Shown here: piece by piece, positions 1-57,646 of the stretch
Numbering within the stretch: the first letter of the stretch is position 1
How the letters are laid out: each line of letters starts with the position of its first letter
Origin: Fibrobacteria bacterium
GTDB taxonomy: Bacteria > Fibrobacterota > Fibrobacteria > UBA11236
Assembly (NCBI GenBank): GCA_043766615.1
Contig: JAYUHW010000337.1
Span: forward strand, 1 to 57,646
DNA: 57,646 bases
Reading direction: 5' to 3'
Notes under the pieces: generated by a model
Told to the model about the DNA's origin: nothing
Database searches by the model: none
What the model saw: only the letters and a program-made list of their open reading frames with translations
Made by a program: the position numbers and the translations under genes

Positions 1-237
1 GCCGAGCTGTCGCGCGTCATCGATTCCGTGCTGGGTCAAATGTCGGAACGGGAAGAAAAAGTTTTGCGCATGTATTACGGCATCAACTATTCCCGAGAAT
101 TCACGTTGGACGAAATTGGCAAGGAGCTGAAGCTCACGCGCGAACGGGTGCGTCAGATCAAAAACAAGTCGCTGCGCAAGCTGCTGCGGTCCAAGGAATC
201 CAAAGACAAACTCATGCCGTTTTTCGCCGAGGACTAA
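1..237 (+). CDS. RNA polymerase sigma-70 family factor, C-terminal fragment (region 4); 5' end outside window
   Basis: Frame 1 is open from base 1 (AELSRVIDSVLGQMSEREEKVLRMYYG...). Region 4.2 helix-turn-helix signature TLDEIGKELKLTRERVRQIKNKSLRKL. TAA stop at 235-237. Confidence 0.8.
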   Translation, partial: AELSRVIDSVLGQMSEREEKVLRMYYGINYSREFTLDEIGKELKLTRERVRQIKNKSLRKLLRSKESKDKLMPFFAED

Positions 238-367
238 GCCTATCAGCGCCCCCAAGGACCTCCAGTCTAAAAACAGGGCTATTGTCCTTATCGCCGCCAT
301 TGCCGGCATACTTGGAATCGGAATCGGTTTTATCTTCGGCTCTTTCCTAAACTTTGGAAAAGTAAAG

Positions 368-1813
368 GTGCGAGAGTCGCCTTTTGGTCTTGAGTCCGGT
401 AGCCTAATAAAACGCGGACGGGATTTTAAAGTCGGCTTGAAATTGGATTCTCTTTCGTCTTCGGCTCTGACCGCTGCTTTAGAAAAAGACCCTGAAAATC
501 CCAGCCTCAACTACCAAGCAGGAGTCGCGTTTGAATCCGCGCGTCTGCTGGACTCGGCCCTTCAGTATTATCGAAAGGCCATTCAGGCCTCGCCTCAATT
601 CGCTTATCCCTATCTCCGCCAAGGCCGCATTCAAATGGCCAAAGGGGAGGTGGGTCCCGCGCGCATGAGCTATGCCACGGCCATCAGCCTTATGGAATCC
701 AGTCCGCAGGTGTATGGGTTGGGTCGGAAGGATTCCTTGGGTAGCGCCGAAGTTCCCCCTTATGATTATTTGGCGACGCTGTTCTATCAAACCGGCTCGG
801 AGGATAGCGCGCTCATGGCGCTGGAATACTCGCAGGAAAAAGGTTGGAAAACGGATCAGATGGATTTGGTGCAAGGTTGGCTGTGGGAAGCGCATGGTTT
901 TTCGCACAAAGCCGATTCTGTATACCGCCGATTGGTTGAGAAGAATCCGGACAATGGCGACTATGCCGAAGCGCTGACGACCCTGGGTTGGAAGCCGAAA
1001 AGCCGCAAAGGCAATATCCGCCCCACCGATGCCGAGGCCATCTTTGCTGTATCCCTTTTGGATCCCTTAGCACGGCACTACAACAAAAATGCACCACTTT
1101 GGATGGCACTCGGCCAAGCTTATTTTAGGCGTGGAATGTTTGGATCCGCAACGGAATGTTTTGATTCCAGCCTGCATCTGGATTCCACTCTGCCCGGCTT
1201 GAACGAAAAACGAGAGGCAGCTTTTAGCGCGCTACTTCGAGAAGCGCCACATGCCTTGACCGAGGCAGAATCTAGAAGTCAGCGCCAGCGGGCATCCGGA
1301 GCCTCCGCGGACGATCAAGCGTCTGTAATCATTCCGGGCACCAACGCGCTGCTTGGAACCTATAGCGTGTCATGGGGCTGTTCTCCAAGTCAGGTGCGGC
1401 AAGCCTACCCAAAAAAAACCTTTGCTACTTTACCCGGGGGTAACCTATTGGATACCTTTGTGATGGATGGTTTCAAGCACGAGTACCTACTGGCCTTTAA
1501 GGAGGGCAAGCTCTGGGGCATTCGGGCAGATGTGACGGACAGTGCGGAATCAAGCGGCGATGTCTTTGGCCGCATGCTGAGGATTAAAACCAAGATCTCC
1601 GGTGAGGGAAAAGGCACGGGTGAAGCCGCATGTTCTGGGTACAAATCTTTTCAGGGCATTATTTGGGAGAATGACGACACCTTTGAATTCATGGTCCAAT
1701 TTGTCGGCAAAGATCATCAAATTCGCCTGGTTCGTTTGGGGGGCGATAGGCTACCTCAGAACCGCCGGCTTTGCGATTTGGCGGAGTTTCTCAAAGACGC
1801 GATGTGGAGGTAG
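368..1813 (+). CDS. TPR-repeat protein (start uncertain; possible N-terminal membrane anchor encoded upstream, see findings)
   Basis: 481-aa ORF from GTG 368. TPR-like stretches, e.g. YQAGVAFESARLLDSALQYYRKAIQASPQFAYPYLRQGRIQMAKGE and WMALGQAYFRRGMFGSATECFDSSLHLD. The C-terminal ~170 aa have no motif I recognise. Confidence 0.6.
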   Translation: MRESPFGLESGSLIKRGRDFKVGLKLDSLSSSALTAALEKDPENPSLNYQAGVAFESARLLDSALQYYRKAIQASPQFAYPYLRQGRIQMAKGEVGPARMSYATAISLMESSPQVYGLGRKDSLGSAEVPPYDYLATLFYQTGSEDSALMALEYSQEKGWKTDQMDLVQGWLWEAHGFSHKADSVYRRLVEKNPDNGDYAEALTTLGWKPKSRKGNIRPTDAEAIFAVSLLDPLARHYNKNAPLWMALGQAYFRRGMFGSATECFDSSLHLDSTLPGLNEKREAAFSALLREAPHALTEAESRSQRQRASGASADDQASVIIPGTNALLGTYSVSWGCSPSQVRQAYPKKTFATLPGGNLLDTFVMDGFKHEYLLAFKEGKLWGIRADVTDSAESSGDVFGRMLRIKTKISGEGKGTGEAACSGYKSFQGIIWENDDTFEFMVQFVGKDHQIRLVRLGGDRLPQNRRLCDLAEFLKDAMWR

Positions 1814-2026
1814 GGTTCTCTGGTACGAGGGCTCTACGTAGATGGGGTCGGTGGGCATCTCCCACCCCCGGCATCGGAAACTCGCGCGTAGATTTTCCCC
1901 TGGTTTAATTTCTCCGAACGCGCTAAGCCAAGTCTGTGGGCCGGGGGTGGGAGAGCCCCCCCGAGCCCCTCTGTGCAGGGCGCCCTCATCCCCGGGGACC
2001 AGTTGATGTGGTGGCGAAGAGACCGC

Positions 2027-2110
2027 GGAGACGGAGATGGAGACGGAGATGGAGACGGAGACGGAGAAGGGCGGAGAGCCGGAGAAGAGAAGAGAAGAGA
2101 AGATGGAGAT
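2027..2110. repeat. Purine-rich microsatellite: (GGAGAY)x7 followed by GAGAA-type all-purine mirror tract
   Basis: Tandem hexamers GGAGAC/GGAGAT at 2027-2068. All-purine run ggagaagagaagagaagagaaga at 2081-2103. Intergenic between convergent genes. Confidence 0.9.
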
Positions 2111-2162
2111 TCTTTGCTTTTCGAATTTGCCGCGGGGGAATGCGCGCGGCAGGGGGTCTTTT

Positions 2163-2223
2163 GGGAGTGGGAGTGGGAGTGGGAGTGGGAGTGGGAGTGG
2201 GAGTGGGAGTAGGGGAAGGGGGG
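2163..2223. repeat. Perfect (GGGAGT)x8 tandem repeat plus AGGGGAAGGGGGG, G-quadruplex-type motif
   Basis: Eight exact GGGAGT units at 2163-2210, then G4 and G6 runs to 2223. Base 2224 is the first base of the tpx stop codon on the minus strand. Confidence 0.95.
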
Positions 2224-2724
2224 TTACTTTAATGCGTTTATGGCTGAGGTGTAATCGGGTTCTTGGGAGGTTTCGGGAACTTGTTCGGTGTAAATGACTT
2301 TGCCCTTTTCGTCTAGGATGACTATTGAACGGGACATTAAGCCCTGCAAGCCACTGTCAACGATGCGCACGCCGTAAGCGGTGCCGAAGTTGGGATCGCG
2401 GATCAAGGAAGTTGTGAGCACTTTTTCAATGCCTTCTGCGCCGCAAAAGCGTTTCAATGCAAAGGGTGTATCCATGGAGATTCCCACCACGACGGTATTG
2501 GTTAGCTCGCTGGCTGTTTGATTGAATGCCCTGACTGACATGGCACACACGCCGGTATCAATGCTTGGATAGATATTGAGGACTACTTTTTTGCCGGCGA
2601 AATCCTTTAGTGTTTTTTCTTCCAATGCGGCTGTTGTTAGGTTGAAATCTGGGGCTTGGCTGCCGATAGCGGGAAGGCTGCCGGAAGTGTGGATTGGGTT
2701 GCCTTTGAGTAATATTTGAGACAT
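2224..2724 (-). CDS. tpx: Thiol peroxidase (atypical 2-Cys peroxiredoxin, Tpx)
   Basis: 166 aa. N-terminus KGNPIHTSGSLPAIGSQAPDFNLT and peroxidatic Cys context YPSIDTGVCA are classic Tpx. The size is right. Confidence 0.9.
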   Translation of the reverse strand: MSQILLKGNPIHTSGSLPAIGSQAPDFNLTTAALEEKTLKDFAGKKVVLNIYPSIDTGVCAMSVRAFNQTASELTNTVVVGISMDTPFALKRFCGAEGIEKVLTTSLIRDPNFGTAYGVRIVDSGLQGLMSRSIVILDEKGKVIYTEQVPETSQEPDYTSAINALK

Positions 2725-2752
2725 AGGGTACTCTTTCTGTGAAGTGAATTGA

Positions 2753-2773
2753 TAATCTAACTCAATAACTATT
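2753..2773. promoter_or_regulatory. Copy 1 of a shared 21-nt element TAATCTAACTCAATAWCTATT, about 30 nt upstream of the tpx start
   Basis: 20/21 identity with 4465-4485. Lies in the tpx 5' intergenic region, in the same absolute orientation as copy 2 and therefore inverted relative to tpx. Confidence 0.3.
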
Positions 2774-3113
2774 TTTGGGAGTGTCGTTGGAAGCCGGTGG
2801 AGGACAGAATGGAAGCGAAGCAGAAATTAAAAACGGCCGGGCAGGTGCTTTTGAGTGGGGCAGACTTTATGACATGCCAAGTAACTAGACTTGAAGGAAG
2901 GCGATGTCGGCCTACCAAAAAAAATGCTGATCGGTCTGAATGTCTTTTTAGAAAATTAATCCTTGAAGAGAGCGGTTCAAAACGCGTGTTAAAATGAGTG
3001 CCCGATCGGCTTTTTCCATAGCTTTTGTCGGATGCGCCAATGTAACCCGGCAAGATAGGATTTGTCCTGGAGCGAAATACAACCAGAAAAAAATCAAACT
3101 TGGAAGCCGCAAT

Positions 3114-4217
3114 TTAGAGCACGGAAACCTTTTGTACTCGATCGCCAGCCGCGGTATGGATTTTCACCCAATACATGCCGGCCTGGAATCTACCCGAAAA
3201 ATCGTATAGCTTCGCTTGATTGCTCGAGTCCTTGGCTAGAATCTTTCCGGTTAGGCTGGTAACGGTGATCGTGTGAGGGACATTCTTGGTGAAATGGACT
3301 GTAAAGCCTCCATAGGTGTTTTTTAGCGCCGCTGCGGAAAACTCAATATCTTTGGCCAAGGAGATGACGGAAGCTTCTCGCGCAGGGCCCGCAGTCCATT
3401 TAAGGGCTCCGGCAAAATGTTTAATCACATCGGTATTCTGAAGAGTCTCAGGGTCATGACCAAGAGTCGTCATAAACATGCGAGCTTTTTTTGTGGTGCC
3501 TCTCCAAGAAATGCATACCGCCTGTTCCGTATCGGATTTATTCAAGTAGAGAACCGTTGATATATTGGGGGAATTGTATGGATTTAACTTCCAATTAAAA
3601 AATTCAGTATTCCATTTAAAACCATTTACACCTTCGAGTGCGACGTCATCGGCTTTGACCCCTTTTCCTGTTGGGAGATTAGTACTTGGCAGGTAGTCAT
3701 AGGCTCCCCACCCCGTGCGATCATAATCCGCCCCTATCCAATCGGAATACCATTTCCATTTGCTGAGCTGGAGTGTAACACTCCCATGCCATCCGATAAC
3801 GCCGCCCTGGCTCTTTCCATCGGTCCCTGTAAAGGTCTCCACGTACCATTTAAATGCTGCTTGTTGAGAGGAGTCTAAAACCTGTGGCAACTCTTCCACA
3901 TTGTTCAAAATAATCACGTCATACTTGGCCAAATTTGTTTGCGTAAACAGCTTGCCATCCCTCACATGGGTTAGGGTAAATCCACTGTCACTAGCGAAAT
4001 TATCCATCATTATGACGCCTTCCGGAATTGACGAATGATAGTGGCCTTGAGATTGATCCAGTTGCAGGGCGTTAAAGCCCTTGGAACCGATTCCCATTCT
4101 CCATTTTGCTCCTGTCTGTGATAACGATGGAATTGCAAACAGGATAGTATACAGGACAACCTTCAATATGATCAATTTTGCATCCATAGAGTGGCAGCCC
4201 TTCATTTCCTGTTGCAA
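3114..4217 (-). CDS. Secreted ThuA-like (GATase1-like fold) protein with a C-terminal T9SS-type sorting domain
   Basis: Signal peptide if started at MDAKLIILKVVLYTILFAIPSLSQ (alternative start near 4187). ThuA-like blocks YDVIILNNVEELP, GGVIGWHGS and ISWRGTTKKARMFMTTLGHDPETL...ALKWTAG. The C-terminal ~70 aa end GMYWVKIHTAAGDRVQKVSVL, resembling Por/T9SS C-terminal domains. Confidence 0.55.
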   Translation of the reverse strand: MQQEMKGCHSMDAKLIILKVVLYTILFAIPSLSQTGAKWRMGIGSKGFNALQLDQSQGHYHSSIPEGVIMMDNFASDSGFTLTHVRDGKLFTQTNLAKYDVIILNNVEELPQVLDSSQQAAFKWYVETFTGTDGKSQGGVIGWHGSVTLQLSKWKWYSDWIGADYDRTGWGAYDYLPSTNLPTGKGVKADDVALEGVNGFKWNTEFFNWKLNPYNSPNISTVLYLNKSDTEQAVCISWRGTTKKARMFMTTLGHDPETLQNTDVIKHFAGALKWTAGPAREASVISLAKDIEFSAAALKNTYGGFTVHFTKNVPHTITVTSLTGKILAKDSSNQAKLYDFSGRFQAGMYWVKIHTAAGDRVQKVSVL

Positions 4218-4464
4218 TTAAATTCCCATACTTCTTAATTTATTCACTAAAGTGCCAAAAGTCGATAACCTTAATCGAAAATACTGCGACTCGATTGAAG
4301 AATCAATAACTCATTGGCTCGATTTACGAGAGGTCGTTAGCATCTTGGAGACATCTAAGGCCTTTTCCTGAGATTAATCGGGCTCCGATTGTTTTAAAAT
4401 CCGCAGTTATTCTCTTTCGCGTACTCCGCTGAATCATGGGATAAACTTTCTGTTGCCGATTTTT

Positions 4465-4485
4465 TAATCTAACTCAATATCTATT
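4465..4485. promoter_or_regulatory. Copy 2 of the shared 21-nt element TAATCTAACTCAATAWCTATT, 19 nt upstream of the SDR start codon
   Basis: 20/21 identity with 2753-2773. A partial third match (TCAATAACT) lies near 4305-4313. Confidence 0.3.
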
Positions 4486-4503
4486 CTTAGAGCAAGGAGC
4501 GGC

Positions 4504-5373
4504 ATGAAAGAAAAGCAGGATTTAAAAATGGTCGGGCGCGTGCTTTTGACGGGGGCGGGATCGGGGATTGGGTTGGCTACGGCTTATTTGTTGGCGGAGC
4601 ACGGGTATACGGTGGTAGGCACGGCGCGGCGTCCGGAAGAAGTGCGGAAGCAGTTGCAACTGGAGAATGGGGCTGAGCCACCATTTGAGCTGGTGGAGAT
4701 GGATTTGTCAGATCCGGCTTCGGTGGACAAGGGGTATGCTTTGGCGCTGGACATTTTGGGAGGTGTGGATGTGCTCATCAACAATGCCGGGCAAGGGGAG
4801 CTGGGGGCGGTGGAGGATACGGATTTGGAGGACAGTCGGCGGCTGTTTGAGGTGAATTATTTTTCCGTAGTGAGGCTGGTCAAGCATGTGTTGCCGGGAA
4901 TGCGGGAGCGGGGCGCGGGTATTATTTTGAATCTTGGATCGATTGTGCATGATTTGCAATTTCCTTTTAAGGCCCAGTATTGTGCCAGCAAGTCTGCGCT
5001 GACGGGATTTAGCTTGGCGCTGCATTATGAGGTGCACGCCTATAATATTCGTGTGCATGTGTTGGAGCCGGGTTGGGTGCGGAGTGCATTTCATCGTCGG
5101 CTTAAGGCGGTGGTAAAACCCGGCAGCCCTTATGCTGCAAGGCTGAAACCATTTTTGAATTTCTCGCGCGATTCCAATCCGGCCATTCCGGATGGGAAGG
5201 CGGTGGCGGAAGTTTTGGTTGAGGTTCTTGAAAATCCCCGAGCGGCGGTTAGGGTGGCGGTGGGCCGAGAAGCGAAAAAATTTCGTTTTGTGAGGCGGTT
5301 TTTGACCAATAGAATGCTGGATCGGTTACTGCTTTGGAAGCTATCGAAAAAGGGCGACCAGGCGCCGCTCTGA
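4504..5373 (+). CDS. Short-chain dehydrogenase/reductase (SDR) family oxidoreductase
   Basis: TGAGSGIG Rossmann motif, NNAG, and catalytic YCASKSAL (YxxxK). AGGAG Shine-Dalgarno sequence upstream. Confidence 0.85.
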   Translation: MKEKQDLKMVGRVLLTGAGSGIGLATAYLLAEHGYTVVGTARRPEEVRKQLQLENGAEPPFELVEMDLSDPASVDKGYALALDILGGVDVLINNAGQGELGAVEDTDLEDSRRLFEVNYFSVVRLVKHVLPGMRERGAGIILNLGSIVHDLQFPFKAQYCASKSALTGFSLALHYEVHAYNIRVHVLEPGWVRSAFHRRLKAVVKPGSPYAARLKPFLNFSRDSNPAIPDGKAVAEVLVEVLENPRAAVRVAVGREAKKFRFVRRFLTNRMLDRLLLWKLSKKGDQAPL

Positions 5374-5415
5374 GGCTCGATTGGGCGCAGCCAAGTGGAT
5401 TAGTGAGTGTGGTGC

Positions 5416-5787
5416 TTACGGCTGATTCAAAAAGGCGTGTACGTCGGCGATGTTTTCTTCCGTCAGCGGCAGCTTCGGCATCATTTTAGTGGAACGTTTT
5501 GGAGAGTAACCGGGCGGGTACTCGGCGCGTAGCACGCGGGCTTGCAGGAGTTCCAGCGAGGAGCCTTTGATGGCCGGCCCAATGCTTCCATCCGCGGCGG
5601 GATTGGGATTGTGGCAAGCGATGCAATGGGCAAAATACACCTGACGACCACGTCGGGCTTTTGGATCGACATTGGGATCTTGTTTATTACAGGCCGTTTC
5701 AATTTGCAGGACACTGGCAACCAGGGCGCTTATGAAAAAGATCCGCCGTGCGGCGGATCCTAAATACGAAACAGTGTGTGCAAACAT
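5416..5787 (-). CDS. Class I c-type cytochrome (exported)
   Basis: Single CIACH haem-binding motif (CxxCH), a downstream Met-containing region (MMPKLPL) and an N-terminal hydrophobic signal. Confidence 0.8.
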   Translation of the reverse strand: MFAHTVSYLGSAARRIFFISALVASVLQIETACNKQDPNVDPKARRGRQVYFAHCIACHNPNPAADGSIGPAIKGSSLELLQARVLRAEYPPGYSPKRSTKMMPKLPLTEENIADVHAFLNQP

Positions 5788-5792
5788 TGGGT

Positions 5793-6497
5793 TTAGAGAA
5801 TGAGTTCCGCTGCCACGTAGAAGACCACGGCAAAGAACAAACCCATGTGGATGACGCCTTTGACCGTTTCAATAGGCTTCTTCATTGGGCCTTTATCGCC
5901 GGTTAGTGCATTGATTTCCAGAAGTGCGACGATGGCGACCACAAAGCCAAACCAAATGGCCACGCGCGTGGGATCAACGGCGATAGGCAGATGGCTAGCG
6001 GCGGCCATGAAAAAGAGTAGAGGAATGGATAGCATGGTATTGGTACGGGATGCCAAAAAGGCGCGCCGCGCCAGGGCTGGCAGATTGTCAACCTTTTCAC
6101 CGTTAGCGGAGGCGATGACTTTTTTTTGACGGGGCCAGATGACGAACCAGACGTTGAACCACATCACCGAACCCATGATGGCACCGGTCAAAATGGTGGT
6201 GCCCCAGCTGCTGTTGAGAAGGGCGGATGCATCTGCTCCAGCGAGACCGAATTTGATGAGGATGATGGACCAGCCGGTGATAAAGGTCCACATGGCGCCG
6301 TGTCGGAAGTAGAAAAGTGCGCGCGGGACCAAGCCTTGTGTGATGGCGGTTTTGGTGGGCGCCTCGGCTTTGGCCATGAATGGACCCTGCACGAAATTGA
6401 AATACCACAGCATGCCTATCCAGGCAATGCCGAAAATGAAATGGCCCCAGCGTAAAAGAAAAAGAAGTCCGTCCAAATTGCATAGCGCCCAATTCAT
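5793..6497 (-). CDS. Polytopic membrane protein resembling the membrane domain of urate hydroxylase PuuD
   Basis: LLRWGHFIFGIAWIGMLWYFNFVQ matches from memory the PuuD N-terminal signature. About six TM segments. Sits 5 nt upstream of the cytochrome c gene. Confidence 0.5.
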   Translation of the reverse strand: MNWALCNLDGLLFLLRWGHFIFGIAWIGMLWYFNFVQGPFMAKAEAPTKTAITQGLVPRALFYFRHGAMWTFITGWSIILIKFGLAGADASALLNSSWGTTILTGAIMGSVMWFNVWFVIWPRQKKVIASANGEKVDNLPALARRAFLASRTNTMLSIPLLFFMAAASHLPIAVDPTRVAIWFGFVVAIVALLEINALTGDKGPMKKPIETVKGVIHMGLFFAVVFYVAAELIL

Positions 6498-6596
6498 GTC
6501 ATGCTCCTGATTTCGGAAGCGAACAGCCGTTCCGATTTATTAAAGGAAAATATATATAAAATAGGTGAAGGTTGGGAAATTGGCTATAATACGAGC

Positions 6597-7973
6597 ATGA
6601 AATCCTTCCTCTCGGGTTGGGGCCGACAACCTATTCTGCCGGTTGAGGAAGAAATTCCCGAAAATTCAGGTGGCCTTGGTGCCATGCTCCAGGAGCCTTA
6701 TTTGGCCCGAGGTCTGGGGCGCAGCTACGGTGATGCGTCTCTTCCGGCCTCTGGTCATCGGTCCATAAACAATAAAAAGATCGACCGGTTCATTTCTTTC
6801 AATCCCGCCACCGGCGTTTTGGACGCGGAGGCGGGGGTGAGTCTATCCGCAATACTGTCCATTGCGATTCCGCGCGGTTATTTTCTACCGGTTACACCGG
6901 GTACTCAGCATGTGAGTTTGGGCGGGGCTTTGGCGAGCAATGTTCATGGAAAAAACCACCATAGAGTGGGGTCGCTGGAGCATTTTGTTTTGGAGATGGA
7001 GGTGTGCACGCCCACGGGAACCTGGATCTGTTCTCGGGAAAATCGGCTCGACCTCTTCCAGGCTACGCTCGGTGGATATGGGCTTACCGGCTATATTACC
7101 CGTGCCAAGCTTCGGCTTAAATCTATAGCCACATCCGATGTGGACGTATTGCGGGTACGGGCCGATAATTTGGATGCTCTCTTTGCGCTTTTCGCCCAGC
7201 ATGACAGCACCTTTGAATATTCCGTAGCCTGGCTCGATTGTTTGGCACGCGGACCTTCATTGGGTAGGGGTGTGCTCATGTTAGGCAATCATGCGAATGG
7301 GAATGCCGGGTTCACTGGGAATGCCGAGTCTATCGGGAGTGCCGGGACCAAACAGAGTTCGCGATTCAAATGGAGTATGGATCAGTGGAAGCTGAATGTT
7401 CCGTATCCCATGCCGCGTTTTCTGCTCAATCGTCCCGGCCTAGTTGCTTTCAATAACCTGTTCTTTAAGCTCGCGCCCAAGCAGGCCCAGGTGAGGCGCG
7501 AAGGATATCGAGGATTCTTTTATCCATTGGATCGCATAGAGAATTGGAATCTCCTGTATGGCAAATCCGGATTCTTCCAGTACCAATGTGTCATCCCCGA
7601 CCCAAAGGGTGAGGAGGGCATCCGGGCCTGTGTCCGCTTTTTGAGTGACAACCGGCTCGGAGCTTTTCTTTCTGTGCTCAAGCGCTGTGGCGACGATGAG
7701 GTGATGTTACCTTTTTGTCGACGAGGATACACCTTGGCACTGGACATTCCCTATCGCGGGAAGGAAACTTTGCGGTTACTGCACCTACTCGATGCTGTGG
7801 TCCTTGATTTTAAAGGACGCGTTTATCTGACCAAGGACGCTCGGTTGTCACCGGATACTTTTCGCGCCATGTATCCGGAAAGTGCGGCCTGGATGACGAC
7901 GGTCAGGCGTTATAATCCCGAAGCCAAGTGCAATTCACGAATGGCGGAGAGGCTTGAATTGTGGAAAGGATAG
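6597..7973 (+). CDS. FAD-dependent oxidoreductase, DprE1-like (decaprenylphospho-beta-D-ribofuranose 2-oxidase family)
   Basis: MKSFLSGWGRQP... and ARGLGRSYGDASL match the DprE1 N-terminal and FAD-binding signatures. I prefer ATG 6597 because the ORF-track start at 6501 leaves no room for the divergent promoter. Confidence 0.75.
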   Translation: MKSFLSGWGRQPILPVEEEIPENSGGLGAMLQEPYLARGLGRSYGDASLPASGHRSINNKKIDRFISFNPATGVLDAEAGVSLSAILSIAIPRGYFLPVTPGTQHVSLGGALASNVHGKNHHRVGSLEHFVLEMEVCTPTGTWICSRENRLDLFQATLGGYGLTGYITRAKLRLKSIATSDVDVLRVRADNLDALFALFAQHDSTFEYSVAWLDCLARGPSLGRGVLMLGNHANGNAGFTGNAESIGSAGTKQSSRFKWSMDQWKLNVPYPMPRFLLNRPGLVAFNNLFFKLAPKQAQVRREGYRGFFYPLDRIENWNLLYGKSGFFQYQCVIPDPKGEEGIRACVRFLSDNRLGAFLSVLKRCGDDEVMLPFCRRGYTLALDIPYRGKETLRLLHLLDAVVLDFKGRVYLTKDARLSPDTFRAMYPESAAWMTTVRRYNPEAKCNSRMAERLELWKG

Positions 7974-8719
7974 TCGTTTTCGGAGCGACCTCCGGTATCG
8001 CCTCGGCTGTATCTCGGGTTTTAATGGCCGAGGGTCAGGACCTGGTGTTGATTGGTCGATCGCAAGCGGCTTTGACAGCTTTAGCCCTTGAATTGGAAAA
8101 GGTGTCGGGTCGTTCCGTACCTTACCTTGTCTGGGATGTGCTCGATTTTGCGGAGCATGATGCAAGGTTCCGGGACTTGATCGCGGCGCATGCGGTGAAG
8201 GGGTTATTTTTTGCCGCGGGTGTTTTGATCTCTCAAGAAGAATGCGATCGGGAACCGGCCAAAACTCGCCTCACGATGGATTCTAATTTGACGGGTCCCG
8301 CTATGATTATCGGGCTGTTCGCCGAGTATTTTTTGGCGCAGAAAATGGCAGAACACGGTTCAAGGAAAACGGAACCTTTCATTAGCTGCATCTCTTCTGT
8401 AGCCGGAGATAGAGGCCGAGGTAAAGTGCTAGCCTATGCGGCCTCCAAGGCCGGTTTATCCGCCTATCTGGCTGGTCTTCGGCATCGACTTGCTGGCAGT
8501 GGTGTTTTGGTGCAAACCATCAAACCTGGTTTTGTCCAAACGCGGATGGTGGGAACCCTGAAAAGCCCGCTCATGGCCAAACCGGAACGAGTGGCGATGG
8601 AAATCGTCCGATCGCTTCGACAGCGGCGCGAAGTTGTGTACACCCCATTTTATTGGCGGTACATTATGGCAATCATAAAGTCCATTCCCGAACCTGTTTT
8701 CAAAAGGCTTAAGCTGTGA
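7961..8719 (+). CDS. SDR, DprE2-like (decaprenylphospho-2-keto-ribofuranose reductase family)
   Basis: GTG start overlapping the upstream gene by 13 nt. VVFGATSGIA Rossmann motif and YAASKAGL (YxxxK). Position between the DprE1-like and UbiA-like genes. Confidence 0.7.
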   Translation: MERIVVFGATSGIASAVSRVLMAEGQDLVLIGRSQAALTALALELEKVSGRSVPYLVWDVLDFAEHDARFRDLIAAHAVKGLFFAAGVLISQEECDREPAKTRLTMDSNLTGPAMIIGLFAEYFLAQKMAEHGSRKTEPFISCISSVAGDRGRGKVLAYAASKAGLSAYLAGLRHRLAGSGVLVQTIKPGFVQTRMVGTLKSPLMAKPERVAMEIVRSLRQRREVVYTPFYWRYIMAIIKSIPEPVFKRLKL

Positions 8720-9582
8720 AAAGTCTGTGGCGTTTAGCGCGTCCGTCACATTGGGTCAAGAATATTTTTGTATTGGCTGGAATTTTTTTCGCCCAAGATT
8801 GGCGGGACTCGGAAATTTTACTTCTGGCTCTTTCCGCATTTGTGGCTTTTTGCTTAGCTGCCAGCGCCGTTTATGCTTGTAATGATGTGTTCGATTTAGA
8901 AGAGGATCGCCATCATCCGCTTAAACGGCTGCGTCCGGTGGCCTCTGGGGAAGTGTCTGCTCCCTCTGCATTTGCTTTTGCTGCTGGACTTGCGGCGGCG
9001 GCGCTTGGCATCAGTTTATGGACGGGACCCAAGCTTTCCGCTGTCTTAGTGGCGTATATGTTGGTCAACTTATTCTATTCTCGGGTGCTCAAGCATATTG
9101 TGCTAGTGGATGTGTTTTGCATTGCTTTTGGATTCATCATCCGACTCTTGGCCGGCACCTGGGGCATTGGGATCCCGCCCTCGCAATGGTTTTTGCTTTG
9201 CACCATGGCCTTGAGTCTGTTCCTGGGTTTCTCGAAACGGTATGCAGAACGCATGGACACGCATCGGACTTTGGCGGAAAAGCGTCCCGTCCTGCAAAGT
9301 TATTCTCCCGAATTTCTGCGCCTCCTTTTGGCGGTCACTTTATCGGCAACACTCATCACCTATGGACTGTATACCACCAACATCCAGACGGTGGAAATTC
9401 ATCGTACCGGAAATCTCATCTACTCCTTGCCCATTGCCATGTTTGGTTTATTCCGATACCTTTATTTGGTGATGGAAAAAGGTTTTGGTGAAAATACGGT
9501 GGCGGATATTCTCAAAGATGGCGCCATGCTGAGCATCTGCGGTATTTATGTGGCTGTCGTGGCCTTGCTACTGGTTTATTGA
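8716..9582 (+). CDS. UbiA-family polyprenyl-phosphate phosphoribosyltransferase (decaprenyl-phosphate 5-phosphoribosyltransferase-like)
   Basis: GTGA start/stop overlap. HWVKNIFVLAGIFFA N-terminus, NDVFDLEEDRHHPLKRLRPVASGEVS (NDxxDxxxD prenyltransferase motif) and about eight TM segments. Confidence 0.8.
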   Translation: MKSLWRLARPSHWVKNIFVLAGIFFAQDWRDSEILLLALSAFVAFCLAASAVYACNDVFDLEEDRHHPLKRLRPVASGEVSAPSAFAFAAGLAAAALGISLWTGPKLSAVLVAYMLVNLFYSRVLKHIVLVDVFCIAFGFIIRLLAGTWGIGIPPSQWFLLCTMALSLFLGFSKRYAERMDTHRTLAEKRPVLQSYSPEFLRLLLAVTLSATLITYGLYTTNIQTVEIHRTGNLIYSLPIAMFGLFRYLYLVMEKGFGENTVADILKDGAMLSICGIYVAVVALLLVY

Positions 9583-9591
9583 AAGCCCGAT

Positions 9592-10899
9592 ATGATTCTT
9601 TCCTCCACCATACCTGGGCCATCGGAAAAACCGGCCCAGCGCCCTAATAAAAGCACAGCTCGGGTCTTGTGGGCGCTCTTTTCGCTGTTCATAGTCTATG
9701 GCACCACTTTTCCTTTTAGTTTCGATTTGGAAGCCTTGTCCATAACGGAAATGCAACGACGAGTCAATTGGAGTCCGTTCAGCGGACTGCCGGACATGGT
9801 ACAGAATATTCTCTTGTTCATGCCCTTCGGCTTTCTGGGGTACTTTTCCCTTATCCATAAAAGTTCCCGGCTACGAAAACTGGCCATTGTCCTCCTGGGT
9901 GCGGGCCTTAGCTTATCCGTTGAATTTCTGCAAATCTTTTCTGGGAACCGTTGGCCGGCTTTGGCGGACCTGCTTACTAATACAGCTGGAACAGCAGTGG
10001 GCTTGACCATGGGTCTCCTGCTCAAGAAATCAGTATTGGGTTTCAAGTCGCATCCGCTGAGCCGCCGGTTCTTAGATGCGCCGTCGGCTTTTCCCGCTTT
10101 GGTGTTTATCCTCCTGGTAGTAGCAGGAATTTGGGAACCCTTCGATTTTTCCTTGGATATCGGGGGCATCTGGAATCATGTCAAACCGATTTTGCACCAT
10201 CCCTTCCATTTCTCCTTGCCAGATGAAGATGTATTTGCCTGTATACAATTTCTGTTGGCTTCTCTCTTTCTGTGTAGGGTGTTCCAGGAATCGGGTTGGC
10301 ATCGGCCTGCCACGGCAGGCTTACTGGTGCTGTTCCTGGCCGGGATTAGTTTAGAAGCCAGTCAGTTCATCATTGTCTCGCGCTATCCGGAAGTGCAGGA
10401 CGTTCTGGTCGGCATGATGGGTACGACGCTAGGCGCGATACTTTTCCACTTTCCGGGATTCCGGGAACGCCCACGGATGTGGAGCCTGACCAGCGTACTG
10501 GGAATTTTTTCGGCCTCCATGGTTCGATCTTTACACCCCTTTCAATTTAAAACCAGCCCTACCCATTTTAACTGGATTCCGTTTCGGCCCCAATACGAGG
10601 CCACTACGGCTGCGGCCTTGGGTAACTTCTTGGCGAATGGGATGGTTTATTTTCCGATAGGGTTCCTGATTGGGTACTTTTTTCCAAAAGCAAGGCAAGC
10701 TACAAATGTGGCACTTATCATTTCCGGATGTATTGCTCTGATTTTGGAAACCGCGCAAGGCTGGGTCGTAGGGCGTTACTCGGATGTTACCTCGGTATTT
10801 GGAGCATTGTTGGGAAGCCTTCTGGGCAGCTTAGTATTGACCCGGGGTTGGCCGGCCTTTACGGAATATATGCGTCAAGATGAGGACCAGCAGGTTTGA
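9592..10899 (+). CDS. Polytopic membrane protein made of three tandem VanZ-like repeats
   Basis: About 12 TM segments. The VanZ-type motif E-x2-Q-x6-R-x5/6-D-x6/7-G occurs three times: SVEFLQIFSGNRWPALADLLTNTAGTAVG, SLEASQFIIVSRYPEVQDVLVGMMGTTLG and ILETAQGWVVGRYSDVTSVFGALLGSLLG. Confidence 0.65.
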   Translation: MILSSTIPGPSEKPAQRPNKSTARVLWALFSLFIVYGTTFPFSFDLEALSITEMQRRVNWSPFSGLPDMVQNILLFMPFGFLGYFSLIHKSSRLRKLAIVLLGAGLSLSVEFLQIFSGNRWPALADLLTNTAGTAVGLTMGLLLKKSVLGFKSHPLSRRFLDAPSAFPALVFILLVVAGIWEPFDFSLDIGGIWNHVKPILHHPFHFSLPDEDVFACIQFLLASLFLCRVFQESGWHRPATAGLLVLFLAGISLEASQFIIVSRYPEVQDVLVGMMGTTLGAILFHFPGFRERPRMWSLTSVLGIFSASMVRSLHPFQFKTSPTHFNWIPFRPQYEATTAAALGNFLANGMVYFPIGFLIGYFFPKARQATNVALIISGCIALILETAQGWVVGRYSDVTSVFGALLGSLLGSLVLTRGWPAFTEYMRQDEDQQV

Positions 10900-10917
10900 A
10901 GTAGGATTGGATTCAGC

Positions 10918-12117
10918 ATGAAATCGGATATACTGATCACGGGTGGCGGAATCGTGGGGCTGGCCACTGCCTGGCACCTCTTACAGCGTTTTCCGGATCG
11001 AAAAGTGCTGGTGTTGGAAAAAGAAGGTGGAATAGCGCGCCATCAAACTGGGCACAACAGCGGCGTCATCCACTCCGGCATTTATTACAAACCCGGAAGC
11101 TACAAGGCCAAACTTTGTCGCACCGGGTATGTGGATATGGTGGCATTCTGTAGAGAAAATCAGGTGCCATTTGAATTGTGTGGCAAATTGGTGTTGGCCA
11201 CATCTCCTGCAGAATTGCCCATGCTCGCTACGTTGCGCCAAAAAGCGGAAGCCAACGGGCTGGTAGGCGTTACTGAGTTGGCGGCCGAAGCGATTGCCGA
11301 GGTTGAGCCCCATGCAGTAGGACTTCGTGCGCTGCGTGTCCCAGAAACTGGCATTGTCGATTATGTGCGGGTGTGTGAAAAGCTGGTGGAAAAGATTAAG
11401 GCCAATGGTGGTGAGATCCATCTAAGCACCCGTGTGGAAGCCCTTCGCAATGTGCCGCATGGAAAAGTCGTCCGAACCGGAGAAGGTGAATTCGAAACGG
11501 AATTTTTCATCAATTGCGGTGGCTTGATGAGCGACCGCGTCGCCAGACTCGATGGGCTAGAGCCGGGTATCAGCATCGTTCCCTTTCGCGGGGAATACTT
11601 TGATCTGGTGCCGGCGGCGCAGGGGTTGGTAAAAAACCTTATTTATCCGGTGCCGGATCCAGCCTTTCCTTTTTTGGGGGTACATTTTACGCGCATGATA
11701 GGCGGCGGCATCGAGTGCGGGCCCAACGCAGTGTTGGCATTCGAGCGCGAAGGTTATAAAAAAACGGACTTCAATCTAAAGGATCTCGTGGAGATTTTAG
11801 CGAATCCCGGTTTCCGCAAATTGGCCGGAAAGCATTGGCGGATGGGCCTCGGGGAGTTTCACCGCTCCTTTTCCAAGTCTGCGTTTGTAAAAGCGCTGCA
11901 GCACCTGGTTCCCTCTATTACTTCGAAAGGTCTGGTACCCGCTGGCTCGGGTGTGCGCGCGCAGGCATTGCGTCCGGACGGCTCACTTGTCGACGACTTC
12001 TTTTTTGCAGAAGGGGAACGCAGCCTGCATGTGTTGAATGCCCCATCCCCAGCTGCCACGGCTTCGCTGGCGATTGGAAAGGAAATCGTATCGCGTTATG
12101 CTGCACGAAAGGCTTGA
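10918..12117 (+). CDS. lhgO: L-2-hydroxyglutarate oxidase (FAD-dependent)
   Basis: DILITGGGIVGLATAWHL dinucleotide-binding motif followed by RHQTGHNSGVIHSGIYYKPGSYKAKLC, which is characteristic of LhgO/YgaF. Confidence 0.85.
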   Translation: MKSDILITGGGIVGLATAWHLLQRFPDRKVLVLEKEGGIARHQTGHNSGVIHSGIYYKPGSYKAKLCRTGYVDMVAFCRENQVPFELCGKLVLATSPAELPMLATLRQKAEANGLVGVTELAAEAIAEVEPHAVGLRALRVPETGIVDYVRVCEKLVEKIKANGGEIHLSTRVEALRNVPHGKVVRTGEGEFETEFFINCGGLMSDRVARLDGLEPGISIVPFRGEYFDLVPAAQGLVKNLIYPVPDPAFPFLGVHFTRMIGGGIECGPNAVLAFEREGYKKTDFNLKDLVEILANPGFRKLAGKHWRMGLGEFHRSFSKSAFVKALQHLVPSITSKGLVPAGSGVRAQALRPDGSLVDDFFFAEGERSLHVLNAPSPAATASLAIGKEIVSRYAARKA

Positions 12118-12144
12118 AATGTCATTGGCACGGTGAAGGTGAGA

Positions 12145-13326
12145 TCACCTGGTACCAAAAAGCGGCAGCAAGCCACCAGAGAGATTGGCCTGCCAGGAAA
12201 GATTGGAAGTAATATGAGCGCGGGCTGCCTGTCCCATCTCTGCAACCAGCGCCGGGTTTCCGAGCAGTTTTTCCACGCAGGTCCGGAAGGCTTCCGCCTC
12301 TTCGGCAATGAGCAAATCCCGACCCGCTTCAGCATGGATACCGCCCAAGGCTTTGGGACTTACAACCACTGCTTTTCCGCAGGCCATGGCTTCGAGCACC
12401 TTGTTCTGCATTCCCCTGGCGATGCGGAGGGGAACCACTACCACATGGGCCTTGGCTTGTTCTTGGCGCATGTCCTCGACGAATCCTGTGACCGTAACAC
12501 CTTCGATACGGCCGAGAGCCTTTACCTTGTGACTGGGGTTGCTGCCCGCAATGATGAACCGGGCCTGGGGAAAAGTTTTCCGCAATGAAGGGAAAACTTC
12601 CTGCGCGAACCAGGACACACCCTCTTCATTGGGAAAATAGTCCATGGCGCCGGTGAATAGGATTCTTCCCGGCTCATAGGGTTCTGGACGGGGGGAAAAG
12701 AAGGAGGTATCCACGCCGTTACCCATGGAAAAAAGTTGGCCTTGGCCACCCAAATCCTGAAACAATTTTAGTTCGGCAGGAGTGATTAAAAAAGCGGCCA
12801 AGGCGGACTTGGACACTTTTTTTTCAAATGCCAGCATCCGCAGCGACTCCAGTTTATAAAACCAGGCTAGGTAAAACGGCATGCGTTCAGCGTAATTGTC
12901 CCACTTATGGGAATCAACATCGCAGAAATCAATGACAGTTCGACTGAGAAGTGATACAGGAATATATTGGGCCATTTGGCCGGAAAAAATGAAGATCTTT
13001 TCATGAGCGTGTTCGGCCAAGAGCTTATGGATAGCGCGCTGCATGCCCCCATGCGTATAGAGGGCTACGCTTAAAGGTTTTCGCAAGATAAAACCCGAGA
13101 TCATTTTCGCCAGTTTAAACCAGGGACTTCGCTCGAATACCGACACGGTTTTGCAAATGGCCCCAAGTTTGGCCAGGTAATTTTTATCCAAAGGGGAATC
13201 GATAAAACAGACAAGGTCGATTTCAAAATACTGCGATAGGTAAAGCAATTCATGGTAGGAGCGGATCTTGTCGCCCTTGTTTGGTGGGTAAGGGATGCGA
13301 TGAGCAATAAAAAGGAGTCGGGTCAT
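12145..13326 (-). CDS. Glycosyltransferase of the PEP-CTERM/EpsH1-system-associated sugar transferase type
   Basis: N-terminus MTRLLFIAHRIPYPPNKGDKIRSYHELLYL is typical of that family. C-terminal GT-B region PLRIARGMQNKVLEAMACGKAVV. Confidence 0.8.
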   Translation of the reverse strand: MTRLLFIAHRIPYPPNKGDKIRSYHELLYLSQYFEIDLVCFIDSPLDKNYLAKLGAICKTVSVFERSPWFKLAKMISGFILRKPLSVALYTHGGMQRAIHKLLAEHAHEKIFIFSGQMAQYIPVSLLSRTVIDFCDVDSHKWDNYAERMPFYLAWFYKLESLRMLAFEKKVSKSALAAFLITPAELKLFQDLGGQGQLFSMGNGVDTSFFSPRPEPYEPGRILFTGAMDYFPNEEGVSWFAQEVFPSLRKTFPQARFIIAGSNPSHKVKALGRIEGVTVTGFVEDMRQEQAKAHVVVVPLRIARGMQNKVLEAMACGKAVVVSPKALGGIHAEAGRDLLIAEEAEAFRTCVEKLLGNPALVAEMGQAARAHITSNLSWQANLSGGLLPLFGTR

Positions 13327-14366
13327 GGCAAGAATCGATTGAGTAGGGGGCCAACTATTTTAGAGGTCCATAGCGGCTGCCGGGACCAAAGCTTTAGGAA
13401 TAGGGCGAGCTTGGGATTGGATGGGTTGAAATCCGGCAGGTGGGTCTGGGTATTGAAAATATATTGGAAGGGCAGTGTATAGGGTTCGAATCCCATGTTC
13501 TTTTTGAAATCAAACGAGCCACTGCCGCGCCGGCTCTTGCCGAAATCGAATTCCCGACAACCTCGTTTAAGCCCGTGGCACATTAAGGCGTAATACATGT
13601 AATTGTTGGCACCGGTGGATCCGGCTTCATTCAGAGAACCGGAAAAATAAGGATTGCAGATATTCTTGAAATAGAAGGTCATGACGCCACAGAGAGCCCG
13701 ACCATTTTGCATTACAAAGAGGATATCCGCGTGTTCGCCCATCTCCTCCATGATGATGCGGAAGAAGGATTTAGGAAAAGCCGGCGTTCCCAGTTTTTTG
13801 AGATTGATGGCGGAAAGCTCCCACAAGCGTTCCCAATCTTTATTGATGATATAGGTCAAGCCGTAATTGGTCATAGCCTTTCTCACTGTGGCGCGAGATT
13901 TACGCGGGATGGATTCCAGACAAGCTGCTTCACTTGCTGGCAGAGCCTTGGCAAATTTTACGTGAAGATCCGTGCCCGGCAAGTTGAGCCCAGTTGGATG
14001 GGTGTTGCGCAGATGCACCATGCCCGCATTCGTTTGTTGCGCGAGCCTCGTGCACTCTCCCTGCAGCACTTCCGAGGTGGCCGAATTGTCTGTGAGCATG
14101 CCTCCGTAGGCGGTATAGGGGAGCGAGTACAAGCTAGTCCGCCCCGACAGTCCACGCACCCGGCTCAGACTCACGACTCCGCGGACCTGGCTGCTTTCGA
14201 GGGAAGCAATATGGTAGTAGGGGCGGCGAAAACTTTTCCAAAGGATATCCAACCAGCGAGTGGTGTGGAATACAGTCCCGGCAGGATGGTTTTCCACAAA
14301 TGCGTCCCAGGCGCTCCGGGCAGTAACTGGCATTGGATTTTCCTGGGTCCAAATCTGGAGAGGCAC
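13323..14366 (-). CDS. FemAB-family (GNAT-fold) protein, PEP-CTERM-system-associated type
   Basis: WDAFVENHPAGTVFHTTRWLDILWKSF and FDFGKSRRGSGSFDFKKNMGFEP resemble the FemAB-like exosortase-locus family. ATGA overlap with the downstream glycosyltransferase. Alternative start at 14333. Confidence 0.7.
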   Translation of the reverse strand: MPLQIWTQENPMPVTARSAWDAFVENHPAGTVFHTTRWLDILWKSFRRPYYHIASLESSQVRGVVSLSRVRGLSGRTSLYSLPYTAYGGMLTDNSATSEVLQGECTRLAQQTNAGMVHLRNTHPTGLNLPGTDLHVKFAKALPASEAACLESIPRKSRATVRKAMTNYGLTYIINKDWERLWELSAINLKKLGTPAFPKSFFRIIMEEMGEHADILFVMQNGRALCGVMTFYFKNICNPYFSGSLNEAGSTGANNYMYYALMCHGLKRGCREFDFGKSRRGSGSFDFKKNMGFEPYTLPFQYIFNTQTHLPDFNPSNPKLALFLKLWSRQPLWTSKIVGPLLNRFLP

Positions 14367-14602
14367 GGGGAGTTCCTGGGGAAAAGTGGTCGAACTTGAA
14401 ATTGAACAATATCAAGGAGAATAGGAAAGATCAAAAGCGGCATGTTTCCAGATTATTATTTCCATGTTTGTCGAAATTGTTTACAGCGTCGTATCACAAA
14501 CCGAAATTCCTGAAGGAACCAAGTGAAGGGAAGTTGTTGAGAGAGTTCAAAAATCCTAACTTTTCACTTACCCGGCAGAAAATTACGGATCGAGGTAGAC
14601 GA

Positions 14603-15313
14603 ATGGCCAATAGAATGAATGTTTGGTGGGCAGGACGCCGGATAATTCTGGCTCTAGTCCTGACAGCTTCTTCTACTGTTCTGCTTCAGGCGGAGGTCAA
14701 AACTCATTTCAGCGAGGAGCGATTCGTCGCCGGCGAAGCCATGCTGCTGGAAGTGCCTCTCGACTCTACTTCCATTCTAAAAGGTGGCTATCCTATTGAC
14801 TCTGCCGGATTCGCGGACCTTCCCGTTTTGGGACTGCTTGAGGTGGGAGGTAAGACCCGAGCAGAGGTGGAAGAGTACCTGGGCCTAAAACTTGCAAATT
14901 ATCTGCGGGACACGCATATTCGGGCCCAACCAGCTATCCGTCTAACACTCCTGGGGTTTTGGACTCGGCAGGGACAGTACTATGTGAGCCCCAAAGCCAC
15001 AGTTTGGGACGCGGCTTATCTGGCTGGGGGCATGGCCGGGGAGCGCACGCTGGATAAAATTACAGTCAGACGAGGCGAACAGATATTGAAGATCAGTTTT
15101 CTCGATGAATATTCCCGAGGTAGGACTTTAGAATCGGCCGGAATACACTCTGGAGATATTTTCGTCATGCCCGTGCCCAGAGACAATACCGGAGCCTGGT
15201 ACTGGTTCACGCAGTCCTTGACAGTGACCGCCCAAGTTGCGACTATCGCTAGCACCCTGCTCACGGTATATATCACCTACTACTTCTTGGATAACAACAC
15301 CGCACCCCGCTAA
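14603..15313 (+). CDS. Small polysaccharide export protein (Wza/Poly_export-like, PEP-CTERM-locus type)
   Basis: ATG 14603 preceded by GAGGT. Signal peptide RRIILALVLTASSTVLLQAE, Poly_export-like GGYPIDSAGFADLPVLGLLEVGGKTRAEVEEYL, and a C-terminal hydrophobic helix. The ORF-track start at 14333 would overlap the divergent femAB-like gene. Confidence 0.75.
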   Translation: MANRMNVWWAGRRIILALVLTASSTVLLQAEVKTHFSEERFVAGEAMLLEVPLDSTSILKGGYPIDSAGFADLPVLGLLEVGGKTRAEVEEYLGLKLANYLRDTHIRAQPAIRLTLLGFWTRQGQYYVSPKATVWDAAYLAGGMAGERTLDKITVRRGEQILKISFLDEYSRGRTLESAGIHSGDIFVMPVPRDNTGAWYWFTQSLTVTAQVATIASTLLTVYITYYFLDNNTAPR

Positions 15314-15334
15314 TGGGTCGGAATGGAACATTGC

Positions 15335-17287
15335 ATGTGTGGCATAGCCGGTAGTATCAACCGAGAGGGTCGCACGCCTGAACAAGGCGTTCTGCAGGCC
15401 ATGACACGAGCCTTGACCCATCGCGGTCCGGATGAAGAAGGGTACCATATTCGGGAAGGCGTGGGGCTGGGCCAGCGCCGCCTCAGCATCATCGATCTTT
15501 CCGGGGGCCGGCAGCCGATTTACAATGAAGACGGCAGCCTCTGCGTTGTTTTCAACGGAGAGATCTTCAACTACATCGAACTCCGCGAAATTCTCATCAA
15601 ACACGGCCATGCCTTTGCCACGCATACGGACACGGAAGTTATTGTGCATGCCTATGAGCAGTATGGCATGGATTTCCTCAACCATTTGAACGGCCAATTC
15701 GCCATCGCCCTGTGGGATGCGAAAAAACAGAAATTGATCCTGGCCCGGGACCGCGTAGGCATCCGTCCGCTTTTTTATGCCACGGCTCCGGACGGGGCGC
15801 TTATTTTTGCATCAGAAATTAAATCCCTCTTTCAATATCCCGGTATGCGCGCCGAAATCGATCCCGCCGGAGTGGGCCAAACCTTCACCTTATGGGTCAG
15901 CGTTCCACCCCGCACCGTGTTCAAGGGCATCCAGGAATTGCCGCCCGGCCGTTACCTTACCGCTACCCCAGAAGCCGTGCACATCCACCAGTATTGGCAT
16001 TACCGCTTTCCGGATGCGGGTGAATACGAAGACAAGCCCATTGAGTATTTCACCGAAAGGCTCACGGAAATCCTGTACGATGCCACCACCCTGCAGCTTA
16101 GAGCCGACGTGCCGGTGGCCGCCTATCTAAGTGGTGGTATCGACTCGTCCATCATCTCGGCCTTGGTCAAGAAACACCACAACAATTCTCTCATCACGTT
16201 TTCCGTGGCCTTCAAGGATGCCGCCTATGACGAGCGCCCCTATCAGATGGAGATGGTGGAGTATCTCAAAACCGATCACCGCATGATAGAAATGGATTAT
16301 CCGGAAATCGGCACCGCTTTTTCGGACGTGATGTGGTATGCTGAACGCCCCATGATCCGCACCGCACCGGCGCCACTGCTCAGACTCTCGGGTCTGGTCC
16401 GAAAAAACGGCATAAAGGTGGTGCTCACGGGCGAGGGTGCTGATGAGATCTTCGGGGGTTACAATATTTTCCGTGAAGACAAAGTACGTAGATTCTGGGC
16501 CAGGCAACCGGATTCAAAATTCCGGCCACAGCTGATTTCGTCCCTGTACCATTACATCAACAAAAACCCCCAGGCCCAGGCTTTCTGGCGCATGTTCTTC
16601 AAAAAGGGACTGACCGATACGGGTAATCCATATTACTCCCATCTTATCCGTTGGAACAATACTTCGCAGCTGAAAGGGATCTTCGCCGACTCGTTCCGCG
16701 ACCAGATGGGAACGGAGGAGGAGATACTGGAGGATGTAGCTGCTTATCTGGATCCGGAAATGAAACGTTGGGATCCCCTATGTCGGGCCCAGTATCTGGA
16801 AATGGATTTGTTCATGTCCGGCTATCTGCTTTGCTCACAAGGCGACCGCATGATGATGGGCAATTCCGTGGAGGGGCGCTTTCCTTTCCTGGATCATCGC
16901 GTGATCGAATTTGCCGCCACCATTCCGCCCAAGTATAAGATCAAAATTCTGACGGAAAAGCATGTGCTCAAGAAGGCCTACGAGAAGCTGCTTCCGGAAC
17001 GGATTGTAAACCGTCCCAAGCAGCCCTACCGCGCACCCATCAGCCAATGCTTCATTGAAGGCGGTAATTTGTCGGCCGACTTGCTCACACCGGACAAGCT
17101 CAAGGAGTACGGCTACTTCAACGTGGAGCAGGCTGATAGGCTTATCTCCAAGGCGCGCAAGAATGCGGAGAAGCAGATCAGCGCCCGTGACGACATGGCC
17201 ATGGTGGCCATGGTATCCATGCAGTTGCTACACCATCATTTCATTCGTCCGGAAGCAAAGGGAGAGAATTCCCCTCCCTCTAAATGA
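15335..17287 (+). CDS. asnB: Asparagine synthase family amidotransferase (glutamine-hydrolysing), paralog 1
   Basis: An Ntn glutaminase needs Cys2, so the start is MCGIAGSI at 15335. PP-loop AYLSGGIDSSIISALV. About 650 aa. Confidence 0.9.
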   Translation: MCGIAGSINREGRTPEQGVLQAMTRALTHRGPDEEGYHIREGVGLGQRRLSIIDLSGGRQPIYNEDGSLCVVFNGEIFNYIELREILIKHGHAFATHTDTEVIVHAYEQYGMDFLNHLNGQFAIALWDAKKQKLILARDRVGIRPLFYATAPDGALIFASEIKSLFQYPGMRAEIDPAGVGQTFTLWVSVPPRTVFKGIQELPPGRYLTATPEAVHIHQYWHYRFPDAGEYEDKPIEYFTERLTEILYDATTLQLRADVPVAAYLSGGIDSSIISALVKKHHNNSLITFSVAFKDAAYDERPYQMEMVEYLKTDHRMIEMDYPEIGTAFSDVMWYAERPMIRTAPAPLLRLSGLVRKNGIKVVLTGEGADEIFGGYNIFREDKVRRFWARQPDSKFRPQLISSLYHYINKNPQAQAFWRMFFKKGLTDTGNPYYSHLIRWNNTSQLKGIFADSFRDQMGTEEEILEDVAAYLDPEMKRWDPLCRAQYLEMDLFMSGYLLCSQGDRMMMGNSVEGRFPFLDHRVIEFAATIPPKYKIKILTEKHVLKKAYEKLLPERIVNRPKQPYRAPISQCFIEGGNLSADLLTPDKLKEYGYFNVEQADRLISKARKNAEKQISARDDMAMVAMVSMQLLHHHFIRPEAKGENSPPSK

Positions 17288-17291
17288 GCAC

Positions 17292-18191
17292 CTAAACCCG
17301 CATAGCCGAGAGGGCGCGGATGTCTCCGACTTCGTCCGGCCAGGTTTCCACCTCAGTCAAGTCCGGGTTTTTCGCCAATTGAGCCGCCAAGGCCTTACCT
17401 TGGCCGAGTCCCACTTCAAAACACATGTAGGACCCGGATCTTAAAAAGCGTGGCGCATTTTTGAGAAACTTGGTCAAAATGGAAATGCCGAATACTCCGC
17501 CGTTGAAAGCCAGCTGCGGCTCGAAAGCGGAAATCTCCCTTGCCATGGCCGATACCTTTGCCGTGGAAATATAGGGTGGATTGCAGCTCAGTAAATCAAC
17601 CTGCCCCAGAAAATCCGGTGACTCGAAAGGGACGAGAAGATCGCCTTGCCGGAATTCAGTACGGTCCGAAAGGCCCGTGAACTCGCGGTTGCGGTTGGCC
17701 AGATCCACCGCTTCCTGGGAAAGGTCAGCGCCGTAAACGCGCGCCTTGGGTTCATGGTATGCGTAGGCCAGGGCTAGATTACCGCTGCCCGTACACACGT
17801 CCACCACCAGCGCTTGACCGCGGCTTTGCACCAAGGTCTTGAGTTTGGCCAGCGCGGCTAGGCCCACGATTTCCGTCTCACGGCGCGGAATAAGCGCACC
17901 GGGTCCGGCGATGAGCTCCAATCCGAGAAAACTCTGCCGCTCAGTCAAATGCCCAAGCGGTATCCCGGATTTCTTTTTCTCTAATAGTTCGCGAAGCGCT
18001 GCGGCGGCCGGTTCGTTTAAATCATGGAGAGGCGTTTGTCCGGCTTTGACTACGGATACCTGGTTGCCGGAAGCTTTGAGCCATAGGGCCTTGAGCACGG
18101 CATCGACAGTCTCCTCGGGCTTGTCGGGCAAGGGTTGCCAAAAAGCTTGGACTTCGGCCAGTAGGTCCGGATATTGGGAAACGGCTATCAT
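17292..18191 (-). CDS. HemK/PrmC-family SAM-dependent methyltransferase (NPPY class)
   Basis: LIPRRETE, SAM motif VDVCTGSGNLAL, the NPPY tetrapeptide (SCNPPYIS) and FEPQLAFNGG. ATGA overlap with the upstream ligase gene. Confidence 0.75.
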   Translation of the reverse strand: MIAVSQYPDLLAEVQAFWQPLPDKPEETVDAVLKALWLKASGNQVSVVKAGQTPLHDLNEPAAAALRELLEKKKSGIPLGHLTERQSFLGLELIAGPGALIPRRETEIVGLAALAKLKTLVQSRGQALVVDVCTGSGNLALAYAYHEPKARVYGADLSQEAVDLANRNREFTGLSDRTEFRQGDLLVPFESPDFLGQVDLLSCNPPYISTAKVSAMAREISAFEPQLAFNGGVFGISILTKFLKNAPRFLRSGSYMCFEVGLGQGKALAAQLAKNPDLTEVETWPDEVGDIRALSAMRV

Positions 18192-19780
18192 GAAGGTGTC
18201 CCGGTTAGCAGTCCCTTTTTGCGGATTTTTCCGGTAGCCGTTTTCGGTAATTCAGGAAGGAACACCACTTCTTTGGGTACCATGAAATTCTCTAACTTTG
18301 CCAGGCAATGCGCCTTGATTTCCTTTTCTGACAGGGTAACTCCATCGTTCAAGGCAATGTAAGCGCGGATGGCCTCGCCCATGAGTGGGTCCGGAAAACC
18401 AAGCACCGCAGCCTCGCGCACGCCCGGAATTCCATGCAAACAATTCTCCACCTCGATAGGGCTCACCTTTTCGCCGCGCGATTTGATGATGTCGTCGTTG
18501 CGCCCCACAAAATAAAGGCACCCGTCCTCGTCCATCTTGAAAAAATCCTGGCTGCAAAGGATACGCTCCCAAGGCAATCTGCCCGGTTTGAGCATATGCG
18601 CGCTCAGTTCGGGTTGATTCCAGTAGCCTACCATGACATGCGGCCCGCGGATGTATAAGATGCCGGTTTCTCCCGTAGGAACGGGCTTGCCTTCTTCCGA
18701 GAGCAGGAAAACTTCGGTGCCGGGGATGGCGCGGCCCACGGAATCCGGTTTCTGAGAGACAAGCTCCGGCTCCAGGTAACATACGCGTTTACACTCGGTC
18801 AAACCGTACATGCGGAAGACCAGGGCCTTAGGAAAGATCTCCTGCAGTCTGGGAACGATATCGGCAGGTAGCGCTGCGGCCGTATTGGTGATGCGCCTGA
18901 CGGAAGGAAAGGCCAAGGGATGCTTGGCGTGCATGCCAAGCAGGGTCATATACACGGTGGGTACGCCCGGAAAAACCGTCACCTCCTGCTCCTTGAGCCG
19001 ATTCAGAATTTGGGCCGGATAGGTGAAAGAACGCTCCAAGACGAGGGTTGCACCAAGGCGAATGGTCATGAGAAGCTGGTATAACCCGTAGTCAAATGCC
19101 AAGGGCAATAGATTCATGATGCGGTCGGTTTCGTCCAGCCGCAGATACTCTATGAGGCTTCCGGCTGTAAAGGTCATGTTTTGATGCGTCATCATCACTC
19201 CCTTGGGATTGCCAGTGCTTCCAGAGGTGTAGATGAGGGCGGCCAAATCGATAGCTATGGTGGCCGGATTGGGAACTACGGGTTCCGCGCCTGCCAGGGC
19301 GTCGTCGAAAGAGAGGATTTCGAAACCCTCCACCTGGGGCCGATTGCCGGAGCAGAGGATTTGCAGCAAGGAGGGGGCTCGACAGAGCACTTCCGAGAAA
19401 ACTTTGGCCAGATGGCCGTCCGTGATGAGCGCCTTGGGGGTGCAGTCGTTGAGTATGTATTCGAGTTTGTCGGTCTTGGTTTGCGGATTGACGACGATGA
19501 ACACTCCGCCGGCCAGAGAAGTTCCGAAGATGGAGATGAGGCATGGCCAGGTATTGTCCATGTAAATGGCGACGCGATCACCGCGCTCCACCCCGGCTTG
19601 GCGGAGTAAGCCGGATAACCGTTGGGCGGAATCAAGCAGTGCTGCATAGGTGTAGGGAACACCTTCGATTACCGCAGCCTGCTTCTCCGGAGTTCGTGCC
19701 GCAGAAGACAAAAGGCTATCGTGTAGCAATCGCTGGAAAGTATGGCCCATATCCGCTCCTTGAAAATGATGGGAGGGCAT
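18188..19780 (-). CDS. AMP-forming adenylating ligase (acyl-CoA ligase-like, exosortase-system-associated type)
   Basis: ANL-superfamily motifs YTSGSTGNPKGVMMTH, YGLTE and GEILIRG-like GILYIRGPHVMVGYW. C-terminal K in ATGKIRKK. Alternative start MGHTFQRLL at 19750. Confidence 0.9.
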   Translation of the reverse strand: MPSHHFQGADMGHTFQRLLHDSLLSSAARTPEKQAAVIEGVPYTYAALLDSAQRLSGLLRQAGVERGDRVAIYMDNTWPCLISIFGTSLAGGVFIVVNPQTKTDKLEYILNDCTPKALITDGHLAKVFSEVLCRAPSLLQILCSGNRPQVEGFEILSFDDALAGAEPVVPNPATIAIDLAALIYTSGSTGNPKGVMMTHQNMTFTAGSLIEYLRLDETDRIMNLLPLAFDYGLYQLLMTIRLGATLVLERSFTYPAQILNRLKEQEVTVFPGVPTVYMTLLGMHAKHPLAFPSVRRITNTAAALPADIVPRLQEIFPKALVFRMYGLTECKRVCYLEPELVSQKPDSVGRAIPGTEVFLLSEEGKPVPTGETGILYIRGPHVMVGYWNQPELSAHMLKPGRLPWERILCSQDFFKMDEDGCLYFVGRNDDIIKSRGEKVSPIEVENCLHGIPGVREAAVLGFPDPLMGEAIRAYIALNDGVTLSEKEIKAHCLAKLENFMVPKEVVFLPELPKTATGKIRKKGLLTGTPS

Positions 19781-19856
19781 TAAGCCTATATTTTTTAAGT
19801 ATCAGGTGCAAGGATCGGAAGCGATCCGCGCTTGGGTTCACAAGAGAGTCCGCGGA

Positions 19857-21299
19857 CTACATTCGGCTCTGCACCAGAAGCAATCCGGTGGCGGCCTTCT
19901 GCCCTTGAAAAGCCCGGTAGATATAAATGCCGGGCTCAAACCTCTTCAATGCGTTTTCATCCAGGGCTTGACCGGCAGCAACACCGTAAAGTTTGGTTCC
20001 ATTGTTGCGGAACACATCTAACGGAGCCATGCCAATTCGGATTTCCTGAAGCTGGAGTCCGAGTCCGGCGCCGGTACGCGGGAGAATTTTCTGTTTTGGT
20101 TTTGGGCTCGCATTTACCGTTGAGGTCAGCAATTGGGCATGGGTAAGTTTATAGATGGCGCCGGATCCGTGCCCGGCCGCATACAAATTTCCGGCTCCAT
20201 CCGTTCCAAGGGACGAAATGGTTTGGGGGCATTCCCCGATTTGCGTCAATTCATCTTTGATGTACGCTTTGTGCGTGAGGCCCCAGAGGGTGTGGCCTCC
20301 ATAATCGGCAAAAATATAGACGCCGTTGAATCCGGACCCGGCAGCACCATGGAAAACATACCCGCCTATGATACACGCGGATTGGGCACGCCCTAATGCG
20401 GCGACAGGTGGTAGAAAGGAGGACGGCGTACAGGAAGCATTGAAGGCACAAACATCCCCTTCCACGTCGCTCCATCCGTAATTACCACCATTACGTACTA
20501 CGTCGATTTCCTCCCGGCTGGACAAGCCGACATCCCCTACCCAGAGGTCGCCTGTGGCCGCATCGAAGTTGAAGCGAAAGGGATTGCGCAGGCCAAAGGC
20601 GAAAATCTCTTTTTTGACGGCGGGATCGGTATTATTGGCAAATGGATTGTCAGAGGGGATGGAATAACCTTGTCCAGACAGAGGAGCATCGACGTTGAGC
20701 CGCAGGATTTTTCCGAACAGGGAAGTCTTCCTTTGCGGTTCCCGGAAATTTTCCCCGTCGCCTAATCCAAAATAAAGGTATCCGTCAGGGCCGAAGGCCA
20801 AACTGCCGCCCTTATGCCCTTGCGAGTTTGCCTGGTCAATGGTAATGATGCGGCGGGGCGGGTTTCCTGAATCTTTGAGGAAGGTATTGTCCGCGGTCCT
20901 CTCATCCACTGCCGAGGATTCGACACCGGCTGCGTTGGCGGGATTGTAGTGTACATAGTACTTGCCGTTCTGGGCAAATTTCGGGTGGAAGGCCACGCCG
21001 AGAAGTCCCATTTCGTTTAGGCCCCGGCGCACGGACAAGGACACGAAAAGTTTCTTGGTATTGAGTGCGCCTTCCTTTTGCAGGACATAGAGATTGGCCG
21101 TGGGTGTTTCCCTACCTTGCTCAGCCGCAAGGAGAACGCCGGGATGGCCTGGAATCTCGCCCACCCAGATTGGAAGGTTCAGACGATTGGCAACATTGGT
21201 TTCAAAAACTGGAGTACAAGTGACACCAGTGGGAATGGCCGCAGTAGCTATGCCCGTGATGGCAAGAAGTGCCTGGGTAAAACAGAAACTCTTTAGCAT
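19857..21299 (-). CDS. Secreted PQQ-dependent sugar dehydrogenase (glucose/sorbosone dehydrogenase beta-propeller) with a T9SS-type C-terminal domain
   Basis: Signal peptide. LLGVAFHPKFAQNGKYYVHY, HKGGSLAFGPDGYLYFGLGDG, NPFRFNFD...GDLWVGDVG and GGNYGW. The C-terminal ~70 aa end GIYIYRAFQGQKAATGLLLVQ. Confidence 0.8.
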   Translation of the reverse strand: MLKSFCFTQALLAITGIATAAIPTGVTCTPVFETNVANRLNLPIWVGEIPGHPGVLLAAEQGRETPTANLYVLQKEGALNTKKLFVSLSVRRGLNEMGLLGVAFHPKFAQNGKYYVHYNPANAAGVESSAVDERTADNTFLKDSGNPPRRIITIDQANSQGHKGGSLAFGPDGYLYFGLGDGENFREPQRKTSLFGKILRLNVDAPLSGQGYSIPSDNPFANNTDPAVKKEIFAFGLRNPFRFNFDAATGDLWVGDVGLSSREEIDVVRNGGNYGWSDVEGDVCAFNASCTPSSFLPPVAALGRAQSACIIGGYVFHGAAGSGFNGVYIFADYGGHTLWGLTHKAYIKDELTQIGECPQTISSLGTDGAGNLYAAGHGSGAIYKLTHAQLLTSTVNASPKPKQKILPRTGAGLGLQLQEIRIGMAPLDVFRNNGTKLYGVAAGQALDENALKRFEPGIYIYRAFQGQKAATGLLLVQSRM

Positions 21300-21317
21300 G
21301 AAGTATCCTTTAATCCA

Positions 21318-22673
21318 TCAAGGGCTTATCCGCCCCAGTCCGTTGGTCATCACATTTGGGTCTGAATCCAGTTTAGTGCCCGGTTTGGTGCCAAAAGCGA
21401 AAACGGGCGAATGGGTTATATCGCTTCGGCGATTGTTATGCAACTGAGACGCGGCTTTTTTCCTGTGCGTGCCATTTTTGTTTTCCATCAGGATTGGGCT
21501 CCCGGAGTCGAATTCAAAAGCGCCCAAATCCAAAAGTCCATGTACTGCCCGGGGCTTACCTGCACCGAGCGAAAAAAATTCAAAAGTGGGAACCAGGCTG
21601 AATCCTTGCGCACTATCGAAAGCTTTCCCTTTATCGATAGCGGGGGACGTGGACAATATGTGGTAATCGAACGCCGTCCTATTTGCGAACCCGGGGTCGG
21701 CACTTGGCAGGAGCAGGTTGTTCGTGGTATCAGCAGTACCAGTGTACATGGTGCCGTGGCCCACGAAAAGGTTATTTCCAAATTTGGCGTTACGGGTTCC
21801 GGTCGCCACCCGTATGAAATTCCCTCCCGTCATATCATTGACGAAGGTGTTGTTGTAGATGAACAAATCATTTGGTGAGTTGGTAAGGCCCTCGGCCCCG
21901 TAAGAGACCAGCGTGGAATTGTCGCTAAGTGGGCTTTGCTGAAACACATTACCAATAAGAAAGGATGTTCCGCCGTTGGGCAAGTCCACGGAATAGCTGG
22001 CGGTGCCATTCAGTCCGTCAAGAATCCGGTTGTAGAGAAGGTAGTTGGCATTCGCCCGGCTTTTCACTTCATGGCCGATACGTGCTTCATGGCTGTAGCA
22101 AAAGCGTAATGTGAAACTTTTGACGTTGGAGATATAAATGTTGTGGCTTTGTCCATCACCAAATCCATTGCTAGCAAATTCGGAATATTCGATCATTACT
22201 TCGCTGGCAGTCCCGCCCCCGCCCAAAATCCCATCTTCGTTTCCATGAAAATAACAATGGCGGACAGTAAGGTTGTCCCCTTGCTGGCGGATTCCTGCCC
22301 CGTTCTGATCCGGTACCGTGGCTCCGGAAAATTCGATATTTTCGACCACGGTATTTTTACCGGATATGACCCAGATGGCTTTGCCTTCCGCACTTTTGCC
22401 TCCGGCGTCCAGATGGGCAAACTTGGCGGTTCCTTTGAGGACAAGATTATTCTTGGTCCAGCTCGCCACATCACCCTGGTAAAGACCCGGTTCGATCAAA
22501 ACGGTATCACCGTCTTGGACATTGGCCAACACAGCACTTGGTACGCTGTACAATTTTCCTGGTCCAACCGGCAATGTTCGGGCAAAAGCGCAAATGCAAA
22601 AATGGCAGGCAAGCGTCGCGGCCAGACAAGTGATTTTGTACTTCATAGTCCAGCTCCCGATGGGTTCAAACAT
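21318..22673 (-). CDS. Secreted right-handed parallel beta-helix repeat protein (pectate-lyase-like fold)
   Basis: Signal peptide from MKYKITCLAATLAC (alternative start 22646). Beta-helix repeats NIEFSGATVPDQNGAGIRQQGDNLTVRHCYFHGNEDGILGG and SHNIYISN. Confidence 0.7.
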   Translation of the reverse strand: MFEPIGSWTMKYKITCLAATLACHFCICAFARTLPVGPGKLYSVPSAVLANVQDGDTVLIEPGLYQGDVASWTKNNLVLKGTAKFAHLDAGGKSAEGKAIWVISGKNTVVENIEFSGATVPDQNGAGIRQQGDNLTVRHCYFHGNEDGILGGGGTASEVMIEYSEFASNGFGDGQSHNIYISNVKSFTLRFCYSHEARIGHEVKSRANANYLLYNRILDGLNGTASYSVDLPNGGTSFLIGNVFQQSPLSDNSTLVSYGAEGLTNSPNDLFIYNNTFVNDMTGGNFIRVATGTRNAKFGNNLFVGHGTMYTGTADTTNNLLLPSADPGFANRTAFDYHILSTSPAIDKGKAFDSAQGFSLVPTFEFFSLGAGKPRAVHGLLDLGAFEFDSGSPILMENKNGTHRKKAASQLHNNRRSDITHSPVFAFGTKPGTKLDSDPNVMTNGLGRISP

Positions 22674-22733
22674 TATACCTTCGCGAGGGCAGGACTACAA
22701 ATTCTTTTCCACTTTTTTCTAGTTTTCGAATCC

Positions 22734-24698
22734 ATGTGCGGGCTTTTAGGAATAGTGAGCCGACATCCGATCCCGGGAGGCCTGGACACCATCCGAAAAA
22801 TGAACCGAACCCTGCGCCATCGAGGTCCGGACCAAGAAGGTGTTTTCCTCAACGAGGATGGCAACATTTCCCTGGCGCACAACCGATTAAGTATTCTCGA
22901 TTTGTCAGATGCAGGCCGTCAGCCCATGAGTGATGGGGAAAAGCGCTTTACCATTGCTTTCAACGGCGAAATCTACAACCATCACGAAATCCAGGCGGAT
23001 TTGCGTCAACGGGGCCATCCGTTTCGCGGTCGTTCCGACACAGAAGCCCTGCTGTATGCTTACAAGCAGTATGGTTCCGGATGCGTGGATCGCCTGCGGG
23101 GTATGTTTGCCTTTGCCGTGCACGATCAAAATGACGGAAGCGTATTCGTAGCCAGGGACAGGCTGGGCATCAAGCCGCTTTACTATGCCGAACTCGAAGG
23201 CACCTTGATTTTCGCCTCAGAATGCAAAGCTATTTTGGCCTATCCCGGTTTCGACCGAACCATGGATCCGCAAGCCCTGTCGGATTATTTTTCCTTGATG
23301 TATATTCCCTCGCCCAAAACCATTTACCAAAAGATTCGAAAGCTTCCGGCCGGGTACTGGCTCAAAGTAACAAGAGACGGGAATGTCCGCCTGCAAAAAT
23401 ACTGGGACCTAGAGTTTCTGGATGATTCGGAATATGGAAGGGAAAAAGATATTGCCACTGCACGACAGGAGCTTCTCGCAGCCCTGGAAGATGCAGTGAA
23501 GAGCCACATGGAAAGCGATGTTCCCCTGGGAGCATTTTTAAGCGGTGGCGTGGATTCTGCCGCCGTAGTTGCTTTGATGTCCAAGAACTCTACGAAGCCG
23601 GTACTCACCAACACTGTCGGATTCAGCAACAAATCATATGACGAGACACCTCAAGCCAAGGAGACGGCCGATTTTTTTAAGACCCGGCATAAGGCCTTTA
23701 CGGTCAAGCCCGATGCGGTCGGAGTGCTTGAAAAATTGGCTTGGCATTTCGATGAACCTTTCGCGGATTCTTCCATGATCCCCAGCTATTATGTATGCCA
23801 GATGGCAAGGCAATCCGTGACCGTTGCCCTTTCCGGTGATGGTGGGGATGAAAACTTTGCCGGCTACCGGCGATACTTCTACGACCGGTTGGAAAACCGC
23901 GTCCGCAATGTGTTGCCAGCATTTTTGCGTACGCCCGTATTTGGAGCCCTTGGGGCCGTCTATCCAAAGGCTGATTGGCTACCGCAGCCTCTAAGGGCCA
24001 AAACCTTGCTTCGCAATCTTTCCTTCCCGCCCATGCAGGGTTATTTCACGAGCATGTCCCATTTCCTCCCCAAGATGAAGGCGTCGCTCTTTTCTCGCGA
24101 CCTCGTTTCGCGGCTGGGCGGATATGATTCGTTATCGGTATTCGCCGATCATTGGAACCGGTGTCAAAGTCAGGATCCCCTTTCCCGCGTCCAATATTTG
24201 GATTTCAAAACCTATTTGGTGGATGACATCCTCACCAAAATGGATCGTGCCAGTATGGCGGTATCCCTGGAGGTACGGGTTCCGATTCTGGATCATAAAT
24301 TAGTCGAGATGGCCGCTCGCATACCCTCCGCTTGGAAACTGCACGGCAAAGTTTCCAAATCCATTTTCAAAGACAGTTTACGGAGCCTATTGCCGGAATC
24401 CGTATTCACTCGGCCCAAATCGGGTTTTTCCATTCCCATAAAGGAATGGTTCCGCACCGATCTGAGGGAGTATTCCCGCGATACCTTGCTGGCAGCCAAT
24501 GGCATTTGCACTTTGGGCCTTTTTCAGAAACCCTATGTGGAAAAGCTACTCCGGGAACATCAGTCCAGTTTACGGGATCACAGCTTTCCGCTTTTTGCCT
24601 TGCTGTCCTTCGCCTTATGGCATAAACAATTCGGGTCTGAATCTTCCCAAAAATCAGAGCCGCCTGGAGCTCCAGGCTCATATGGGAGAGGGCTATGA
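22734..24698 (+). CDS. asnB: Asparagine synthase family amidotransferase, paralog 2
   Basis: Start MCGLLGIVS at 22734 (Cys2 requirement). The 591 nt of upstream open frame is antisense to the beta-helix gene. PP-loop AFLSGGVDSAAVVALM. Confidence 0.9.
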   Translation: MCGLLGIVSRHPIPGGLDTIRKMNRTLRHRGPDQEGVFLNEDGNISLAHNRLSILDLSDAGRQPMSDGEKRFTIAFNGEIYNHHEIQADLRQRGHPFRGRSDTEALLYAYKQYGSGCVDRLRGMFAFAVHDQNDGSVFVARDRLGIKPLYYAELEGTLIFASECKAILAYPGFDRTMDPQALSDYFSLMYIPSPKTIYQKIRKLPAGYWLKVTRDGNVRLQKYWDLEFLDDSEYGREKDIATARQELLAALEDAVKSHMESDVPLGAFLSGGVDSAAVVALMSKNSTKPVLTNTVGFSNKSYDETPQAKETADFFKTRHKAFTVKPDAVGVLEKLAWHFDEPFADSSMIPSYYVCQMARQSVTVALSGDGGDENFAGYRRYFYDRLENRVRNVLPAFLRTPVFGALGAVYPKADWLPQPLRAKTLLRNLSFPPMQGYFTSMSHFLPKMKASLFSRDLVSRLGGYDSLSVFADHWNRCQSQDPLSRVQYLDFKTYLVDDILTKMDRASMAVSLEVRVPILDHKLVEMAARIPSAWKLHGKVSKSIFKDSLRSLLPESVFTRPKSGFSIPIKEWFRTDLREYSRDTLLAANGICTLGLFQKPYVEKLLREHQSSLRDHSFPLFALLSFALWHKQFGSESSQKSEPPGAPGSYGRGL

Positions 24699-25918
24699 AA
24701 ATCCTCCATGTTCTCGATCATTATCTACCGCTTTTCAGCGGCTATACGTTCCGGAGCAGTTACATCCTCAGGAACCAGAAGGCTGTTCTGGGGCTGGAAC
24801 CGCTGGTGGTTACTTCCATGAAGCAGGGCCCAACTGAATCACCGGTTGACAATATGGAAGGCATGCGCATCTACCGTACGCCCGCTTCCCTTTCGCCAAG
24901 ACTTGCTGGGCAAGTTCCGGTACTCCGCGAGTGGCTGCAAATGAAGGCTTTGGAAAAACGCATTCTCGAAGTCGCGGCTATCGAAAAACCCCAGGTACTG
25001 CATGCCCATTCCCCAGTCTTAAATGCCTGGCCGGCCATTTGGGCGGGAAAACGGCTGGGGATTCCTGTGGTTTACGAGATTCGCGCTTTCTGGGAAGATG
25101 CCGCCGTGTCCCATGGAAGCACCCGGGAAGGCAGTCTGCGTTATCGGGCGACACGTGCTTTCGAGACCGGTGCCTGCAATCGAGCCGCGGCGGTGGTCAC
25201 CATTTGTGAAGGCCTCCGCCGTGGTCTGCTCGCCAGGGGCATAGCCCCCGAAAAACTTTTCGTATTAGCCAATGGGGTCGACGCCCAAAATTTTCTGCCT
25301 CCCGCTCCGGCCGTGGAATTGCGGAAAAAACTGGGACTGGAGGGCAAGCGGGTGCTGGGCTTCGTAGGCAGTTTATACCGCTATGAAGGTCTCAGTTATC
25401 TGCTCAAAGCCATCGCCCTATTGGCCACACGCCGGACTGACGTGCATTGCCTGATAGTCGGTGGCGGTTATGACAATGAGGAGGAGGAACTCAGAAACGA
25501 GGCGCGACAATTGGGAATCGCCGACAAGGTCATCATACAGGGTAAGGTACCTCATCGGGACGTTAACGACTTCTACTCCCTCATCGATATTCTGGTTTAT
25601 CCCCGCGTCAAATCCCGGCTCCTGGATCTCGTCACGCCCCTCAAACCCCTAGAAGCCATGGCCATGGAAAAAGCGGTGATGGGCAGCGACGTGGGTGGAA
25701 TTAAGGAATTGATCGAAGACGGCAAAAACGGCATATTGTTCAAAGCGGACGATGCAGTCAGTTTGGCGGATCATGCCCTGGCTCTGCTTGAGGATCCGGT
25801 CCGCATAGTCCAATTGGGAAAGACGGCGCGACTTCATGTCGAGCGGGAGCGATCGTGGAGCAAGCTGATTGAGGTGCATGCATCGGTATACCGTTCCGTA
25901 GGAGCGATGAGTCCTTGA
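24695..25918 (+). CDS. Glycosyltransferase family 4 (exosortase-locus-associated type)
   Basis: ATGA overlap. MKILHVLDHYLPLFSGYTFRSSYIL N-terminus and a GT-B C-terminal E-x7-E region PLKPLEAMAMEKAVMGSDVGGIKELIEDGKNG. Confidence 0.85.
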   Translation: MKILHVLDHYLPLFSGYTFRSSYILRNQKAVLGLEPLVVTSMKQGPTESPVDNMEGMRIYRTPASLSPRLAGQVPVLREWLQMKALEKRILEVAAIEKPQVLHAHSPVLNAWPAIWAGKRLGIPVVYEIRAFWEDAAVSHGSTREGSLRYRATRAFETGACNRAAAVVTICEGLRRGLLARGIAPEKLFVLANGVDAQNFLPPAPAVELRKKLGLEGKRVLGFVGSLYRYEGLSYLLKAIALLATRRTDVHCLIVGGGYDNEEEELRNEARQLGIADKVIIQGKVPHRDVNDFYSLIDILVYPRVKSRLLDLVTPLKPLEAMAMEKAVMGSDVGGIKELIEDGKNGILFKADDAVSLADHALALLEDPVRIVQLGKTARLHVERERSWSKLIEVHASVYRSVGAMSP

Positions 25919-26883
25919 AGGTGCTCCTCACCGTGGATCTGGAATTCACGGGAATGAACCTGCATGAGCGGGATTCGTCCTATCGCATTCCTCCTAGTAC
26001 CATGGACTGTCTCGTCGGTGGAAAGCCCTATGGACTCCCATTCATACTGGACACCTTAAGCAAATATGATCTGGAGGCCACATTTTTTGTGGAACCCTTG
26101 GCCCAATTCTATTTCGGCCCGGAAGCCATGGCTGTAAACATCAGTCGCATCCACGATCATGGGCAGGATATTCAATTGCACATGCACCCATCATGGCTGG
26201 TGTTCGAAGATGGCCGACCGCATTCTGATCGCCTCTGCGAATATACCCTTGACGAGCAGACTCGCATGCTCGCGTTGGGCCTAAAGATTTTGCGCGAGCA
26301 TGGTGCCTCACCAACGGCATTGCGGGCGGGAAATTTTGCCGCCAACAACGACACCTACCGTGCCATGGCAAACAACGGCCTGCGACTGGCTTCCAATTTC
26401 AACTATGCTTATTTGAAGTCCATTTGTTTCGTGGATTCCCCAGAAGCAGCCAATGATATCTTCCGAGTGGGTGAAGCGGTCGAGATTCCCATGACCAACT
26501 ACCTCATTCGCGATCCGCGCCGCCTGCTTCGGTATGCGCCAAAGCCGTTCCAGATTAGCTGCACTTCTTGGCATCATACCCGTTTCATGCTTGATTACGC
26601 AGCTCGAAACGAGTACCAGTACCTGACCGTGCTACTGCATAACTTTGAATTTCTGGATCGCAGACATCCGGATTGGATGAATCGCCCCTTTCGAAAAAAC
26701 GATAGACTGGTGCACAATTTTGAGGCGCTATGTGGGCATTTGGCGGCGAATCGGGATCGGTACTCGACGACCACCTTTGCCGCGGTGGGAAGGGATTTGA
26801 CCGACGGCAAGGCCTTGAAGGGCTCCAGCATTGGACCAGAGGCCGGGTATCCAAAGCTACCTGGATTTTACCTGCCACTCTGA
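25915..26883 (+). CDS. Polysaccharide deacetylase-like (NodB/CE4-like fold) protein
   Basis: TTGA overlap start. LLTVDLE, EATFFVEPL and HGQDIQLHMHPSW resemble the CE4 Asp and His-x-x-His metal motifs but are divergent. Confidence 0.55.
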   Translation: MKVLLTVDLEFTGMNLHERDSSYRIPPSTMDCLVGGKPYGLPFILDTLSKYDLEATFFVEPLAQFYFGPEAMAVNISRIHDHGQDIQLHMHPSWLVFEDGRPHSDRLCEYTLDEQTRMLALGLKILREHGASPTALRAGNFAANNDTYRAMANNGLRLASNFNYAYLKSICFVDSPEAANDIFRVGEAVEIPMTNYLIRDPRRLLRYAPKPFQISCTSWHHTRFMLDYAARNEYQYLTVLLHNFEFLDRRHPDWMNRPFRKNDRLVHNFEALCGHLAANRDRYSTTTFAAVGRDLTDGKALKGSSIGPEAGYPKLPGFYLPL

Positions 26884-26893
26884 GGTCAACGCA

Positions 26894-28087
26894 TTGCATA
26901 TCCTCACCCTAACCTCCCTGTTTCCCAATTCCTCGCAACCCAATAAGGGCGTCTTCATCCGGTCAAGGATGGAAAATTTTACCCGAAAATTCGGGCATGC
27001 CTGGACCGTGGTTGCGCCCGTGCCCTGGTTCCCGGCGCTTCCCTTTCGGGTAAATCCTAAGTACGATCTTTTCGCCAGCATCCCAAAAGTGGAGAATCCT
27101 TGGGGCTACCCGATTCACCATCCTCGCTATCTGGTCACGCCTAAGATCGGTATGCGTTTCTATGGGACTTGGATGGCCAGTGGCATCCGCAAGGTGATCA
27201 GGGACATCCACGAGCGCCATCCCATCGACGTATTAGACGGCCACTATATCTTCCCGGACGGAACGGCCGCCACTGTCTTGGGCGCAGAACTAGGCATTCC
27301 GGTAATCCTATCGGCCCGTGGATCGGACTTAAGCCAGTATTCCCAATTTAAGCATATTGTTCCCCGGCTACGTCAAAACCTGGCCGCGGCCAGTAAGGTG
27401 ATTTGCGTTTGTACTGAGCTTGCGAATAAAGCCAAGGCGCTTGGTGCGCCTCCGGAAAAGGTTTTAGTGGTGGGTAACGGTGTAGACACCTCCATTTTCA
27501 GGCGCCGTGATCAAAACGAAGCCAGGGCGATACTGGGAATTCCCTCGAAGGATCGGCTGTTCCTCTCAGTTGGAAACCTGACGGAACTGAAGGGTTTTCA
27601 TCTTATCCTGGAAGCTTTTGGCCGATTGCAGGAGCCGGGCCTCCGCATGGCCGTGGTTGGTGAAGGCCCCCAGGCCCCTGAATTGGAACGGCTGGCGTGC
27701 AGCCCTGGCCTACGCAATAAGGTAATGCTTCCGGGGAGGGTCTTACATCGGGATCTGCCACTGTGGTATAGCGCTGCTGATTTTTTTGTGATGGCGAGTT
27801 CGCGGGAAGGATGGCCCAATGTCCTCTGCGAGGCTCAGGCCATGGGGCTTCCCGTCCTCTGCACCAGAGTTTGGGGTGTTTCAGAAATCGTTACCAATCC
27901 TTCCTTGGGTATCCTTATCGGAGAGCGGACGCCGGATGCCCTTTACGATGCCATGATGGGAGCCTTAAGGGAAAATTGGAATAGAGGACATATTGAAGCC
28001 GTGGGTCGGATCCGCACCTGGGATAAAGTATCGGAAGAATTGCAGGAAATATTCCAACCGGTTGCGAAAGGTGGGAAAGGACCGTGA
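26894..28087 (+). CDS. Glycosyltransferase family 4
   Basis: I prefer TTG 26894 (GAGG 8 nt upstream), giving (M)HILTLTSLFPNSSQPNKGVF. The alternative ATG 26831 overlaps the upstream gene by 53 nt. C-terminal SSREGWPNVLCEAQAMGLPVLCTRVWGVSE. Confidence 0.75.
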   Translation: MHILTLTSLFPNSSQPNKGVFIRSRMENFTRKFGHAWTVVAPVPWFPALPFRVNPKYDLFASIPKVENPWGYPIHHPRYLVTPKIGMRFYGTWMASGIRKVIRDIHERHPIDVLDGHYIFPDGTAATVLGAELGIPVILSARGSDLSQYSQFKHIVPRLRQNLAAASKVICVCTELANKAKALGAPPEKVLVVGNGVDTSIFRRRDQNEARAILGIPSKDRLFLSVGNLTELKGFHLILEAFGRLQEPGLRMAVVGEGPQAPELERLACSPGLRNKVMLPGRVLHRDLPLWYSAADFFVMASSREGWPNVLCEAQAMGLPVLCTRVWGVSEIVTNPSLGILIGERTPDALYDAMMGALRENWNRGHIEAVGRIRTWDKVSEELQEIFQPVAKGGKGP

Positions 28088-29409
28088 GAGACCTGTTGGT
28101 AGTTGCCATAAATATGGTAGGTATAATTGGCGCCCTTTGGAAAGCCGAATACGCTGTGGCTTTTTACATGTTCCTTACCTTCAGCAGACTCCAGGATTTT
28201 GCTTATGGATTCGCCACCACTCAACCCTGGTCGCAACTGGCCGCCGGGGCCACCTTGTTCACCATGCTAAGGACCGGCATCTTATTCCCATGGAGGGATT
28301 CGTGGATCAATCGAACCGTTTTGGCGCTGGCTATTTGGATCACATTCACTTCCTCCATTGGCATTTCCCCGGCTTTCAGCTGGGAGATCCTGTCTCAATT
28401 CCTAAAAGTGCTGCTCATGTTTTTTGTCGCCGGCAGAATCATCGACTCTCCGAGGAAGGTCAAAATCCTGCTTCTGGTGGTGATGGGAGCCTTTGTTTTC
28501 CACGGCATAAAATTTGGACTGTATGGATTGATGAAAGGATTCCCCCATAACTTACTTGGCCCAGGGGGTCAGATGGCGGACAACAATTCTTTCGGCATGG
28601 TCATGGCCACCACTTTCCCGCTTATACTCTTCGCTTTCAATCAATGGCACAAGTCTGGAAGGATTGCGTTACTCGTCTATCTCCCCATGCATTTTTCCGC
28701 CATTATCTGCACCTATTCCCGTGGTGCCTTTGTGAATCTGGCACTAGGGAGTATGGTGCTGCTTTTCTTTTCCAGACACCGTATCCGCAATATGATTCTG
28801 TTTCCGATCCTGATCGCCTCCGCAGTTCCACTTCTCCCTCAGGCATACTGGGATCGTATGGCCACTATCAAGGACACGGGCGAAGATATGAACAAGACCT
28901 CCAATGCCAGCAGGATGATGCTGATACAATACGGGCTCAGCCTATTCAAAAAGAACGCTCTGCTCGGTGCCGGGCACGGGGCGTATATGCTGGCGGCCTA
29001 TCAGGATTTGGGGCCCGGCCATGAGCATTTTACGGAACACTACCCCCATAACGCTCTTATCCTGATAGGGGTGGAAGCAGGGGCGCTGGGGCTGATTCTG
29101 CATGTGCTCCTGTCCGTTCTGGCCATAGTTGGCGTCGCCCGGCTTGCCGTGGACAAATGGTTGACCGATAAATTGCCAATGCTGAATTCCTTGGCGCGCG
29201 CTCTTCTGGCCGCCAATGTGGGCTATTTCGCCAATTCCCTATTCAACAATTATCCCTATCATGAATTGGGATATTTTTTATTGTTGCTATCCAGTTGTTT
29301 GATAATCATGGTTGGCCGTCTCAAAGCCAGGTATGGTTCCCAAAAAACCGCCATTCCCGGGAAGAATTCTCCCGCATTGGACGGGCCTTACCCAATGCCA
29401 TCCTCTTGA
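28084..29409 (+). CDS. O-antigen ligase / Wzy-like polytopic membrane protein (exosortase-locus O-glycosylation-ligase type)
   Basis: GTGA overlap. About 10-12 TM segments, Wzy_C-like CTYSRGAFVNLALG and a periplasmic loop with GAGHGAYM. Confidence 0.75.
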   Translation: MRDLLVVAINMVGIIGALWKAEYAVAFYMFLTFSRLQDFAYGFATTQPWSQLAAGATLFTMLRTGILFPWRDSWINRTVLALAIWITFTSSIGISPAFSWEILSQFLKVLLMFFVAGRIIDSPRKVKILLLVVMGAFVFHGIKFGLYGLMKGFPHNLLGPGGQMADNNSFGMVMATTFPLILFAFNQWHKSGRIALLVYLPMHFSAIICTYSRGAFVNLALGSMVLLFFSRHRIRNMILFPILIASAVPLLPQAYWDRMATIKDTGEDMNKTSNASRMMLIQYGLSLFKKNALLGAGHGAYMLAAYQDLGPGHEHFTEHYPHNALILIGVEAGALGLILHVLLSVLAIVGVARLAVDKWLTDKLPMLNSLARALLAANVGYFANSLFNNYPYHELGYFLLLLSSCLIIMVGRLKARYGSQKTAIPGKNSPALDGPYPMPSS

Positions 29410-29460
29410 TTTTGATTCCTATTTCGGCTAGAATCTGTGCATCCCCAGATTGGAAACCAC

Positions 29461-32217
29461 ATGTCTAAAATTACACGAATCCCGATACATTTCCGGCATG
29501 TAGGCATACTTTGTGCCATTACCACTATTTCTGTCTCCGCCTTGAAAATCCCCATTACTCTAAAAGAGTTCCATGGCGTGGCCCGCAATGGGGAGCCTGT
29601 CGTGACCGGAATTCCTTTGCCGAAGGGCGTTTACACCGATCCCAGTAAATTCCGCATACAAGGTACTACGCTTTTCCAGACTACACCCTTGGTGCATTGG
29701 CCCGATGGATCGATTCGGTGGCTGCAAACCCAGTTCATGGGCACGGTCGGCGCCGGCCAGGAAATCAGGTATTTCCTTACCGATGACAATGCTGCCGCGC
29801 CAGTGGCTGGAACATTATCCGTTACAGAGAATGCGACACATGTGATTGTCAACACCGGGAACTTGCAATTCAAAGTCAAGAAAACCGGCGGCTTCAATCT
29901 ATTCGATGAAGTGATCTTGGATGGCTTCACTCTGGTTTCACCCAGCTCGGAAAATGGCGTGCGCATCACGGCGGCCAGCCAGAGCTTGCTTTTTAAAAGC
30001 GCGGGCGAGGATAGCGCCTACACCGTAACGATATTGGAAAAGGGACCAGTTCGCACCTGTATCCGGGTGGATGGCTACCATGGCAATGTGGTGGCGAAAG
30101 ATCATGGTTTCTATGATTACTCTTGTTTCATCTACGCCTATGCCGGCAAGAGTTATGTGCTTGTGAGTTATGTGCTGGCCAATGCTCCTTATTGGACTCC
30201 CCGGGGCCCGCTCAAGTTTACGGATTTAAGTTTACGCACCAAGGTCAATTTGGATGCAGCCAAGACCTTGACCCTTTTCGGTGCCGCGCAAAGCTCGGGG
30301 GTCATGGGGGCAAAAGGTGAAATCACGCAGGTATCGGCAACAGCCTACACCTCTTCCCAGGGCAACGGTACCAAAGCCTTGGGATGGCTGGATGTGAGTG
30401 ATGCCAATCGCGGCGTGGCAGTGGGTATCAAACAATTCTGGGAATATTTTCCTAAGGCCCTGAGTACTGATTTGGCAGGTAACGTAGACGTTTCTCTTTT
30501 CCCGGCATTGAGTGGTAATGTCTATTATCTGCAGGATCTGGCCAAGAAGGAACATCAAGCAATGTTCTATTTTCATACTGGAAGCGCCACAGCGGCCGAT
30601 GTCCAGGGTGTGATGGGGGGAATGCTGAACCATCGGTTGGTGCCGACAGCTCCGGTAAAATGGTACAGCGACACCAGGGCCGTGCTTGGTGATTTGGCGG
30701 ATACCCGATCAGCCATCACCCATCCCTCGCTGCCGTTAGTGAACGCTCATATCGGAGATGCCACCCATTGGACGGAAGGGTGGTATAATTTTGGCTATGA
30801 CGTCTATTTGAACGATGACAACGCCCGGGAATTGTTCCACGACGAAAGCACTGTTTTTTTCCACTCTCTAAATCCTCTTGACTACCTAAAATGGGAAGCA
30901 TCCACGCGTGTGGAAGGCCTGAAGCCATACCATTTACATCGTGACTTCAAGACCCTGGAGTTGTTTTTCAGTAGAAGTGACCCCAAGGTGAATCCCGGCA
31001 ACATGGGCCATGCCAATTATTTCCGTTCTCCTGCAGGTCCCCGGCTGGAAACCTTACCGTCCGATGCGGTCCATTGGGGAGCGGGTACGCTGGCTACGCA
31101 AAAAGGGTGGACCAGCTTTCCGGAGGGCTGGTTGGTCCAGAATATTGAACACATGGACGTGAAGCATATCCTCGACTGGTATTGTTTCACAGGGGATTAC
31201 TTTGCCAAGGACATCATTCGTGAAGCAGGCGAGTACCGGGGTGCGTTCACCATCATCTACTATAATTCCTGGGTCAAGCCGGGAGATGAGCCGAATGTCA
31301 ATCGGGTGGTGGCCGCATCAGGATATAATATGGCTGCCTACTATATGGTCTATCCTACCCCGGCAAATCTGGCCGCCATCACCAACTCGCTTGGTCAATA
31401 TTGGCTGAGGGCTCCTGGCTTGGACGGATTTTTCCAGACCTTGGAAGGCACCGATCCCATTTCCGGGTTTCAGGAAGGCATGGCCGCTCATACCGGGGGA
31501 CTATTGTATGAAGTAAGCGGCGCAGAGGTATTCAAAACGGCATTGGAGAAAACCGGCCCAACTTGGTTGAACAAGGTTGTGAAAACCAACGGTTATATTC
31601 CTTATCGCCACACGGGCCCTAATACCGATACGACCGGACTTCCCTCGGTTGCAACGACCCAGCAGTCCATGTACCGCAACATCGATGGGGGAATGACGCT
31701 GGTCCAGCATCTGACCGCCTATAATGAGATATTTACCCGTCTCAAACTTACAGAGGCAGCCATGGGTAAACAGTCATTTTGGGGTCGTGACCAGCCTTAT
31801 ATGCAAAAATTTTATTTGGCTATTGATAATCCTGGCCAGCTTTCCCTGAATCCCATGCCGAACGTGATTGCTGCCATGAAGGACAGTACGTCGTATATGT
31901 CCGGCATTGGGCCCCGTCCCAAGGTCAGCAGGCGCCTTGTGTTAGAAGGACCAACCACGCGCGCACCGGGGAATACGTACTTCACCTATTCAGTCGATGC
32001 CGGTTCATCGGGTGTAAACGTGGAGTTAACCATCTTTACCCTTAGCGGAAAGTCTGTCAGGACGCTGGTCCAAGGGCGCAAGGCGAAAGGAACTTATTTT
32101 GCCTTTTGGGATTGTAAGGACTCGTTGAACAGCCTAGTCTCCCATGGGACCTACTATGCCCTACTTAAATTCAATCAGTCGGTAACGGATAGGGCTGTAT
32201 TTACCTTAAATCCCTAA
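29461..32217 (+). CDS. Large secreted protein of unknown function; possible polysaccharide lyase-like N-terminus and a FlgD-Ig/T9SS-like C-terminal domain
   Basis: Signal-like MSKITRIPIHFRHVGILCAITTISVSA (GTG 29437 alternative). The N-terminus GEPVVTGIPLPKGV...WPDGSIRWLQTQF resembles, from memory, the RIFT-barrel start of PcRGLX-like lyases. The C-terminus VELTIFTLSGKSVRTLV...GTYYALLKF. Confidence 0.45.
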   Translation: MSKITRIPIHFRHVGILCAITTISVSALKIPITLKEFHGVARNGEPVVTGIPLPKGVYTDPSKFRIQGTTLFQTTPLVHWPDGSIRWLQTQFMGTVGAGQEIRYFLTDDNAAAPVAGTLSVTENATHVIVNTGNLQFKVKKTGGFNLFDEVILDGFTLVSPSSENGVRITAASQSLLFKSAGEDSAYTVTILEKGPVRTCIRVDGYHGNVVAKDHGFYDYSCFIYAYAGKSYVLVSYVLANAPYWTPRGPLKFTDLSLRTKVNLDAAKTLTLFGAAQSSGVMGAKGEITQVSATAYTSSQGNGTKALGWLDVSDANRGVAVGIKQFWEYFPKALSTDLAGNVDVSLFPALSGNVYYLQDLAKKEHQAMFYFHTGSATAADVQGVMGGMLNHRLVPTAPVKWYSDTRAVLGDLADTRSAITHPSLPLVNAHIGDATHWTEGWYNFGYDVYLNDDNARELFHDESTVFFHSLNPLDYLKWEASTRVEGLKPYHLHRDFKTLELFFSRSDPKVNPGNMGHANYFRSPAGPRLETLPSDAVHWGAGTLATQKGWTSFPEGWLVQNIEHMDVKHILDWYCFTGDYFAKDIIREAGEYRGAFTIIYYNSWVKPGDEPNVNRVVAASGYNMAAYYMVYPTPANLAAITNSLGQYWLRAPGLDGFFQTLEGTDPISGFQEGMAAHTGGLLYEVSGAEVFKTALEKTGPTWLNKVVKTNGYIPYRHTGPNTDTTGLPSVATTQQSMYRNIDGGMTLVQHLTAYNEIFTRLKLTEAAMGKQSFWGRDQPYMQKFYLAIDNPGQLSLNPMPNVIAAMKDSTSYMSGIGPRPKVSRRLVLEGPTTRAPGNTYFTYSVDAGSSGVNVELTIFTLSGKSVRTLVQGRKAKGTYFAFWDCKDSLNSLVSHGTYYALLKFNQSVTDRAVFTLNP

Positions 32218-32290
32218 ACTGTTTTGCTAGTTCAAGCCGATTCGGTTGAGCTTTTTTCCATTGCCTAGGTTTTGTACTTTTCCGCTCCGT

Positions 32291-33658
32291 ATGCGAGTGA
32301 CTCTGCTAGCCTATTCTTTTCCACCCTTGGGCGTGATAGGGGGCCAGCGGCCGCTAAGATTGGCCAACAAGTTGGCCCAAGCTGGACATAAGGTTACGGT
32401 ATTTGCAGGGCATCCCCGTAGCGGCAATTTGGTTTATGTGGTGGATCCAACTTCGGCCGCCGATATCCGTCCGGATATAAAAGTGGTGCGCACACCTTCC
32501 TGGCATCCTTTTAAAATGCTGCTGGCGTATCGGGACGCGCGTAGAAACAAGGTGCCTCCAAGGACGGGGATCTCCATAAAGTCCCAGCCTCCAGTCGTGA
32601 CGCAATCGTCACACAGTGAAGCAAAGGCCTCCCGACCACTATTGGCACAGCGCTGCCTCGATTTTGTCATGACAGTCTTAAATGTCCCAGATCATTTCAG
32701 CGGCTGGATGCTTACCACCCTGCCTTTGGTCTTGTTGCGGGGGATCGTCCAGCATCCAGATGTGATTTATGTAACAGGACCCCCTTGGACACCACTGATA
32801 ACGGCGGGTTTGGCGGCAAGGCTGCTGGGCGTGCCGCTAGTAGTCGATTTCCGCGATCCCTGGACCTTTAATCCCTATTTCACAAAAACCAGAAAGAGCG
32901 ATCTTAGGCTGGAAGCTTGGGTGGTCGGGCTGGCCCGCGCCATAATCGTGAATACGGAATCCATGGCCATGATTCTAAAGGAAAAATACCCGCAGCAAGC
33001 GAATAGAATAGTCGCCATTTACAATGGTGTCACAGAAAGAAACCGTGCCCTTTTCGAATCCTTCCGCACTCGCGACGGCGCCCATCCCCATGAACCCAGG
33101 ATTATCGCCCATGTCGGGACCCTTTCTCCGGAACGCATGCCCCGTGAACTGGCGGCCTTATTGGCTTTGGTGGCGGCCCGGTGGGTGGGAAAGCCGAATA
33201 TTGTTTTTCGCTTCGTAGGAAAGGCCACGGATGTGGACTATCTACGGCCTGCCTTTGAAAGTGCCGGAATGGGACATAAGTTGGAACAGATTTCTCAACT
33301 TCCAGCCGAAGCCGCCAAGCAGGAACAGTCGCAGGCCCAAGTCCTGTTACTGCTCCAATCAGGTACCCGTATCCAGGTGCCGGCCAAGATATTTGAATAC
33401 GCCTTGGCTGGTAAACCCATTCTCTGTTTCGCCCATCCTGAATCGGAATCGGCCCAGCTGATCCAGAAATACCACTTAGGCCGAGACTTCGAAGCCACTG
33501 CCAGACCCGAGGAAATCCTGGCGTACCTAGAAGAGATTTTTTCCAATGGCGATGCCGTTGCAGAGAGTGAAAACCTGCTTCGGTTCAAATCCGATTTTGA
33601 TGCCGAGATGCTGACGCAAAAAATGATTGAGGTGCTTAAAGCCGCAGCAGGAAGCTGA
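32291..33658 (+). CDS. Glycosyltransferase (GT-B, family 4-like)
   Basis: Preferred start MRVTLLAYSFPPLGVIGGQRPLRLANKLAQAGHKV at 32291. C-terminal QVPAKIFEYALAGKPILC. Confidence 0.7.
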   Translation: MRVTLLAYSFPPLGVIGGQRPLRLANKLAQAGHKVTVFAGHPRSGNLVYVVDPTSAADIRPDIKVVRTPSWHPFKMLLAYRDARRNKVPPRTGISIKSQPPVVTQSSHSEAKASRPLLAQRCLDFVMTVLNVPDHFSGWMLTTLPLVLLRGIVQHPDVIYVTGPPWTPLITAGLAARLLGVPLVVDFRDPWTFNPYFTKTRKSDLRLEAWVVGLARAIIVNTESMAMILKEKYPQQANRIVAIYNGVTERNRALFESFRTRDGAHPHEPRIIAHVGTLSPERMPRELAALLALVAARWVGKPNIVFRFVGKATDVDYLRPAFESAGMGHKLEQISQLPAEAAKQEQSQAQVLLLLQSGTRIQVPAKIFEYALAGKPILCFAHPESESAQLIQKYHLGRDFEATARPEEILAYLEEIFSNGDAVAESENLLRFKSDFDAEMLTQKMIEVLKAAAGS

Positions 33659-33681
33659 AAGCGGCGGTTGGAACTTGAACT

Positions 33682-35574
33682 TTAGGCTTTCCCTAGAAAA
33701 CGTCGGTACCAGAATGTGAAAAGCACCAGCGAGAATAGAAATTGTCCCAGCTTTTTGTCCTCGGGCCCCAGGCGATCAATGGCAGACACAAGTTTGGATT
33801 CATCAAAAAGATAGCGCGATTCAGAGTCAAGGAGGGCATTGCGCATAAAGGACTTGCCAGTGGGAGTGGACAGGATTCCGACGAAGTTGGTGTGGAAGCC
33901 CTGCTTTTTCCTTTCCAATATTTGTTGCGGAATTTTCCCCCGGAAGACATCTTTAAGTAACGCCTTTACTTCCCAACCGGACTTCCCTAGAGGCCGCATT
34001 TTGTATTTCATGGGTAGCTTGGAACAGAATTCCACCACACGGTAGTCCAAAAAGGGGACGCGCAGTTCGAGGCTGGTAGCCATACTCATGCGGTCGGCCT
34101 TGGTCAGTAGATTGTCGGGAAGCCATACCTTGGAATCCATGTATAATAGATGCGAGAACATATCCCGAGCCTTGGATTCTGCATGGAATTCGCCTGTAAA
34201 AACCGAATTGCTCAATCCAAAATTTTTTGCGAATTCCGCTTTGAAGAATCCCCGTCTAAAGGCAGCGTCACCAGTTGTACCAAAATAGTCTTTCGATAGA
34301 CAGGCGAAGTCTTGCATGGACTTGCGATAAAGGGCCCGATATCTGGCCAAGCTGGCAGATTTTGGTAGCAATCCTCCCGCCAAGGCGGGTAGAAAAGGCG
34401 GTAAGGAATTGAATCTACGTTGGCGATCCCATGATTCCAAATCACTCGAGTAATTGTAACCGGCGAACAATTCGTCGCTACCCTCGCCGGATAAGGCCAC
34501 GGTGACATGTTCCCGAGCAAGTTTGGAAACATGATAGAGAAGGATCGAGGCTGGATCGGCCACAAGGTCGTCCACCTGCCAAGCCATGGTTTCCATTGAT
34601 GACATGAACCCAGAAGGGTCGAGTACCATTTCGTGATGGTTGGTTCCATAGTGAAGAGCTGCCAAGTCGGCAAATTTGCGCTCGTCCCACTGGCCGCCTC
34701 CGGTAGAGGCGATGGAAAAAGTTTGAATGCCTGTGCCCCGCTGTTCATGCATCAAGTGGGTGATGATGGTAGAATCCAGGCCACCACTTAGAAAGACTCC
34801 CAGCGGTACGTCCGCTATCATGCGCAGACGAACGGAATCGCTAAGCAGCGTGTACAACTCGCGCCCGGCTTCGACGGGATCGATAGCCATTTCCTGGCCG
34901 GTAGGAATGTCCCAGTAGCGGTGCAGCTTGAGGTCACCGTCTTTCCATAAGCCAAAGTAACCGGGGGGTAGTTTGCGCACTCCACGCAAGAGGGTAAGCG
35001 GGCTGGCTACATAACGGTTGGCCAGGTAACAATCAAAAGCCGTATGATCGAGTTCGGGAGATCGGCCCAGCAGAGGCCGCAAACCCTTGAGCTCCGAAGC
35101 AAAGAGCAATCGTCCGTCTTCCAGGCAATAATACAGGGGTTTTTTTCCTAGCCGGTCCCGGGCCAAAAATACTTCTCTTTGCTGCGTGTCCAATATGGCA
35201 AAGGCGAACATGCCATTGAGTTTGTCCAGGCAGGCCGGTCCAAACTCCCGGTAGGCATAAAGCAATACTTCCGTATCCGAATGGGTTGAAAACCGGATAC
35301 CTCGGGCTTCCAACTCCAGTTTCACTACGGCAAAATTATAGATCTCCCCGTTGAAGATAATGCAGTAGCGACCGTCTGCCGTGTACATGGGCTGACTTCC
35401 TCCCGCGAGGTCGATAATGGATAGGCGCAAGTGGGCAAATATGGCGTATGGAAATTCGGCCAAACCAGATTCATCCGGACCACGGTGATGCTGCAATTCC
35501 ATGGCCTCCCGAATTTTCGGTTCCATGTTCCTGGGTAGCTCGGTTTTATCGATGACTCCGACTATTCCACACAT
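33682..35574 (-). CDS. asnB: Asparagine synthase family amidotransferase, paralog 3
   Basis: MCGIVGVID N-terminus and PP-loop VFLSGGLDSTIITHLM. 630 aa. Confidence 0.9.
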   Translation of the reverse strand: MCGIVGVIDKTELPRNMEPKIREAMELQHHRGPDESGLAEFPYAIFAHLRLSIIDLAGGSQPMYTADGRYCIIFNGEIYNFAVVKLELEARGIRFSTHSDTEVLLYAYREFGPACLDKLNGMFAFAILDTQQREVFLARDRLGKKPLYYCLEDGRLLFASELKGLRPLLGRSPELDHTAFDCYLANRYVASPLTLLRGVRKLPPGYFGLWKDGDLKLHRYWDIPTGQEMAIDPVEAGRELYTLLSDSVRLRMIADVPLGVFLSGGLDSTIITHLMHEQRGTGIQTFSIASTGGGQWDERKFADLAALHYGTNHHEMVLDPSGFMSSMETMAWQVDDLVADPASILLYHVSKLAREHVTVALSGEGSDELFAGYNYSSDLESWDRQRRFNSLPPFLPALAGGLLPKSASLARYRALYRKSMQDFACLSKDYFGTTGDAAFRRGFFKAEFAKNFGLSNSVFTGEFHAESKARDMFSHLLYMDSKVWLPDNLLTKADRMSMATSLELRVPFLDYRVVEFCSKLPMKYKMRPLGKSGWEVKALLKDVFRGKIPQQILERKKQGFHTNFVGILSTPTGKSFMRNALLDSESRYLFDESKLVSAIDRLGPEDKKLGQFLFSLVLFTFWYRRFLGKA

Positions 35575-35610
35575 AACCTGAACCCCATTTTCATTACTCC
35601 CGAGTGATGT

Positions 35611-37014
35611 TCAGAATTGGAAATAGATAAAGGCATGTTCGCTCTTAGGCACAAGTAAAAAAAGAATCACTATCAAGGTCGCATAAACGAAACCGCGGGC
35701 AAAATCGGGCAATCGAAAGAAAACACGATTCAATTTCTGGTGAAAAAGGCCGTACATCTGATCCCCAAAGAATAGGCTGAAAGCCAGAAAGGTAACACCT
35801 CCAAGACTCGATGACTGCCCCGGAGACAGGGAGAAAATACCGCGGAGAAAAACCAGGGCATCCGAAAAAGATGCGCTCCTGAAAAGGATCCAGCCCAGTA
35901 AGACTGCCCCTTGGGTGGTAAACCATCCCAGCCACTTATTTCCGAATCCAGATTCAGCCGTTATAAAAATACTCAGATGGCGTTCGATCAATTGGACAGC
36001 CCCATGCCATGCGCCCCAAATAATGAATGTCCAGTTTGCACCATGCCAAAGCCCGCTGGTGACGAACGTGATCATTAGGTTTCGTTGGGTTTTCAATTCC
36101 CCGTGCCGGGAGCCGCCCAGAGGTATGAAAACATAATCCCGAAACCAGGAGGATAGTGAAATATGCCATCTCCGCCAGAACTCTTGAAAGTTGGTGGCCA
36201 GATAAGGATAGTTGAAATTGAGCGGAAGCTTGAATCCAAGCAGGGCACCAGACCCTCTTGCCATGTCGCTGTATCCAGAGAAGTCGCAATAGATCTGCAC
36301 CGAATAAGCGAGGGCAGCGAGCAGCAGCGCAGACCAGGCGTGGGTCGAGGGTGATTGGAACACCGGGTCCACCAGATCCATTGCGAGGGTGTCGGCGATA
36401 AAGGCCTTCTTAAGGTACCCTCGCAAAAAAAGGAGGGAGCCGTGCGCGGCCTGGTCCAAGGAGAAGGTTCGAGGTTTCTGGATTTGTGGTAGAAAATGGG
36501 TAGCTCGCACAATGGGGCCGGCCACCAACTGCGGAAAGCAGGATACAAAGGCTGCAAATTCCACGAAATTCCGGGAAGGCTTGAGTTTTCCAAAGTAAAC
36601 GTCCAGAGTGTAGCTCATGGACTGAAAAGTATAGAAGGAAATACCCACCGGAAGAAGAATGTGCAGCGTATGCCATTGCAGCTGGATTCCAAACCTGGCA
36701 AACAAATCGGAGAAGGAATGGGCGAAGAAATCAAAATATTTGAAGAAGGCTAGTACTCCGAGATTGCTCAACATACTAATGGTGATCAGGGATTTCCGCG
36801 CTGCATGGGTCGCTGCCTTATCGATGGCCAAGGCCACTGCGAAATCAACCAGGGCGGTGAAAATCAAGAGACCCAATAGGATGGGATTCCAGCTGGCATA
36901 GAAAAACAAACTGGCCAGGAGCAGGAAAAGATTCTGGGATTTATGGCCTAGCATCCAGTAGATGCCCAGCACCGGTAGAAAGAAAAAGAAATATTCGATG
37001 CTAACGAAATTCAT
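35611..37014 (-). CDS. MBOAT-family membrane O-acyltransferase (AlgI/DltB-like)
   Basis: FYTFQSMSYTLDVY and WRRWHISLSSWFRDYVFIPLGGSR with the invariant His. More than 8 TM segments. Confidence 0.9.
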   Translation of the reverse strand: MNFVSIEYFFFFLPVLGIYWMLGHKSQNLFLLLASLFFYASWNPILLGLLIFTALVDFAVALAIDKAATHAARKSLITISMLSNLGVLAFFKYFDFFAHSFSDLFARFGIQLQWHTLHILLPVGISFYTFQSMSYTLDVYFGKLKPSRNFVEFAAFVSCFPQLVAGPIVRATHFLPQIQKPRTFSLDQAAHGSLLFLRGYLKKAFIADTLAMDLVDPVFQSPSTHAWSALLLAALAYSVQIYCDFSGYSDMARGSGALLGFKLPLNFNYPYLATNFQEFWRRWHISLSSWFRDYVFIPLGGSRHGELKTQRNLMITFVTSGLWHGANWTFIIWGAWHGAVQLIERHLSIFITAESGFGNKWLGWFTTQGAVLLGWILFRSASFSDALVFLRGIFSLSPGQSSSLGGVTFLAFSLFFGDQMYGLFHQKLNRVFFRLPDFARGFVYATLIVILFLLVPKSEHAFIYFQF

Positions 37015-37955
37015 GGGGAAAAAGAGTTGGCCAGGATACCTTGGTAAAGCAGCGCTTGGCTGATCACGTGGCGGCCATGGGGGTTGAGGTGGATGTGATC
37101 CAGGGTGAAGTCCGAATCTTTAAGACCCACCTCCGCGGACTTCAAAACCTGAAATTCGCACTTTTCTCGGGCGCATTCAAATTGAAGATAATTCTGGAAC
37201 CGGGCAACCTGGATGGGGTCAAGGCCGTCTTCAACACTTGGGGCAAAAGGCATGACAATAATTTTCACGCTAACAGACCTGGAGCGGAGAAAAGTAACCA
37301 GGGCATGCAGGGACTGTTGTTCCCGAGGGTTAAGTTTAGCCAGTAATTTATTGAGATGTTGGGTTAAAGCCTTTTCTACAGAAGGTGCGTCGACTGACCG
37401 ACCGGTACTCAACATGACAAGCTTGGAAAGGGCGTCCCTATGATTTCGATCCCGGGCGAGGGAGGAATACCGCATCCAGGAAAAGAATCGATTACGCAGA
37501 AAATTCTTTTCCGGCTCCCCGATACCATCCGTCAAACCAAGCACGAAATCCCGCCATCCCCAAAGTATCGAAGGAGTATTTTCGTTTTCAGTCGCTTCGA
37601 AGTCCAAAGGCTGAAGGACTAGCACCATTTTTTCTGGCCAGGTTCCAAGTCGGCGGAAATGCCTTTCCAACCCACCGCGGGCAAATTCCAGAAAAGTGGA
37701 AATATGGCCTCCGGAGACGGAGAGAATGCGGAGCTGATTTGCGGTTGCATCGCAGACAAGGCTGTCCAGATCCCGCGCCCGGCTGGAGCCCAAGAAAAGT
37801 GCATCAGGGGAGGAATGCTCCTTTAGGAAGCTTACGATAAGGTCGTGATCTCGAACTGAAGAGGGCAGCGGAGAAGCAACGAACCAACCGATGCCTAAAT
37901 CGAAGACCGCCAGAAAAAAAAGACACCAGCTTATCACTTTGAATTTTTTGACCAT
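37011..37955 (-). CDS. Membrane-anchored SGNH/DltD-like putative acyl-transfer partner of the MBOAT
   Basis: N-terminal single TM (VISWCLFFLAVFDLGIGWFV), block-I-like ALFLGSSRARD and block-V-like TLDHIHLNPHG (DxxH). ATGA overlap with the MBOAT gene. Confidence 0.5.
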   Translation of the reverse strand: MVKKFKVISWCLFFLAVFDLGIGWFVASPLPSSVRDHDLIVSFLKEHSSPDALFLGSSRARDLDSLVCDATANQLRILSVSGGHISTFLEFARGGLERHFRRLGTWPEKMVLVLQPLDFEATENENTPSILWGWRDFVLGLTDGIGEPEKNFLRNRFFSWMRYSSLARDRNHRDALSKLVMLSTGRSVDAPSVEKALTQHLNKLLAKLNPREQQSLHALVTFLRSRSVSVKIIVMPFAPSVEDGLDPIQVARFQNYLQFECAREKCEFQVLKSAEVGLKDSDFTLDHIHLNPHGRHVISQALLYQGILANSFSP

Positions 37956-38191
37956 CAGTACCGTAAAGCCTCAATCCAAAGCAGATCTTTTCCAGATTCA
38001 AACCGACCATGGTTCAAAGTAAAACTTAACTAAATGAAAGGCATCGTCCATTTGCATGCCACGACTGGCTGCGGGTAGCATGTTATTTTTAAGGCGACTG
38101 CAATTGAAAATCAAGTCCAAATTGGGTAGATTCTGGCCCCTACCGGATCCGGTTTACTGGACCCGGATCTAATCCATCACGACAGGGAACC

Positions 38192-39307
38192 ATGCCTAAG
38201 GTTATGTTGGTCTGCGGGGCCCGCCCCAACTTCATGAAAATCGCTCCGATCATGGATGCGATCCATAAATCGGGTAAGCTGAAACCCGTACTGGTGCATA
38301 CGGGTCAACATTACGATCACAAGATGTCCCACTCCTTTTTTGATCTTCTTGAAATTCCCAAACCCGATATCGATTTGGGTGTCGGTTCCGGCAGCCATGC
38401 CGAGCAAACGGGAAAAATCATGATTGAATTCGAAAAGGTTTGCCTGGAACACAAACCGGATTTGGTGGTTGTAGTCGGCGATGTCAACTCTACCATGGCT
38501 TGCGCCATCGTAGCCAAAAAATTATGGATACCAGTCGCTCACGTGGAAGCGGGTTTGCGTTCTTTCGACATGAAAATGCCAGAAGAGATTAACCGAATGG
38601 TGACGGATTCCATAAGCGATCTTTTCTTCACTACCGATCCTGAAGGCAACAGAAACCTCAAGGGCATGGGCATCAAAGCAACGCAGATTCACTTTGCCGG
38701 CAACGTGATGATCGATACCTTGATGCGCAATCGTCCCAAGGCAGCCAAGAATCCGATTCTCGAATCGCTGGGGATTTCATCCCGTGAATACGGCGTACTC
38801 ACCATGCACCGCCCGTCCAATGTAGATGACAAAGCAGTACTGCTGGGCATGCTGGAGGCGTTTCGGACCATTCAGGAGAAAATCAAACTGGTGTTCGTGG
38901 CTCATCCCAGGACCATGAAAATGATTACCCAATTTGGATTGCTGCCCATGCTGGAGGCCATGCCCAACTTGCTGGTGCGAGAGCCGATGGACTACATGCA
39001 AATGCTCCGGCTCACCGAAAACGCCGCTTTGGTGATTACCGATTCCGGCGGTCTACAGGAGGAAACTACCGTGCTGGGGGTTCCTTGCATTACCATCCGG
39101 GAGAATACGGAGCGGCCGGTGACAGTTACCGAAGGCAGCAATGAAGTGGTTGGAACGCGCACTGAAAAAATAATCGATGCCGCACACCGGGCTCTTTCCG
39201 GCCGCTGGAAAAAAGGTGGTATTCCGGAAGGTTGGGATGGCAAAGCGAGTGAGAGGATAGTCCGGATCATCGAAGACTTTTTCCTCTTGGAACAAAAAGC
39301 GAAATAG
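38192..39307 (+). CDS. wecB: UDP-N-acetylglucosamine 2-epimerase (non-hydrolysing)
   Basis: MPKVMLVCGARPNFMKIAPIMDAI...HTGQHYD, HVEAGLRSFD and DSGGLQEE motifs. Confidence 0.9.
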   Translation: MPKVMLVCGARPNFMKIAPIMDAIHKSGKLKPVLVHTGQHYDHKMSHSFFDLLEIPKPDIDLGVGSGSHAEQTGKIMIEFEKVCLEHKPDLVVVVGDVNSTMACAIVAKKLWIPVAHVEAGLRSFDMKMPEEINRMVTDSISDLFFTTDPEGNRNLKGMGIKATQIHFAGNVMIDTLMRNRPKAAKNPILESLGISSREYGVLTMHRPSNVDDKAVLLGMLEAFRTIQEKIKLVFVAHPRTMKMITQFGLLPMLEAMPNLLVREPMDYMQMLRLTENAALVITDSGGLQEETTVLGVPCITIRENTERPVTVTEGSNEVVGTRTEKIIDAAHRALSGRWKKGGIPEGWDGKASERIVRIIEDFFLLEQKAK

Positions 39308-39316
39308 GAGATAGAA

Positions 39317-40306
39317 ATGGCCGGCAATAAATTTTCCCGCGAAGTACTGAATCTGGACTGCGCCAAAGAGGCGGAAGCCATAGCGGGAAGAATGCGCGAT
39401 TTGCTGACAGGGTTCAAGCGTCGGGGATTCATAATCGCTCTTTCCGGCGGCATCGACAGTTCTGTGACCGCTGCCTTGTGCGTCAAGGCCGTGGGGGCCG
39501 ATAAGGTTTTTGGCCTCCATATGCCCGAACAGGATTCCGCCGCCGAAACCGTTAGCCTAAGCCAATTGGTTTCCACCCACTTTAAGATTGAATCCATTGT
39601 TGAAGACCTATCTCCCATCCTTGAGGCGGTGGGGTGCTATTCACGTCGGGATGCGGCAATCCGGACGGTGGTGCCAGGGTATGGAGTCGGATGGAAATCC
39701 AAAATCGTACTGCCCAATATTTTGGAAAACAAAGGCTTCAACTTTTACTCCGTGGTGGCTCAATCGCCAAGTGGGGAAACCGTCAAGGTACGTCTGCCTT
39801 TGGAGGCCTACCTGGGAGTGGTGGCCGCCACAAATTTCAAACAACGCATCAGGAAGATGCTGGAATACTACCATGCGGATCGGCTTAATTATGCCACGAC
39901 CGGGACGCCGAACCGGCTTGAATACGACCAGGGGTTTTTCGTAAAACTGGGAGACGGCAATGCCGATGTGAAACCCATTGCCCACCTTTATAAGACGCAG
40001 GTCTATCAGTTGGCCGAGTATCTGGAGGTCCCGGAAGTCATCCGTCGCCGGCCACCCACCACAGACACTTATTCTTTGGAGCAGGGTCAGGACGAGTTTT
40101 ACTTCTCTCTGCCCTATGCCCGCATGGACCTTTGCCTTTATGCCAAGAACCACGGCATCACCGCCCAAGAAGCCTCAGAGGCACTGGACCTCAGTCCTGA
40201 ACAGGTGGAAAGGGCCTATAAGGATATCGACACCAAACGAGCAACCACGCGTTTTCTGCATCTTAAGCCGCAATTGGCTTTTCCCGTTCCGGAAATATCC
40301 GTCTGA
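39317..40306 (+). CDS. nadE: NAD synthetase-like PP-loop ATP pyrophosphatase (no glutaminase domain)
   Basis: ALSGGIDSSVTAALCV PP-loop and ATTGTPNRLEYDQGFFVKLGDGNADVKPIAHLYKTQVYQLA, which is typical of the NadE family. It lies between wecB and a glycosyltransferase. Confidence 0.75.
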   Translation: MAGNKFSREVLNLDCAKEAEAIAGRMRDLLTGFKRRGFIIALSGGIDSSVTAALCVKAVGADKVFGLHMPEQDSAAETVSLSQLVSTHFKIESIVEDLSPILEAVGCYSRRDAAIRTVVPGYGVGWKSKIVLPNILENKGFNFYSVVAQSPSGETVKVRLPLEAYLGVVAATNFKQRIRKMLEYYHADRLNYATTGTPNRLEYDQGFFVKLGDGNADVKPIAHLYKTQVYQLAEYLEVPEVIRRRPPTTDTYSLEQGQDEFYFSLPYARMDLCLYAKNHGITAQEASEALDLSPEQVERAYKDIDTKRATTRFLHLKPQLAFPVPEISV

Positions 40307-41454
40307 GAAAAATCCGGGTTCTCCATACCGTTAGCCGGGTTTATCCGTATGCTGGCATGGAGCGTAAGGTAATCCAATTGCTCAACCATTTGGATCGAAA
40401 CCGTTTCGAACTTCACCTTATGAGTCTGGAAGGATTTTATGGAAATCCTTTGGACTACCTCAATGCCGACATTAAGCTCCATTCCCTACAGAAAAGAGCA
40501 GGCGTGCATCCGGTCCTGGCCTTGCAAATGGCCAAAATCTTTCGGCGGGAACGAATCGACATTGTGCATTCCCACAATTGGCCGACCTTGTTCCATTCGG
40601 TGGTGGCCGCGGAGCTGGCCAGGGTGCCGAGTAAGGTACACGGGGAGCATGGCCAGGAGTCCAAAGAAGTTCATCACACTCTAAAAGCGTTGTGGGCCCG
40701 GAAAATCCTGTATGGGCGCGTGGGTCAGGTGGTGGCGGTGGCCAAGGATCTCAAGGCGTTACTGACTAGGGAATTCGGTGTATCTCCAGAAAAGATCAAA
40801 GTCATTGAGAATGGTGTGGACATAGGCAAGTTCGCCAACCTGCCTAGCGTGGAAGAAATTCGAAAAAATTTTAACCTTCCCAGTGACGGGCCCCTTATTG
40901 GTTCTATTGCCCATCTTCGACCCGTCAAGGATGTACCGACCTTGATTCGCGCCTTCGTGCGGGTTTTGAAAAAACATCCGAATGCCAGTCTCGTAGTCGC
41001 GGGCGCTCCGGAGGAACCGGGCGACCCGGTGCATGCGCAAGTGGAACGGTTGATTCAGGAAGCTGACGCCGGCTCCCGGATTTTTTTCATCGGGCAAACC
41101 GAAAACGTACCCGCCCTGCTTTCAGCCCTTTCCATTTATGTGAACAGTTCGCTGACAGAAGGTATGTCGAATACGATTTTGGAGGCCATGGCCGCTGGCC
41201 TGCCTGTCATTGCCTCGGACGTGGGTGGAAATCCAGAATTGGTGGTTCCAGACCAAACCGGTTACCTATTTCCGGCACAAAATGACCAAACCCTGGCAGC
41301 CAGGATTCTGGAATTGCTGGAAAACCCCGAGCAAGGCCATACTATGGGAAAAAAGGGCCGAGCCCGCGTCGAGGAAAGACATGGCTTCAAAAGAATGTTG
41401 ACGGAAAATGCCGCTATGTATGCCGAACTGGCATCCGCGCATACCGATGGATAG
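40303..41454 (+). CDS. Glycosyltransferase family 4 (PEP-CTERM/EpsH1-associated type); start probably non-canonical
   Basis: The first canonical start, ATG 40357, lies inside the conserved GT4 N-terminus. The in-frame upstream sequence reads (L)RKIRVLHTVSRVYPYAGMERKVIQLLNHLD. The open frame begins at 40267. CTG 40303 overlaps the nadE-like TGA. C-terminal SSLTEGMSNTILEAMAAGLPVIASDVGGNPE. Confidence 0.75.
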   Translation: MRKIRVLHTVSRVYPYAGMERKVIQLLNHLDRNRFELHLMSLEGFYGNPLDYLNADIKLHSLQKRAGVHPVLALQMAKIFRRERIDIVHSHNWPTLFHSVVAAELARVPSKVHGEHGQESKEVHHTLKALWARKILYGRVGQVVAVAKDLKALLTREFGVSPEKIKVIENGVDIGKFANLPSVEEIRKNFNLPSDGPLIGSIAHLRPVKDVPTLIRAFVRVLKKHPNASLVVAGAPEEPGDPVHAQVERLIQEADAGSRIFFIGQTENVPALLSALSIYVNSSLTEGMSNTILEAMAAGLPVIASDVGGNPELVVPDQTGYLFPAQNDQTLAARILELLENPEQGHTMGKKGRARVEERHGFKRMLTENAAMYAELASAHTDG

Positions 41455-41530
41455 TTATATTTTTTTCTCTTAGGCCAGAAAAATTCAATCACGCTTTGTA
41501 AATGCAAGGCCTTTCATCCAGGATGGAAAC

Positions 41531-41797
41531 ATGTCAGCTTCGGAAACGGAAATAAAATTACAAGTCAAGGAATTCATCCTCAGCAATTTCTTTCCCGGGA
41601 AAAACTCGGAAGGATTAGGGGATACGACATCCTTTCTGGACGCGGGGATCATCGATTCAACGGGTGTATTGGAATTAGTCGGCTTCATCGAGGAAAAATT
41701 TGGTTTTTCCGTGGACGACAGTGAAATGCTGCCGGAAAATCTCGATTCCTTGAACAGCCTGGCCGTTTATATCGCCAGTAAATCAGGCAAAACCTAG
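41531..41797 (+). CDS. Acyl/aminoacyl carrier protein (phosphopantetheine attachment site), DltC-like signature
   Basis: 88 aa. FLDAGIIDSTGVLELVGFIEEKFGFSV with the attachment Ser in IDS. Confidence 0.85.
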   Translation: MSASETEIKLQVKEFILSNFFPGKNSEGLGDTTSFLDAGIIDSTGVLELVGFIEEKFGFSVDDSEMLPENLDSLNSLAVYIASKSGKT

Positions 41798-41828
41798 GTG
41801 TAAAGGCACCTAGGCATTTGAGCATACA

Positions 41829-42470
41829 ATGATGATTGGACTGTTTCGGGCATTACGTGAAAGGATCTCCCGGTCCTTGGAAATGAATAAGTACAATCGG
41901 TTCACTATAGCCGAATACTTCCGCAAACAAGGTGCACAAGTTGGCGAGGGATGCAGCTTTATAGTCAAGTCCCTGGGAGACGAGCCTTGGTTGGTCAAGA
42001 TAGGCAATCATGTGGCTGTGGCTGACGGCGTCACCTTTGGGACCCATGATGGCGGATGCTGGGTACTCCGCCAGGAAAATCCAAACCTGCAAGCCTATGG
42101 CCCTATCATCATAGAAGACAACTGCGTTATCGGCCAAAACGCATTGATCTTTCTGAATGTTCGCATCGGAGCGGATTCCATCGTGGGAGCCGGATCCGTC
42201 GTCATCGCAGATGTGCCGCCGGGACGCATTGTAATGGGCAATCCTGCCAGGGTAATCGGTTCGGTAGAGAAGTACAAGGAAAAATGCCTGGTTCGATGGG
42301 CGCAACAATGTCCTTCAGATGTGGTCATTGAAGAGGGTCGCACCTGGTGGACGAGCCGCCACTATCCTGAAAACCGCATCAAGCTGCGCCGGCATTTGAC
42401 CAAGCTGTTTTGGGAGGATGGATACCGGGAAAAAATCGAAGGCACTCCAAAGCCGGAGGGTCCAGCATGA
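41829..42470 (+). CDS. Left-handed beta-helix (hexapeptide repeat) acyltransferase
   Basis: Hexapeptide run IIIEDNCVIGQNALIFLNVRIGADSIVGAGSVVIADVPPGRIVMGNPARVI. Confidence 0.8.
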   Translation: MMIGLFRALRERISRSLEMNKYNRFTIAEYFRKQGAQVGEGCSFIVKSLGDEPWLVKIGNHVAVADGVTFGTHDGGCWVLRQENPNLQAYGPIIIEDNCVIGQNALIFLNVRIGADSIVGAGSVVIADVPPGRIVMGNPARVIGSVEKYKEKCLVRWAQQCPSDVVIEEGRTWWTSRHYPENRIKLRRHLTKLFWEDGYREKIEGTPKPEGPA

Positions 42471-43156
42471 AGCAATCCCCGCTTACAATCACCTTGGCAA
42501 TGCTGATAGGAGGCATTATTATGCTGGCCTGTTCCAATTCTTCGGATGCATCTGGCAGAGATGGAAAACGACATGTGCTCCTGTTGGGGGCATCCGTGGG
42601 CTACGGGTGGGATGTTCCGCATTTGACGGATCGCATCGAGGCACCCGGATATGTTTTTGAAATGGTTCCGCATTATCGCTGTGATAAAAGCCCTGCCCTC
42701 GATGAGATACTCATGCGGCCCAAGCGCAAATTCAAACTGACAAAGACCTATTTCCTCGGTTTTTTTCGGGCCGCTCCGCAAAAACCGGATCTGCTCATCA
42801 TCAAGGAATGCGCCGCCTACTTTCCACGCGACATCAAGGAAACCTCCGGCCAGGTAATCCAGTGGCTTTCCCGGATCAAAGCGGCGGGAATCGAACCTGG
42901 TTTGGCGACCATCGTACCGGTCACGGAGGCGCATGCCAAGGGGAAACCGGGGCGGCTGGAATCCATATGGGCCTATAATGATTGGGTGCGTACGTACGCT
43001 GCCGAGAACCATCTCAAGCTTCTGGATCTGGAAAAGGCCCTCAGGATTTCCGAGACAAACCGCTCCCTGCGCCCGGAGTTTACCAGCGGAGACGGCCTCC
43101 ATCTCAATGGGGATGCCTACAAGATTCTGGATCGTATTGTTTTGCCTTCCCTTTGA
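42467..43156 (+). CDS. SGNH/GDSL-family hydrolase lipoprotein
   Basis: ATGA overlap start. Lipobox IIMLACS, block I VLLLGASVGYGW and block V GDGLHLNGDAY. Confidence 0.7.
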   Translation: MKQSPLTITLAMLIGGIIMLACSNSSDASGRDGKRHVLLLGASVGYGWDVPHLTDRIEAPGYVFEMVPHYRCDKSPALDEILMRPKRKFKLTKTYFLGFFRAAPQKPDLLIIKECAAYFPRDIKETSGQVIQWLSRIKAAGIEPGLATIVPVTEAHAKGKPGRLESIWAYNDWVRTYAAENHLKLLDLEKALRISETNRSLRPEFTSGDGLHLNGDAYKILDRIVLPSL

Positions 43157-43179
43157 TCTCCATCGCTGCGACGGATCCT

Positions 43180-44289
43180 ATGCAGGACGGGAGTGGAATC
43201 AAAGAGAGTACGGTTTCTTTTAGAGTATTGAAAAAGAACTTCCTGGTCCAATGCATACGGGGCCGGGAGCTTTGGGCCAGCCAGGACAATTGGGTATTCC
43301 ACTCCGTGGATGCTGGCGAATCTTGGCGCAAGTTGTGCAAGCTGCATCCTAAAAATGTTTCATGGTTCGGCCGGGCCAAAGATTTTGTGCTGCGTTCCTA
43401 CCCTATCCGGCGCTGGCGTAACACCACATCCATAAGTCATGTACAGGTTTTAAATTCGGGAACCCTGATCCTCATCGCGGATAGGATTTATAGGTTCACG
43501 GGCCAGGGCGCTTGGGCCGATCCGGTATTCGATTTTGAACGGGAAGGGATTCATCCACCCTTGACTTGTGGCCTTGGATATTGTGAGGAGGAGGATGTTG
43601 TTGCCTTTGGGGAGTATCAGAATCGAAGGCCCCATTCGGTGGCCATCATCACCGGAAGGCAGGATGGAACCCGTTGGGAAATTGCGTACCGTTTTGTCAC
43701 CGGGGCAGCAAAACACACGCACTCCTTGACATGGGATCCCTTTCGAAAGGGCTTTTGGATTGCTACTGGAGATGATGACCAAGAGTCGGGCCTCCATTTT
43801 ACGGGTGATTTCTTCAAGACCCTGCAAACTCTGGGATCAGGCGATCAGGGATGGCGCATGGTAGGCTTGTTGGTATTGCCTGATTATCTGATATGGGGTT
43901 CGGATGCAGGTAAGGATGCTCCTCGGGATTTTTTGAACCATATCTATCGGTGGGATTTCGCCTCTGGATCCCGGATCCGGTTGGCGCCACTCGACAATCC
44001 GGCCTACTTTGCCTCCAGGCTGACCGGCGGTGGAATGGTTCTGGTCACGACCTTTGAGCCGGAACCCGCATTAGCCCGGCCTCAAGAAGCAGCGCTCTGG
44101 CATTCACGTGATGGAAAGACCTGGAAAAAAATTCTGGCATTTCCGCATCTTGCCGTAAAACGGACCTATGGGTCCCGGTATGCGATGTTAAATCTGCCTG
44201 CCGGCATCCAACCCGAAGACGCAGTATTTTGTACGCCCATGAATGTGGTCGGGCAAGATTTTCGGTTACTTAAAGTGAGCCTGCCGTGA
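43180..44289 (+). CDS. Asp-box (BNR) beta-propeller protein, sialidase-like fold
   Basis: Preferred start MQDGSG at 43180. Two Asp-boxes, HSVDAGESW and HSRDGKTW. No signal peptide is obvious. Confidence 0.5.
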   Translation: MQDGSGIKESTVSFRVLKKNFLVQCIRGRELWASQDNWVFHSVDAGESWRKLCKLHPKNVSWFGRAKDFVLRSYPIRRWRNTTSISHVQVLNSGTLILIADRIYRFTGQGAWADPVFDFEREGIHPPLTCGLGYCEEEDVVAFGEYQNRRPHSVAIITGRQDGTRWEIAYRFVTGAAKHTHSLTWDPFRKGFWIATGDDDQESGLHFTGDFFKTLQTLGSGDQGWRMVGLLVLPDYLIWGSDAGKDAPRDFLNHIYRWDFASGSRIRLAPLDNPAYFASRLTGGGMVLVTTFEPEPALARPQEAALWHSRDGKTWKKILAFPHLAVKRTYGSRYAMLNLPAGIQPEDAVFCTPMNVVGQDFRLLKVSLP

Positions 44290-45458
44290 CAGTCTCCTAT
44301 CCGGTTCCTGCTATGGTCCTGGGCTTGGACATCAACGGTCTTACCGTAGTTCGCGCCTTGGGGCGACACGGTGTTCCCGTGATCGGTGTAACAGATCACC
44401 CCGAGCATCCGGGTTGTTTCTCAAAATACCTGCGCGAGATCCGTCCCGGTACCCTCACAGATGCCGCTTTGGCGCGAACCCTGCTGGACTGGGATTGGCC
44501 GACCGCGGAGCATAGGCCTGTGCTATTCCCCACCACTGACCGAACCGTCGAAATCCTGGCTGGGCATTATCAGGCTCTTTCGCAAAAGTATCGCCTGCCT
44601 TTCGGCCCACCCGATTTGGCACTCACCCTATTGGACAAAAGACTCTTTCACCCCCTAGGTGAGCAGGCAGGCCTGAATATGCCTAAAAGCCAGTACTTTC
44701 GGGCAGGAGAAAATCCGGAATTTTGGAAGGAGTATCCAATGCCGGCGATAGTGAAAAGCTGTCGGAAGATTTACAATCAAACCGGCCAGGACCGTCTGCC
44801 CAAGGCCAAAATCGTATCCAGCCGTGAAGATGCCTTGAAGTGGGTACAGAAATACGTCAGCCATGGGCATGATTGTACACTCCAGCAATTTATCGGCGGT
44901 GGGGATTCGGATGTGTATTTTGTGCTGGGATATTTCGATGAGCGCGGAGAAGCATTGGTTACCTATTCAGGTCGAAAGCTTCGACAATGGCCGATAGGCA
45001 CAGGGGGTACCGCTTCAGCCGCCCCGGCCGAGGAGCCATCCCTGATGAAAAGTACCTGTGATTTCTTCCGGGCAATGCGATGGCAGGGCCTCGCTTCCAT
45101 GGAATACAAGCGCAACCCCAGTGACGGACAATACTATGCCATCGAGCCTACCATAGGCCGGTGCGATTTCCAGGAAGGCTTGGCCATCGGCAACGGTGTG
45201 AACATCCCCATGGTTGCCTATCGCCACGCCATGGGACTGTCTCCGGACCAGGCCTTGCATCAAGTCCGGTCATCCAAACCCTGGATTTGTTTCGACGCGG
45301 ATTACAATGCGATATCCAAGACAGCCACGCTCAGAATGGATTGGCTTCGCTGGCTTCTATTCTTTTTGGGGCCAGTAACGCATAGCATTTTCAACCTTGC
45401 CGATCCTAAACCATTTCTGCGTTACATGGCTGCACGGTTCGGTAGAGAGGATAAATAA
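44286..45458 (+). CDS. ATP-grasp carboxylate-amine/thiol ligase family protein
   Basis: GTGA overlap. VLGLDINGLTVVRALGRHGVPVIGV N-terminus, LQQFIGGGDSDVY, and ASMEYKRNPSDGQYYAIEPTIGR (the E-x-N-type Mg/ATP region). Confidence 0.7.
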   Translation: MTVSYPVPAMVLGLDINGLTVVRALGRHGVPVIGVTDHPEHPGCFSKYLREIRPGTLTDAALARTLLDWDWPTAEHRPVLFPTTDRTVEILAGHYQALSQKYRLPFGPPDLALTLLDKRLFHPLGEQAGLNMPKSQYFRAGENPEFWKEYPMPAIVKSCRKIYNQTGQDRLPKAKIVSSREDALKWVQKYVSHGHDCTLQQFIGGGDSDVYFVLGYFDERGEALVTYSGRKLRQWPIGTGGTASAAPAEEPSLMKSTCDFFRAMRWQGLASMEYKRNPSDGQYYAIEPTIGRCDFQEGLAIGNGVNIPMVAYRHAMGLSPDQALHQVRSSKPWICFDADYNAISKTATLRMDWLRWLLFFLGPVTHSIFNLADPKPFLRYMAARFGREDK

Positions 45459-45480
45459 TGACAACCGGAAGGAGCCCTAA

Positions 45481-47034
45481 TTGTTCGTTCTGAGGCATTT
45501 CCTGAGAAACGCAGTATCCAACTGGGCCTCCTTTCTGGTGAGCACTTTTGTGGCCTTAGCCATGTCCCCGTATGTGTTAGGGAAAATTGGCGAGCTGCAA
45601 TTCGGATTCTGGTCGTTGGTAGTGGCAGTGACCGGCTATTATGGATTCATCGACTTGGGTATCCGCTCTGCGGTGGGACAGTACGTAACCCGCTATATCG
45701 CCCGTAAGGAATTCGATAACCTCAACGATACGGTCAACACCTCCCTTCTGGTTATGGCCGGCATCGGTGTGATCATTGCGTTGGTGGCTGTGGTCATATC
45801 CTTCTTCCTACCCCAAATCGTAAATATCGATACCTCCAACGCAGAGCGAATCCGCTTGCCTCTCCTGATAGTGGGCCTAAGCATCGCCATTAAATTTCCC
45901 TTTACCGTCTTTCAAGCGGCCATCAGCGGTAAACAGCGCTTCGACTTGCTGGGAATTAGCAGTATTTGCATCCGCCTAGGCAGTGCAGGGCTGGCCTACG
46001 CTGTGCTTGAAGCCGGCTGGGGGTTGTTGGGCCTGGCAATTGGGACGGCAGTGACGCAGCTCACGGAGGGCGCTGTCATGACTCTGATCGCCTTACGCAT
46101 CAATCCGGAATTGCGTATCGCCCCCTTTTCCTTCAGCCGCAAGGCTTTTCGGGAAGTGCGTAATTATGGGGTATTCAGTTTTCTCATCAATATTTCGGAT
46201 AAGATCATATTCTATACGGACGCCCTCATCATCAGCACCTTGGTAAATCCTGTGGCGGTAACCTATTATGTGATAGGGTCGAACCTGATGCCGTATTTTG
46301 ATGACCTCGTGAATGCGGTGGGCAACCCCTTGATGCAGGTTGCTACCGCCTACGACGCCGGGAATCAGGAGAAATCGCTCCAGTCCCTGTTCTTAACTGG
46401 CACGCGTTATGTTTTTTGCTTTGCATGTTTGATCAGTGTCGGCATATTCACGGTAGGCGAAAATTTTCTCGGCCAGTGGATGGGATTTAAATATGTCCAG
46501 GGAGGCGAGTACGGCTCCAGTGGAACCGTGATGTTTGTGCTGGCCATTGCCCATACCCTCTACTTATCACAAGCCGTGTCCCGGCAAATAGTGTTTGGCC
46601 GAAGGAAAAACAAATTCCTGGCTTCGGTGAACGTGGGCGAAGGCGCTGTCAACTTAAGCCTGGCAATTATTCTGGTACCTAGGATAGGAATCATCGGCGT
46701 CGCTTATGGAGCGCTGATCCCGATGCTAGTCACCCAAGGGGTTATCCTTCCTATCTATGTTTCCCGCTTGGTAGGTACCAACTATTTCCGATTCCTCTGG
46801 CACTCAATCCTTCCAAATCTAGGCGCGCTGTTTTTGACCTTGGCAGCAACCAAACCCATACTGGCCATATTGCCGATAACGGGATGGGCACGTGTGATTG
46901 TATCGGCAATAATAGTAGCGGCAATTTATTTCTGTATCAGTTTTGTCTTGGTGATAGAAAAGGATTTGCGCCAAAGGCTGTTTGCCAAGATAGGCTTGGG
47001 ACAAGGCAGTCGTTTCCCGGATGCCAAAACCTGA
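45481..47034 (+). CDS. Wzx-like oligosaccharide flippase (MOP superfamily polysaccharide biosynthesis protein)
   Basis: TTG start, about 12-14 TM segments, 517 aa. Assigned from typical polysaccharide-locus context and topology. Confidence 0.7.
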   Translation: MFVLRHFLRNAVSNWASFLVSTFVALAMSPYVLGKIGELQFGFWSLVVAVTGYYGFIDLGIRSAVGQYVTRYIARKEFDNLNDTVNTSLLVMAGIGVIIALVAVVISFFLPQIVNIDTSNAERIRLPLLIVGLSIAIKFPFTVFQAAISGKQRFDLLGISSICIRLGSAGLAYAVLEAGWGLLGLAIGTAVTQLTEGAVMTLIALRINPELRIAPFSFSRKAFREVRNYGVFSFLINISDKIIFYTDALIISTLVNPVAVTYYVIGSNLMPYFDDLVNAVGNPLMQVATAYDAGNQEKSLQSLFLTGTRYVFCFACLISVGIFTVGENFLGQWMGFKYVQGGEYGSSGTVMFVLAIAHTLYLSQAVSRQIVFGRRKNKFLASVNVGEGAVNLSLAIILVPRIGIIGVAYGALIPMLVTQGVILPIYVSRLVGTNYFRFLWHSILPNLGALFLTLAATKPILAILPITGWARVIVSAIIVAAIYFCISFVLVIEKDLRQRLFAKIGLGQGSRFPDAKT

Positions 47035-47037
47035 CCC

Positions 47038-48273
47038 ATGCCTTACTTTCCCGACATCGGATCCGATACCGTGTACTGGGGAAACGACACGCTTCTCACA
47101 GCGGTTCGGCTACTGGCCTTGGGTCAATTGGTACAAGGAAATCAAGGTGAGCTCCTAGCTCGGAAACTGGAATCGGAGCTTGGTCTTACCCGCTTTCTCG
47201 GTTTTAATTCGGGCCGTAATGCCCTGCTTTTTGCCCTGAGACTCCTTATGAAAGTTCAACCGTCTCGCACCAAGGTCCTCTTGCCTTGTTATTTATGCGG
47301 GGGGTTGTTGGACCCTGTGATAAAAGCAGGATTGCAACCGATTTTTGTAGAAGTGGGTAAAGACCTCAATATTTCCCCTTCCCATCTAGGACTAAAACTG
47401 GCCGACGATGTACTGGCTGTAGTGATACCACACACCTACGGGTATCCGGCCCGCATTGCTGAATGCCTACGCCTAACCAAGGCCCACGATCCGGATATTG
47501 TGGTTATTGACGATGCAGCTTCTGCTTTGGGATTGGACTTGGGAGGAGTGAAAGCAGGTGCCCATGGAGATTTGGGATTGTTCAGCTTCAACCAGGCCAA
47601 GATGCTGGTCGCGTCACAAGGCGGCGGACTCGCGGTGAATAATCCCGGACTTTGGCCAGATTTCTCAGGGGCCTATGGAGTGATTCCCGCATTGCCTACA
47701 AAACAAAAACTGAGAGAATTCCTGACCTTTTTCTGGAGCTTTAAGCATAGGCGATACAGTGAAAGGTTGAACTATGGTATCGAAAGGCTAGCAGGACTCC
47801 AGCTCTCACCCCGTATGAATCCGAATCCGGCCAGGCTTGCCAATCTCGATGCAACTCTCCTTATGTCGCAGTGGAACACCATGCCTGTACTGCATGCCGC
47901 GCGCTCGGAAATCATCCGTTATTATCAACAGGCGTTAGCGGGGTTGGAGGAAGTGGAGTTTCCTCAACCCCGGGCCGCTGATTTTCACGTATCCCGGTGT
48001 TATATCCGCATTAAAGGGGAAAAAGTGGTGCGAGGTAAAAAAGGCGGGTATGATGCGAAGATGCCGTTGGCCGTCAAGCTGGCTGAAATCGGCATAGGGA
48101 CTCAATACGGATACGGCCCATACTATCTCAGCCATTGTGGTGCCCACGAATTTGCTGACACCCATGACTATCTTTCCGGATTGCTTGGGCTCCCGGTGAA
48201 TACGACCTTGCCTCTATCCAGTTATCGCAAGGTGGTGGAAGCGATCAAATCCCACTTTGTAAAGGACGGATGA
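47038..48273 (+). CDS. DegT/DnrJ/EryC1/StrS-family PLP-dependent aminotransferase-like enzyme
   Basis: VIDDAASALG and FSFNQAKMLVASQGGGL (Schiff-base Lys context). Confidence 0.7.
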   Translation: MPYFPDIGSDTVYWGNDTLLTAVRLLALGQLVQGNQGELLARKLESELGLTRFLGFNSGRNALLFALRLLMKVQPSRTKVLLPCYLCGGLLDPVIKAGLQPIFVEVGKDLNISPSHLGLKLADDVLAVVIPHTYGYPARIAECLRLTKAHDPDIVVIDDAASALGLDLGGVKAGAHGDLGLFSFNQAKMLVASQGGGLAVNNPGLWPDFSGAYGVIPALPTKQKLREFLTFFWSFKHRRYSERLNYGIERLAGLQLSPRMNPNPARLANLDATLLMSQWNTMPVLHAARSEIIRYYQQALAGLEEVEFPQPRAADFHVSRCYIRIKGEKVVRGKKGGYDAKMPLAVKLAEIGIGTQYGYGPYYLSHCGAHEFADTHDYLSGLLGLPVNTTLPLSSYRKVVEAIKSHFVKDG

Positions 48274-48291
48274 CGTAGAGGGATAGGAAAC

Positions 48292-48324
48292 AAAAAAAGC
48301 GGAAGGCTGCCCCTCCGCTTTTTT
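48292..48324. terminator. Bidirectional intrinsic terminator between convergent operons
   Basis: A7 (48292-48298), stem GCGGAAGG (48299-48306), loop CTGC, stem CCCTCCGC (48311-48318, one mismatch), T6 (48319-48324). Confidence 0.7.
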
Positions 48325-48340
48325 CAAAAGGGAATGAATA

Positions 48341-49051
48341 CTATTTGCGGCGACGGCGAGCGACTACGAAGCCGAGCAGCCCAAGACCCATGAGACCCAA
48401 GCTGGTAGGCTCAGGAACGGGGCGTACGGATTCGACCATCAAGACCATATCATTATAGTCGTGGTCGCTGCCTGCGAGAGCCAAGTCTTCCCAGGCCAAA
48501 ATATATTCGTCCGGAGTCCAAACACCGGAGGGAGTGCTGGGCAGCTTCACGACATCGTTTTCACCACGGAACGAGACCATCTGATCGGCACCGCCGGCAT
48601 TGAGATTGTTGTCAGAGTAAAAGATTCCACCGGGCCCGGCCAAGTAGTAGCCAAAGGTGCTTCCAGCAAATTGAACACCGACACTGGCATTGTTTATGGA
48701 AACATTGTACTGGTCATCCATGGAAAAGGATACCTTGGTGCCTCCCGTGGCGGCGCCAGCAAAGAGCTGTACCTTCTTGGAAGGATCCGCCTGGTCATAA
48801 ACGCCAAAGGTATTGGATGCCGCGTTCCCGGCGATTTCGATTATCATGGTGGCTGCCGATGTGCCCGTTGCTGTGAGATTCCAGTACAGGTCAGGGTTGA
48901 CCTGATCGGTATTGACATTCACGCTGCTCGGCCCGCCGCCTACGGTTATGTTATCCAGCACTGTTTGGAGACTGTTTCCGCTGATTAGAGTCGCTTGGGA
49001 TGCGGCTACTAAAGCCAGTACTGCCAAGGAGGTATTTTTGAATGATTGCAT
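48341..49051 (-). CDS. PEP-CTERM sorting-domain protein with a DUF4114-like region (exosortase cargo)
   Basis: The C-terminus VPEPTSLGLMGLGLLGFVVARRRRK has the PEP motif, a TM helix and an Arg cluster. SDHDYNDMVLMV is DUF4114-like. Signal peptide MQSFKNTSLAVLALVAASQA with an AGGAAG Shine-Dalgarno sequence. The ORF-track start at 49108 lies inside the putative promoter. Confidence 0.9.
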   Translation of the reverse strand: MQSFKNTSLAVLALVAASQATLISGNSLQTVLDNITVGGGPSSVNVNTDQVNPDLYWNLTATGTSAATMIIEIAGNAASNTFGVYDQADPSKKVQLFAGAATGGTKVSFSMDDQYNVSINNASVGVQFAGSTFGYYLAGPGGIFYSDNNLNAGGADQMVSFRGENDVVKLPSTPSGVWTPDEYILAWEDLALAGSDHDYNDMVLMVESVRPVPEPTSLGLMGLGLLGFVVARRRRK

Positions 49052-49090
49052 ATGTTCTTCCTGAATAGGTCGTGGTTCAATGTTAAATTT

Positions 49091-49108
49091 AAGCGAAACC
49101 CATGCCAA
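49091..49108 (-). promoter_or_regulatory. Candidate sigma-54 (-24/-12) promoter for the PEP-CTERM cargo gene
   Basis: The minus strand reads TTGGCATGGGTTTCGCTT, that is TGGCAT-N5-TCGCT against the consensus TGGCAC-N5-TTGCW, with correct GG-to-GC spacing. The -12 GC lies about 40 nt upstream of ATG 49051. A sigma-54-type activator (PrsR) is encoded in the window. Confidence 0.45.
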
Positions 49109-49218
49109 GAAATCTTAAGCTCTCCTTTTCAATATGCGGATATGCTTTGGTAAAAGCGTAAAAAATCCCGACAAGGAGGTATTTTTTTTACAACTCGTCC
49201 GAAAATTTAAAAGCTGAT

Positions 49219-49860
49219 TTAAGGCAGGTTTTTCTCGAGTTCCGGGAGCAGAAATCGGGTAAAATCCTCAAAACGAGCGGTGATTTTTTCCCGGCTTTCA
49301 CCGGGGGATTCCGGGGTGAGCAATCGCACCAGTGAAGCGCCTTGATGCGTGTTTCCAAATAAGCCCCCAAAAAACATCAATAGGCTGGAACGCAGATACT
49401 GGGCGGTATAAACGTTTCCAATCTTGTACCAGTAGCAAACCCACTGCTTATGGTTATGAATATCGATGGAGATCAGTTTGGCTTGCACCCGTTCCCCATT
49501 CATCTCCAAAGGTCCAATGCTGCCCACCATCGCTCCGGAACCACGCAAGCACGCCTCCTGGGCATGGGCGGATTTGCGATTACTATGCGCGATATAGGCG
49601 ACGATCAATTCTATATAGGAGCTGCCGTTGGAATAGGTGCGTTTGAGGATATCGGTGGTTTCCAGCCCCTTGATTTCACTGGCGGAAACGGGCGCTTCAT
49701 CCACCACCACCCAAGCCCCGATTTGGGAGGAAATATTGCGGGTCAACTGCGTGCTCCCTTTTATCGATTGCTGGAAAAGCACGCTATTCGACAAATAGGC
49801 GGATCCACAGAGCAACAGCAATGCAGCCAAGGTCAAGTTACGTAGGATTCTAGGAGGCAT
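49219..49860 (-). CDS. epsI: EpsI-family exosortase-associated protein
   Basis: N-terminal anchor NLTLAALLLLCGSAY. SAHAQEACLRGSGAM resembles the EpsI HxPExCLxGxG block. Overlaps the exosortase gene by 11 nt. Confidence 0.8.
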   Translation of the reverse strand: MPPRILRNLTLAALLLLCGSAYLSNSVLFQQSIKGSTQLTRNISSQIGAWVVVDEAPVSASEIKGLETTDILKRTYSNGSSYIELIVAYIAHSNRKSAHAQEACLRGSGAMVGSIGPLEMNGERVQAKLISIDIHNHKQWVCYWYKIGNVYTAQYLRSSLLMFFGGLFGNTHQGASLVRLLTPESPGESREKITARFEDFTRFLLPELEKNLP

Positions 49861-50719
49861 CGGTCACCGGAGTTTTTTGGATCGGGATCCACTTGTCCAT
49901 CAAAAAGGTTACCAGAAATAGGCAACCAAAAGCAGCGACAAAAATGATGGCGCCCGTAAACAGATGTAGATCCCAAGTGCCAATCAAGGGTTTGAAAATG
50001 GCCTTTTGCCCAAACGCCATGACCAGGCACGCGACCAGGAAAATCCGGAGACCATTGCCGATGATGGCAGCGGGAATCGCCATCAAAAGGACAGCGACAA
50101 CTTGACGTTTGCCTTTATCCCGGACCATCCACGCGTACAAAAGGCCCAAGGAAAGCAAGGCCAGCAAGCTGCGCAACCCAGAACACACATCCCCAATGGC
50201 CAGTTTTTCATTGCCAAATACCATAAAGGACCCTTCTCGGATGGCGGGGATGGCCAGCACATTCAAGAGTCCGGTAGCCAAATCCGCGGCCATCAGTTTC
50301 AGGGAAAAATTCATTTTGTCGATGATGAACTCTGGAGGCGGAACCATGCAGAGCAAAAAGACAATCGGAAACCAGACCGCTTTGGCCATCGGCCATCCGT
50401 GCTGCAATAGGACGAAACCGAATAGTACGACTCCCAGCGTCAAACCGGAAAGCGATGACACGTCAGCCAAACCCGCTACCAAGTGGCCAATCAAGCCAGC
50501 CACTATCCAAATGAAACCGACCCAAGTAGGCGCGTTCGGCGTTTTCCGTAGGGCATCTCGCATCTGCCAAAGCAGGAAAATGGATATGGGAGGGATCAGC
50601 CATGCGTGGGCCATATAGGATTCTGATTCATCCCAGCGCGCAACCATCCACCTGAGAGTGGGTAAGTAATTCCAGGCTGCCAAACCTGAAAAGAGCAGCC
50701 AGGCGAGGAGTCGCATCAT
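49850..50719 (-). CDS. xrtA: Exosortase (EpsH/XrtA-type by gene context)
   Basis: Eight-TM protein with N-terminus WNYLPTLRWMVARWDESESYMAHAWLIPPISIFLLW, active-site Cys in IGDVCSGLRSLL and Arg in IGNGLRIFLV. Flanked by EpsI and PrsT-like genes, with PrsK and PrsR nearby. Confidence 0.9.
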   Translation of the reverse strand: MMRLLAWLLFSGLAAWNYLPTLRWMVARWDESESYMAHAWLIPPISIFLLWQMRDALRKTPNAPTWVGFIWIVAGLIGHLVAGLADVSSLSGLTLGVVLFGFVLLQHGWPMAKAVWFPIVFLLCMVPPPEFIIDKMNFSLKLMAADLATGLLNVLAIPAIREGSFMVFGNEKLAIGDVCSGLRSLLALLSLGLLYAWMVRDKGKRQVVAVLLMAIPAAIIGNGLRIFLVACLVMAFGQKAIFKPLIGTWDLHLFTGAIIFVAAFGCLFLVTFLMDKWIPIQKTPVTDAS

Positions 50720-52632
50720 CCTAACTGAGCAAGTAGCTTTTCGGCTTCCTGGCGTTCCTCAAAAGGCCTTTTGCTCGCTAAAGCGGAATCCAGAAATTTA
50801 CGGGCCTCTGCTTTTTTGCCAAGCGCATTCAATATATATGCCAGGTGGTATTGAAAGGCTGGGTAATCGGGAACCAGATCCAAGGCATTGCGGATATGCT
50901 TTTCCGCTTCCGGGTATTTGCCGTTAACGGCCAAAATCCACCCGATGGTATCAAGAATACGCGGGTCCAGATTCTGCTTAGTCTTAAGTTTTTCCAAATA
51001 AGGAGACGCTTTCTCGAGGTTGGCCTGCGTAATGCCGAACTCCCATGCCACATTATTGAGGGCAACCAGATTGTCGGGATTCACAGCCAGTTCCTTGTCG
51101 TAATACCGGAAGGCTTTGGCTTTATCCTTTTTCACCCAATAATCTGCGAGTGTGTTGTTGATTCCTTTGAGGGTCGGGTTTTCCGAGGAAATTTTTTCGG
51201 CCAGTTTCAGCATTTTTTCGCTTTGCTGGGACTTGGCGAACAGTTGCAGGAGCGCCACCTGCTGGGTCAGGTTGGGTTTCTCCACAGTGGACAGAATCTT
51301 GGCCGCTTCGGCAAATGATCCCACGCTGGACAATTGCCCAGTATAGAGATTAATCGCCAACAGGCTTTTTGGCCAGCGGGAATAGAAATCCTTGACCGAC
51401 ATATAAGCCATCAGGTCAGATTTGTTGAGTCCATAATAGGTGATCAAGGCCCATTGGCCGATAAAATCCTTATCCAGGAGCAATTGCCCTTTGAAATCGT
51501 TCAAGACCTTTTGCAAACTGTCCGGCTGTTCCTGGATGATGGTCTGGGCTTTATTCTCCTGTCCAATAGCCATATAGGCGGCTATCAAAGGAGGAATCAA
51601 GGCCTGGCGTTTGTCCGAGATCTGTAGCATTTTCATACTCTCCAAGGCCCTGGCCGGATTCTGATTTTTCAGATACAAATAGAACTTGAGCGTTTCGATT
51701 TTTTGGCGAGCGGCAGGCAGGATATCCCCAAGAGCGTGATAGATGGCCAAGGCGGAATCATACAAGCCCGCTTGGGCATAGAACAGGGCAAGCTCCGAAA
51801 GAGCCTGAGCATTGACTTCCTTTTTTTCTGAATAGCCTGAGAGCGCGGCAATCGCTTCCCTCACCTGATTGTTGATGGAATAGATTCTGGCTTTACGGAT
51901 TTGAAGTTGCTGTTGATGCTCTACGTCCACTTCCATCCAGCTGTCCAGGTAGGCTTGGGCGGAATCGAGTTTGCGTTGACGCAAAAAGCTATCCACCATC
52001 AAAAGCCGGGCGCGGGCATTTTTTGGGTTTTTGGCAAGAATTTTTCCTAGAAAATTCCCGCTTTCCTCCACTTGTCCCACTAGCAACAGAACTTCGGCCA
52101 TAGGAAGCAGCGCCTCAACGGAATCCGGATACTTTTCCGCGAGAAATCGCAGTTGCTCCTCCGCCAAATCCGGGCGGCCCTGCTTGGCCCGTACATTCGC
52201 AAGCAGTAGCCGGGCTGGAAAATACCAGGGATCCATCTCCAAAACCGTATCCACGGCATTAAAAGCCGCTTCCGTTTCTCCAATTTGAAAAGCCATTTGA
52301 GCGAGAAGTATTTTGGCTTCTTTATTTTTTGGATTCGCTTGTACAAACTGGAGTGTGTTTTCGTACGCTTCCCGTGGCTTCCGGTCTTGGAAGCTCATGC
52401 GATTGGTTACCCCCAATACCTCGAAGGAAGCGTGCGGTGAAAATTTTCCCTGGGCATTATACGCTTTTTCATATTCAGACCGGGCCGCCACTAAATTGTC
52501 CTCTTTGACATAAAGCCGGGCCTTAGAAATATGTTTGGCAAATCGCTTGCTGGGCAAATTCTGCCAAGTCAAGAAAGCCAAGCCGGCCAAAACCGGTATT
52601 GCCAAGATGAGCAGGAGTTTTTTCATAGGCAT
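50716..52632 (-). CDS. TPR-repeat protein, PrsT-like (PEP-CTERM system TPR protein), shorter than typical
   Basis: Signal-anchor followed by TPR repeats throughout (e.g. AYNAQGKFSPHASFEVL and ALDLVPDYPAFQYHLAYILNALGKKAEARKFLDSAL). First gene of the exosortase operon, with an ATGA overlap. Confidence 0.7.
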   Translation of the reverse strand: MPMKKLLLILAIPVLAGLAFLTWQNLPSKRFAKHISKARLYVKEDNLVAARSEYEKAYNAQGKFSPHASFEVLGVTNRMSFQDRKPREAYENTLQFVQANPKNKEAKILLAQMAFQIGETEAAFNAVDTVLEMDPWYFPARLLLANVRAKQGRPDLAEEQLRFLAEKYPDSVEALLPMAEVLLLVGQVEESGNFLGKILAKNPKNARARLLMVDSFLRQRKLDSAQAYLDSWMEVDVEHQQQLQIRKARIYSINNQVREAIAALSGYSEKKEVNAQALSELALFYAQAGLYDSALAIYHALGDILPAARQKIETLKFYLYLKNQNPARALESMKMLQISDKRQALIPPLIAAYMAIGQENKAQTIIQEQPDSLQKVLNDFKGQLLLDKDFIGQWALITYYGLNKSDLMAYMSVKDFYSRWPKSLLAINLYTGQLSSVGSFAEAAKILSTVEKPNLTQQVALLQLFAKSQQSEKMLKLAEKISSENPTLKGINNTLADYWVKKDKAKAFRYYDKELAVNPDNLVALNNVAWEFGITQANLEKASPYLEKLKTKQNLDPRILDTIGWILAVNGKYPEAEKHIRNALDLVPDYPAFQYHLAYILNALGKKAEARKFLDSALASKRPFEERQEAEKLLAQLG

Positions 52633-52726
52633 CGCAATCGGATGGGGGTATTGTGCTTGAGAATCGATCCGGTTCGCGGAGGACTTCCAGACAGTGAAAA
52701 TTAATATTTATCTTTACAGGTTGTAA

Positions 52727-55204
52727 ATGAGCCTGCAAAAAGACTCCTCCATCGATTTCCAAGTGGGGGAACTGGAGGAATTGACCTCCACACCACGAAA
52801 AATCCCCTCGGTTAGCAGTTTATTCCATATTTTGTGGCTGAGAAAATGGGTGGCTTTAGGAGCCTGGCTCATCCTCTCCATTCCGGTGGGGGTCCTGCTT
52901 TCCATTTATAATCTGCCTAAATCCTATTCCGCTGCTACGGTAATGCGATTTCCTCAAGTAGTCGGGGCGCAAACCAATGTCATGCGGGATATAGCGATTA
53001 CTGACGGCCAGAGCATCATCAGTATTTTCAACAGTTACCAGGTGCTGGATGCCTCGATCCGGAAACTTGGATTGCGCATGCGTATCACCACGCCCAATCT
53101 TTTTTATAAGGATGTGTTTTCAGAGATTCATTATGGCGACAATATGAACACAGGAGCGTTCACGATTGAATTGGATAAGGAGGGGAAATCAGGATCCGTC
53201 TTTTACAAATCCGAGACCGGCAACTCCCTTTACAAGATTTTTAGTGGCCCTTTAGGCCCCGACGGTCGATTGACCATGCCAGGCCTTGAGGTTCAATTCA
53301 AGCCGGAGTTCTTGAAGGTCCAGAATGGAAAAGGCTTGAAGCTGGAGTTCTTGACCTTGGAGGATGCCTTCCGGGAGCTGAGAAGGAATGTATCCGCGCG
53401 ACCTTTAGGCGGCGGAAATTTCGAGATCAAATTAAAGGATCGCGACCCCTTTCTGGTCGCGGAAATCCTGAACACCTTGAGAGACCAATTTCTGGAAGTG
53501 TACTACGGTACTTCGGAAGTCCAGGATGTGGATATTCTAGCCCGCATGGAAAAGGATCTGGAAATCGCCAAGCAAAGATTGGAAAGCAGTCAAGACGAGC
53601 TCTCCAAATATTATTCTGTACACCCCGAACTGATTCAGCAGCAAAATCCGACCCAGGGGGAAAATATGGCCTACCTGGAATCGCGCCAACAAATCGGGAC
53701 GTTGCAACAGCGAAAGGACCGGGTAAAGGCAGCCTTTGCCGCCAAGGAGCTCAACGCCACTACTGAAAAGACACTTTTCTGGGCCATGGAACTGCTCGCC
53801 GCCATGTCTGAGGCGGGGGAGGCCAAGGCCAATATACTTCGGTCCAGCCTGCTGGAAATGAGCTCCCGCCGCACCGTATTGAAGGCGACACTCGCACCCG
53901 ATCACCCCAAAATAAAAGCGGTGGAGTCGGAAATGGAAATCGTCATCGGGCAAATGGAGGCAGCGGAAGCAGATCTGGTTCGACGGATGGATTTGGACTT
54001 GGCTTCCGTACAGCAGCGGCTAAGCAGCAACACCCCCAAGACCAGCTCGCGACCGGCGGTCAAGGTTCAGCTGGAATTGGAGCGGCTGAACAATGTGAAC
54101 ACCAACAATCAGTCCATCTATGATCATTTAATTGAGAGTTACAATCGCGCTAAATTGGTTACGGGATCCGAATTTTTCAAAGTGTCCGTCGTCGACCAAG
54201 CTCGACCCGCATTGTACGAGCCGCCTTCATTAAAGACCAGGCTCTTGATTGCGGTTGCGGCGATTCTTTTTCTGCTGGTTGTCGTTCCTGGTGTGGTACT
54301 TGCCTGGGGGCTGGTCTTTATCAAGATCTGGACCAAGGACGACGTGCGTCGACTTTTAAATTTGAAAACTCTAGGAACCGTCTCCGCGGTAAAAAAGGGG
54401 AAGAAAAAAGCGAATCCTGATGGAAAAAAAGCGCATGCCTCCCGGGAACCAGAGGCGACTAAGGTGGATCCCATTTTGCTTATATATGGAGAAAATCCAA
54501 GTGGTGAAAGCTTGGAGTCCTTTCGCAATGTTCGCGAAGAGATAGAGAACAGCTTCAAGAATCGGGCCTCCCCAGGAAAATTCTGTATCCTGATCACATC
54601 TTCACGGCCACACGAAGGCAAATCCATCTGCTCCGCCAACTTGGCCATGACTTTCGCACGTAAGGGCAAGCGCACGCTTCTCATAGATGCGGATTTCCGC
54701 CTAGGTCGCACGGCACGCATATTTAACCAGGCTGTGGGCACGGGACTTGATACTCTTCTCAATCAAACAGACTTGACTACCGAACAGTTTCTTGAGTCTG
54801 CAACATTGACGTTTCAGTCCACAATGCAACGAAACCTTGTGATAGCTCCGGGCAAATCCTCCATGGCCAATGCCAGCGAGCTCATCAGTTCGGATCGCTT
54901 TAAAGCGTTCGTCCAAATGGCGCGAGAACAATTCGATGTGGTTATTATCGACACCCCCCCGGTACTAATAACTCCTGATCCTTTGTCTTTGGCGGAACTT
55001 GTAGATGGCATCGTTTTCGTTTGTCGATCGGGTTACACCGTCGCTTCAGAAGCCCGCGATGCAGTGGAAATCCTGAAAGAGCGCAATTCCAAGGTGGCGG
55101 TCCTGCTAAATTGGGTAAAGGGGTCACCCTTCGAGGAAAACCGGTATCATAAATATTCCTACTACTATCAGGTCCAATCCCAGTCGAATGCCGATTCCGG
55201 TTAG
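52727..55204 (+). CDS. Polysaccharide co-polymerase (Wzz/GumC-like chain-length determinant) fused to a BY-type tyrosine kinase
   Basis: Two TM segments flank a coiled-coil periplasmic region. Kinase Walker A SSRPHEGKS, A' LLIDADFR and B VVIIDTPPV. C-terminal Tyr cluster YHKYSYYYQ. Confidence 0.85.
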   Translation: MSLQKDSSIDFQVGELEELTSTPRKIPSVSSLFHILWLRKWVALGAWLILSIPVGVLLSIYNLPKSYSAATVMRFPQVVGAQTNVMRDIAITDGQSIISIFNSYQVLDASIRKLGLRMRITTPNLFYKDVFSEIHYGDNMNTGAFTIELDKEGKSGSVFYKSETGNSLYKIFSGPLGPDGRLTMPGLEVQFKPEFLKVQNGKGLKLEFLTLEDAFRELRRNVSARPLGGGNFEIKLKDRDPFLVAEILNTLRDQFLEVYYGTSEVQDVDILARMEKDLEIAKQRLESSQDELSKYYSVHPELIQQQNPTQGENMAYLESRQQIGTLQQRKDRVKAAFAAKELNATTEKTLFWAMELLAAMSEAGEAKANILRSSLLEMSSRRTVLKATLAPDHPKIKAVESEMEIVIGQMEAAEADLVRRMDLDLASVQQRLSSNTPKTSSRPAVKVQLELERLNNVNTNNQSIYDHLIESYNRAKLVTGSEFFKVSVVDQARPALYEPPSLKTRLLIAVAAILFLLVVVPGVVLAWGLVFIKIWTKDDVRRLLNLKTLGTVSAVKKGKKKANPDGKKAHASREPEATKVDPILLIYGENPSGESLESFRNVREEIENSFKNRASPGKFCILITSSRPHEGKSICSANLAMTFARKGKRTLLIDADFRLGRTARIFNQAVGTGLDTLLNQTDLTTEQFLESATLTFQSTMQRNLVIAPGKSSMANASELISSDRFKAFVQMAREQFDVVIIDTPPVLITPDPLSLAELVDGIVFVCRSGYTVASEARDAVEILKERNSKVAVLLNWVKGSPFEENRYHKYSYYYQVQSQSNADSG

Positions 55205-55210
55205 GTATCC

Positions 55211-57409
55211 ATGATGATCCTGGCCTTTCTGATGGTCAGTACGGCGCTCAATTTGGCGCTGAGTTTTCTGGTTCAATTCAAATCCTATCAAAAGAGCCTG
55301 CGGCTAATATTGCTCGGCCTAGCGGGACTGTTCGTCGCGCACCTCTGGACCGCCTACCTTTCCATGTTTGCACCCTGGAATGCCGATTGGTTCGTCTATC
55401 AAAAAGTCATCCAAACTCTAGGCCTGCCAATATCCGTGGCCATTTTGGAGCTCACTCGAAATTTTCTTCGAGACGATGCAATGGAGCCGGGCTGGACGAT
55501 TGCCAACCGTCGCATAACGCTTTTCTACCCCTCGTTGCTGGGCGCTGGTTTGGGCATGGCTTCCATATGGATTCCAGGATGGACCATGCTTGAAGGAAAT
55601 GCAGCCACGCCGATAATGCGCTTTAGTGGTCCAGGACTTGTGATACCCACACTGCAGTCTTTGGTTGGCGTGTACACGCTCTATCTGCTCGAAAGCACTT
55701 ACCGCTTTTCCCAGGATTACCAACGCCGCATCGCACGACTTTGCTTTATCGGCATCGGGTGTTTGGCTGTTTACCAAATCCTCAACTTCGCCCATGTACT
55801 GGTGTATAAGGAGCTTCCCGCTCACTTTGTGGAGGCCTCTTCCGTTGTGTATGGTATTCTCTTCCCGGTAATTCTGGCCGGATTCCTGCGCTACCGTTTA
55901 GGGTCGGAGCGTATTTCCATTCCCCGAGATGCCATCTACTCTTCAGCAACCATTTTTTTGACTGGTGCCGCGTTCTTGGGGGTTGCCCTCACCATTTTCA
56001 TCTTCCAGTGGTTCCGGTTAGACTTCACCTATTTCGACCACTTTCTGATGGGTTTCTCGCTTTGTACCCTGGCGGTGCTGATACTCGGGTCTGGTACCAT
56101 GCGGCGGCGCATCAGCCAATTCATCAACCAGAAATTCTATTCTCACAAGTACGACTACCAGGAACAATTTTTCCGTCTTCATCAAACGTCAAGATCCGGT
56201 GCAGATGTTGACACTGCATTGACTCAACTGGTTGAGAATATGAAGTATTCCGTGGCCGTAGAGGACGCCTATATTTTTATCCTCAATTGGCAGGACGGGA
56301 ATTTTTATCAGCACGAAAACAAGGAGGAGGCCACTCGTCGCGGTCTGGTCATCAACGGGGACAGCCCCCTCGTAAGCATGCTCGCCCAAGCAGATCTGAG
56401 TGTGGACTTGCTTGCCTATGACCAGGATGGCTTGGCCCGTCGCACTATGGCTCGCGAAGAACCACTGGTGTATGACCTCAAATTCGACGCCATCTTTCCC
56501 ATTTTCCTGGGTGAGCGGTTAGCTGGTATTCTGTCTCTGCAAGGTGGTCGATTGGAGCCTTTCGAGCAAGAGGATCTCAAGTTGATCGCAGTATTTACCA
56601 CTTCCATCGGTGACGTGCTGTTCAAAAACCGGATGCTGAACGAGCGTATTGAAAAAAAACAGTTAGAGTCCTTCCACCATGTGGCGTCTTTCATCATACA
56701 CGATATCAAAAACCAGGTGGCCACATTGAGCCTGCTACTCAAGAACGCCGAACGGAACCTGGAAAATCCATCCTTTCAAACCAGCATGCTAAGTTCAGTG
56801 AAAAGCTGCGCGGTTAATTTGCAACACTTGATTGATCGCTTGTCCGTTGCGCCCAAAGCCCAGGTGCTTGATTTGGTCTCGCATACTTTGCGCCCATTAC
56901 TGGAAGAGGTGGTGGCGAATTCTGGTCTATTGTCCTTGCCCGGTTTGGTTTTTGAATTTGGCGGGGAAGAGGAAGTTTCCGCTATCATGGATAGGCAAGC
57001 CTTGTTTTTTGTCGTCCGGAATCTCATCAACAACTCCCTGGAGTCCATGCCAAACCTGGGACGGCCAACCCGCCTTAACCTATCGTTCGGAGCCTTGATG
57101 CCCAGGGTTCCCGCGCGTCTAAGGGAGCTCTTTGGAGGCGGGGATCGGTTTTTCGCCCGCTATAGCGCCTATATTTTGGTTGAAGACAATGGTGCCGGGA
57201 TGGATCCCCACTTCGTCCACCACCGACTGTTTCAGCCTTTCGCCACTACTAAAGAAAAAGGCGTCGGTATTGGTCTCTATCAGTGTAAAACCCTCGTAGA
57301 GAAAATGGGGGGCTGTATTCTTTGCCATTCGGAAAAGGATAGCGGCACGGAATTTTGCATTTTGCTGCCGTGCTTCCCTGGGGAAGAAAGCGTCCAACTG
57401 CATGGATGA
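55211..57409 (+). CDS. prsK: PEP-CTERM-system sensor histidine kinase (PrsK-type)
   Basis: N-terminal multi-TM sensor (about 300 aa), a GAF-like middle region, H-box FIIHDIKNQVATLSLL, and N/G boxes NLINNSLES, VEDNGAGMD and GVGIGLYQCKTLVEKMGG. Confidence 0.85.
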   Translation: MMILAFLMVSTALNLALSFLVQFKSYQKSLRLILLGLAGLFVAHLWTAYLSMFAPWNADWFVYQKVIQTLGLPISVAILELTRNFLRDDAMEPGWTIANRRITLFYPSLLGAGLGMASIWIPGWTMLEGNAATPIMRFSGPGLVIPTLQSLVGVYTLYLLESTYRFSQDYQRRIARLCFIGIGCLAVYQILNFAHVLVYKELPAHFVEASSVVYGILFPVILAGFLRYRLGSERISIPRDAIYSSATIFLTGAAFLGVALTIFIFQWFRLDFTYFDHFLMGFSLCTLAVLILGSGTMRRRISQFINQKFYSHKYDYQEQFFRLHQTSRSGADVDTALTQLVENMKYSVAVEDAYIFILNWQDGNFYQHENKEEATRRGLVINGDSPLVSMLAQADLSVDLLAYDQDGLARRTMAREEPLVYDLKFDAIFPIFLGERLAGILSLQGGRLEPFEQEDLKLIAVFTTSIGDVLFKNRMLNERIEKKQLESFHHVASFIIHDIKNQVATLSLLLKNAERNLENPSFQTSMLSSVKSCAVNLQHLIDRLSVAPKAQVLDLVSHTLRPLLEEVVANSGLLSLPGLVFEFGGEEEVSAIMDRQALFFVVRNLINNSLESMPNLGRPTRLNLSFGALMPRVPARLRELFGGGDRFFARYSAYILVEDNGAGMDPHFVHHRLFQPFATTKEKGVGIGLYQCKTLVEKMGGCILCHSEKDSGTEFCILLPCFPGEESVQLHG

Positions 57410-57529
57410 TAGCCTTTTGGATACCTTTCGAAGCCAGTTTCACAATTGTACCTTATCCAAACCGACAATACGAAAAACATGTACAAGCCTTTGGTAAAAA
57501 GTGCTGACAGAAGCACAAGGGAAGTCCAC

Positions 57530-57646
57530 ATGGTCAAGTTGCTTTTAGTCGAAGACAATATCGGGCTGCGGGAGCAAATGAAATGGGCTCTCAATGCCGA
57601 TTATGAAATTCTTGAAAGTGAAACTCTGGCCGGTTGCCTGGAAAAC
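57530..57646 (+). CDS. prsR: Response regulator receiver domain, 5' fragment (PrsR-type sigma-54 activator expected); runs off the window end
   Basis: ATG 57530 after AAGGGA. MVKLLLVEDNIGLREQMKWALNADYEILESETLAGCLEN is a typical receiver N-terminus (acidic ED pair after beta-1). Not in the ORF track because it has no stop. Confidence 0.6.
   Translation, partial: MVKLLLVEDNIGLREQMKWALNADYEILESETLAGCLEN

Follow-up and report, generated by a model that had tools for sequence, protein, structure and literature searches.

A candidate lipid-linked pentofuranose cassette beside a triple-VanZ membrane protein at the edge of an exosortase exopolysaccharide island in Fibrobacteria

In a Fibrobacteria contig, genes resembling those for the mycobacterial lipid-linked arabinofuranose donor (DPA) lie directly upstream of a gene for a VanZ-like membrane protein, which raises the question of whether the four genes form a single pathway, with the VanZ-like protein as flippase or transferase of the lipid-linked pentose, or whether the sugar feeds the adjacent exopolysaccharide (EPS) island. 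The whole stretch of 57,646 nt that was analysed is referred to here as the window. A sequence-only reading had described four tightly packed genes at 6597-10899 with two overlapping junctions, and the open reading frames agree with this description:

5793..6497, minus strand: Urate_ox_N-like membrane protein (PF06181, 62 bits), divergent left neighbour of the trio
6597..7973, plus strand: DprE1-like gene; an alternative ATG at 6501 gives 490 aa
7961..8719, plus strand: DprE2-like short-chain dehydrogenase (SDR) gene, overlapping the DprE1-like gene by 13 nt
8716..9582, plus strand: UbiA-type gene, overlapping the SDR gene by 4 nt and completing the trio
9592..10899, plus strand: VanZ3 gene, after a 9-nt gap
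10918..12117, plus strand: DAO gene (L-2-hydroxyglutarate-oxidase-like FAD enzyme), 18 nt after VanZ3 and the fifth co-oriented gene

The motifs quoted in that reading (LSGWGRQP, ARGLGRSYGD and NDVFDLEEDRHHPLKRLRP) were all found in the products of 6597-10899, and the DprE1-like, DprE2-like, UbiA-type and 12-TM VanZ-like identities were borne out by NCBIfam, Pfam and PDB matches together with an AlphaFold2 model. DAO scored 556 bits against a cutoff of 299 for NF008726 in the NCBIfam scan. A terminator-like hairpin is positioned 3′ of DAO at 12161-12178, and no convincing terminator was seen upstream of 12161 across the trio-VanZ3-DAO run. Because of the overlaps, the gaps of 9 and 18 nt and the lack of a convincing terminator before 12161, the trio and VanZ3 are probably now co-transcribed, and therefore both are likely expressed alongside EPS production. 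On balance, we consider it rather probable, though far from certain, that the region is not one four-gene pathway but a donor-sugar cassette on the margin of an exosortase EPS locus, followed by that locus's own periplasm-facing triple-VanZ phosphoesterase.

The first protein of the trio belongs to the FAD_binding_4 family, and its top NCBIfam model is DprE1 at 332.6 bits (next family 42 bits), which falls below the equivalog cutoff of 500. Its nine top PDB matches are all DprE1 (best E 3.4e-61, to M. smegmatis/M. tuberculosis DprE1; next family 7e-07). It retains the HGKNHH motif and a Lys at the position of K418 in the M. tuberculosis enzyme, has Ala at the Cys387 position, and is predicted to be a DprE1-like FAD-dependent polyprenyl-phospho-ribofuranose 2′-oxidase. 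The second protein, an adh_short member (Pfam, 95 bits), matched the generic model PRK07102 first (224 bits, cutoff 267) and the DprE2 model second (136 bits, cutoff 250), and M. tuberculosis DprE2 was the sole PDB chain below E 1e-15, matching end to end at 2.6e-20, so that a DprE2-like 2′-keto reductase is predicted. The UbiA-type protein passes two equivalogs for decaprenyl-phosphate phosphoribosyltransferase (NF008977, 258.7 vs cutoff 234; NF008978, 216.2 vs 207), scores just 39.8 with the haem O synthase model and matches Rv3806c (PDB 8j8j) at E 8e-38, in an alignment that includes the NDxxDxxxD...KRxRP motif; it is predicted to be a polyprenyl-phosphate 5-phosphoribosyltransferase of the Rv3806c/PPPRS type. 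On their top NCBIfam and PDB matches, the trio proteins belong to DPA-type families and not to menaquinone, haem O or generic FAD-oxidase clades. With mycobacterial DPA enzymes as the best matches of all three, the likely product is a polyprenyl-P-D-arabinofuranose donor; since the DprE1- and DprE2-like proteins score below their equivalog cutoffs, another 2′-epimerised or 2′-keto pentofuranose is possible. Among related loci, the SDR is absent in L001 and L070, and UbiA in L066.

The cassette (6597-9582) would work at the cytoplasmic face. [quoted passage not shown] By homology, the resulting polyprenyl-phospho-D-arabinofuranose would be a donor for extracytoplasmic glycosylation, used by a flippase and a transferase encoded elsewhere, and its likeliest acceptor may be either the glycan that the neighbouring exosortase island makes or a different glycan of the envelope. 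Compared with the mycobacterial DPA pathway (Rv3806c, Rv3807c, DprE1 Rv3790, DprE2 Rv3791, Rv3789 and the Emb/Aft GT-C enzymes), the trio shares homologues of Rv3806c, DprE1 and DprE2 with their motifs aligned, whereas the locus is without a PAP2 phosphatase, a GtrA/SMR-type Rv3789 and a nearby GT-C arabinosyltransferase, its DprE1 and DprE2 score below the equivalog cutoffs with Ala at the Cys387 position, and in its fibrobacterotal host the lipid is probably undecaprenyl rather than decaprenyl.

The claim that no GT-C is recognisable nearby was upheld. The Pfam scan of window ORFs of at least 150 aa detected no GT-C, HAD, PAP2 or GtrA family, a six-frame tblastn search of the 57.6-kb window with the PMT_2 GT-C, HAD and GtrA proteins of Nitrosomonadales returned nothing, and the related loci that were examined showed no GT-C within 10 kb on either side; every Fibrobacteria trio-VanZ3 operon is without the canonical phosphatase, flippase and GT-C. 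Three-component pentofuranose side-chain systems occur in Gram-negative glycans (Kelly et al. 2024, PMC11127046), and these systems, like the D-Araf glycosylation of P. aeruginosa group IV pilin (PsPA7_6245-6251 plus TfpW), combine a PPPRS with auxiliary DprE1/E2 epimerases to make a polyprenyl-P-pentofuranose for extracytoplasmic glycosylation. The full set of PMT_2 GT-C, HAD and GtrA partners accompanies the trio in a Nitrosomonadales locus (L060). In contrast to both systems, the window contains neither their flippase nor a GT-C, and next to its cassette are a triple-VanZ gene and an exosortase EPS island. The lack of a nearby GT-C is not unusual, because in P. aeruginosa, too, the cluster for D-Araf synthesis is unlinked to the GT-C gene tfpW (bioRxiv 10.1101/2020.04.19.049825).

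VanZ3 has 435 aa and 12 TM helices, and its chain repeats the VanZ/Lipocone domain three times in tandem (at about 20-155, 160-290 and 290-430). PF04892 VanZ matched it with 124.7 bits over three separate stretches, and the AlphaFold2 model (pLDDT 87.9, pTM 0.84) arranges its 12 long helices as 3 x 4. Invariant or nearly invariant residues across 66 homologues are N72, E111, Q114, R120, D126 and N130 in domain 1, E255, Q258, R264 and D270 in domain 2, and E386, Q389 and D398 in domain 3; these align with the N57/E92/Q95/D107/N111 motif of Tn1546 VanZ-A, the four-helix core of VanZ3 having an Asn in H2, ExxQ in H3 and Asp (plus Asn) in H4. K+R density is higher in the proposed cytoplasmic loops (0.17) than in the periplasmic ones (0.07), and this charge bias, together with the published model (PMC12419801), predicts that VanZ3 is N-in and that the periplasmic ends of its helices carry the conserved acidic and polar residues. 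When the model was compared with the PDB, neither a GT-C nor a flippase matched significantly (best E 0.65), and there was no similarity to MOP/MATE, GtrA or any PDB transporter (MATE TM-scores ≤0.20). Members of the VanZ family have been shown to cleave polyprenyl-pyrophosphate-linked glycans in a Ca2+-dependent manner (bioRxiv 10.64898/2026.09.16.752124; PMC12419801), and in the Lipocone paper VanZ families are proposed to carry out transesterification on the head groups of lipid carriers (PMC12419801). VanZ3 (9592-10899) may therefore be pictured, by analogy with Llp1, VanZ and YfiM, as an integral membrane enzyme with three outward-facing acidic-rich sites, which most likely would act on polyprenyl-(pyro)phosphate-linked glycans after flipping, cleaving or trans-esterifying their phosphate head group, and would thereby free or pass on the polymer and recycle the carrier lipid.

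VanZ3 shares the Pfam VanZ domain with the lipid-linked-oligosaccharide pyrophosphatases VanZ, Llp1 and YfiM and, like the VanZ-1 family of the Lipocone superfamily, is associated with exopolysaccharide genes. Unlike these, it carries three tandem domains per chain, all of which retain the H3 Glu and H4 Asp; in the duplicated betaproteobacterial VanZ-1, the second copy is inactive (PMC12419801). The association of VanZ3 with exosortase, PrsT, pepcterm_FemAB and the PPPRS/DprE cassette is not in that paper, whose context tables list Exosortase_EpsH at 1 locus and UbiA linked to YfiM-1 only.

The window contains a complete exosortase EPS island, which begins about 1.2 kb downstream of VanZ3, as the sequence-only reading had placed it:

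12145..14366, minus strand: island start, stp1-type glycosyltransferase and PEP-CTERM-system FemAB (TIGR03087, 410.7 vs 316.65; TIGR03019, 314.2 vs 260.35)
14333..48273: island body (Pfam scans)
48341..57409: exosortase-system core (PF07589, PF09721, TPR families, TIGR02602, TIGR02914, TIGR02916)
48341-49108, minus strand: PEP-CTERM protein (PF07589)
49219-49860, minus strand: EpsI (TIGR02914, 51.3 vs 42.8)
49850-50719, minus strand: exosortase (PF09721 Exosortase_EpsH, 190 bits; TIGR02602, 152.4 vs 105.55)
50716-52632, minus strand: TPR protein (TPR families)
52727-55204, plus strand: Wzc-like chain-length/kinase protein
55211-57409, plus strand: PrsK-like histidine kinase (TIGR02916, 289.9, cutoff 300)

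The body includes Poly_export-like, Wzy_C/PEP O-ligase-like, MBOAT, UDP-GlcNAc 2-epimerase and DegT aminotransferase genes, GT4 glycosyltransferases, three asparagine-synthase-type amidotransferases, an exosortase-A-type acyl-CoA ligase relative and a Wzx-like flippase (45481-47034); TIGR03098 (447 bits) and TIGR03097 (156.6 bits) score below cutoff there, and TIGR03108 reaches 449 bits. Like XrtA/PEP-CTERM systems, the window thus has an exosortase, EpsI, PEP-CTERM, TPR, PrsK-like kinase, stp1 glycosyltransferase, pepcterm_FemAB and amidotransferases.

VanZ3 relatives lie within XrtA/PEP-CTERM loci in several lineages. Among the distant loci, 18 extend 5 kb or more upstream of VanZ3, and 13 of these have an exosortase 1.3-6.4 kb upstream of it. 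In L085, where the exosortase passes the XrtA model (228.8 vs 208), the order is PrsT-like TPR, XrtA, PrsT-like TPR, VanZ3 and stp2-like glycosyltransferase. Immediately upstream of VanZ3 are an XrtA-amidotransferase-like gene in L108, a TIGR03019 pepcterm_femAB (371 vs 260) in L003 and a FemAB/Acetyltransf_6 homologue in L004. In eight Kangiellaceae-group loci, the genes divergently upstream are exosortase-A ligase and decarboxylase homologues (in a ninth, just the ligase one), and in L023 these pass TIGR03098 (743.8 vs 592) and TIGR03099 (560.7 vs 478). At several distant multi-VanZ loci, the neighbours are histidine kinases, ABC transporters and other unrelated genes, and the exosortase link is not universal. 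Gene context nevertheless shows, across phyla, that the VanZ3 family belongs to XrtA/PEP-CTERM exopolysaccharide systems, although a VanZ-family protein was not found as a component of such systems in the NCBIfam models or the literature found, and no dedicated XrtA-system NCBIfam model exists for the trio (DPA-type and generic only) or VanZ3 (vanZ only).

The linkage of VanZ and DPA genes is not unique to this genome: about 12 Fibrobacterota genomes at species level, together with several metagenome contigs, show it as well, and trio-VanZ3 order and strand are kept in Fibrobacteria lineages whose VanZ3 is 47-66% identical to that of the window. It was found nowhere outside one Fibrobacteria clade, and none of 73 distant triple-VanZ loci from metagenomes has the trio. 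VanZ3 occurs without the trio in L013, L016, L019 and L020, and the trio without VanZ3 in L056, L058, L060, L063 and L064. In L017, an intact VanZ3 follows a DprE1 remnant (aa 1-133 plus 405-456), and SDR and UbiA are lost. At conserved codons of the window, L006 and L054, the trio reaches a third-codon identity of 0.82-0.96, as against 0.42-0.67 for VanZ3 and 0.50-0.63 for DAO. Because synonymous-site identity breaks at the UbiA/VanZ junction (9565-9590), the trio is, on this comparison, inherited separately from VanZ3. The Urate_ox_N-like gene (69-79% identity), divergently upstream of either the trio or VanZ3 in L001, L005, L007-L013, L015, L016 and L021, bounds the Fibrobacterota synteny block on the left, and the cassette may have been inserted between it and VanZ3 in one Fibrobacteria clade.

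These data bear on the suggestion that VanZ3 handles the lipid-linked pentose. A flippase or scramblase carrying polyprenyl-P-arabinofuranose to the outer leaflet would suit 12 TM helices with a three-fold repeat in an operon without a GtrA/SMR or dedicated MATE flippase, but we regard this as highly improbable, given a model unlike any PDB transporter, repeats that are each a four-helix Lipocone enzyme domain with conserved catalytic-type residues, the island's own Wzx-like flippase and a phyletic pattern that tracks exosortase rather than the trio. Hardly more probable is that VanZ3 replaces the Rv3807c/HAD phosphatase and strips the 5′-phosphate from polyprenyl-P-ribose-5-P ahead of DprE1/DprE2. 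VanZ-family enzymes are phosphoesterases on polyprenyl-linked sugars, neither operon nor window yielded a PAP2/HAD phosphatase, and structurally unrelated enzymes perform this step across systems (Kelly et al., PMC11127046); however, the VanZ3 sites are predicted to be periplasmic (PMC12419801) and PRPP-dependent synthesis is cytoplasmic, the DprE1- and DprE2-like proteins apparently lack signal peptides (N-termini read by eye), and P. aeruginosa DprE1 localises to the cytoplasm (bioRxiv 10.1101/2020.04.19.049825). Moreover, known VanZ-family cleavage is at the lipid-proximal pyrophosphate, not a distal sugar 5-phosphate, VanZ3 and the trio are phyletically independent, and the P. aeruginosa 5′-phosphatase is dispensable or replaceable, the 6245 mutant being only partly affected (bioRxiv 10.1101/2020.04.19.049825).

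The persistence of the adjacency across Fibrobacteria and the lack of canonical partners therefore leave room for a direct link, in which VanZ3, standing in for a GT-C, would attack the phosphate of flipped polyprenyl-P-arabinofuranose and move the pentose or pentosyl-1-phosphate to EPS or another acceptor. The conserved 9-nt same-strand junction, the GT-C-free flanks, the predicted periplasmic sites, where such a donor is used, and the proposed head-group transesterification (PMC12419801) are consistent with such a consumer. We consider it unlikely, since VanZ3 homologues lack the trio at all 73 distant loci and in sister Fibrobacterota, other Fibrobacterota-like contigs have the trio without VanZ3, the Nitrosomonadales trio comes with its own GT-C, HAD and GtrA, the P. 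aeruginosa GT-C is also unlinked, and the two blocks have separate recombination histories. To our knowledge, glycosyl transfer is known for no VanZ-family member. With its Lipocone domains, its exosortase context and no structural match to a GT-C or flippase, VanZ3 shows no sign of being the lipid-linked pentose flippase or transferase. A somewhat stronger candidate, although still a minority view, is that the adjacency is purely syntenic, with the trio product on another glycan (LPS, glycoprotein), VanZ3 acting only in exosortase EPS or carrier-lipid recycling, and no shared pathway. The separate recombination blocks, the trio of L056 and L063 near lpxK, GT4 and methyltransferase genes and away from EPS/exosortase genes, and the VanZ3-DAO and Urate_ox_N-VanZ3 synteny of the four loci without a trio all agree with it; against it stand the operon-like spacing without an evident terminator, the fact that in the window, L001, L005 and L012 the cluster adjoins the exosortase island on its stp1/FemAB side, and the L064 trio embedded amid GT, FemAB-like, ACP and AMP-ligase genes. 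Feeding of the sugar into the adjacent EPS island, as the reading of a donor-sugar cassette beside the island's own VanZ3 would have it, fits the context. DAO is the most persistent VanZ3 neighbour in Fibrobacterota, downstream and mostly directly so in L001, L005-L015, L017, L019, L020, L054, L065-L068, L070 and L075, and about half of the relatives have a FemAB paralogue separating UbiA from VanZ3, which again speaks for two independent modules.

The divergent pair, the arabinofuranose-donor trio, the triple-VanZ gene and the following flavoprotein gene are arranged as follows:

5416-6497, minus strand: divergent pair upstream of the trio, a Urate_ox_N-like membrane protein and a small c-type cytochrome
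6597-7973, plus strand: DprE1-like FAD oxidase; the earliest ATG in this ORF lies at 6501
7961-8719, plus strand: DprE2-like SDR, overlapping the DprE1-like gene by 13 nt
8716-9582, plus strand: UbiA-type phosphoribosyltransferase, overlapping the SDR gene by 4 nt
9592-10899, plus strand: VanZ3, with three tandem VanZ domains, after a gap of 9 nt
10918-12117, plus strand: DAO, an L-2-hydroxyglutarate-oxidase-like flavoprotein (NF008726, 556 bits against 299), 18 nt after VanZ3

The four co-oriented ORFs from the oxidase to VanZ3 are thus present with the junctions that the sequence-only reading had described, and 6597 was taken as the start of the DprE1-like gene because it fits both the start chosen there and the length of most homologues. 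A promoter and terminator scan returned two promoter-like sites against 6.1 expected and weak terminator-like matches, with the first terminator-like hairpin past the cluster at 12161-12178; the trio and VanZ3 are probably co-transcribed. Rfam and tRNA scans of the window gave no match. The Urate_ox_N-like gene is kept beside the locus across Fibrobacterota, also where the trio is absent (L013, L016).

The UbiA-type protein scored above two decaprenyl-phosphate phosphoribosyltransferase equivalog models (NF008977, 258.7 against 234; NF008978, 216.2 against 207), and in a search of all PDB sequences it matched the Rv3806c structure 8j8j (E 8e-38) with the Asp-rich NDxxDxxxD motif aligned. The oxidase belongs to Pfam FAD_binding_4; its best NCBIfam model is DprE1, at 332.6 bits with the next family at 42, and its best PDB matches are DprE1 chains (E 3e-61 to 1e-56), the next family following at 7e-07. 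It keeps the HGKNHH motif and a Lys equivalent to K418 of the Mycobacterium tuberculosis enzyme, and has Ala at the position of Cys387. For the SDR, the DprE2 model (136.3 bits) stood behind the generic PRK07102 model (224.3, cutoff 267), and among all PDB sequences DprE2 was matched end to end (E 2.6e-20), with no other SDR below 1e-15. Strict orthology to mycobacterial DprE1 and DprE2 is not established, since both scores fall under the NCBIfam equivalog cutoffs (500 and 250, respectively). With Rv3806c, DprE1 and DprE2 as the best PDB matches, the three proteins do not fall into unrelated FAD-oxidase, SDR or UbiA clades, and their earlier assignment to the DPA-type families, which make the lipid-linked arabinofuranose donor, is reasonable; the predicted product is polyprenyl-phospho-D-arabinofuranose.

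DPA-type cassettes outside Actinobacteria are already described. Systems that combine a polyprenyl-phosphate phosphoribosyltransferase (PPPRS), a phosphatase, an epimerase, a flippase and a GT-C enzyme build pentofuranose side chains (Kelly et al., PMC11127046), and Pseudomonas aeruginosa has PsPA7_6245-6251 together with the unlinked GT-C TfpW (bioRxiv 10.1101/2020.04.19.049825). A literature search for 'decaprenylphosphoryl' with 'Fibrobacter' gave no match, and one for 'VanZ' with 'arabinofuranose' returned plant cell-wall papers only. What is new here is a Fibrobacterota DPA-type donor cassette that lacks a linked GT-C, phosphatase and flippase and stands beside a triple-VanZ enzyme. DprE1/DprE2/PPPRS arabinofuranose-donor cassettes are now extended to uncultured Fibrobacterota, and D-arabinofuranose or a related pentofuranose is predicted in a Fibrobacterota surface glycan.

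To survey the linkage of the trio to VanZ3, one genome per GTDB species was scanned, which yielded 49 loci with triple-VanZ relatives. The closest relatives of all the genes lie in uncultured Fibrobacterota/Fibrobacteria MAGs. By tblastn with the window proteins, the order Urate_ox_N (minus strand), DprE1, SDR, UbiA, in some loci a FemAB paralogue, VanZ3 and DAO is kept, whole or to the contig end, in L005-L012, L014, L015 and L021, where VanZ3 is 47-69% identical to that of the window; the metagenome contigs L054 and L067 have the same order, and L069 spans only UbiA, the FemAB paralogue and VanZ3. The trio is incomplete at L001 and L070 (no SDR) and at L066 (no UbiA); these genomes either encode the missing enzyme at another place or have a pathway that is different or lost. 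The linkage is therefore conserved and limited to one Fibrobacteria clade; it is not unique to this genome, as the sequence-only reading had allowed that it might be.

Each partner also occurs without the other. VanZ3 is found without the trio, usually with DAO, in L013, L016, L019 and L020. At L017:9185-9935, only residues 1-133 and 405-456 of DprE1 are left, directly 5' of an intact VanZ3, and the SDR and UbiA genes are gone: the cassette has decayed and VanZ3 has been retained. The converse arrangement, DprE1-like genes without VanZ3, was seen in five loci:

L056: DprE1 and SDR adjoin a PQQ-type glucose/sorbosone dehydrogenase (GSDH) gene, with UbiA 9 kb off
L058: trio with DegT and GT2
L060 (Nitrosomonadales): trio in canonical company, in the order PMT_2 GT-C, DprE1, SDR, HAD, a 615-aa protein, UbiA and, further on, GtrA
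L063: trio adjoining ThiS, GT4 and ValRS
L064: trio inside a cluster of GT, methyltransferase, FemAB-like, ACP and AMP-ligase genes

A GSDH gene is also present in the window (19857-21299, minus strand) and recurs near the DprE1-like gene or VanZ3/DAO in L001, L056, L061 and L063, in L056 directly upstream of DprE1. DAO is the neighbour that VanZ3 keeps most persistently in Fibrobacterota, and is present without the trio in L017, L019, L020 and L075.

L006 and L054 are the two loci most closely related to the window, and comparison with them revealed that trio, VanZ3 and DAO have been inherited separately. Nucleotide identity is 91-100% across the trio (81% in one window of the comparison) and drops no more than a few bases from the UbiA stop codon; among the three loci, identity is 55-86% for the VanZ3 genes and 60-89% for the DAO genes. 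The breakpoints are sharp and lie at gene boundaries (9565-9590 and 10900-10964). At third positions of codons for identical amino acids, identity in all three pairings is 0.82-0.96 for the trio, 0.42-0.67 for VanZ3 and 0.50-0.63 for DAO. In addition, the relationships are discordant, the VanZ3 closer to that of the window being in L054 and the closer DAO in L006. Hence the trio has been shared recently as one block, with VanZ3 and DAO each a recombination block of its own, which argues against an obligate partnership of trio and VanZ3; the cassette behaves like a module that is exchanged on its own and sits at the edge of an exosortase exopolysaccharide locus. We also considered VanZ3 as a hypervariable, serotype-like gene, comparable to the type-specific GT-C genes of Gtr systems. 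This was rejected because VanZ3 is more diverged than DAO relative to L006 and less so relative to L054, and because the striking feature is how well the trio is conserved, not how variable VanZ3 is.

No 5'-phosphatase (PAP2 of the Rv3807c type, or HAD), small flippase (GtrA/SMR or MATE) or GT-C enzyme was found to accompany the trio in the window. Among the window ORFs scanned with Pfam and NCBIfam there was no member of the GT-C, HAD, PAP2 or GtrA families, and six-frame tblastn of the window with the PMT_2, HAD and GtrA proteins of the Nitrosomonadales locus L060 gave no match, so the earlier statement that no GT-C arabinosyltransferase is recognisable nearby holds. Neither Pfam nor NCBIfam gave a match for four sizeable ORFs of the exosortase (XrtA/PEP-CTERM) exopolysaccharide locus that extends from 12145 on (the EPS island), namely 21318-22673 and 37011-37955 on the minus strand and 42982-44289 and 44286-45458 on the plus strand; by hydropathy none of them is a multi-pass membrane protein, and they are therefore not hidden GT-C candidates. 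The missing partners may be encoded outside the 57.6 kb window. An inositol-monophosphatase-family gene lies a few kb from the trio in two loci without VanZ3 (L063:16820-17641 and L064:6493-7263), and its product may be the 5'-phosphatase that the cassette lacks; the window showed no gene of this family.

VanZ3 itself matches a single Pfam family, PF04892, at 124.7 bits (gathering score 30.1) in three separate stretches. An AlphaFold2 model based on 66 homologues (pLDDT 87.9, pTM 0.84) has 12 long helices arranged as three times four. Motifs were compared through an alignment with VanZ-A of Tn1546 and through conservation across the 66 homologues, as the published catalytic residues H87, E128, R137, D143 and D147 (bioRxiv 10.64898/2026.09.16.752124) do not fit the numbering of the 161-aa Tn1546 protein. 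VanZ3 fits the four-helix core of the VanZ-1 type, with Asn in helix 2 (H2), Glu in H3 and Asp or Asn in H4. Domain 1 retains N72 (H2), E111 and Q114 (the ExxQ of H3), and D126 and N130 (H4); domain 2 retains E255, Q258 and D270 and is without the H2 Asn; domain 3 retains E386, Q389 and D398. Domains 2 and 3 keep the Glu and Gln of H3, a conserved Arg and the Asp of H4, and the motif positions are invariant or nearly so among the 66 homologues. The density of Lys and Arg is 0.17 in the proposed cytoplasmic loops against 0.07 in the others, a charge pattern that fits an N-in topology with the three motif clusters at periplasmic helix ends.

An exhaustive HMMER search with VanZ3 found at least 105 clusters (50% identity) at E <= 1e-30. 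Among the 150 matches listed, most are 400-450 residues long and align in a single stretch over nearly their full length, which makes the triple-VanZ architecture a distinct family. Among distant relatives, much longer fusions (737-1021 aa) with an N-terminal VanZ region were also seen, in L024, L029, L031, L032, L035, L039 and L042; the L032 protein has a PHP phosphoesterase domain after its VanZ region.

The genomic context of this family points to exosortase systems. The EPS island of the window is complete, begins directly after DAO and encodes:

stp1 glycosyltransferase (TIGR03087, 410.7 against 316.65) and pepcterm_FemAB (TIGR03019, 314.2 against 260.35)
three asparagine-synthase-type amidotransferases, a relative of the exosortase-A acyl-CoA ligase, and a Wzy_C/PEP O-ligase-like protein
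GT4 enzymes, an MBOAT protein and a Wzx-like flippase
a PEP-CTERM protein, EpsI and the exosortase (TIGR02602, 152.4 against 105.55)
a TPR protein, a Wzc-like protein and a PrsK-like kinase

One asparagine-synthase-type ORF (22143-24698, plus strand) is 851 aa long with its catalytic domains from near residue 229; its real start is probably further 3', since its 5' part overlaps the opposite-strand ORF 21318-22673.

Similar company was found around more distant VanZ3 genes. In L003 and L004 (VanZ3 identity 32-34%), a FemAB-family gene lies directly 5' of VanZ3, and the protein of L003 scores above the PEP-CTERM FemAB model (TIGR03019, 371 against 260). In eight loci of the Kangiellaceae group, homologues of the exosortase-A acyl-CoA ligase and of the PLP decarboxylase lie divergently upstream of VanZ3, and a ninth has the ligase homologue alone; those of L023 exceed their models (TIGR03098, 743.8 against 592; TIGR03099, 560.7 against 478). 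A metagenome scan added 80 VanZ3 loci, 73 of them distant (<45% identity), and the trio is absent from all 73. Where at least 5 kb of upstream sequence was available, an exosortase lies 1.3-6.4 kb upstream in 13 of 18 distant loci. L085 has the order PrsT-like TPR protein, XrtA (228.8 against a model cutoff of 208), PrsT-like TPR protein, VanZ3 and stp2-like glycosyltransferase, and in L108 an XrtA-amidotransferase-like gene is immediately 5' of VanZ3.

About half of the Fibrobacterota genomes have a PEP-CTERM FemAB paralogue between UbiA and VanZ3. Further downstream, at L062:14661-16244 and L013:10402-11984, a FemAB-like (Acetyltransf_6) gene comes immediately after a VanZ gene of one domain; this second VanZ-FemAB pairing in the same genomes suggests that VanZ domains are functionally tied in general to PEP-CTERM-type FemAB proteins. 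VanZ3 thus recurs in or beside loci with curated XrtA-system markers in unrelated lineages. Other distant multi-VanZ loci (among them the 737-aa alphaproteobacterial fusions, L033, L041, L044 and L047) have no common neighbour theme, their neighbours being MscS, DUF938, histidine kinases, ABC transporters and GT9; the association with exosortases is strong and does not span the whole family. No NCBIfam model links VanZ to exosortases, and a literature search for 'exosortase' with 'VanZ' gave no match. The context tables of the Lipocone paper have Exosortase_EpsH at one locus only, and tie UbiA to YfiM-1, not to VanZ (PMC12419801). The triple-VanZ enzyme, a distinct family now identified with exosortase A, PrsT, pepcterm_FemAB and related markers as consistent neighbours, looks like an accessory of XrtA/PEP-CTERM systems that has not been described before.

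[quoted passage not shown] More recently, cleavage of lipid-linked glycans by VanZ-family enzymes has been reported: Llp1 of yeast, VanZ and YfiM of E. coli are shown or proposed to be pyrophosphatases that act on lipid-linked oligosaccharides and depend on Ca2+ (bioRxiv 10.64898/2026.09.16.752124). The best-supported function of VanZ3 would be that of a periplasm-facing phosphoesterase or transesterase, whose substrates would be polyprenyl-(pyro)phosphate-linked glycans of the exosortase EPS pathway after these have been flipped; we infer a role in polymer release or hand-over, quality control, or carrier recycling. VanZ3 is a concrete, testable candidate for the lipid-linked-polymer step in exosortase systems.

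The sequence-only reading had asked whether the VanZ-like protein is the flippase or transferase for the lipid-linked pentose, or whether the sugar feeds the EPS island. Neither of the first two roles was borne out. VanZ3 matches no GT-C and no flippase family in Pfam; a Foldseek search of its model against the PDB returned nothing at E <= 0.001 (best E 0.65), with no GT-C entry among the 50 matches listed and MATE structures at E >= 1.1 with TM-scores <= 0.20. Feeding of the adjacent EPS island by the sugar of the trio, on the other hand, is a reasonable proposal. Because the adjacency has lasted in one clade and the canonical partners are missing there, VanZ3 could still act directly on the lipid-linked pentose, which we consider unlikely. 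A wider reading would make VanZ3 a hitherto unrecognised core enzyme of exosortase-A/PEP-CTERM systems, a three-site Lipocone transesterase that releases or attaches exopolysaccharide by its action on flipped polyprenyl-phosphate-linked glycans, and in the Fibrobacteria clade also a direct user of polyprenyl-P-arabinofuranose that adds pentofuranosyl(-phosphate) groups without a GT-C; taken whole, this is quite improbable. The phosphoesterase or transesterase function on EPS-pathway glycans is the reading we prefer.

Two features of the VanZ3 C-terminal region may be added. Residue 401 (10792-10794), the second Asp of the D-I-T-D motif of domain 3, is Ser in the window and Asp in at least 90% of 20 aligned homologues, and the third site may be altered in the organism of the window only. 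The protein ends in a D-x-Q-V tail (10885-10899, DEDQQV) that is absent or changed in more distant homologues and common to the nine closest VanZ3 proteins of the alignment (53-67% identity); it looks like a short cytoplasmic recognition motif.

Follow-up and report, generated by a model that had tools for sequence, protein, structure and literature searches.

A Fibrobacteria exosortase island in which an MBOAT-SGNH pair and an amino-acid-type ligase-carrier module may be two independent polysaccharide-tailoring units

The window analyzed here is a stretch of 57,646 nt from a Fibrobacteria bacterium, and its interval 17292-42470 had been described in an initial annotation as a dispersed Dlt-like set of four genes (ligase, carrier, MBOAT, and DltD-like protein) inside a PEP-CTERM/exosortase EPS island. 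All four open reading frames were recovered at the stated coordinates and strands, together with three genes that the annotation had missed and that travel with the ligase and acyl carrier protein (ACP) genes (AsnB-like, HemK-like, and NadE-like). The relevant features are as follows.

15323-17287, plus strand: AsnB-like glutamine amidotransferase, paralogue 1 (TIGR01536, 509 bits)
17292-18191, minus strand: HemK-family N-methyltransferase with an NPPY motif (TIGR00536, 160 bits, above 115.5)
18188-19780, minus strand: stand-alone adenylating ligase, 530 aa (AMP-binding, 296 bits, plus AMP-binding_C)
33682-35574, minus strand: AsnB-like amidotransferase, paralogue 3 (TIGR01536, 473 bits)
35611-37014, minus strand: MBOAT of apparent PatA/AlgI type, 467 aa (PF03062, 104 bits; catalytic His324 in WHG)
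37011-37955, minus strand: predicted single-pass, membrane-anchored SGNH-fold protein, 314 aa (AlphaFold model and Foldseek)
38192-39307, plus strand: WecB-type UDP-GlcNAc 2-epimerase (TIGR00236, 330 bits, above 210)
39317-40306, plus strand: NadE-like N-type ATP pyrophosphatase, PRK00876 subfamily (NF002048, 506 bits, above 313)
40357-41454, plus strand: GT4 glycosyltransferase (Glycos_transf_1, 137 bits; TIGR03088, 251 bits, below 409), between the NadE-like and ACP genes
41531-41797, plus strand: stand-alone carrier protein, 88 aa (PP-binding, 26.6 bits, above the 20.8 cut-off)
41829-42470, plus strand: left-handed beta-helix (hexapeptide) acyltransferase (NeuD/PglB/VioB family, 65 bits, below 161; Hexapep), starting 31 nt downstream of the ACP gene
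47038-48273, plus strand: DegT-family sugar aminotransferase (PF01041, 116 bits)
49219-50719, minus strand: exosortase (TIGR02602, 152 bits, above the 105 cut-off) and a separate EpsI gene (51 bits, above 43)

The island context given in the initial annotation was correct: besides the exosortase and EpsI, the island encodes a PEP-CTERM protein, a FemAB-like protein (TIGR03019, 314 bits, above 260), and a glycosyltransferase (TIGR04063, 508 bits, above 442). Against the XrtA model, the exosortase scored 156 bits, below the cut-off of 208.

The proposed coupling of the SGNH and MBOAT genes was confirmed by an ATGA overlap between the SGNH stop and the MBOAT start, as were the LGSSR and LDHIH motifs of the SGNH protein (block I, G56-S57-S58; block V, D286-x-x-H289), whose residues are invariant in 50 family members. 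No Pfam or NCBIfam profile matched this protein. Its AlphaFold model (50 homologues; pLDDT 90.1) has a transmembrane helix at residues 2 to 26, and all significant Foldseek matches in the PDB were SGNH/GDSL enzymes, including DltD and PatB. By its modeled structure, 37011-37955 is thus a membrane-anchored SGNH-fold protein, as had been expected, and we predict that it works with the MBOAT as a periplasmic acyl acceptor/transferase.

The MBOAT carries the invariant His reported for it; in the alignment, this WHG His falls on the catalytic residue of DltB (97 bits against DltB in the PDB). TIGR04091 gave 157 bits, below its cut-off of 375. The MBOAT ends in FIYFQF (F462-I-Y464-F-Q-F467); such a fused FxYxxF acyl-shuttle motif is a feature of PatA-type MBOATs that use acyl-CoA and work without carrier proteins (PMC12148441). 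Because of this C-terminal motif, the MBOAT appears to be of the PatA/AlgI rather than the DltB/DltX type. Judged from other genomes, the pair resembles ordinary O-acylation systems for polysaccharides that work without a carrier, although the acyl donor of the MBOAT is not readable from sequence. AsnB paralogue 3 lies 36 nt downstream of the MBOAT gene on the same strand, and the WecB-type epimerase gene is divergent from this operon, an arrangement also found in another locus (L001).

The top PDB matches of the ligase were NRPS-type adenylation enzymes, with VinN first (3wvn, 268 bits), and the amino-acid-adenylation domain model scored 260 bits. The ligase motifs FDYGLY and TECKR match D230/F231 and K330/R331 of VinN without a loop gap; across D230/F231/S299/K330/R331 the ligase has D/Y/T/K/R, i.e., three identities and two conservative replacements, with equal loop length. 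TIGR03098 was the best NCBIfam match, though at 447 bits it fell below the cut-off of 592, and the matches that followed were fatty-acid-CoA ligase subfamilies. The ligase thus has a VinN-like amino-acid pocket (Asp/beta-amino-acid mode) and not a fatty-acid pocket, and the clustering with fatty acyl-CoA ligases that would have counted against the initial annotation was not seen, VinN being the best PDB match and the Asp-binding pocket being conserved.

The ligase is predicted to load the carrier protein, which contains FLDAGIIDSTGVLELVGFIEEKFGFSV, with the phosphopantetheine Ser at residue 43. The window holds this carrier only (a single ACP-HMM match). Its top PDB matches were peptidyl carrier proteins (42 bits, with DltC at 21 bits), the DltC profiles gave no match at E<=1e-3, and homologues 47 to 65% identical to it adjoin a ligase and a NadE-like or PP-loop gene. 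The carrier is therefore closer to stand-alone peptidyl carrier proteins than to AcpP and is not specifically DltC-like. The reported Ser region and the separation from fatty acid synthase carriers thus stood, while the likeness to DltC was not supported by profiles.

The genomic neighborhoods show that the AsnB-like, HemK-like, ligase, NadE-like, and ACP genes form one module. The NadE-like protein is its most conserved marker; 532 relatives were present in GTDB species genomes, and 80 loci were analyzed. An ACP was found in 67 of these, a ligase in 65, and an AsnB-like protein in 61, with the NadE-like gene adjoining the ACP in 40/80 loci and the ligase in 36/80. Three Fibrobacteria MAGs (L013, L018, and L076) have the module as a single block in the order AsnB> <HemK <ligase ACP> NadE>, with the ligase orthologue next to the ACP, and this block, contiguous there, is broken into two in the window. 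Identities to L018 are 77% for the ligase, 76% for AsnB paralogue 1, 68% for the NadE-like protein, 65% for the HemK-like protein, and 47% for the ACP. Among the three AsnB paralogues of the window, paralogue 1 is the orthologue of the conserved module AsnB, since 57 of 59 module AsnB proteins match it best within the window; paralogue 3 was rejected as a candidate for this role (33 to 35% identity to the other two, and never the best module match). The HemK-like gene overlaps the ligase gene by ATGA, which indicates coupling. All seven of its homologues share their locus with a window-type ligase, which six of them flank directly (an ACP intervenes in L087), and the NPPY motif (residue 204) is kept in all seven. 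These neighborhoods indicate that the ligase and carrier belong to a widespread, uncharacterized amino-acid-tailoring module.

Co-occurrence of the four genes as a set failed, since the ligase and ACP co-vary with the AsnB-like and NadE-like genes, whereas an MBOAT lay within 10 kb in only 3/80 NadE-like loci and the SGNH family in 0/80. No MBOAT was found within 10 kb of the contiguous orthologous module in Fibrobacteria. Conversely, none of the 80 closest MBOAT relatives (40 to 47% identity) had an ACP nearby, and most had a neighbor of about 300 aa with the SGNH-like pattern G[DS]S...DxxH. In the window itself, the four genes lie 4.5 to 22 kb apart in different operons. The most frequent gene flanking the module was a hexapeptide transferase, with a homologue within 1.5 kb in 15/80 loci compared to 0/80 for the MBOAT. 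This acyltransferase is a candidate for the cytoplasmic acceptor-side enzyme, though not one for all loci, since it accompanies the module in only 19% of them. DegT was present in 14/80 module loci, and the DegT-family aminotransferase of the window is a possible source of the amino sugar for N-acylation.

We therefore favor, with slightly better than even confidence, the view that the interval holds two independent polysaccharide-tailoring units. The first would be the operon 37955->33682, with a PatA/AlgI-type MBOAT-SGNH O-acyltransferase pair. Here, a short acyl group, most probably an acetyl donated by acyl-CoA, would pass through the MBOAT tunnel to the enzyme's own Tyr464, and the block I Ser (S57/S58) of the anchored SGNH protein would collect it for transfer to the exported polysaccharide, a scheme that does without a carrier protein. 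The second would be the cytoplasmic module, split here over 15323-17287, 17292-18191, 18188-19780, 39317-40306, and 41531-41797, for which we infer substrate, chemistry, and acceptor alike. The ligase would adenylate an Asp-like amino acid in beta-amino-acid mode and place it as a thioester on Ser43 of the carrier, the two ATP-dependent amidotransferases would amidate the free carboxylate(s), and the NPPY methyltransferase would N-methylate the product. The aminoacyl group would then be passed to a sugar precursor in the cytoplasm, most likely by the hexapeptide acyltransferase onto a DegT-made amino sugar.

The model of the initial annotation, extended here to the genes it had missed, differs in that the ligase would load an amino acid onto the carrier, which would dock on the cytoplasmic face of the MBOAT and feed Tyr464, the SGNH protein, and finally the EPS, while the AsnB-like, NadE-like, and HemK-like proteins would tailor the carrier-bound group. 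If true, an exosortase system would possess an aminoacylation pathway of the Dlt kind. The amino-acid-type ligase, the peptidyl-carrier-like ACP, and the presence of one ACP only agree with it, as does a Planctomycetaceae locus (L053) that repeats the juxtaposition, with a divergent SGNH-like->MBOAT pair next to AsnB-ACP-ligase-NadE. Carrier-linked PatA-type MBOATs also exist: one close relative aside, detectable homologues of the SGNH protein, all distant, were found only in compact SGNH-MBOAT-ACP-(acetoacetate-CoA-ligase-like) cassettes of metagenomes and MAGs (5/5 informative loci; L002, L004, L089, L171, and L172). The window SGNH protein falls into this sequence family (family HMM score, 223 bits), the MBOATs are 36 to 40% identical and share FxYxxF, and the ACPs are 26 to 32% identical. 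The SGNH gene precedes the MBOAT gene in the window as in the cassettes, so the pair may derive from an ancestor that needed a carrier and may draw on the single ACP of the island in trans. However, neither an ACP nor an acetoacetate-CoA-ligase-like gene adjoins the window pair, and the cassette ligase is of this other family, 22% identical to the window ligase. The cassette MBOATs were monophyletic to the exclusion of the window MBOAT in 200/200 bootstraps. The latter matches 18/23 positions conserved in ACP-less MBOATs and 7/26 cassette-specific positions, and it retains the canonical core motifs R292, PLGG, and D250, which are altered in the cassettes. Along with the missing co-occurrence on both sides, the separate operons, and the lack of a DltC profile match, this makes carrier feeding of the MBOAT unlikely. 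Thus, the four protein classes of the initial annotation stand, and its expectations for the carrier, the ligase, and the SGNH fold survived, but phylogenetic co-occurrence, the fourth, did not, which leaves the link of the genes as one Dlt-like set improbable.

Another reading keeps the EPS for an independent MBOAT-SGNH acetylation and lets the ligase/ACP/AsnB/NadE/HemK module make a free or lipid-linked small molecule, such as a modified amino acid, an N-acyl amino acid, or an exosortase-associated signal. The four-gene core recurs without a fixed transferase, and it also occurs outside obvious EPS loci, beside ABC-transporter and PFOR genes in L006 and in actinomycetes (including L070 and L079). 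Most loci, however, embed the module among glycosyltransferase, DegT, WecB, FemAB-like, and exosortase genes, and profile searches of the window found no condensation, thioesterase, or N-acyl amino acid synthase gene; we regard a small-molecule product as rather improbable. Least plausible, and in our opinion very improbable, is that the ligase is a short- or medium-chain acyl-CoA/ACP ligase whose carrier feeds a fatty or hydroxy-acyl group to an LpxA-like N-acylation of amino sugars. Such a role would fit the fatty-acid-CoA ligase subfamilies among the NCBIfam matches, the best NCBIfam match of the carrier (ornithine-lipid ACP, 60.6 bits, below 130), and the type-A ligases of most module loci, which lack the Asp235-equivalent residue. 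The window ligase, in contrast, has this residue (FD motif) and the K330/R331 pair of VinN, and the adenylation enzymes and amino-acid-adenylation model cited above also argue against it.

The two-unit reading can be compared with known systems. PatA/PatB, AlgI/AlgJ(X), and WssH/WssI are bacterial MBOAT-SGNH pairs for polymer O-acetylation. With these, the window pair shares a catalytic-His MBOAT with the fused C-terminal motif, a coupled, anchored periplasmic SGNH-fold partner with Ser...DxxH, and an operon without a carrier protein in a polysaccharide locus. It differs in that its SGNH protein matches neither Pfam nor NCBIfam families and contains a large helical insertion (approximately residues 120 to 225), that the SGNH gene comes before the MBOAT gene, and that an AsnB-like gene is next in the operon. 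DltABCD(X) is responsible for D-alanylation of teichoic acids. Like Dlt, the island has an adenylating ligase, a small carrier, an MBOAT, and an anchored SGNH protein with DltD structures among its Foldseek matches. In contrast to Dlt, the genes are dispersed over different operons and show no covariation from genome to genome, the MBOAT has a fused shuttle motif (DltB lacks it and uses DltX), the ligase is VinN-like and not DltA-like, the carrier has no DltC profile match, and the host system is a diderm exosortase/EPS system.

For the ligase and carrier, a close parallel is vicenistatin biosynthesis, in which the adenylation enzyme VinN and the ACP VinL, with the decarboxylase VinO, load 3-methylaspartate as a beta-amino acid. 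VinN is the closest solved structure and has a shortened loop of the same length, and both ligases are paired with a stand-alone carrier. Unlike VinN/VinL/VinO, the window has no PKS or decarboxylase, and its ligase and carrier are accompanied, in a polysaccharide island, by an AsnB-like and a NadE-like amidotransferase and an NPPY methyltransferase. In canonical XrtA loci, a PLP decarboxylase accompanies the related TIGR03098 ligase (acyl-CoA ligase (AMP-forming), exosortase A system-associated) and would be the counterpart of VinO. The window ligase resembles this family in its best NCBIfam match and its exosortase/PEP-CTERM island, and differs in its score below the cut-off, in an exosortase that is not XrtA by cut-off, and in the absence of a PLP decarboxylase from the window.

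The AMP-forming ligase, carrier protein, MBOAT and anchored SGNH protein of the window had been read in the initial annotation as a dispersed Dlt-like set inside an exosortase/PEP-CTERM polysaccharide island. All four ORFs were present where they had been placed. The island was borne out by its gene content, with an exosortase (under the XrtA cut-off, 156 < 208), EpsI, a PEP-CTERM protein, a FemAB-like TIGR03019 protein, TIGR04063 and other GT4 enzymes, a Wzx-like flippase, an O-antigen-ligase-like protein, a chain-length/kinase protein and an export protein.

Genes of the island considered here
15323-17287, 22143-24698 and 33682-35574: three AsnB-like glutamine amidotransferase paralogues, 31-35% mutual identity
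18188-19780, minus strand: ligase, AMP-binding (296 bits) and AMP-binding_C
35611-37014, minus strand: MBOAT, PF03062 (104 bits)
37011-37955, minus strand: SGNH protein, encoding LGSSR and LDHIH; its stop codon and the start codon of the MBOAT share the sequence ATGA
39317-40306: NadE-like gene, 65% identical to that of comparison locus L005
41531-41797, plus strand: carrier (ACP), an 88-aa PP-binding protein containing the string quoted in the initial annotation; phosphopantetheine Ser at residue 43

The AsnB-like ORF with a GTG at 22143 is probably translated from a start near 22734, as its AsnB domain sets in only at residue 198. The island also encodes, at 29437-32217, a 926-aa protein with PcRGLX-like (rhamnogalacturonan-lyase-like) domains and an FlgD Ig-like domain, which may be an EPS-processing lyase.

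The invariant His reported for the MBOAT was found, since H324, in WHG, aligned with the catalytic His of DltB. The protein ends in F462-I-Y464-F-Q-F467. FxYxxF is the acyl-shuttle motif, fused to MBOATs of the PatA/AlgI/WssH type and supplied in the Dlt system by the microprotein DltX, which provides the two C-terminal FxYxxF helices that the DltB type does without (PMC12148441). With FIYFQF fused to its C-terminus and a score of 157 bits (< 375) for TIGR04091, the MBOAT is not of the DltB type. Non-Dlt MBOAT systems have no carrier protein because they use acyl-CoA (PMC12148441). The window protein has the catalytic His and FxYxxF of MBOAT-SGNH O-acyltransferase pairs of the PatAB/AlgIJ type, and the adjacent gene, as modelled, supplies the extracytoplasmic SGNH-fold protein with its Ser/Asp/His triad. 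The 80 closest MBOATs from a metagenome scan had 40-47% identity. Next to most of them is a gene for a protein of roughly 300 aa that shows the pattern G[DS]S...DxxH, and 12 of these neighbours matched the SGNH-family HMM weakly (scores 11-30).

The translational coupling of the SGNH protein to the MBOAT was confirmed by the ATGA overlap. The protein itself, which had been described as a DltD-like anchor, had no match in Pfam or NCBIfam, and Pfam DltD did not match it at E<=1. When 1.8 billion representative proteins were scanned exhaustively with HMMER, only nine matched at E<=1e-3, the query included, and a word-indexed homology search gave one relative only. Profile searching extended the family to 73 members, some of them with sub-threshold GDSL matches, and the family profile had only a marginal match among PDB sequences (CgnD, E 0.009). 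G56, S57, S58, G83, D286 and H289 were invariant in a 50-sequence alignment of the family. A single-sequence AlphaFold model was of no use (pLDDT 41) and was superseded by a model made with this alignment (pLDDT 90.1), which places a TM helix at the N-terminus (residues 2-26). In Foldseek searches of the PDB, the significant matches were all SGNH/GDSL enzymes, including DltD (6o93, 3bma) and PatB (7trr, 8tlb). We therefore conclude from the invariant residues, the model and the structural matches that the protein has an SGNH fold and a membrane anchor. Membership of the DltD family was not confirmed, as the DltD matches (E about 6e-4, TM 0.41-0.45) were no better than those of generic SGNH esterases. 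The sole close relative, with 68% identity, lies on a 4.2-kb contig (L001:1-4195), which shares the divergent layout of the window: GT4, NadE-like and WecB genes run in one direction, and the SGNH gene followed by the MBOAT gene in the other.

Assignment of the carrier to the DltC type did not hold. The DltC models NF003464 and TIGR01688 had no match to it at E<=1e-3, and in the PDB ranking stand-alone peptidyl carrier proteins scored best (42 bits), followed by PltL and PigG, against 21 bits for DltC (E 2e-3). FAS ACPs scored lower still, so that the carrier does not cluster with these either. It is the only ACP in the window. Its best NCBIfam match was the ornithine-lipid OlsHI ACP, a lead that was dropped because the score was about 60 bits, under the cut-off of 130, and the GH3-like OlsH is absent from the window.

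The best solved relative of the ligase was VinN (268 bits), then the adenylation domains of LgrA, and its best matches overall were TIGR03098, VinN and LgrA. DltA was absent among its 25 best NCBIfam and 60 best PDB matches. An ungapped alignment to VinN (3wvn) showed FDYGLY and TECKR, with VinN D230, F231, S299, K330 and R331 corresponding to D, Y, T, K and R in the window ligase. In VinN, they are the residues by which 3-methyl-Asp and Asp are recognised as a beta-amino acid (PMC11253843). Judged by sequence, the window ligase has the VinN-type amino-group Asp, a bulky residue at 231, the S299 site, the K330/R331 pair and a beta13-beta14 loop one residue shorter. The VinN match and the pocket residues thus point to an amino-acid-type adenylating enzyme and not a fatty-acyl ligase. 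A DltA-like, D-Ala-specific enzyme is likewise not indicated, the predicted pocket holding a K/R pair that would bind an acidic substrate. The score for TIGR03098, the exosortase-A-associated ligase, was 447 bits, under the cut-off of 592. In canonical XrtA loci, the TIGR03098 ligase has a PLP decarboxylase as its partner, an arrangement that would parallel VinN/VinO. The window ORFs scanned included no such decarboxylase (TIGR03099); the neighbour of the ligase is a HemK-like methyltransferase with an NPPY motif, ATGA-coupled to it.

The ligase and carrier genes belong to a widespread module that recurs across genomes. Three loci with close ACP homologues (55-65% identity) have an AMP-ligase next to the ACP and no MBOAT nearby; two of them also carry a NadE-like gene alongside, the third (L007) a PP-loop (WbuX-like) gene. 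A scan of GTDB species genomes with the NadE-like protein gave 532 relatives, from Fibrobacterota, Verrucomicrobiota, Desulfobacterota, Planctomycetota, Acidobacteriota and some Actinomycetota, and the best 80 loci were analysed with +/-10 kb flanks. An ACP was present at 67 of the 80, a ligase of any kind at 65 and an AsnB-like gene at 61; the ACP was adjacent to the NadE-like gene in 40/80 and to the ligase in 36/80. HemK-like genes occurred at 7/80, solely those with a ligase of the window type, and a hexapeptide transferase lay within 1.5 kb of the module at 15/80. MBOATs were found within 10 kb at 3/80 and within 1.5 kb of the module at 0/80, and the SGNH family at 0/80. Conversely, an ACP was found neither in the MBOAT operon of the window nor at any locus of the 80 closest MBOATs. 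The four genes, dispersed over 24 kb and both strands, thus neither form one operon nor co-occur.

In three Fibrobacteria MAGs (L013, L018, L076), the orthologues lie together in a single contiguous block, in the order AsnB-like (forward), HemK-like and ligase (both reverse), ACP and NadE-like (both forward). Identities between the window and L018 were 77% for the ligase, 76% for AsnB, 68% for the NadE-like protein, 65% for the HemK-like protein and 47% for the ACP. The window module is therefore a split copy, with the first AsnB-like gene, the HemK-like gene and the ligase at 15323-19780, the NadE-like and ACP genes at 39317-41797 and, between the two parts, some 19.5 kb that holds glycosyltransferase genes, the MBOAT operon and further genes. 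Directly downstream of the ligase block and on the same strand, 19857-22673 holds two genes, for a glucose/sorbosone-dehydrogenase-like protein (PF07995, 129 bits) and for a 451-aa protein whose sole family match is a sub-threshold NosD-like NCBIfam (20 bits, E 1.6e-4); neither is present in the contiguous modules of the relatives. Across the loci (the window and L008-L087), the module often adjoins exosortase, FemAB-like, DegT and hexapeptide-transferase genes, and module-associated proteins of 256, 343 and 348 aa had no Pfam or NCBIfam match. No description of an AsnB/NadE/ACP/ligase(/HemK) module was found in the literature searched.

Module ligases were of two types, type A at 49 loci and type B, the window type, at 17. 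Type A ligases are without the Asp235-equivalent residue and read YGxTE-A[SA][AP]R; type B ligases have [SA]FDYG, with a VinN-like TECKR in 11 of 22 full-length sequences. Both types occur together in L005 (8227-9807 and 10728-12302) and L071, which suggests two different substrates. A WbuX-like N-acetyl-sugar amidotransferase gene (PP-loop; TIGR03573, 96 bits < 203) occurs with the ACP-ligase pair in L006 (11001-11891), L007 (6985-8004) and L083. In L007 it apparently takes the place of the NadE-like gene, a hint that what stays constant is a PP-loop ATP-pyrophosphatase step.

The SGNH protein led to a further set of loci. Relatives 20-27% identical to it were encoded in compact cassettes at 5/5 informative independent loci (L002/L003, L004, L089, L171 and L172; L002:10001-14876, L004:10001-14847, L089:8001-12757, L171:3188-7881, L172:8001-13102), in the order anchored SGNH protein, MBOAT, 85-90-aa carrier and 652-725-aa ligase. 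The cassette ligase belongs to the acetoacetate-CoA-ligase family (TIGR01217, 624 bits > 521), and the carrier is weakly DltC-like (41 bits < 68). A C-terminal FxYxxF was carried by 76 of the 81 non-cassette MBOATs compared, and by the cassette MBOATs too, so that there seem to be PatA-type MBOATs linked to a carrier. The window SGNH protein is a member of the cassette family (223 bits for the family HMM; E 2.6e-9 to the relative P0003). The window MBOAT, 36-40% identical to the cassette MBOATs, falls outside their clade, which was monophyletic to its exclusion in 200/200 bootstraps. As strict sister of the cassettes it appeared in 3/200 bootstraps. Because the NJ tree left its placement unresolved, the comparison rests on cassette monophyly and signature positions: the window MBOAT has only 7/26 cassette-specific invariant positions, whereas of the positions conserved in ACP-less MBOATs it retains 18/23, with R292, the PLGG motif and D250 among them. 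Nor is it directly followed by an ACP and an acetoacetate-CoA-ligase-like gene; an AsnB-like paralogue, not the module orthologue, stands in their place. Such MBOAT-ACP-acetoacetyl-CoA-synthetase cassettes, of which no account was found in the literature searched, may constitute a second MBOAT-SGNH system, next to Dlt, that depends on a carrier protein.

One other juxtaposition of both units was seen among 80 loci. In the Planctomycetaceae MAG locus L053, 3243-5906 (minus strand) encodes a 402-aa TM-anchored GTSR...DSGH protein and, 3 nt later, an MBOAT ending FVYFQW; this pair is divergent from the adjoining AsnB-ACP-ligase(window type)-NadE genes at 6221-10978.

The best-supported reading, which we hold to be moderately probable, is that the window contains two units, an MBOAT-SGNH pair and a cytoplasmic module. 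Beyond the observed gene content, synteny, fold and pocket similarity, we infer their substrates, donors and acceptors. The PatA/AlgI-type pair would O-acylate the exported EPS; the acyl group, probably acetyl supplied by acyl-CoA, would pass through MBOAT Tyr464 and the block-I Ser of the SGNH protein. In the conserved module, the VinN-like ligase would put an Asp-like amino acid on the carrier, where the AsnB-like and NadE-like proteins, as ATP-dependent amidotransferases, and the NPPY methyltransferase could tailor it. A transferase would then move the tailored group to a sugar precursor, the best candidate being the hexapeptide acyltransferase encoded 31 nt downstream of the ACP gene, with an amino sugar made by DegT as its acceptor.

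It is unlikely that the sole carrier of the island instead feeds the PatA-type MBOAT in trans, with the exosortase-linked EPS being aminoacylated in the periplasm of a diderm bacterium. The co-occurrence that this predicts was not observed, and three features that define Dlt are lacking, namely a carrier of the DltC type, an MBOAT of the DltB type and genes that share an operon or co-occur. Its small probability is owed mainly to the cassettes, which share the SGNH family and suggest that carrier-linked, FxYxxF-bearing MBOATs exist, and to L053, which repeats the juxtaposition of MBOAT pair and module. The cargo on this reading would be an Asp-derived group loaded by the VinN-like ligase and amidated and N-methylated by the AsnB-like, NadE-like and HemK-like proteins. 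The specific Dlt-like claim is weakened, and a sharper, testable picture stands in its place.

The comparison of genomes places the ligase and ACP genes of exosortase loci in a conserved AsnB-like/NadE-like/ACP/ligase module, with or without the HemK-like gene, and the VinN-like pocket offers a concrete substrate hypothesis, an Asp-type amino acid in beta-amino-acid mode. Setting the module apart from the MBOAT-SGNH pair leads to two predicted substituents instead of one. The apparently carrier-linked FxYxxF MBOATs of the cassettes would run counter to the current view that a carrier protein is used by Dlt only. Compared with known systems, the window pair is a divergent member of the MBOAT-SGNH pairs, and the module resembles the carrier-bound amino-acid tailoring of VinN/VinL, transplanted into polysaccharide loci.
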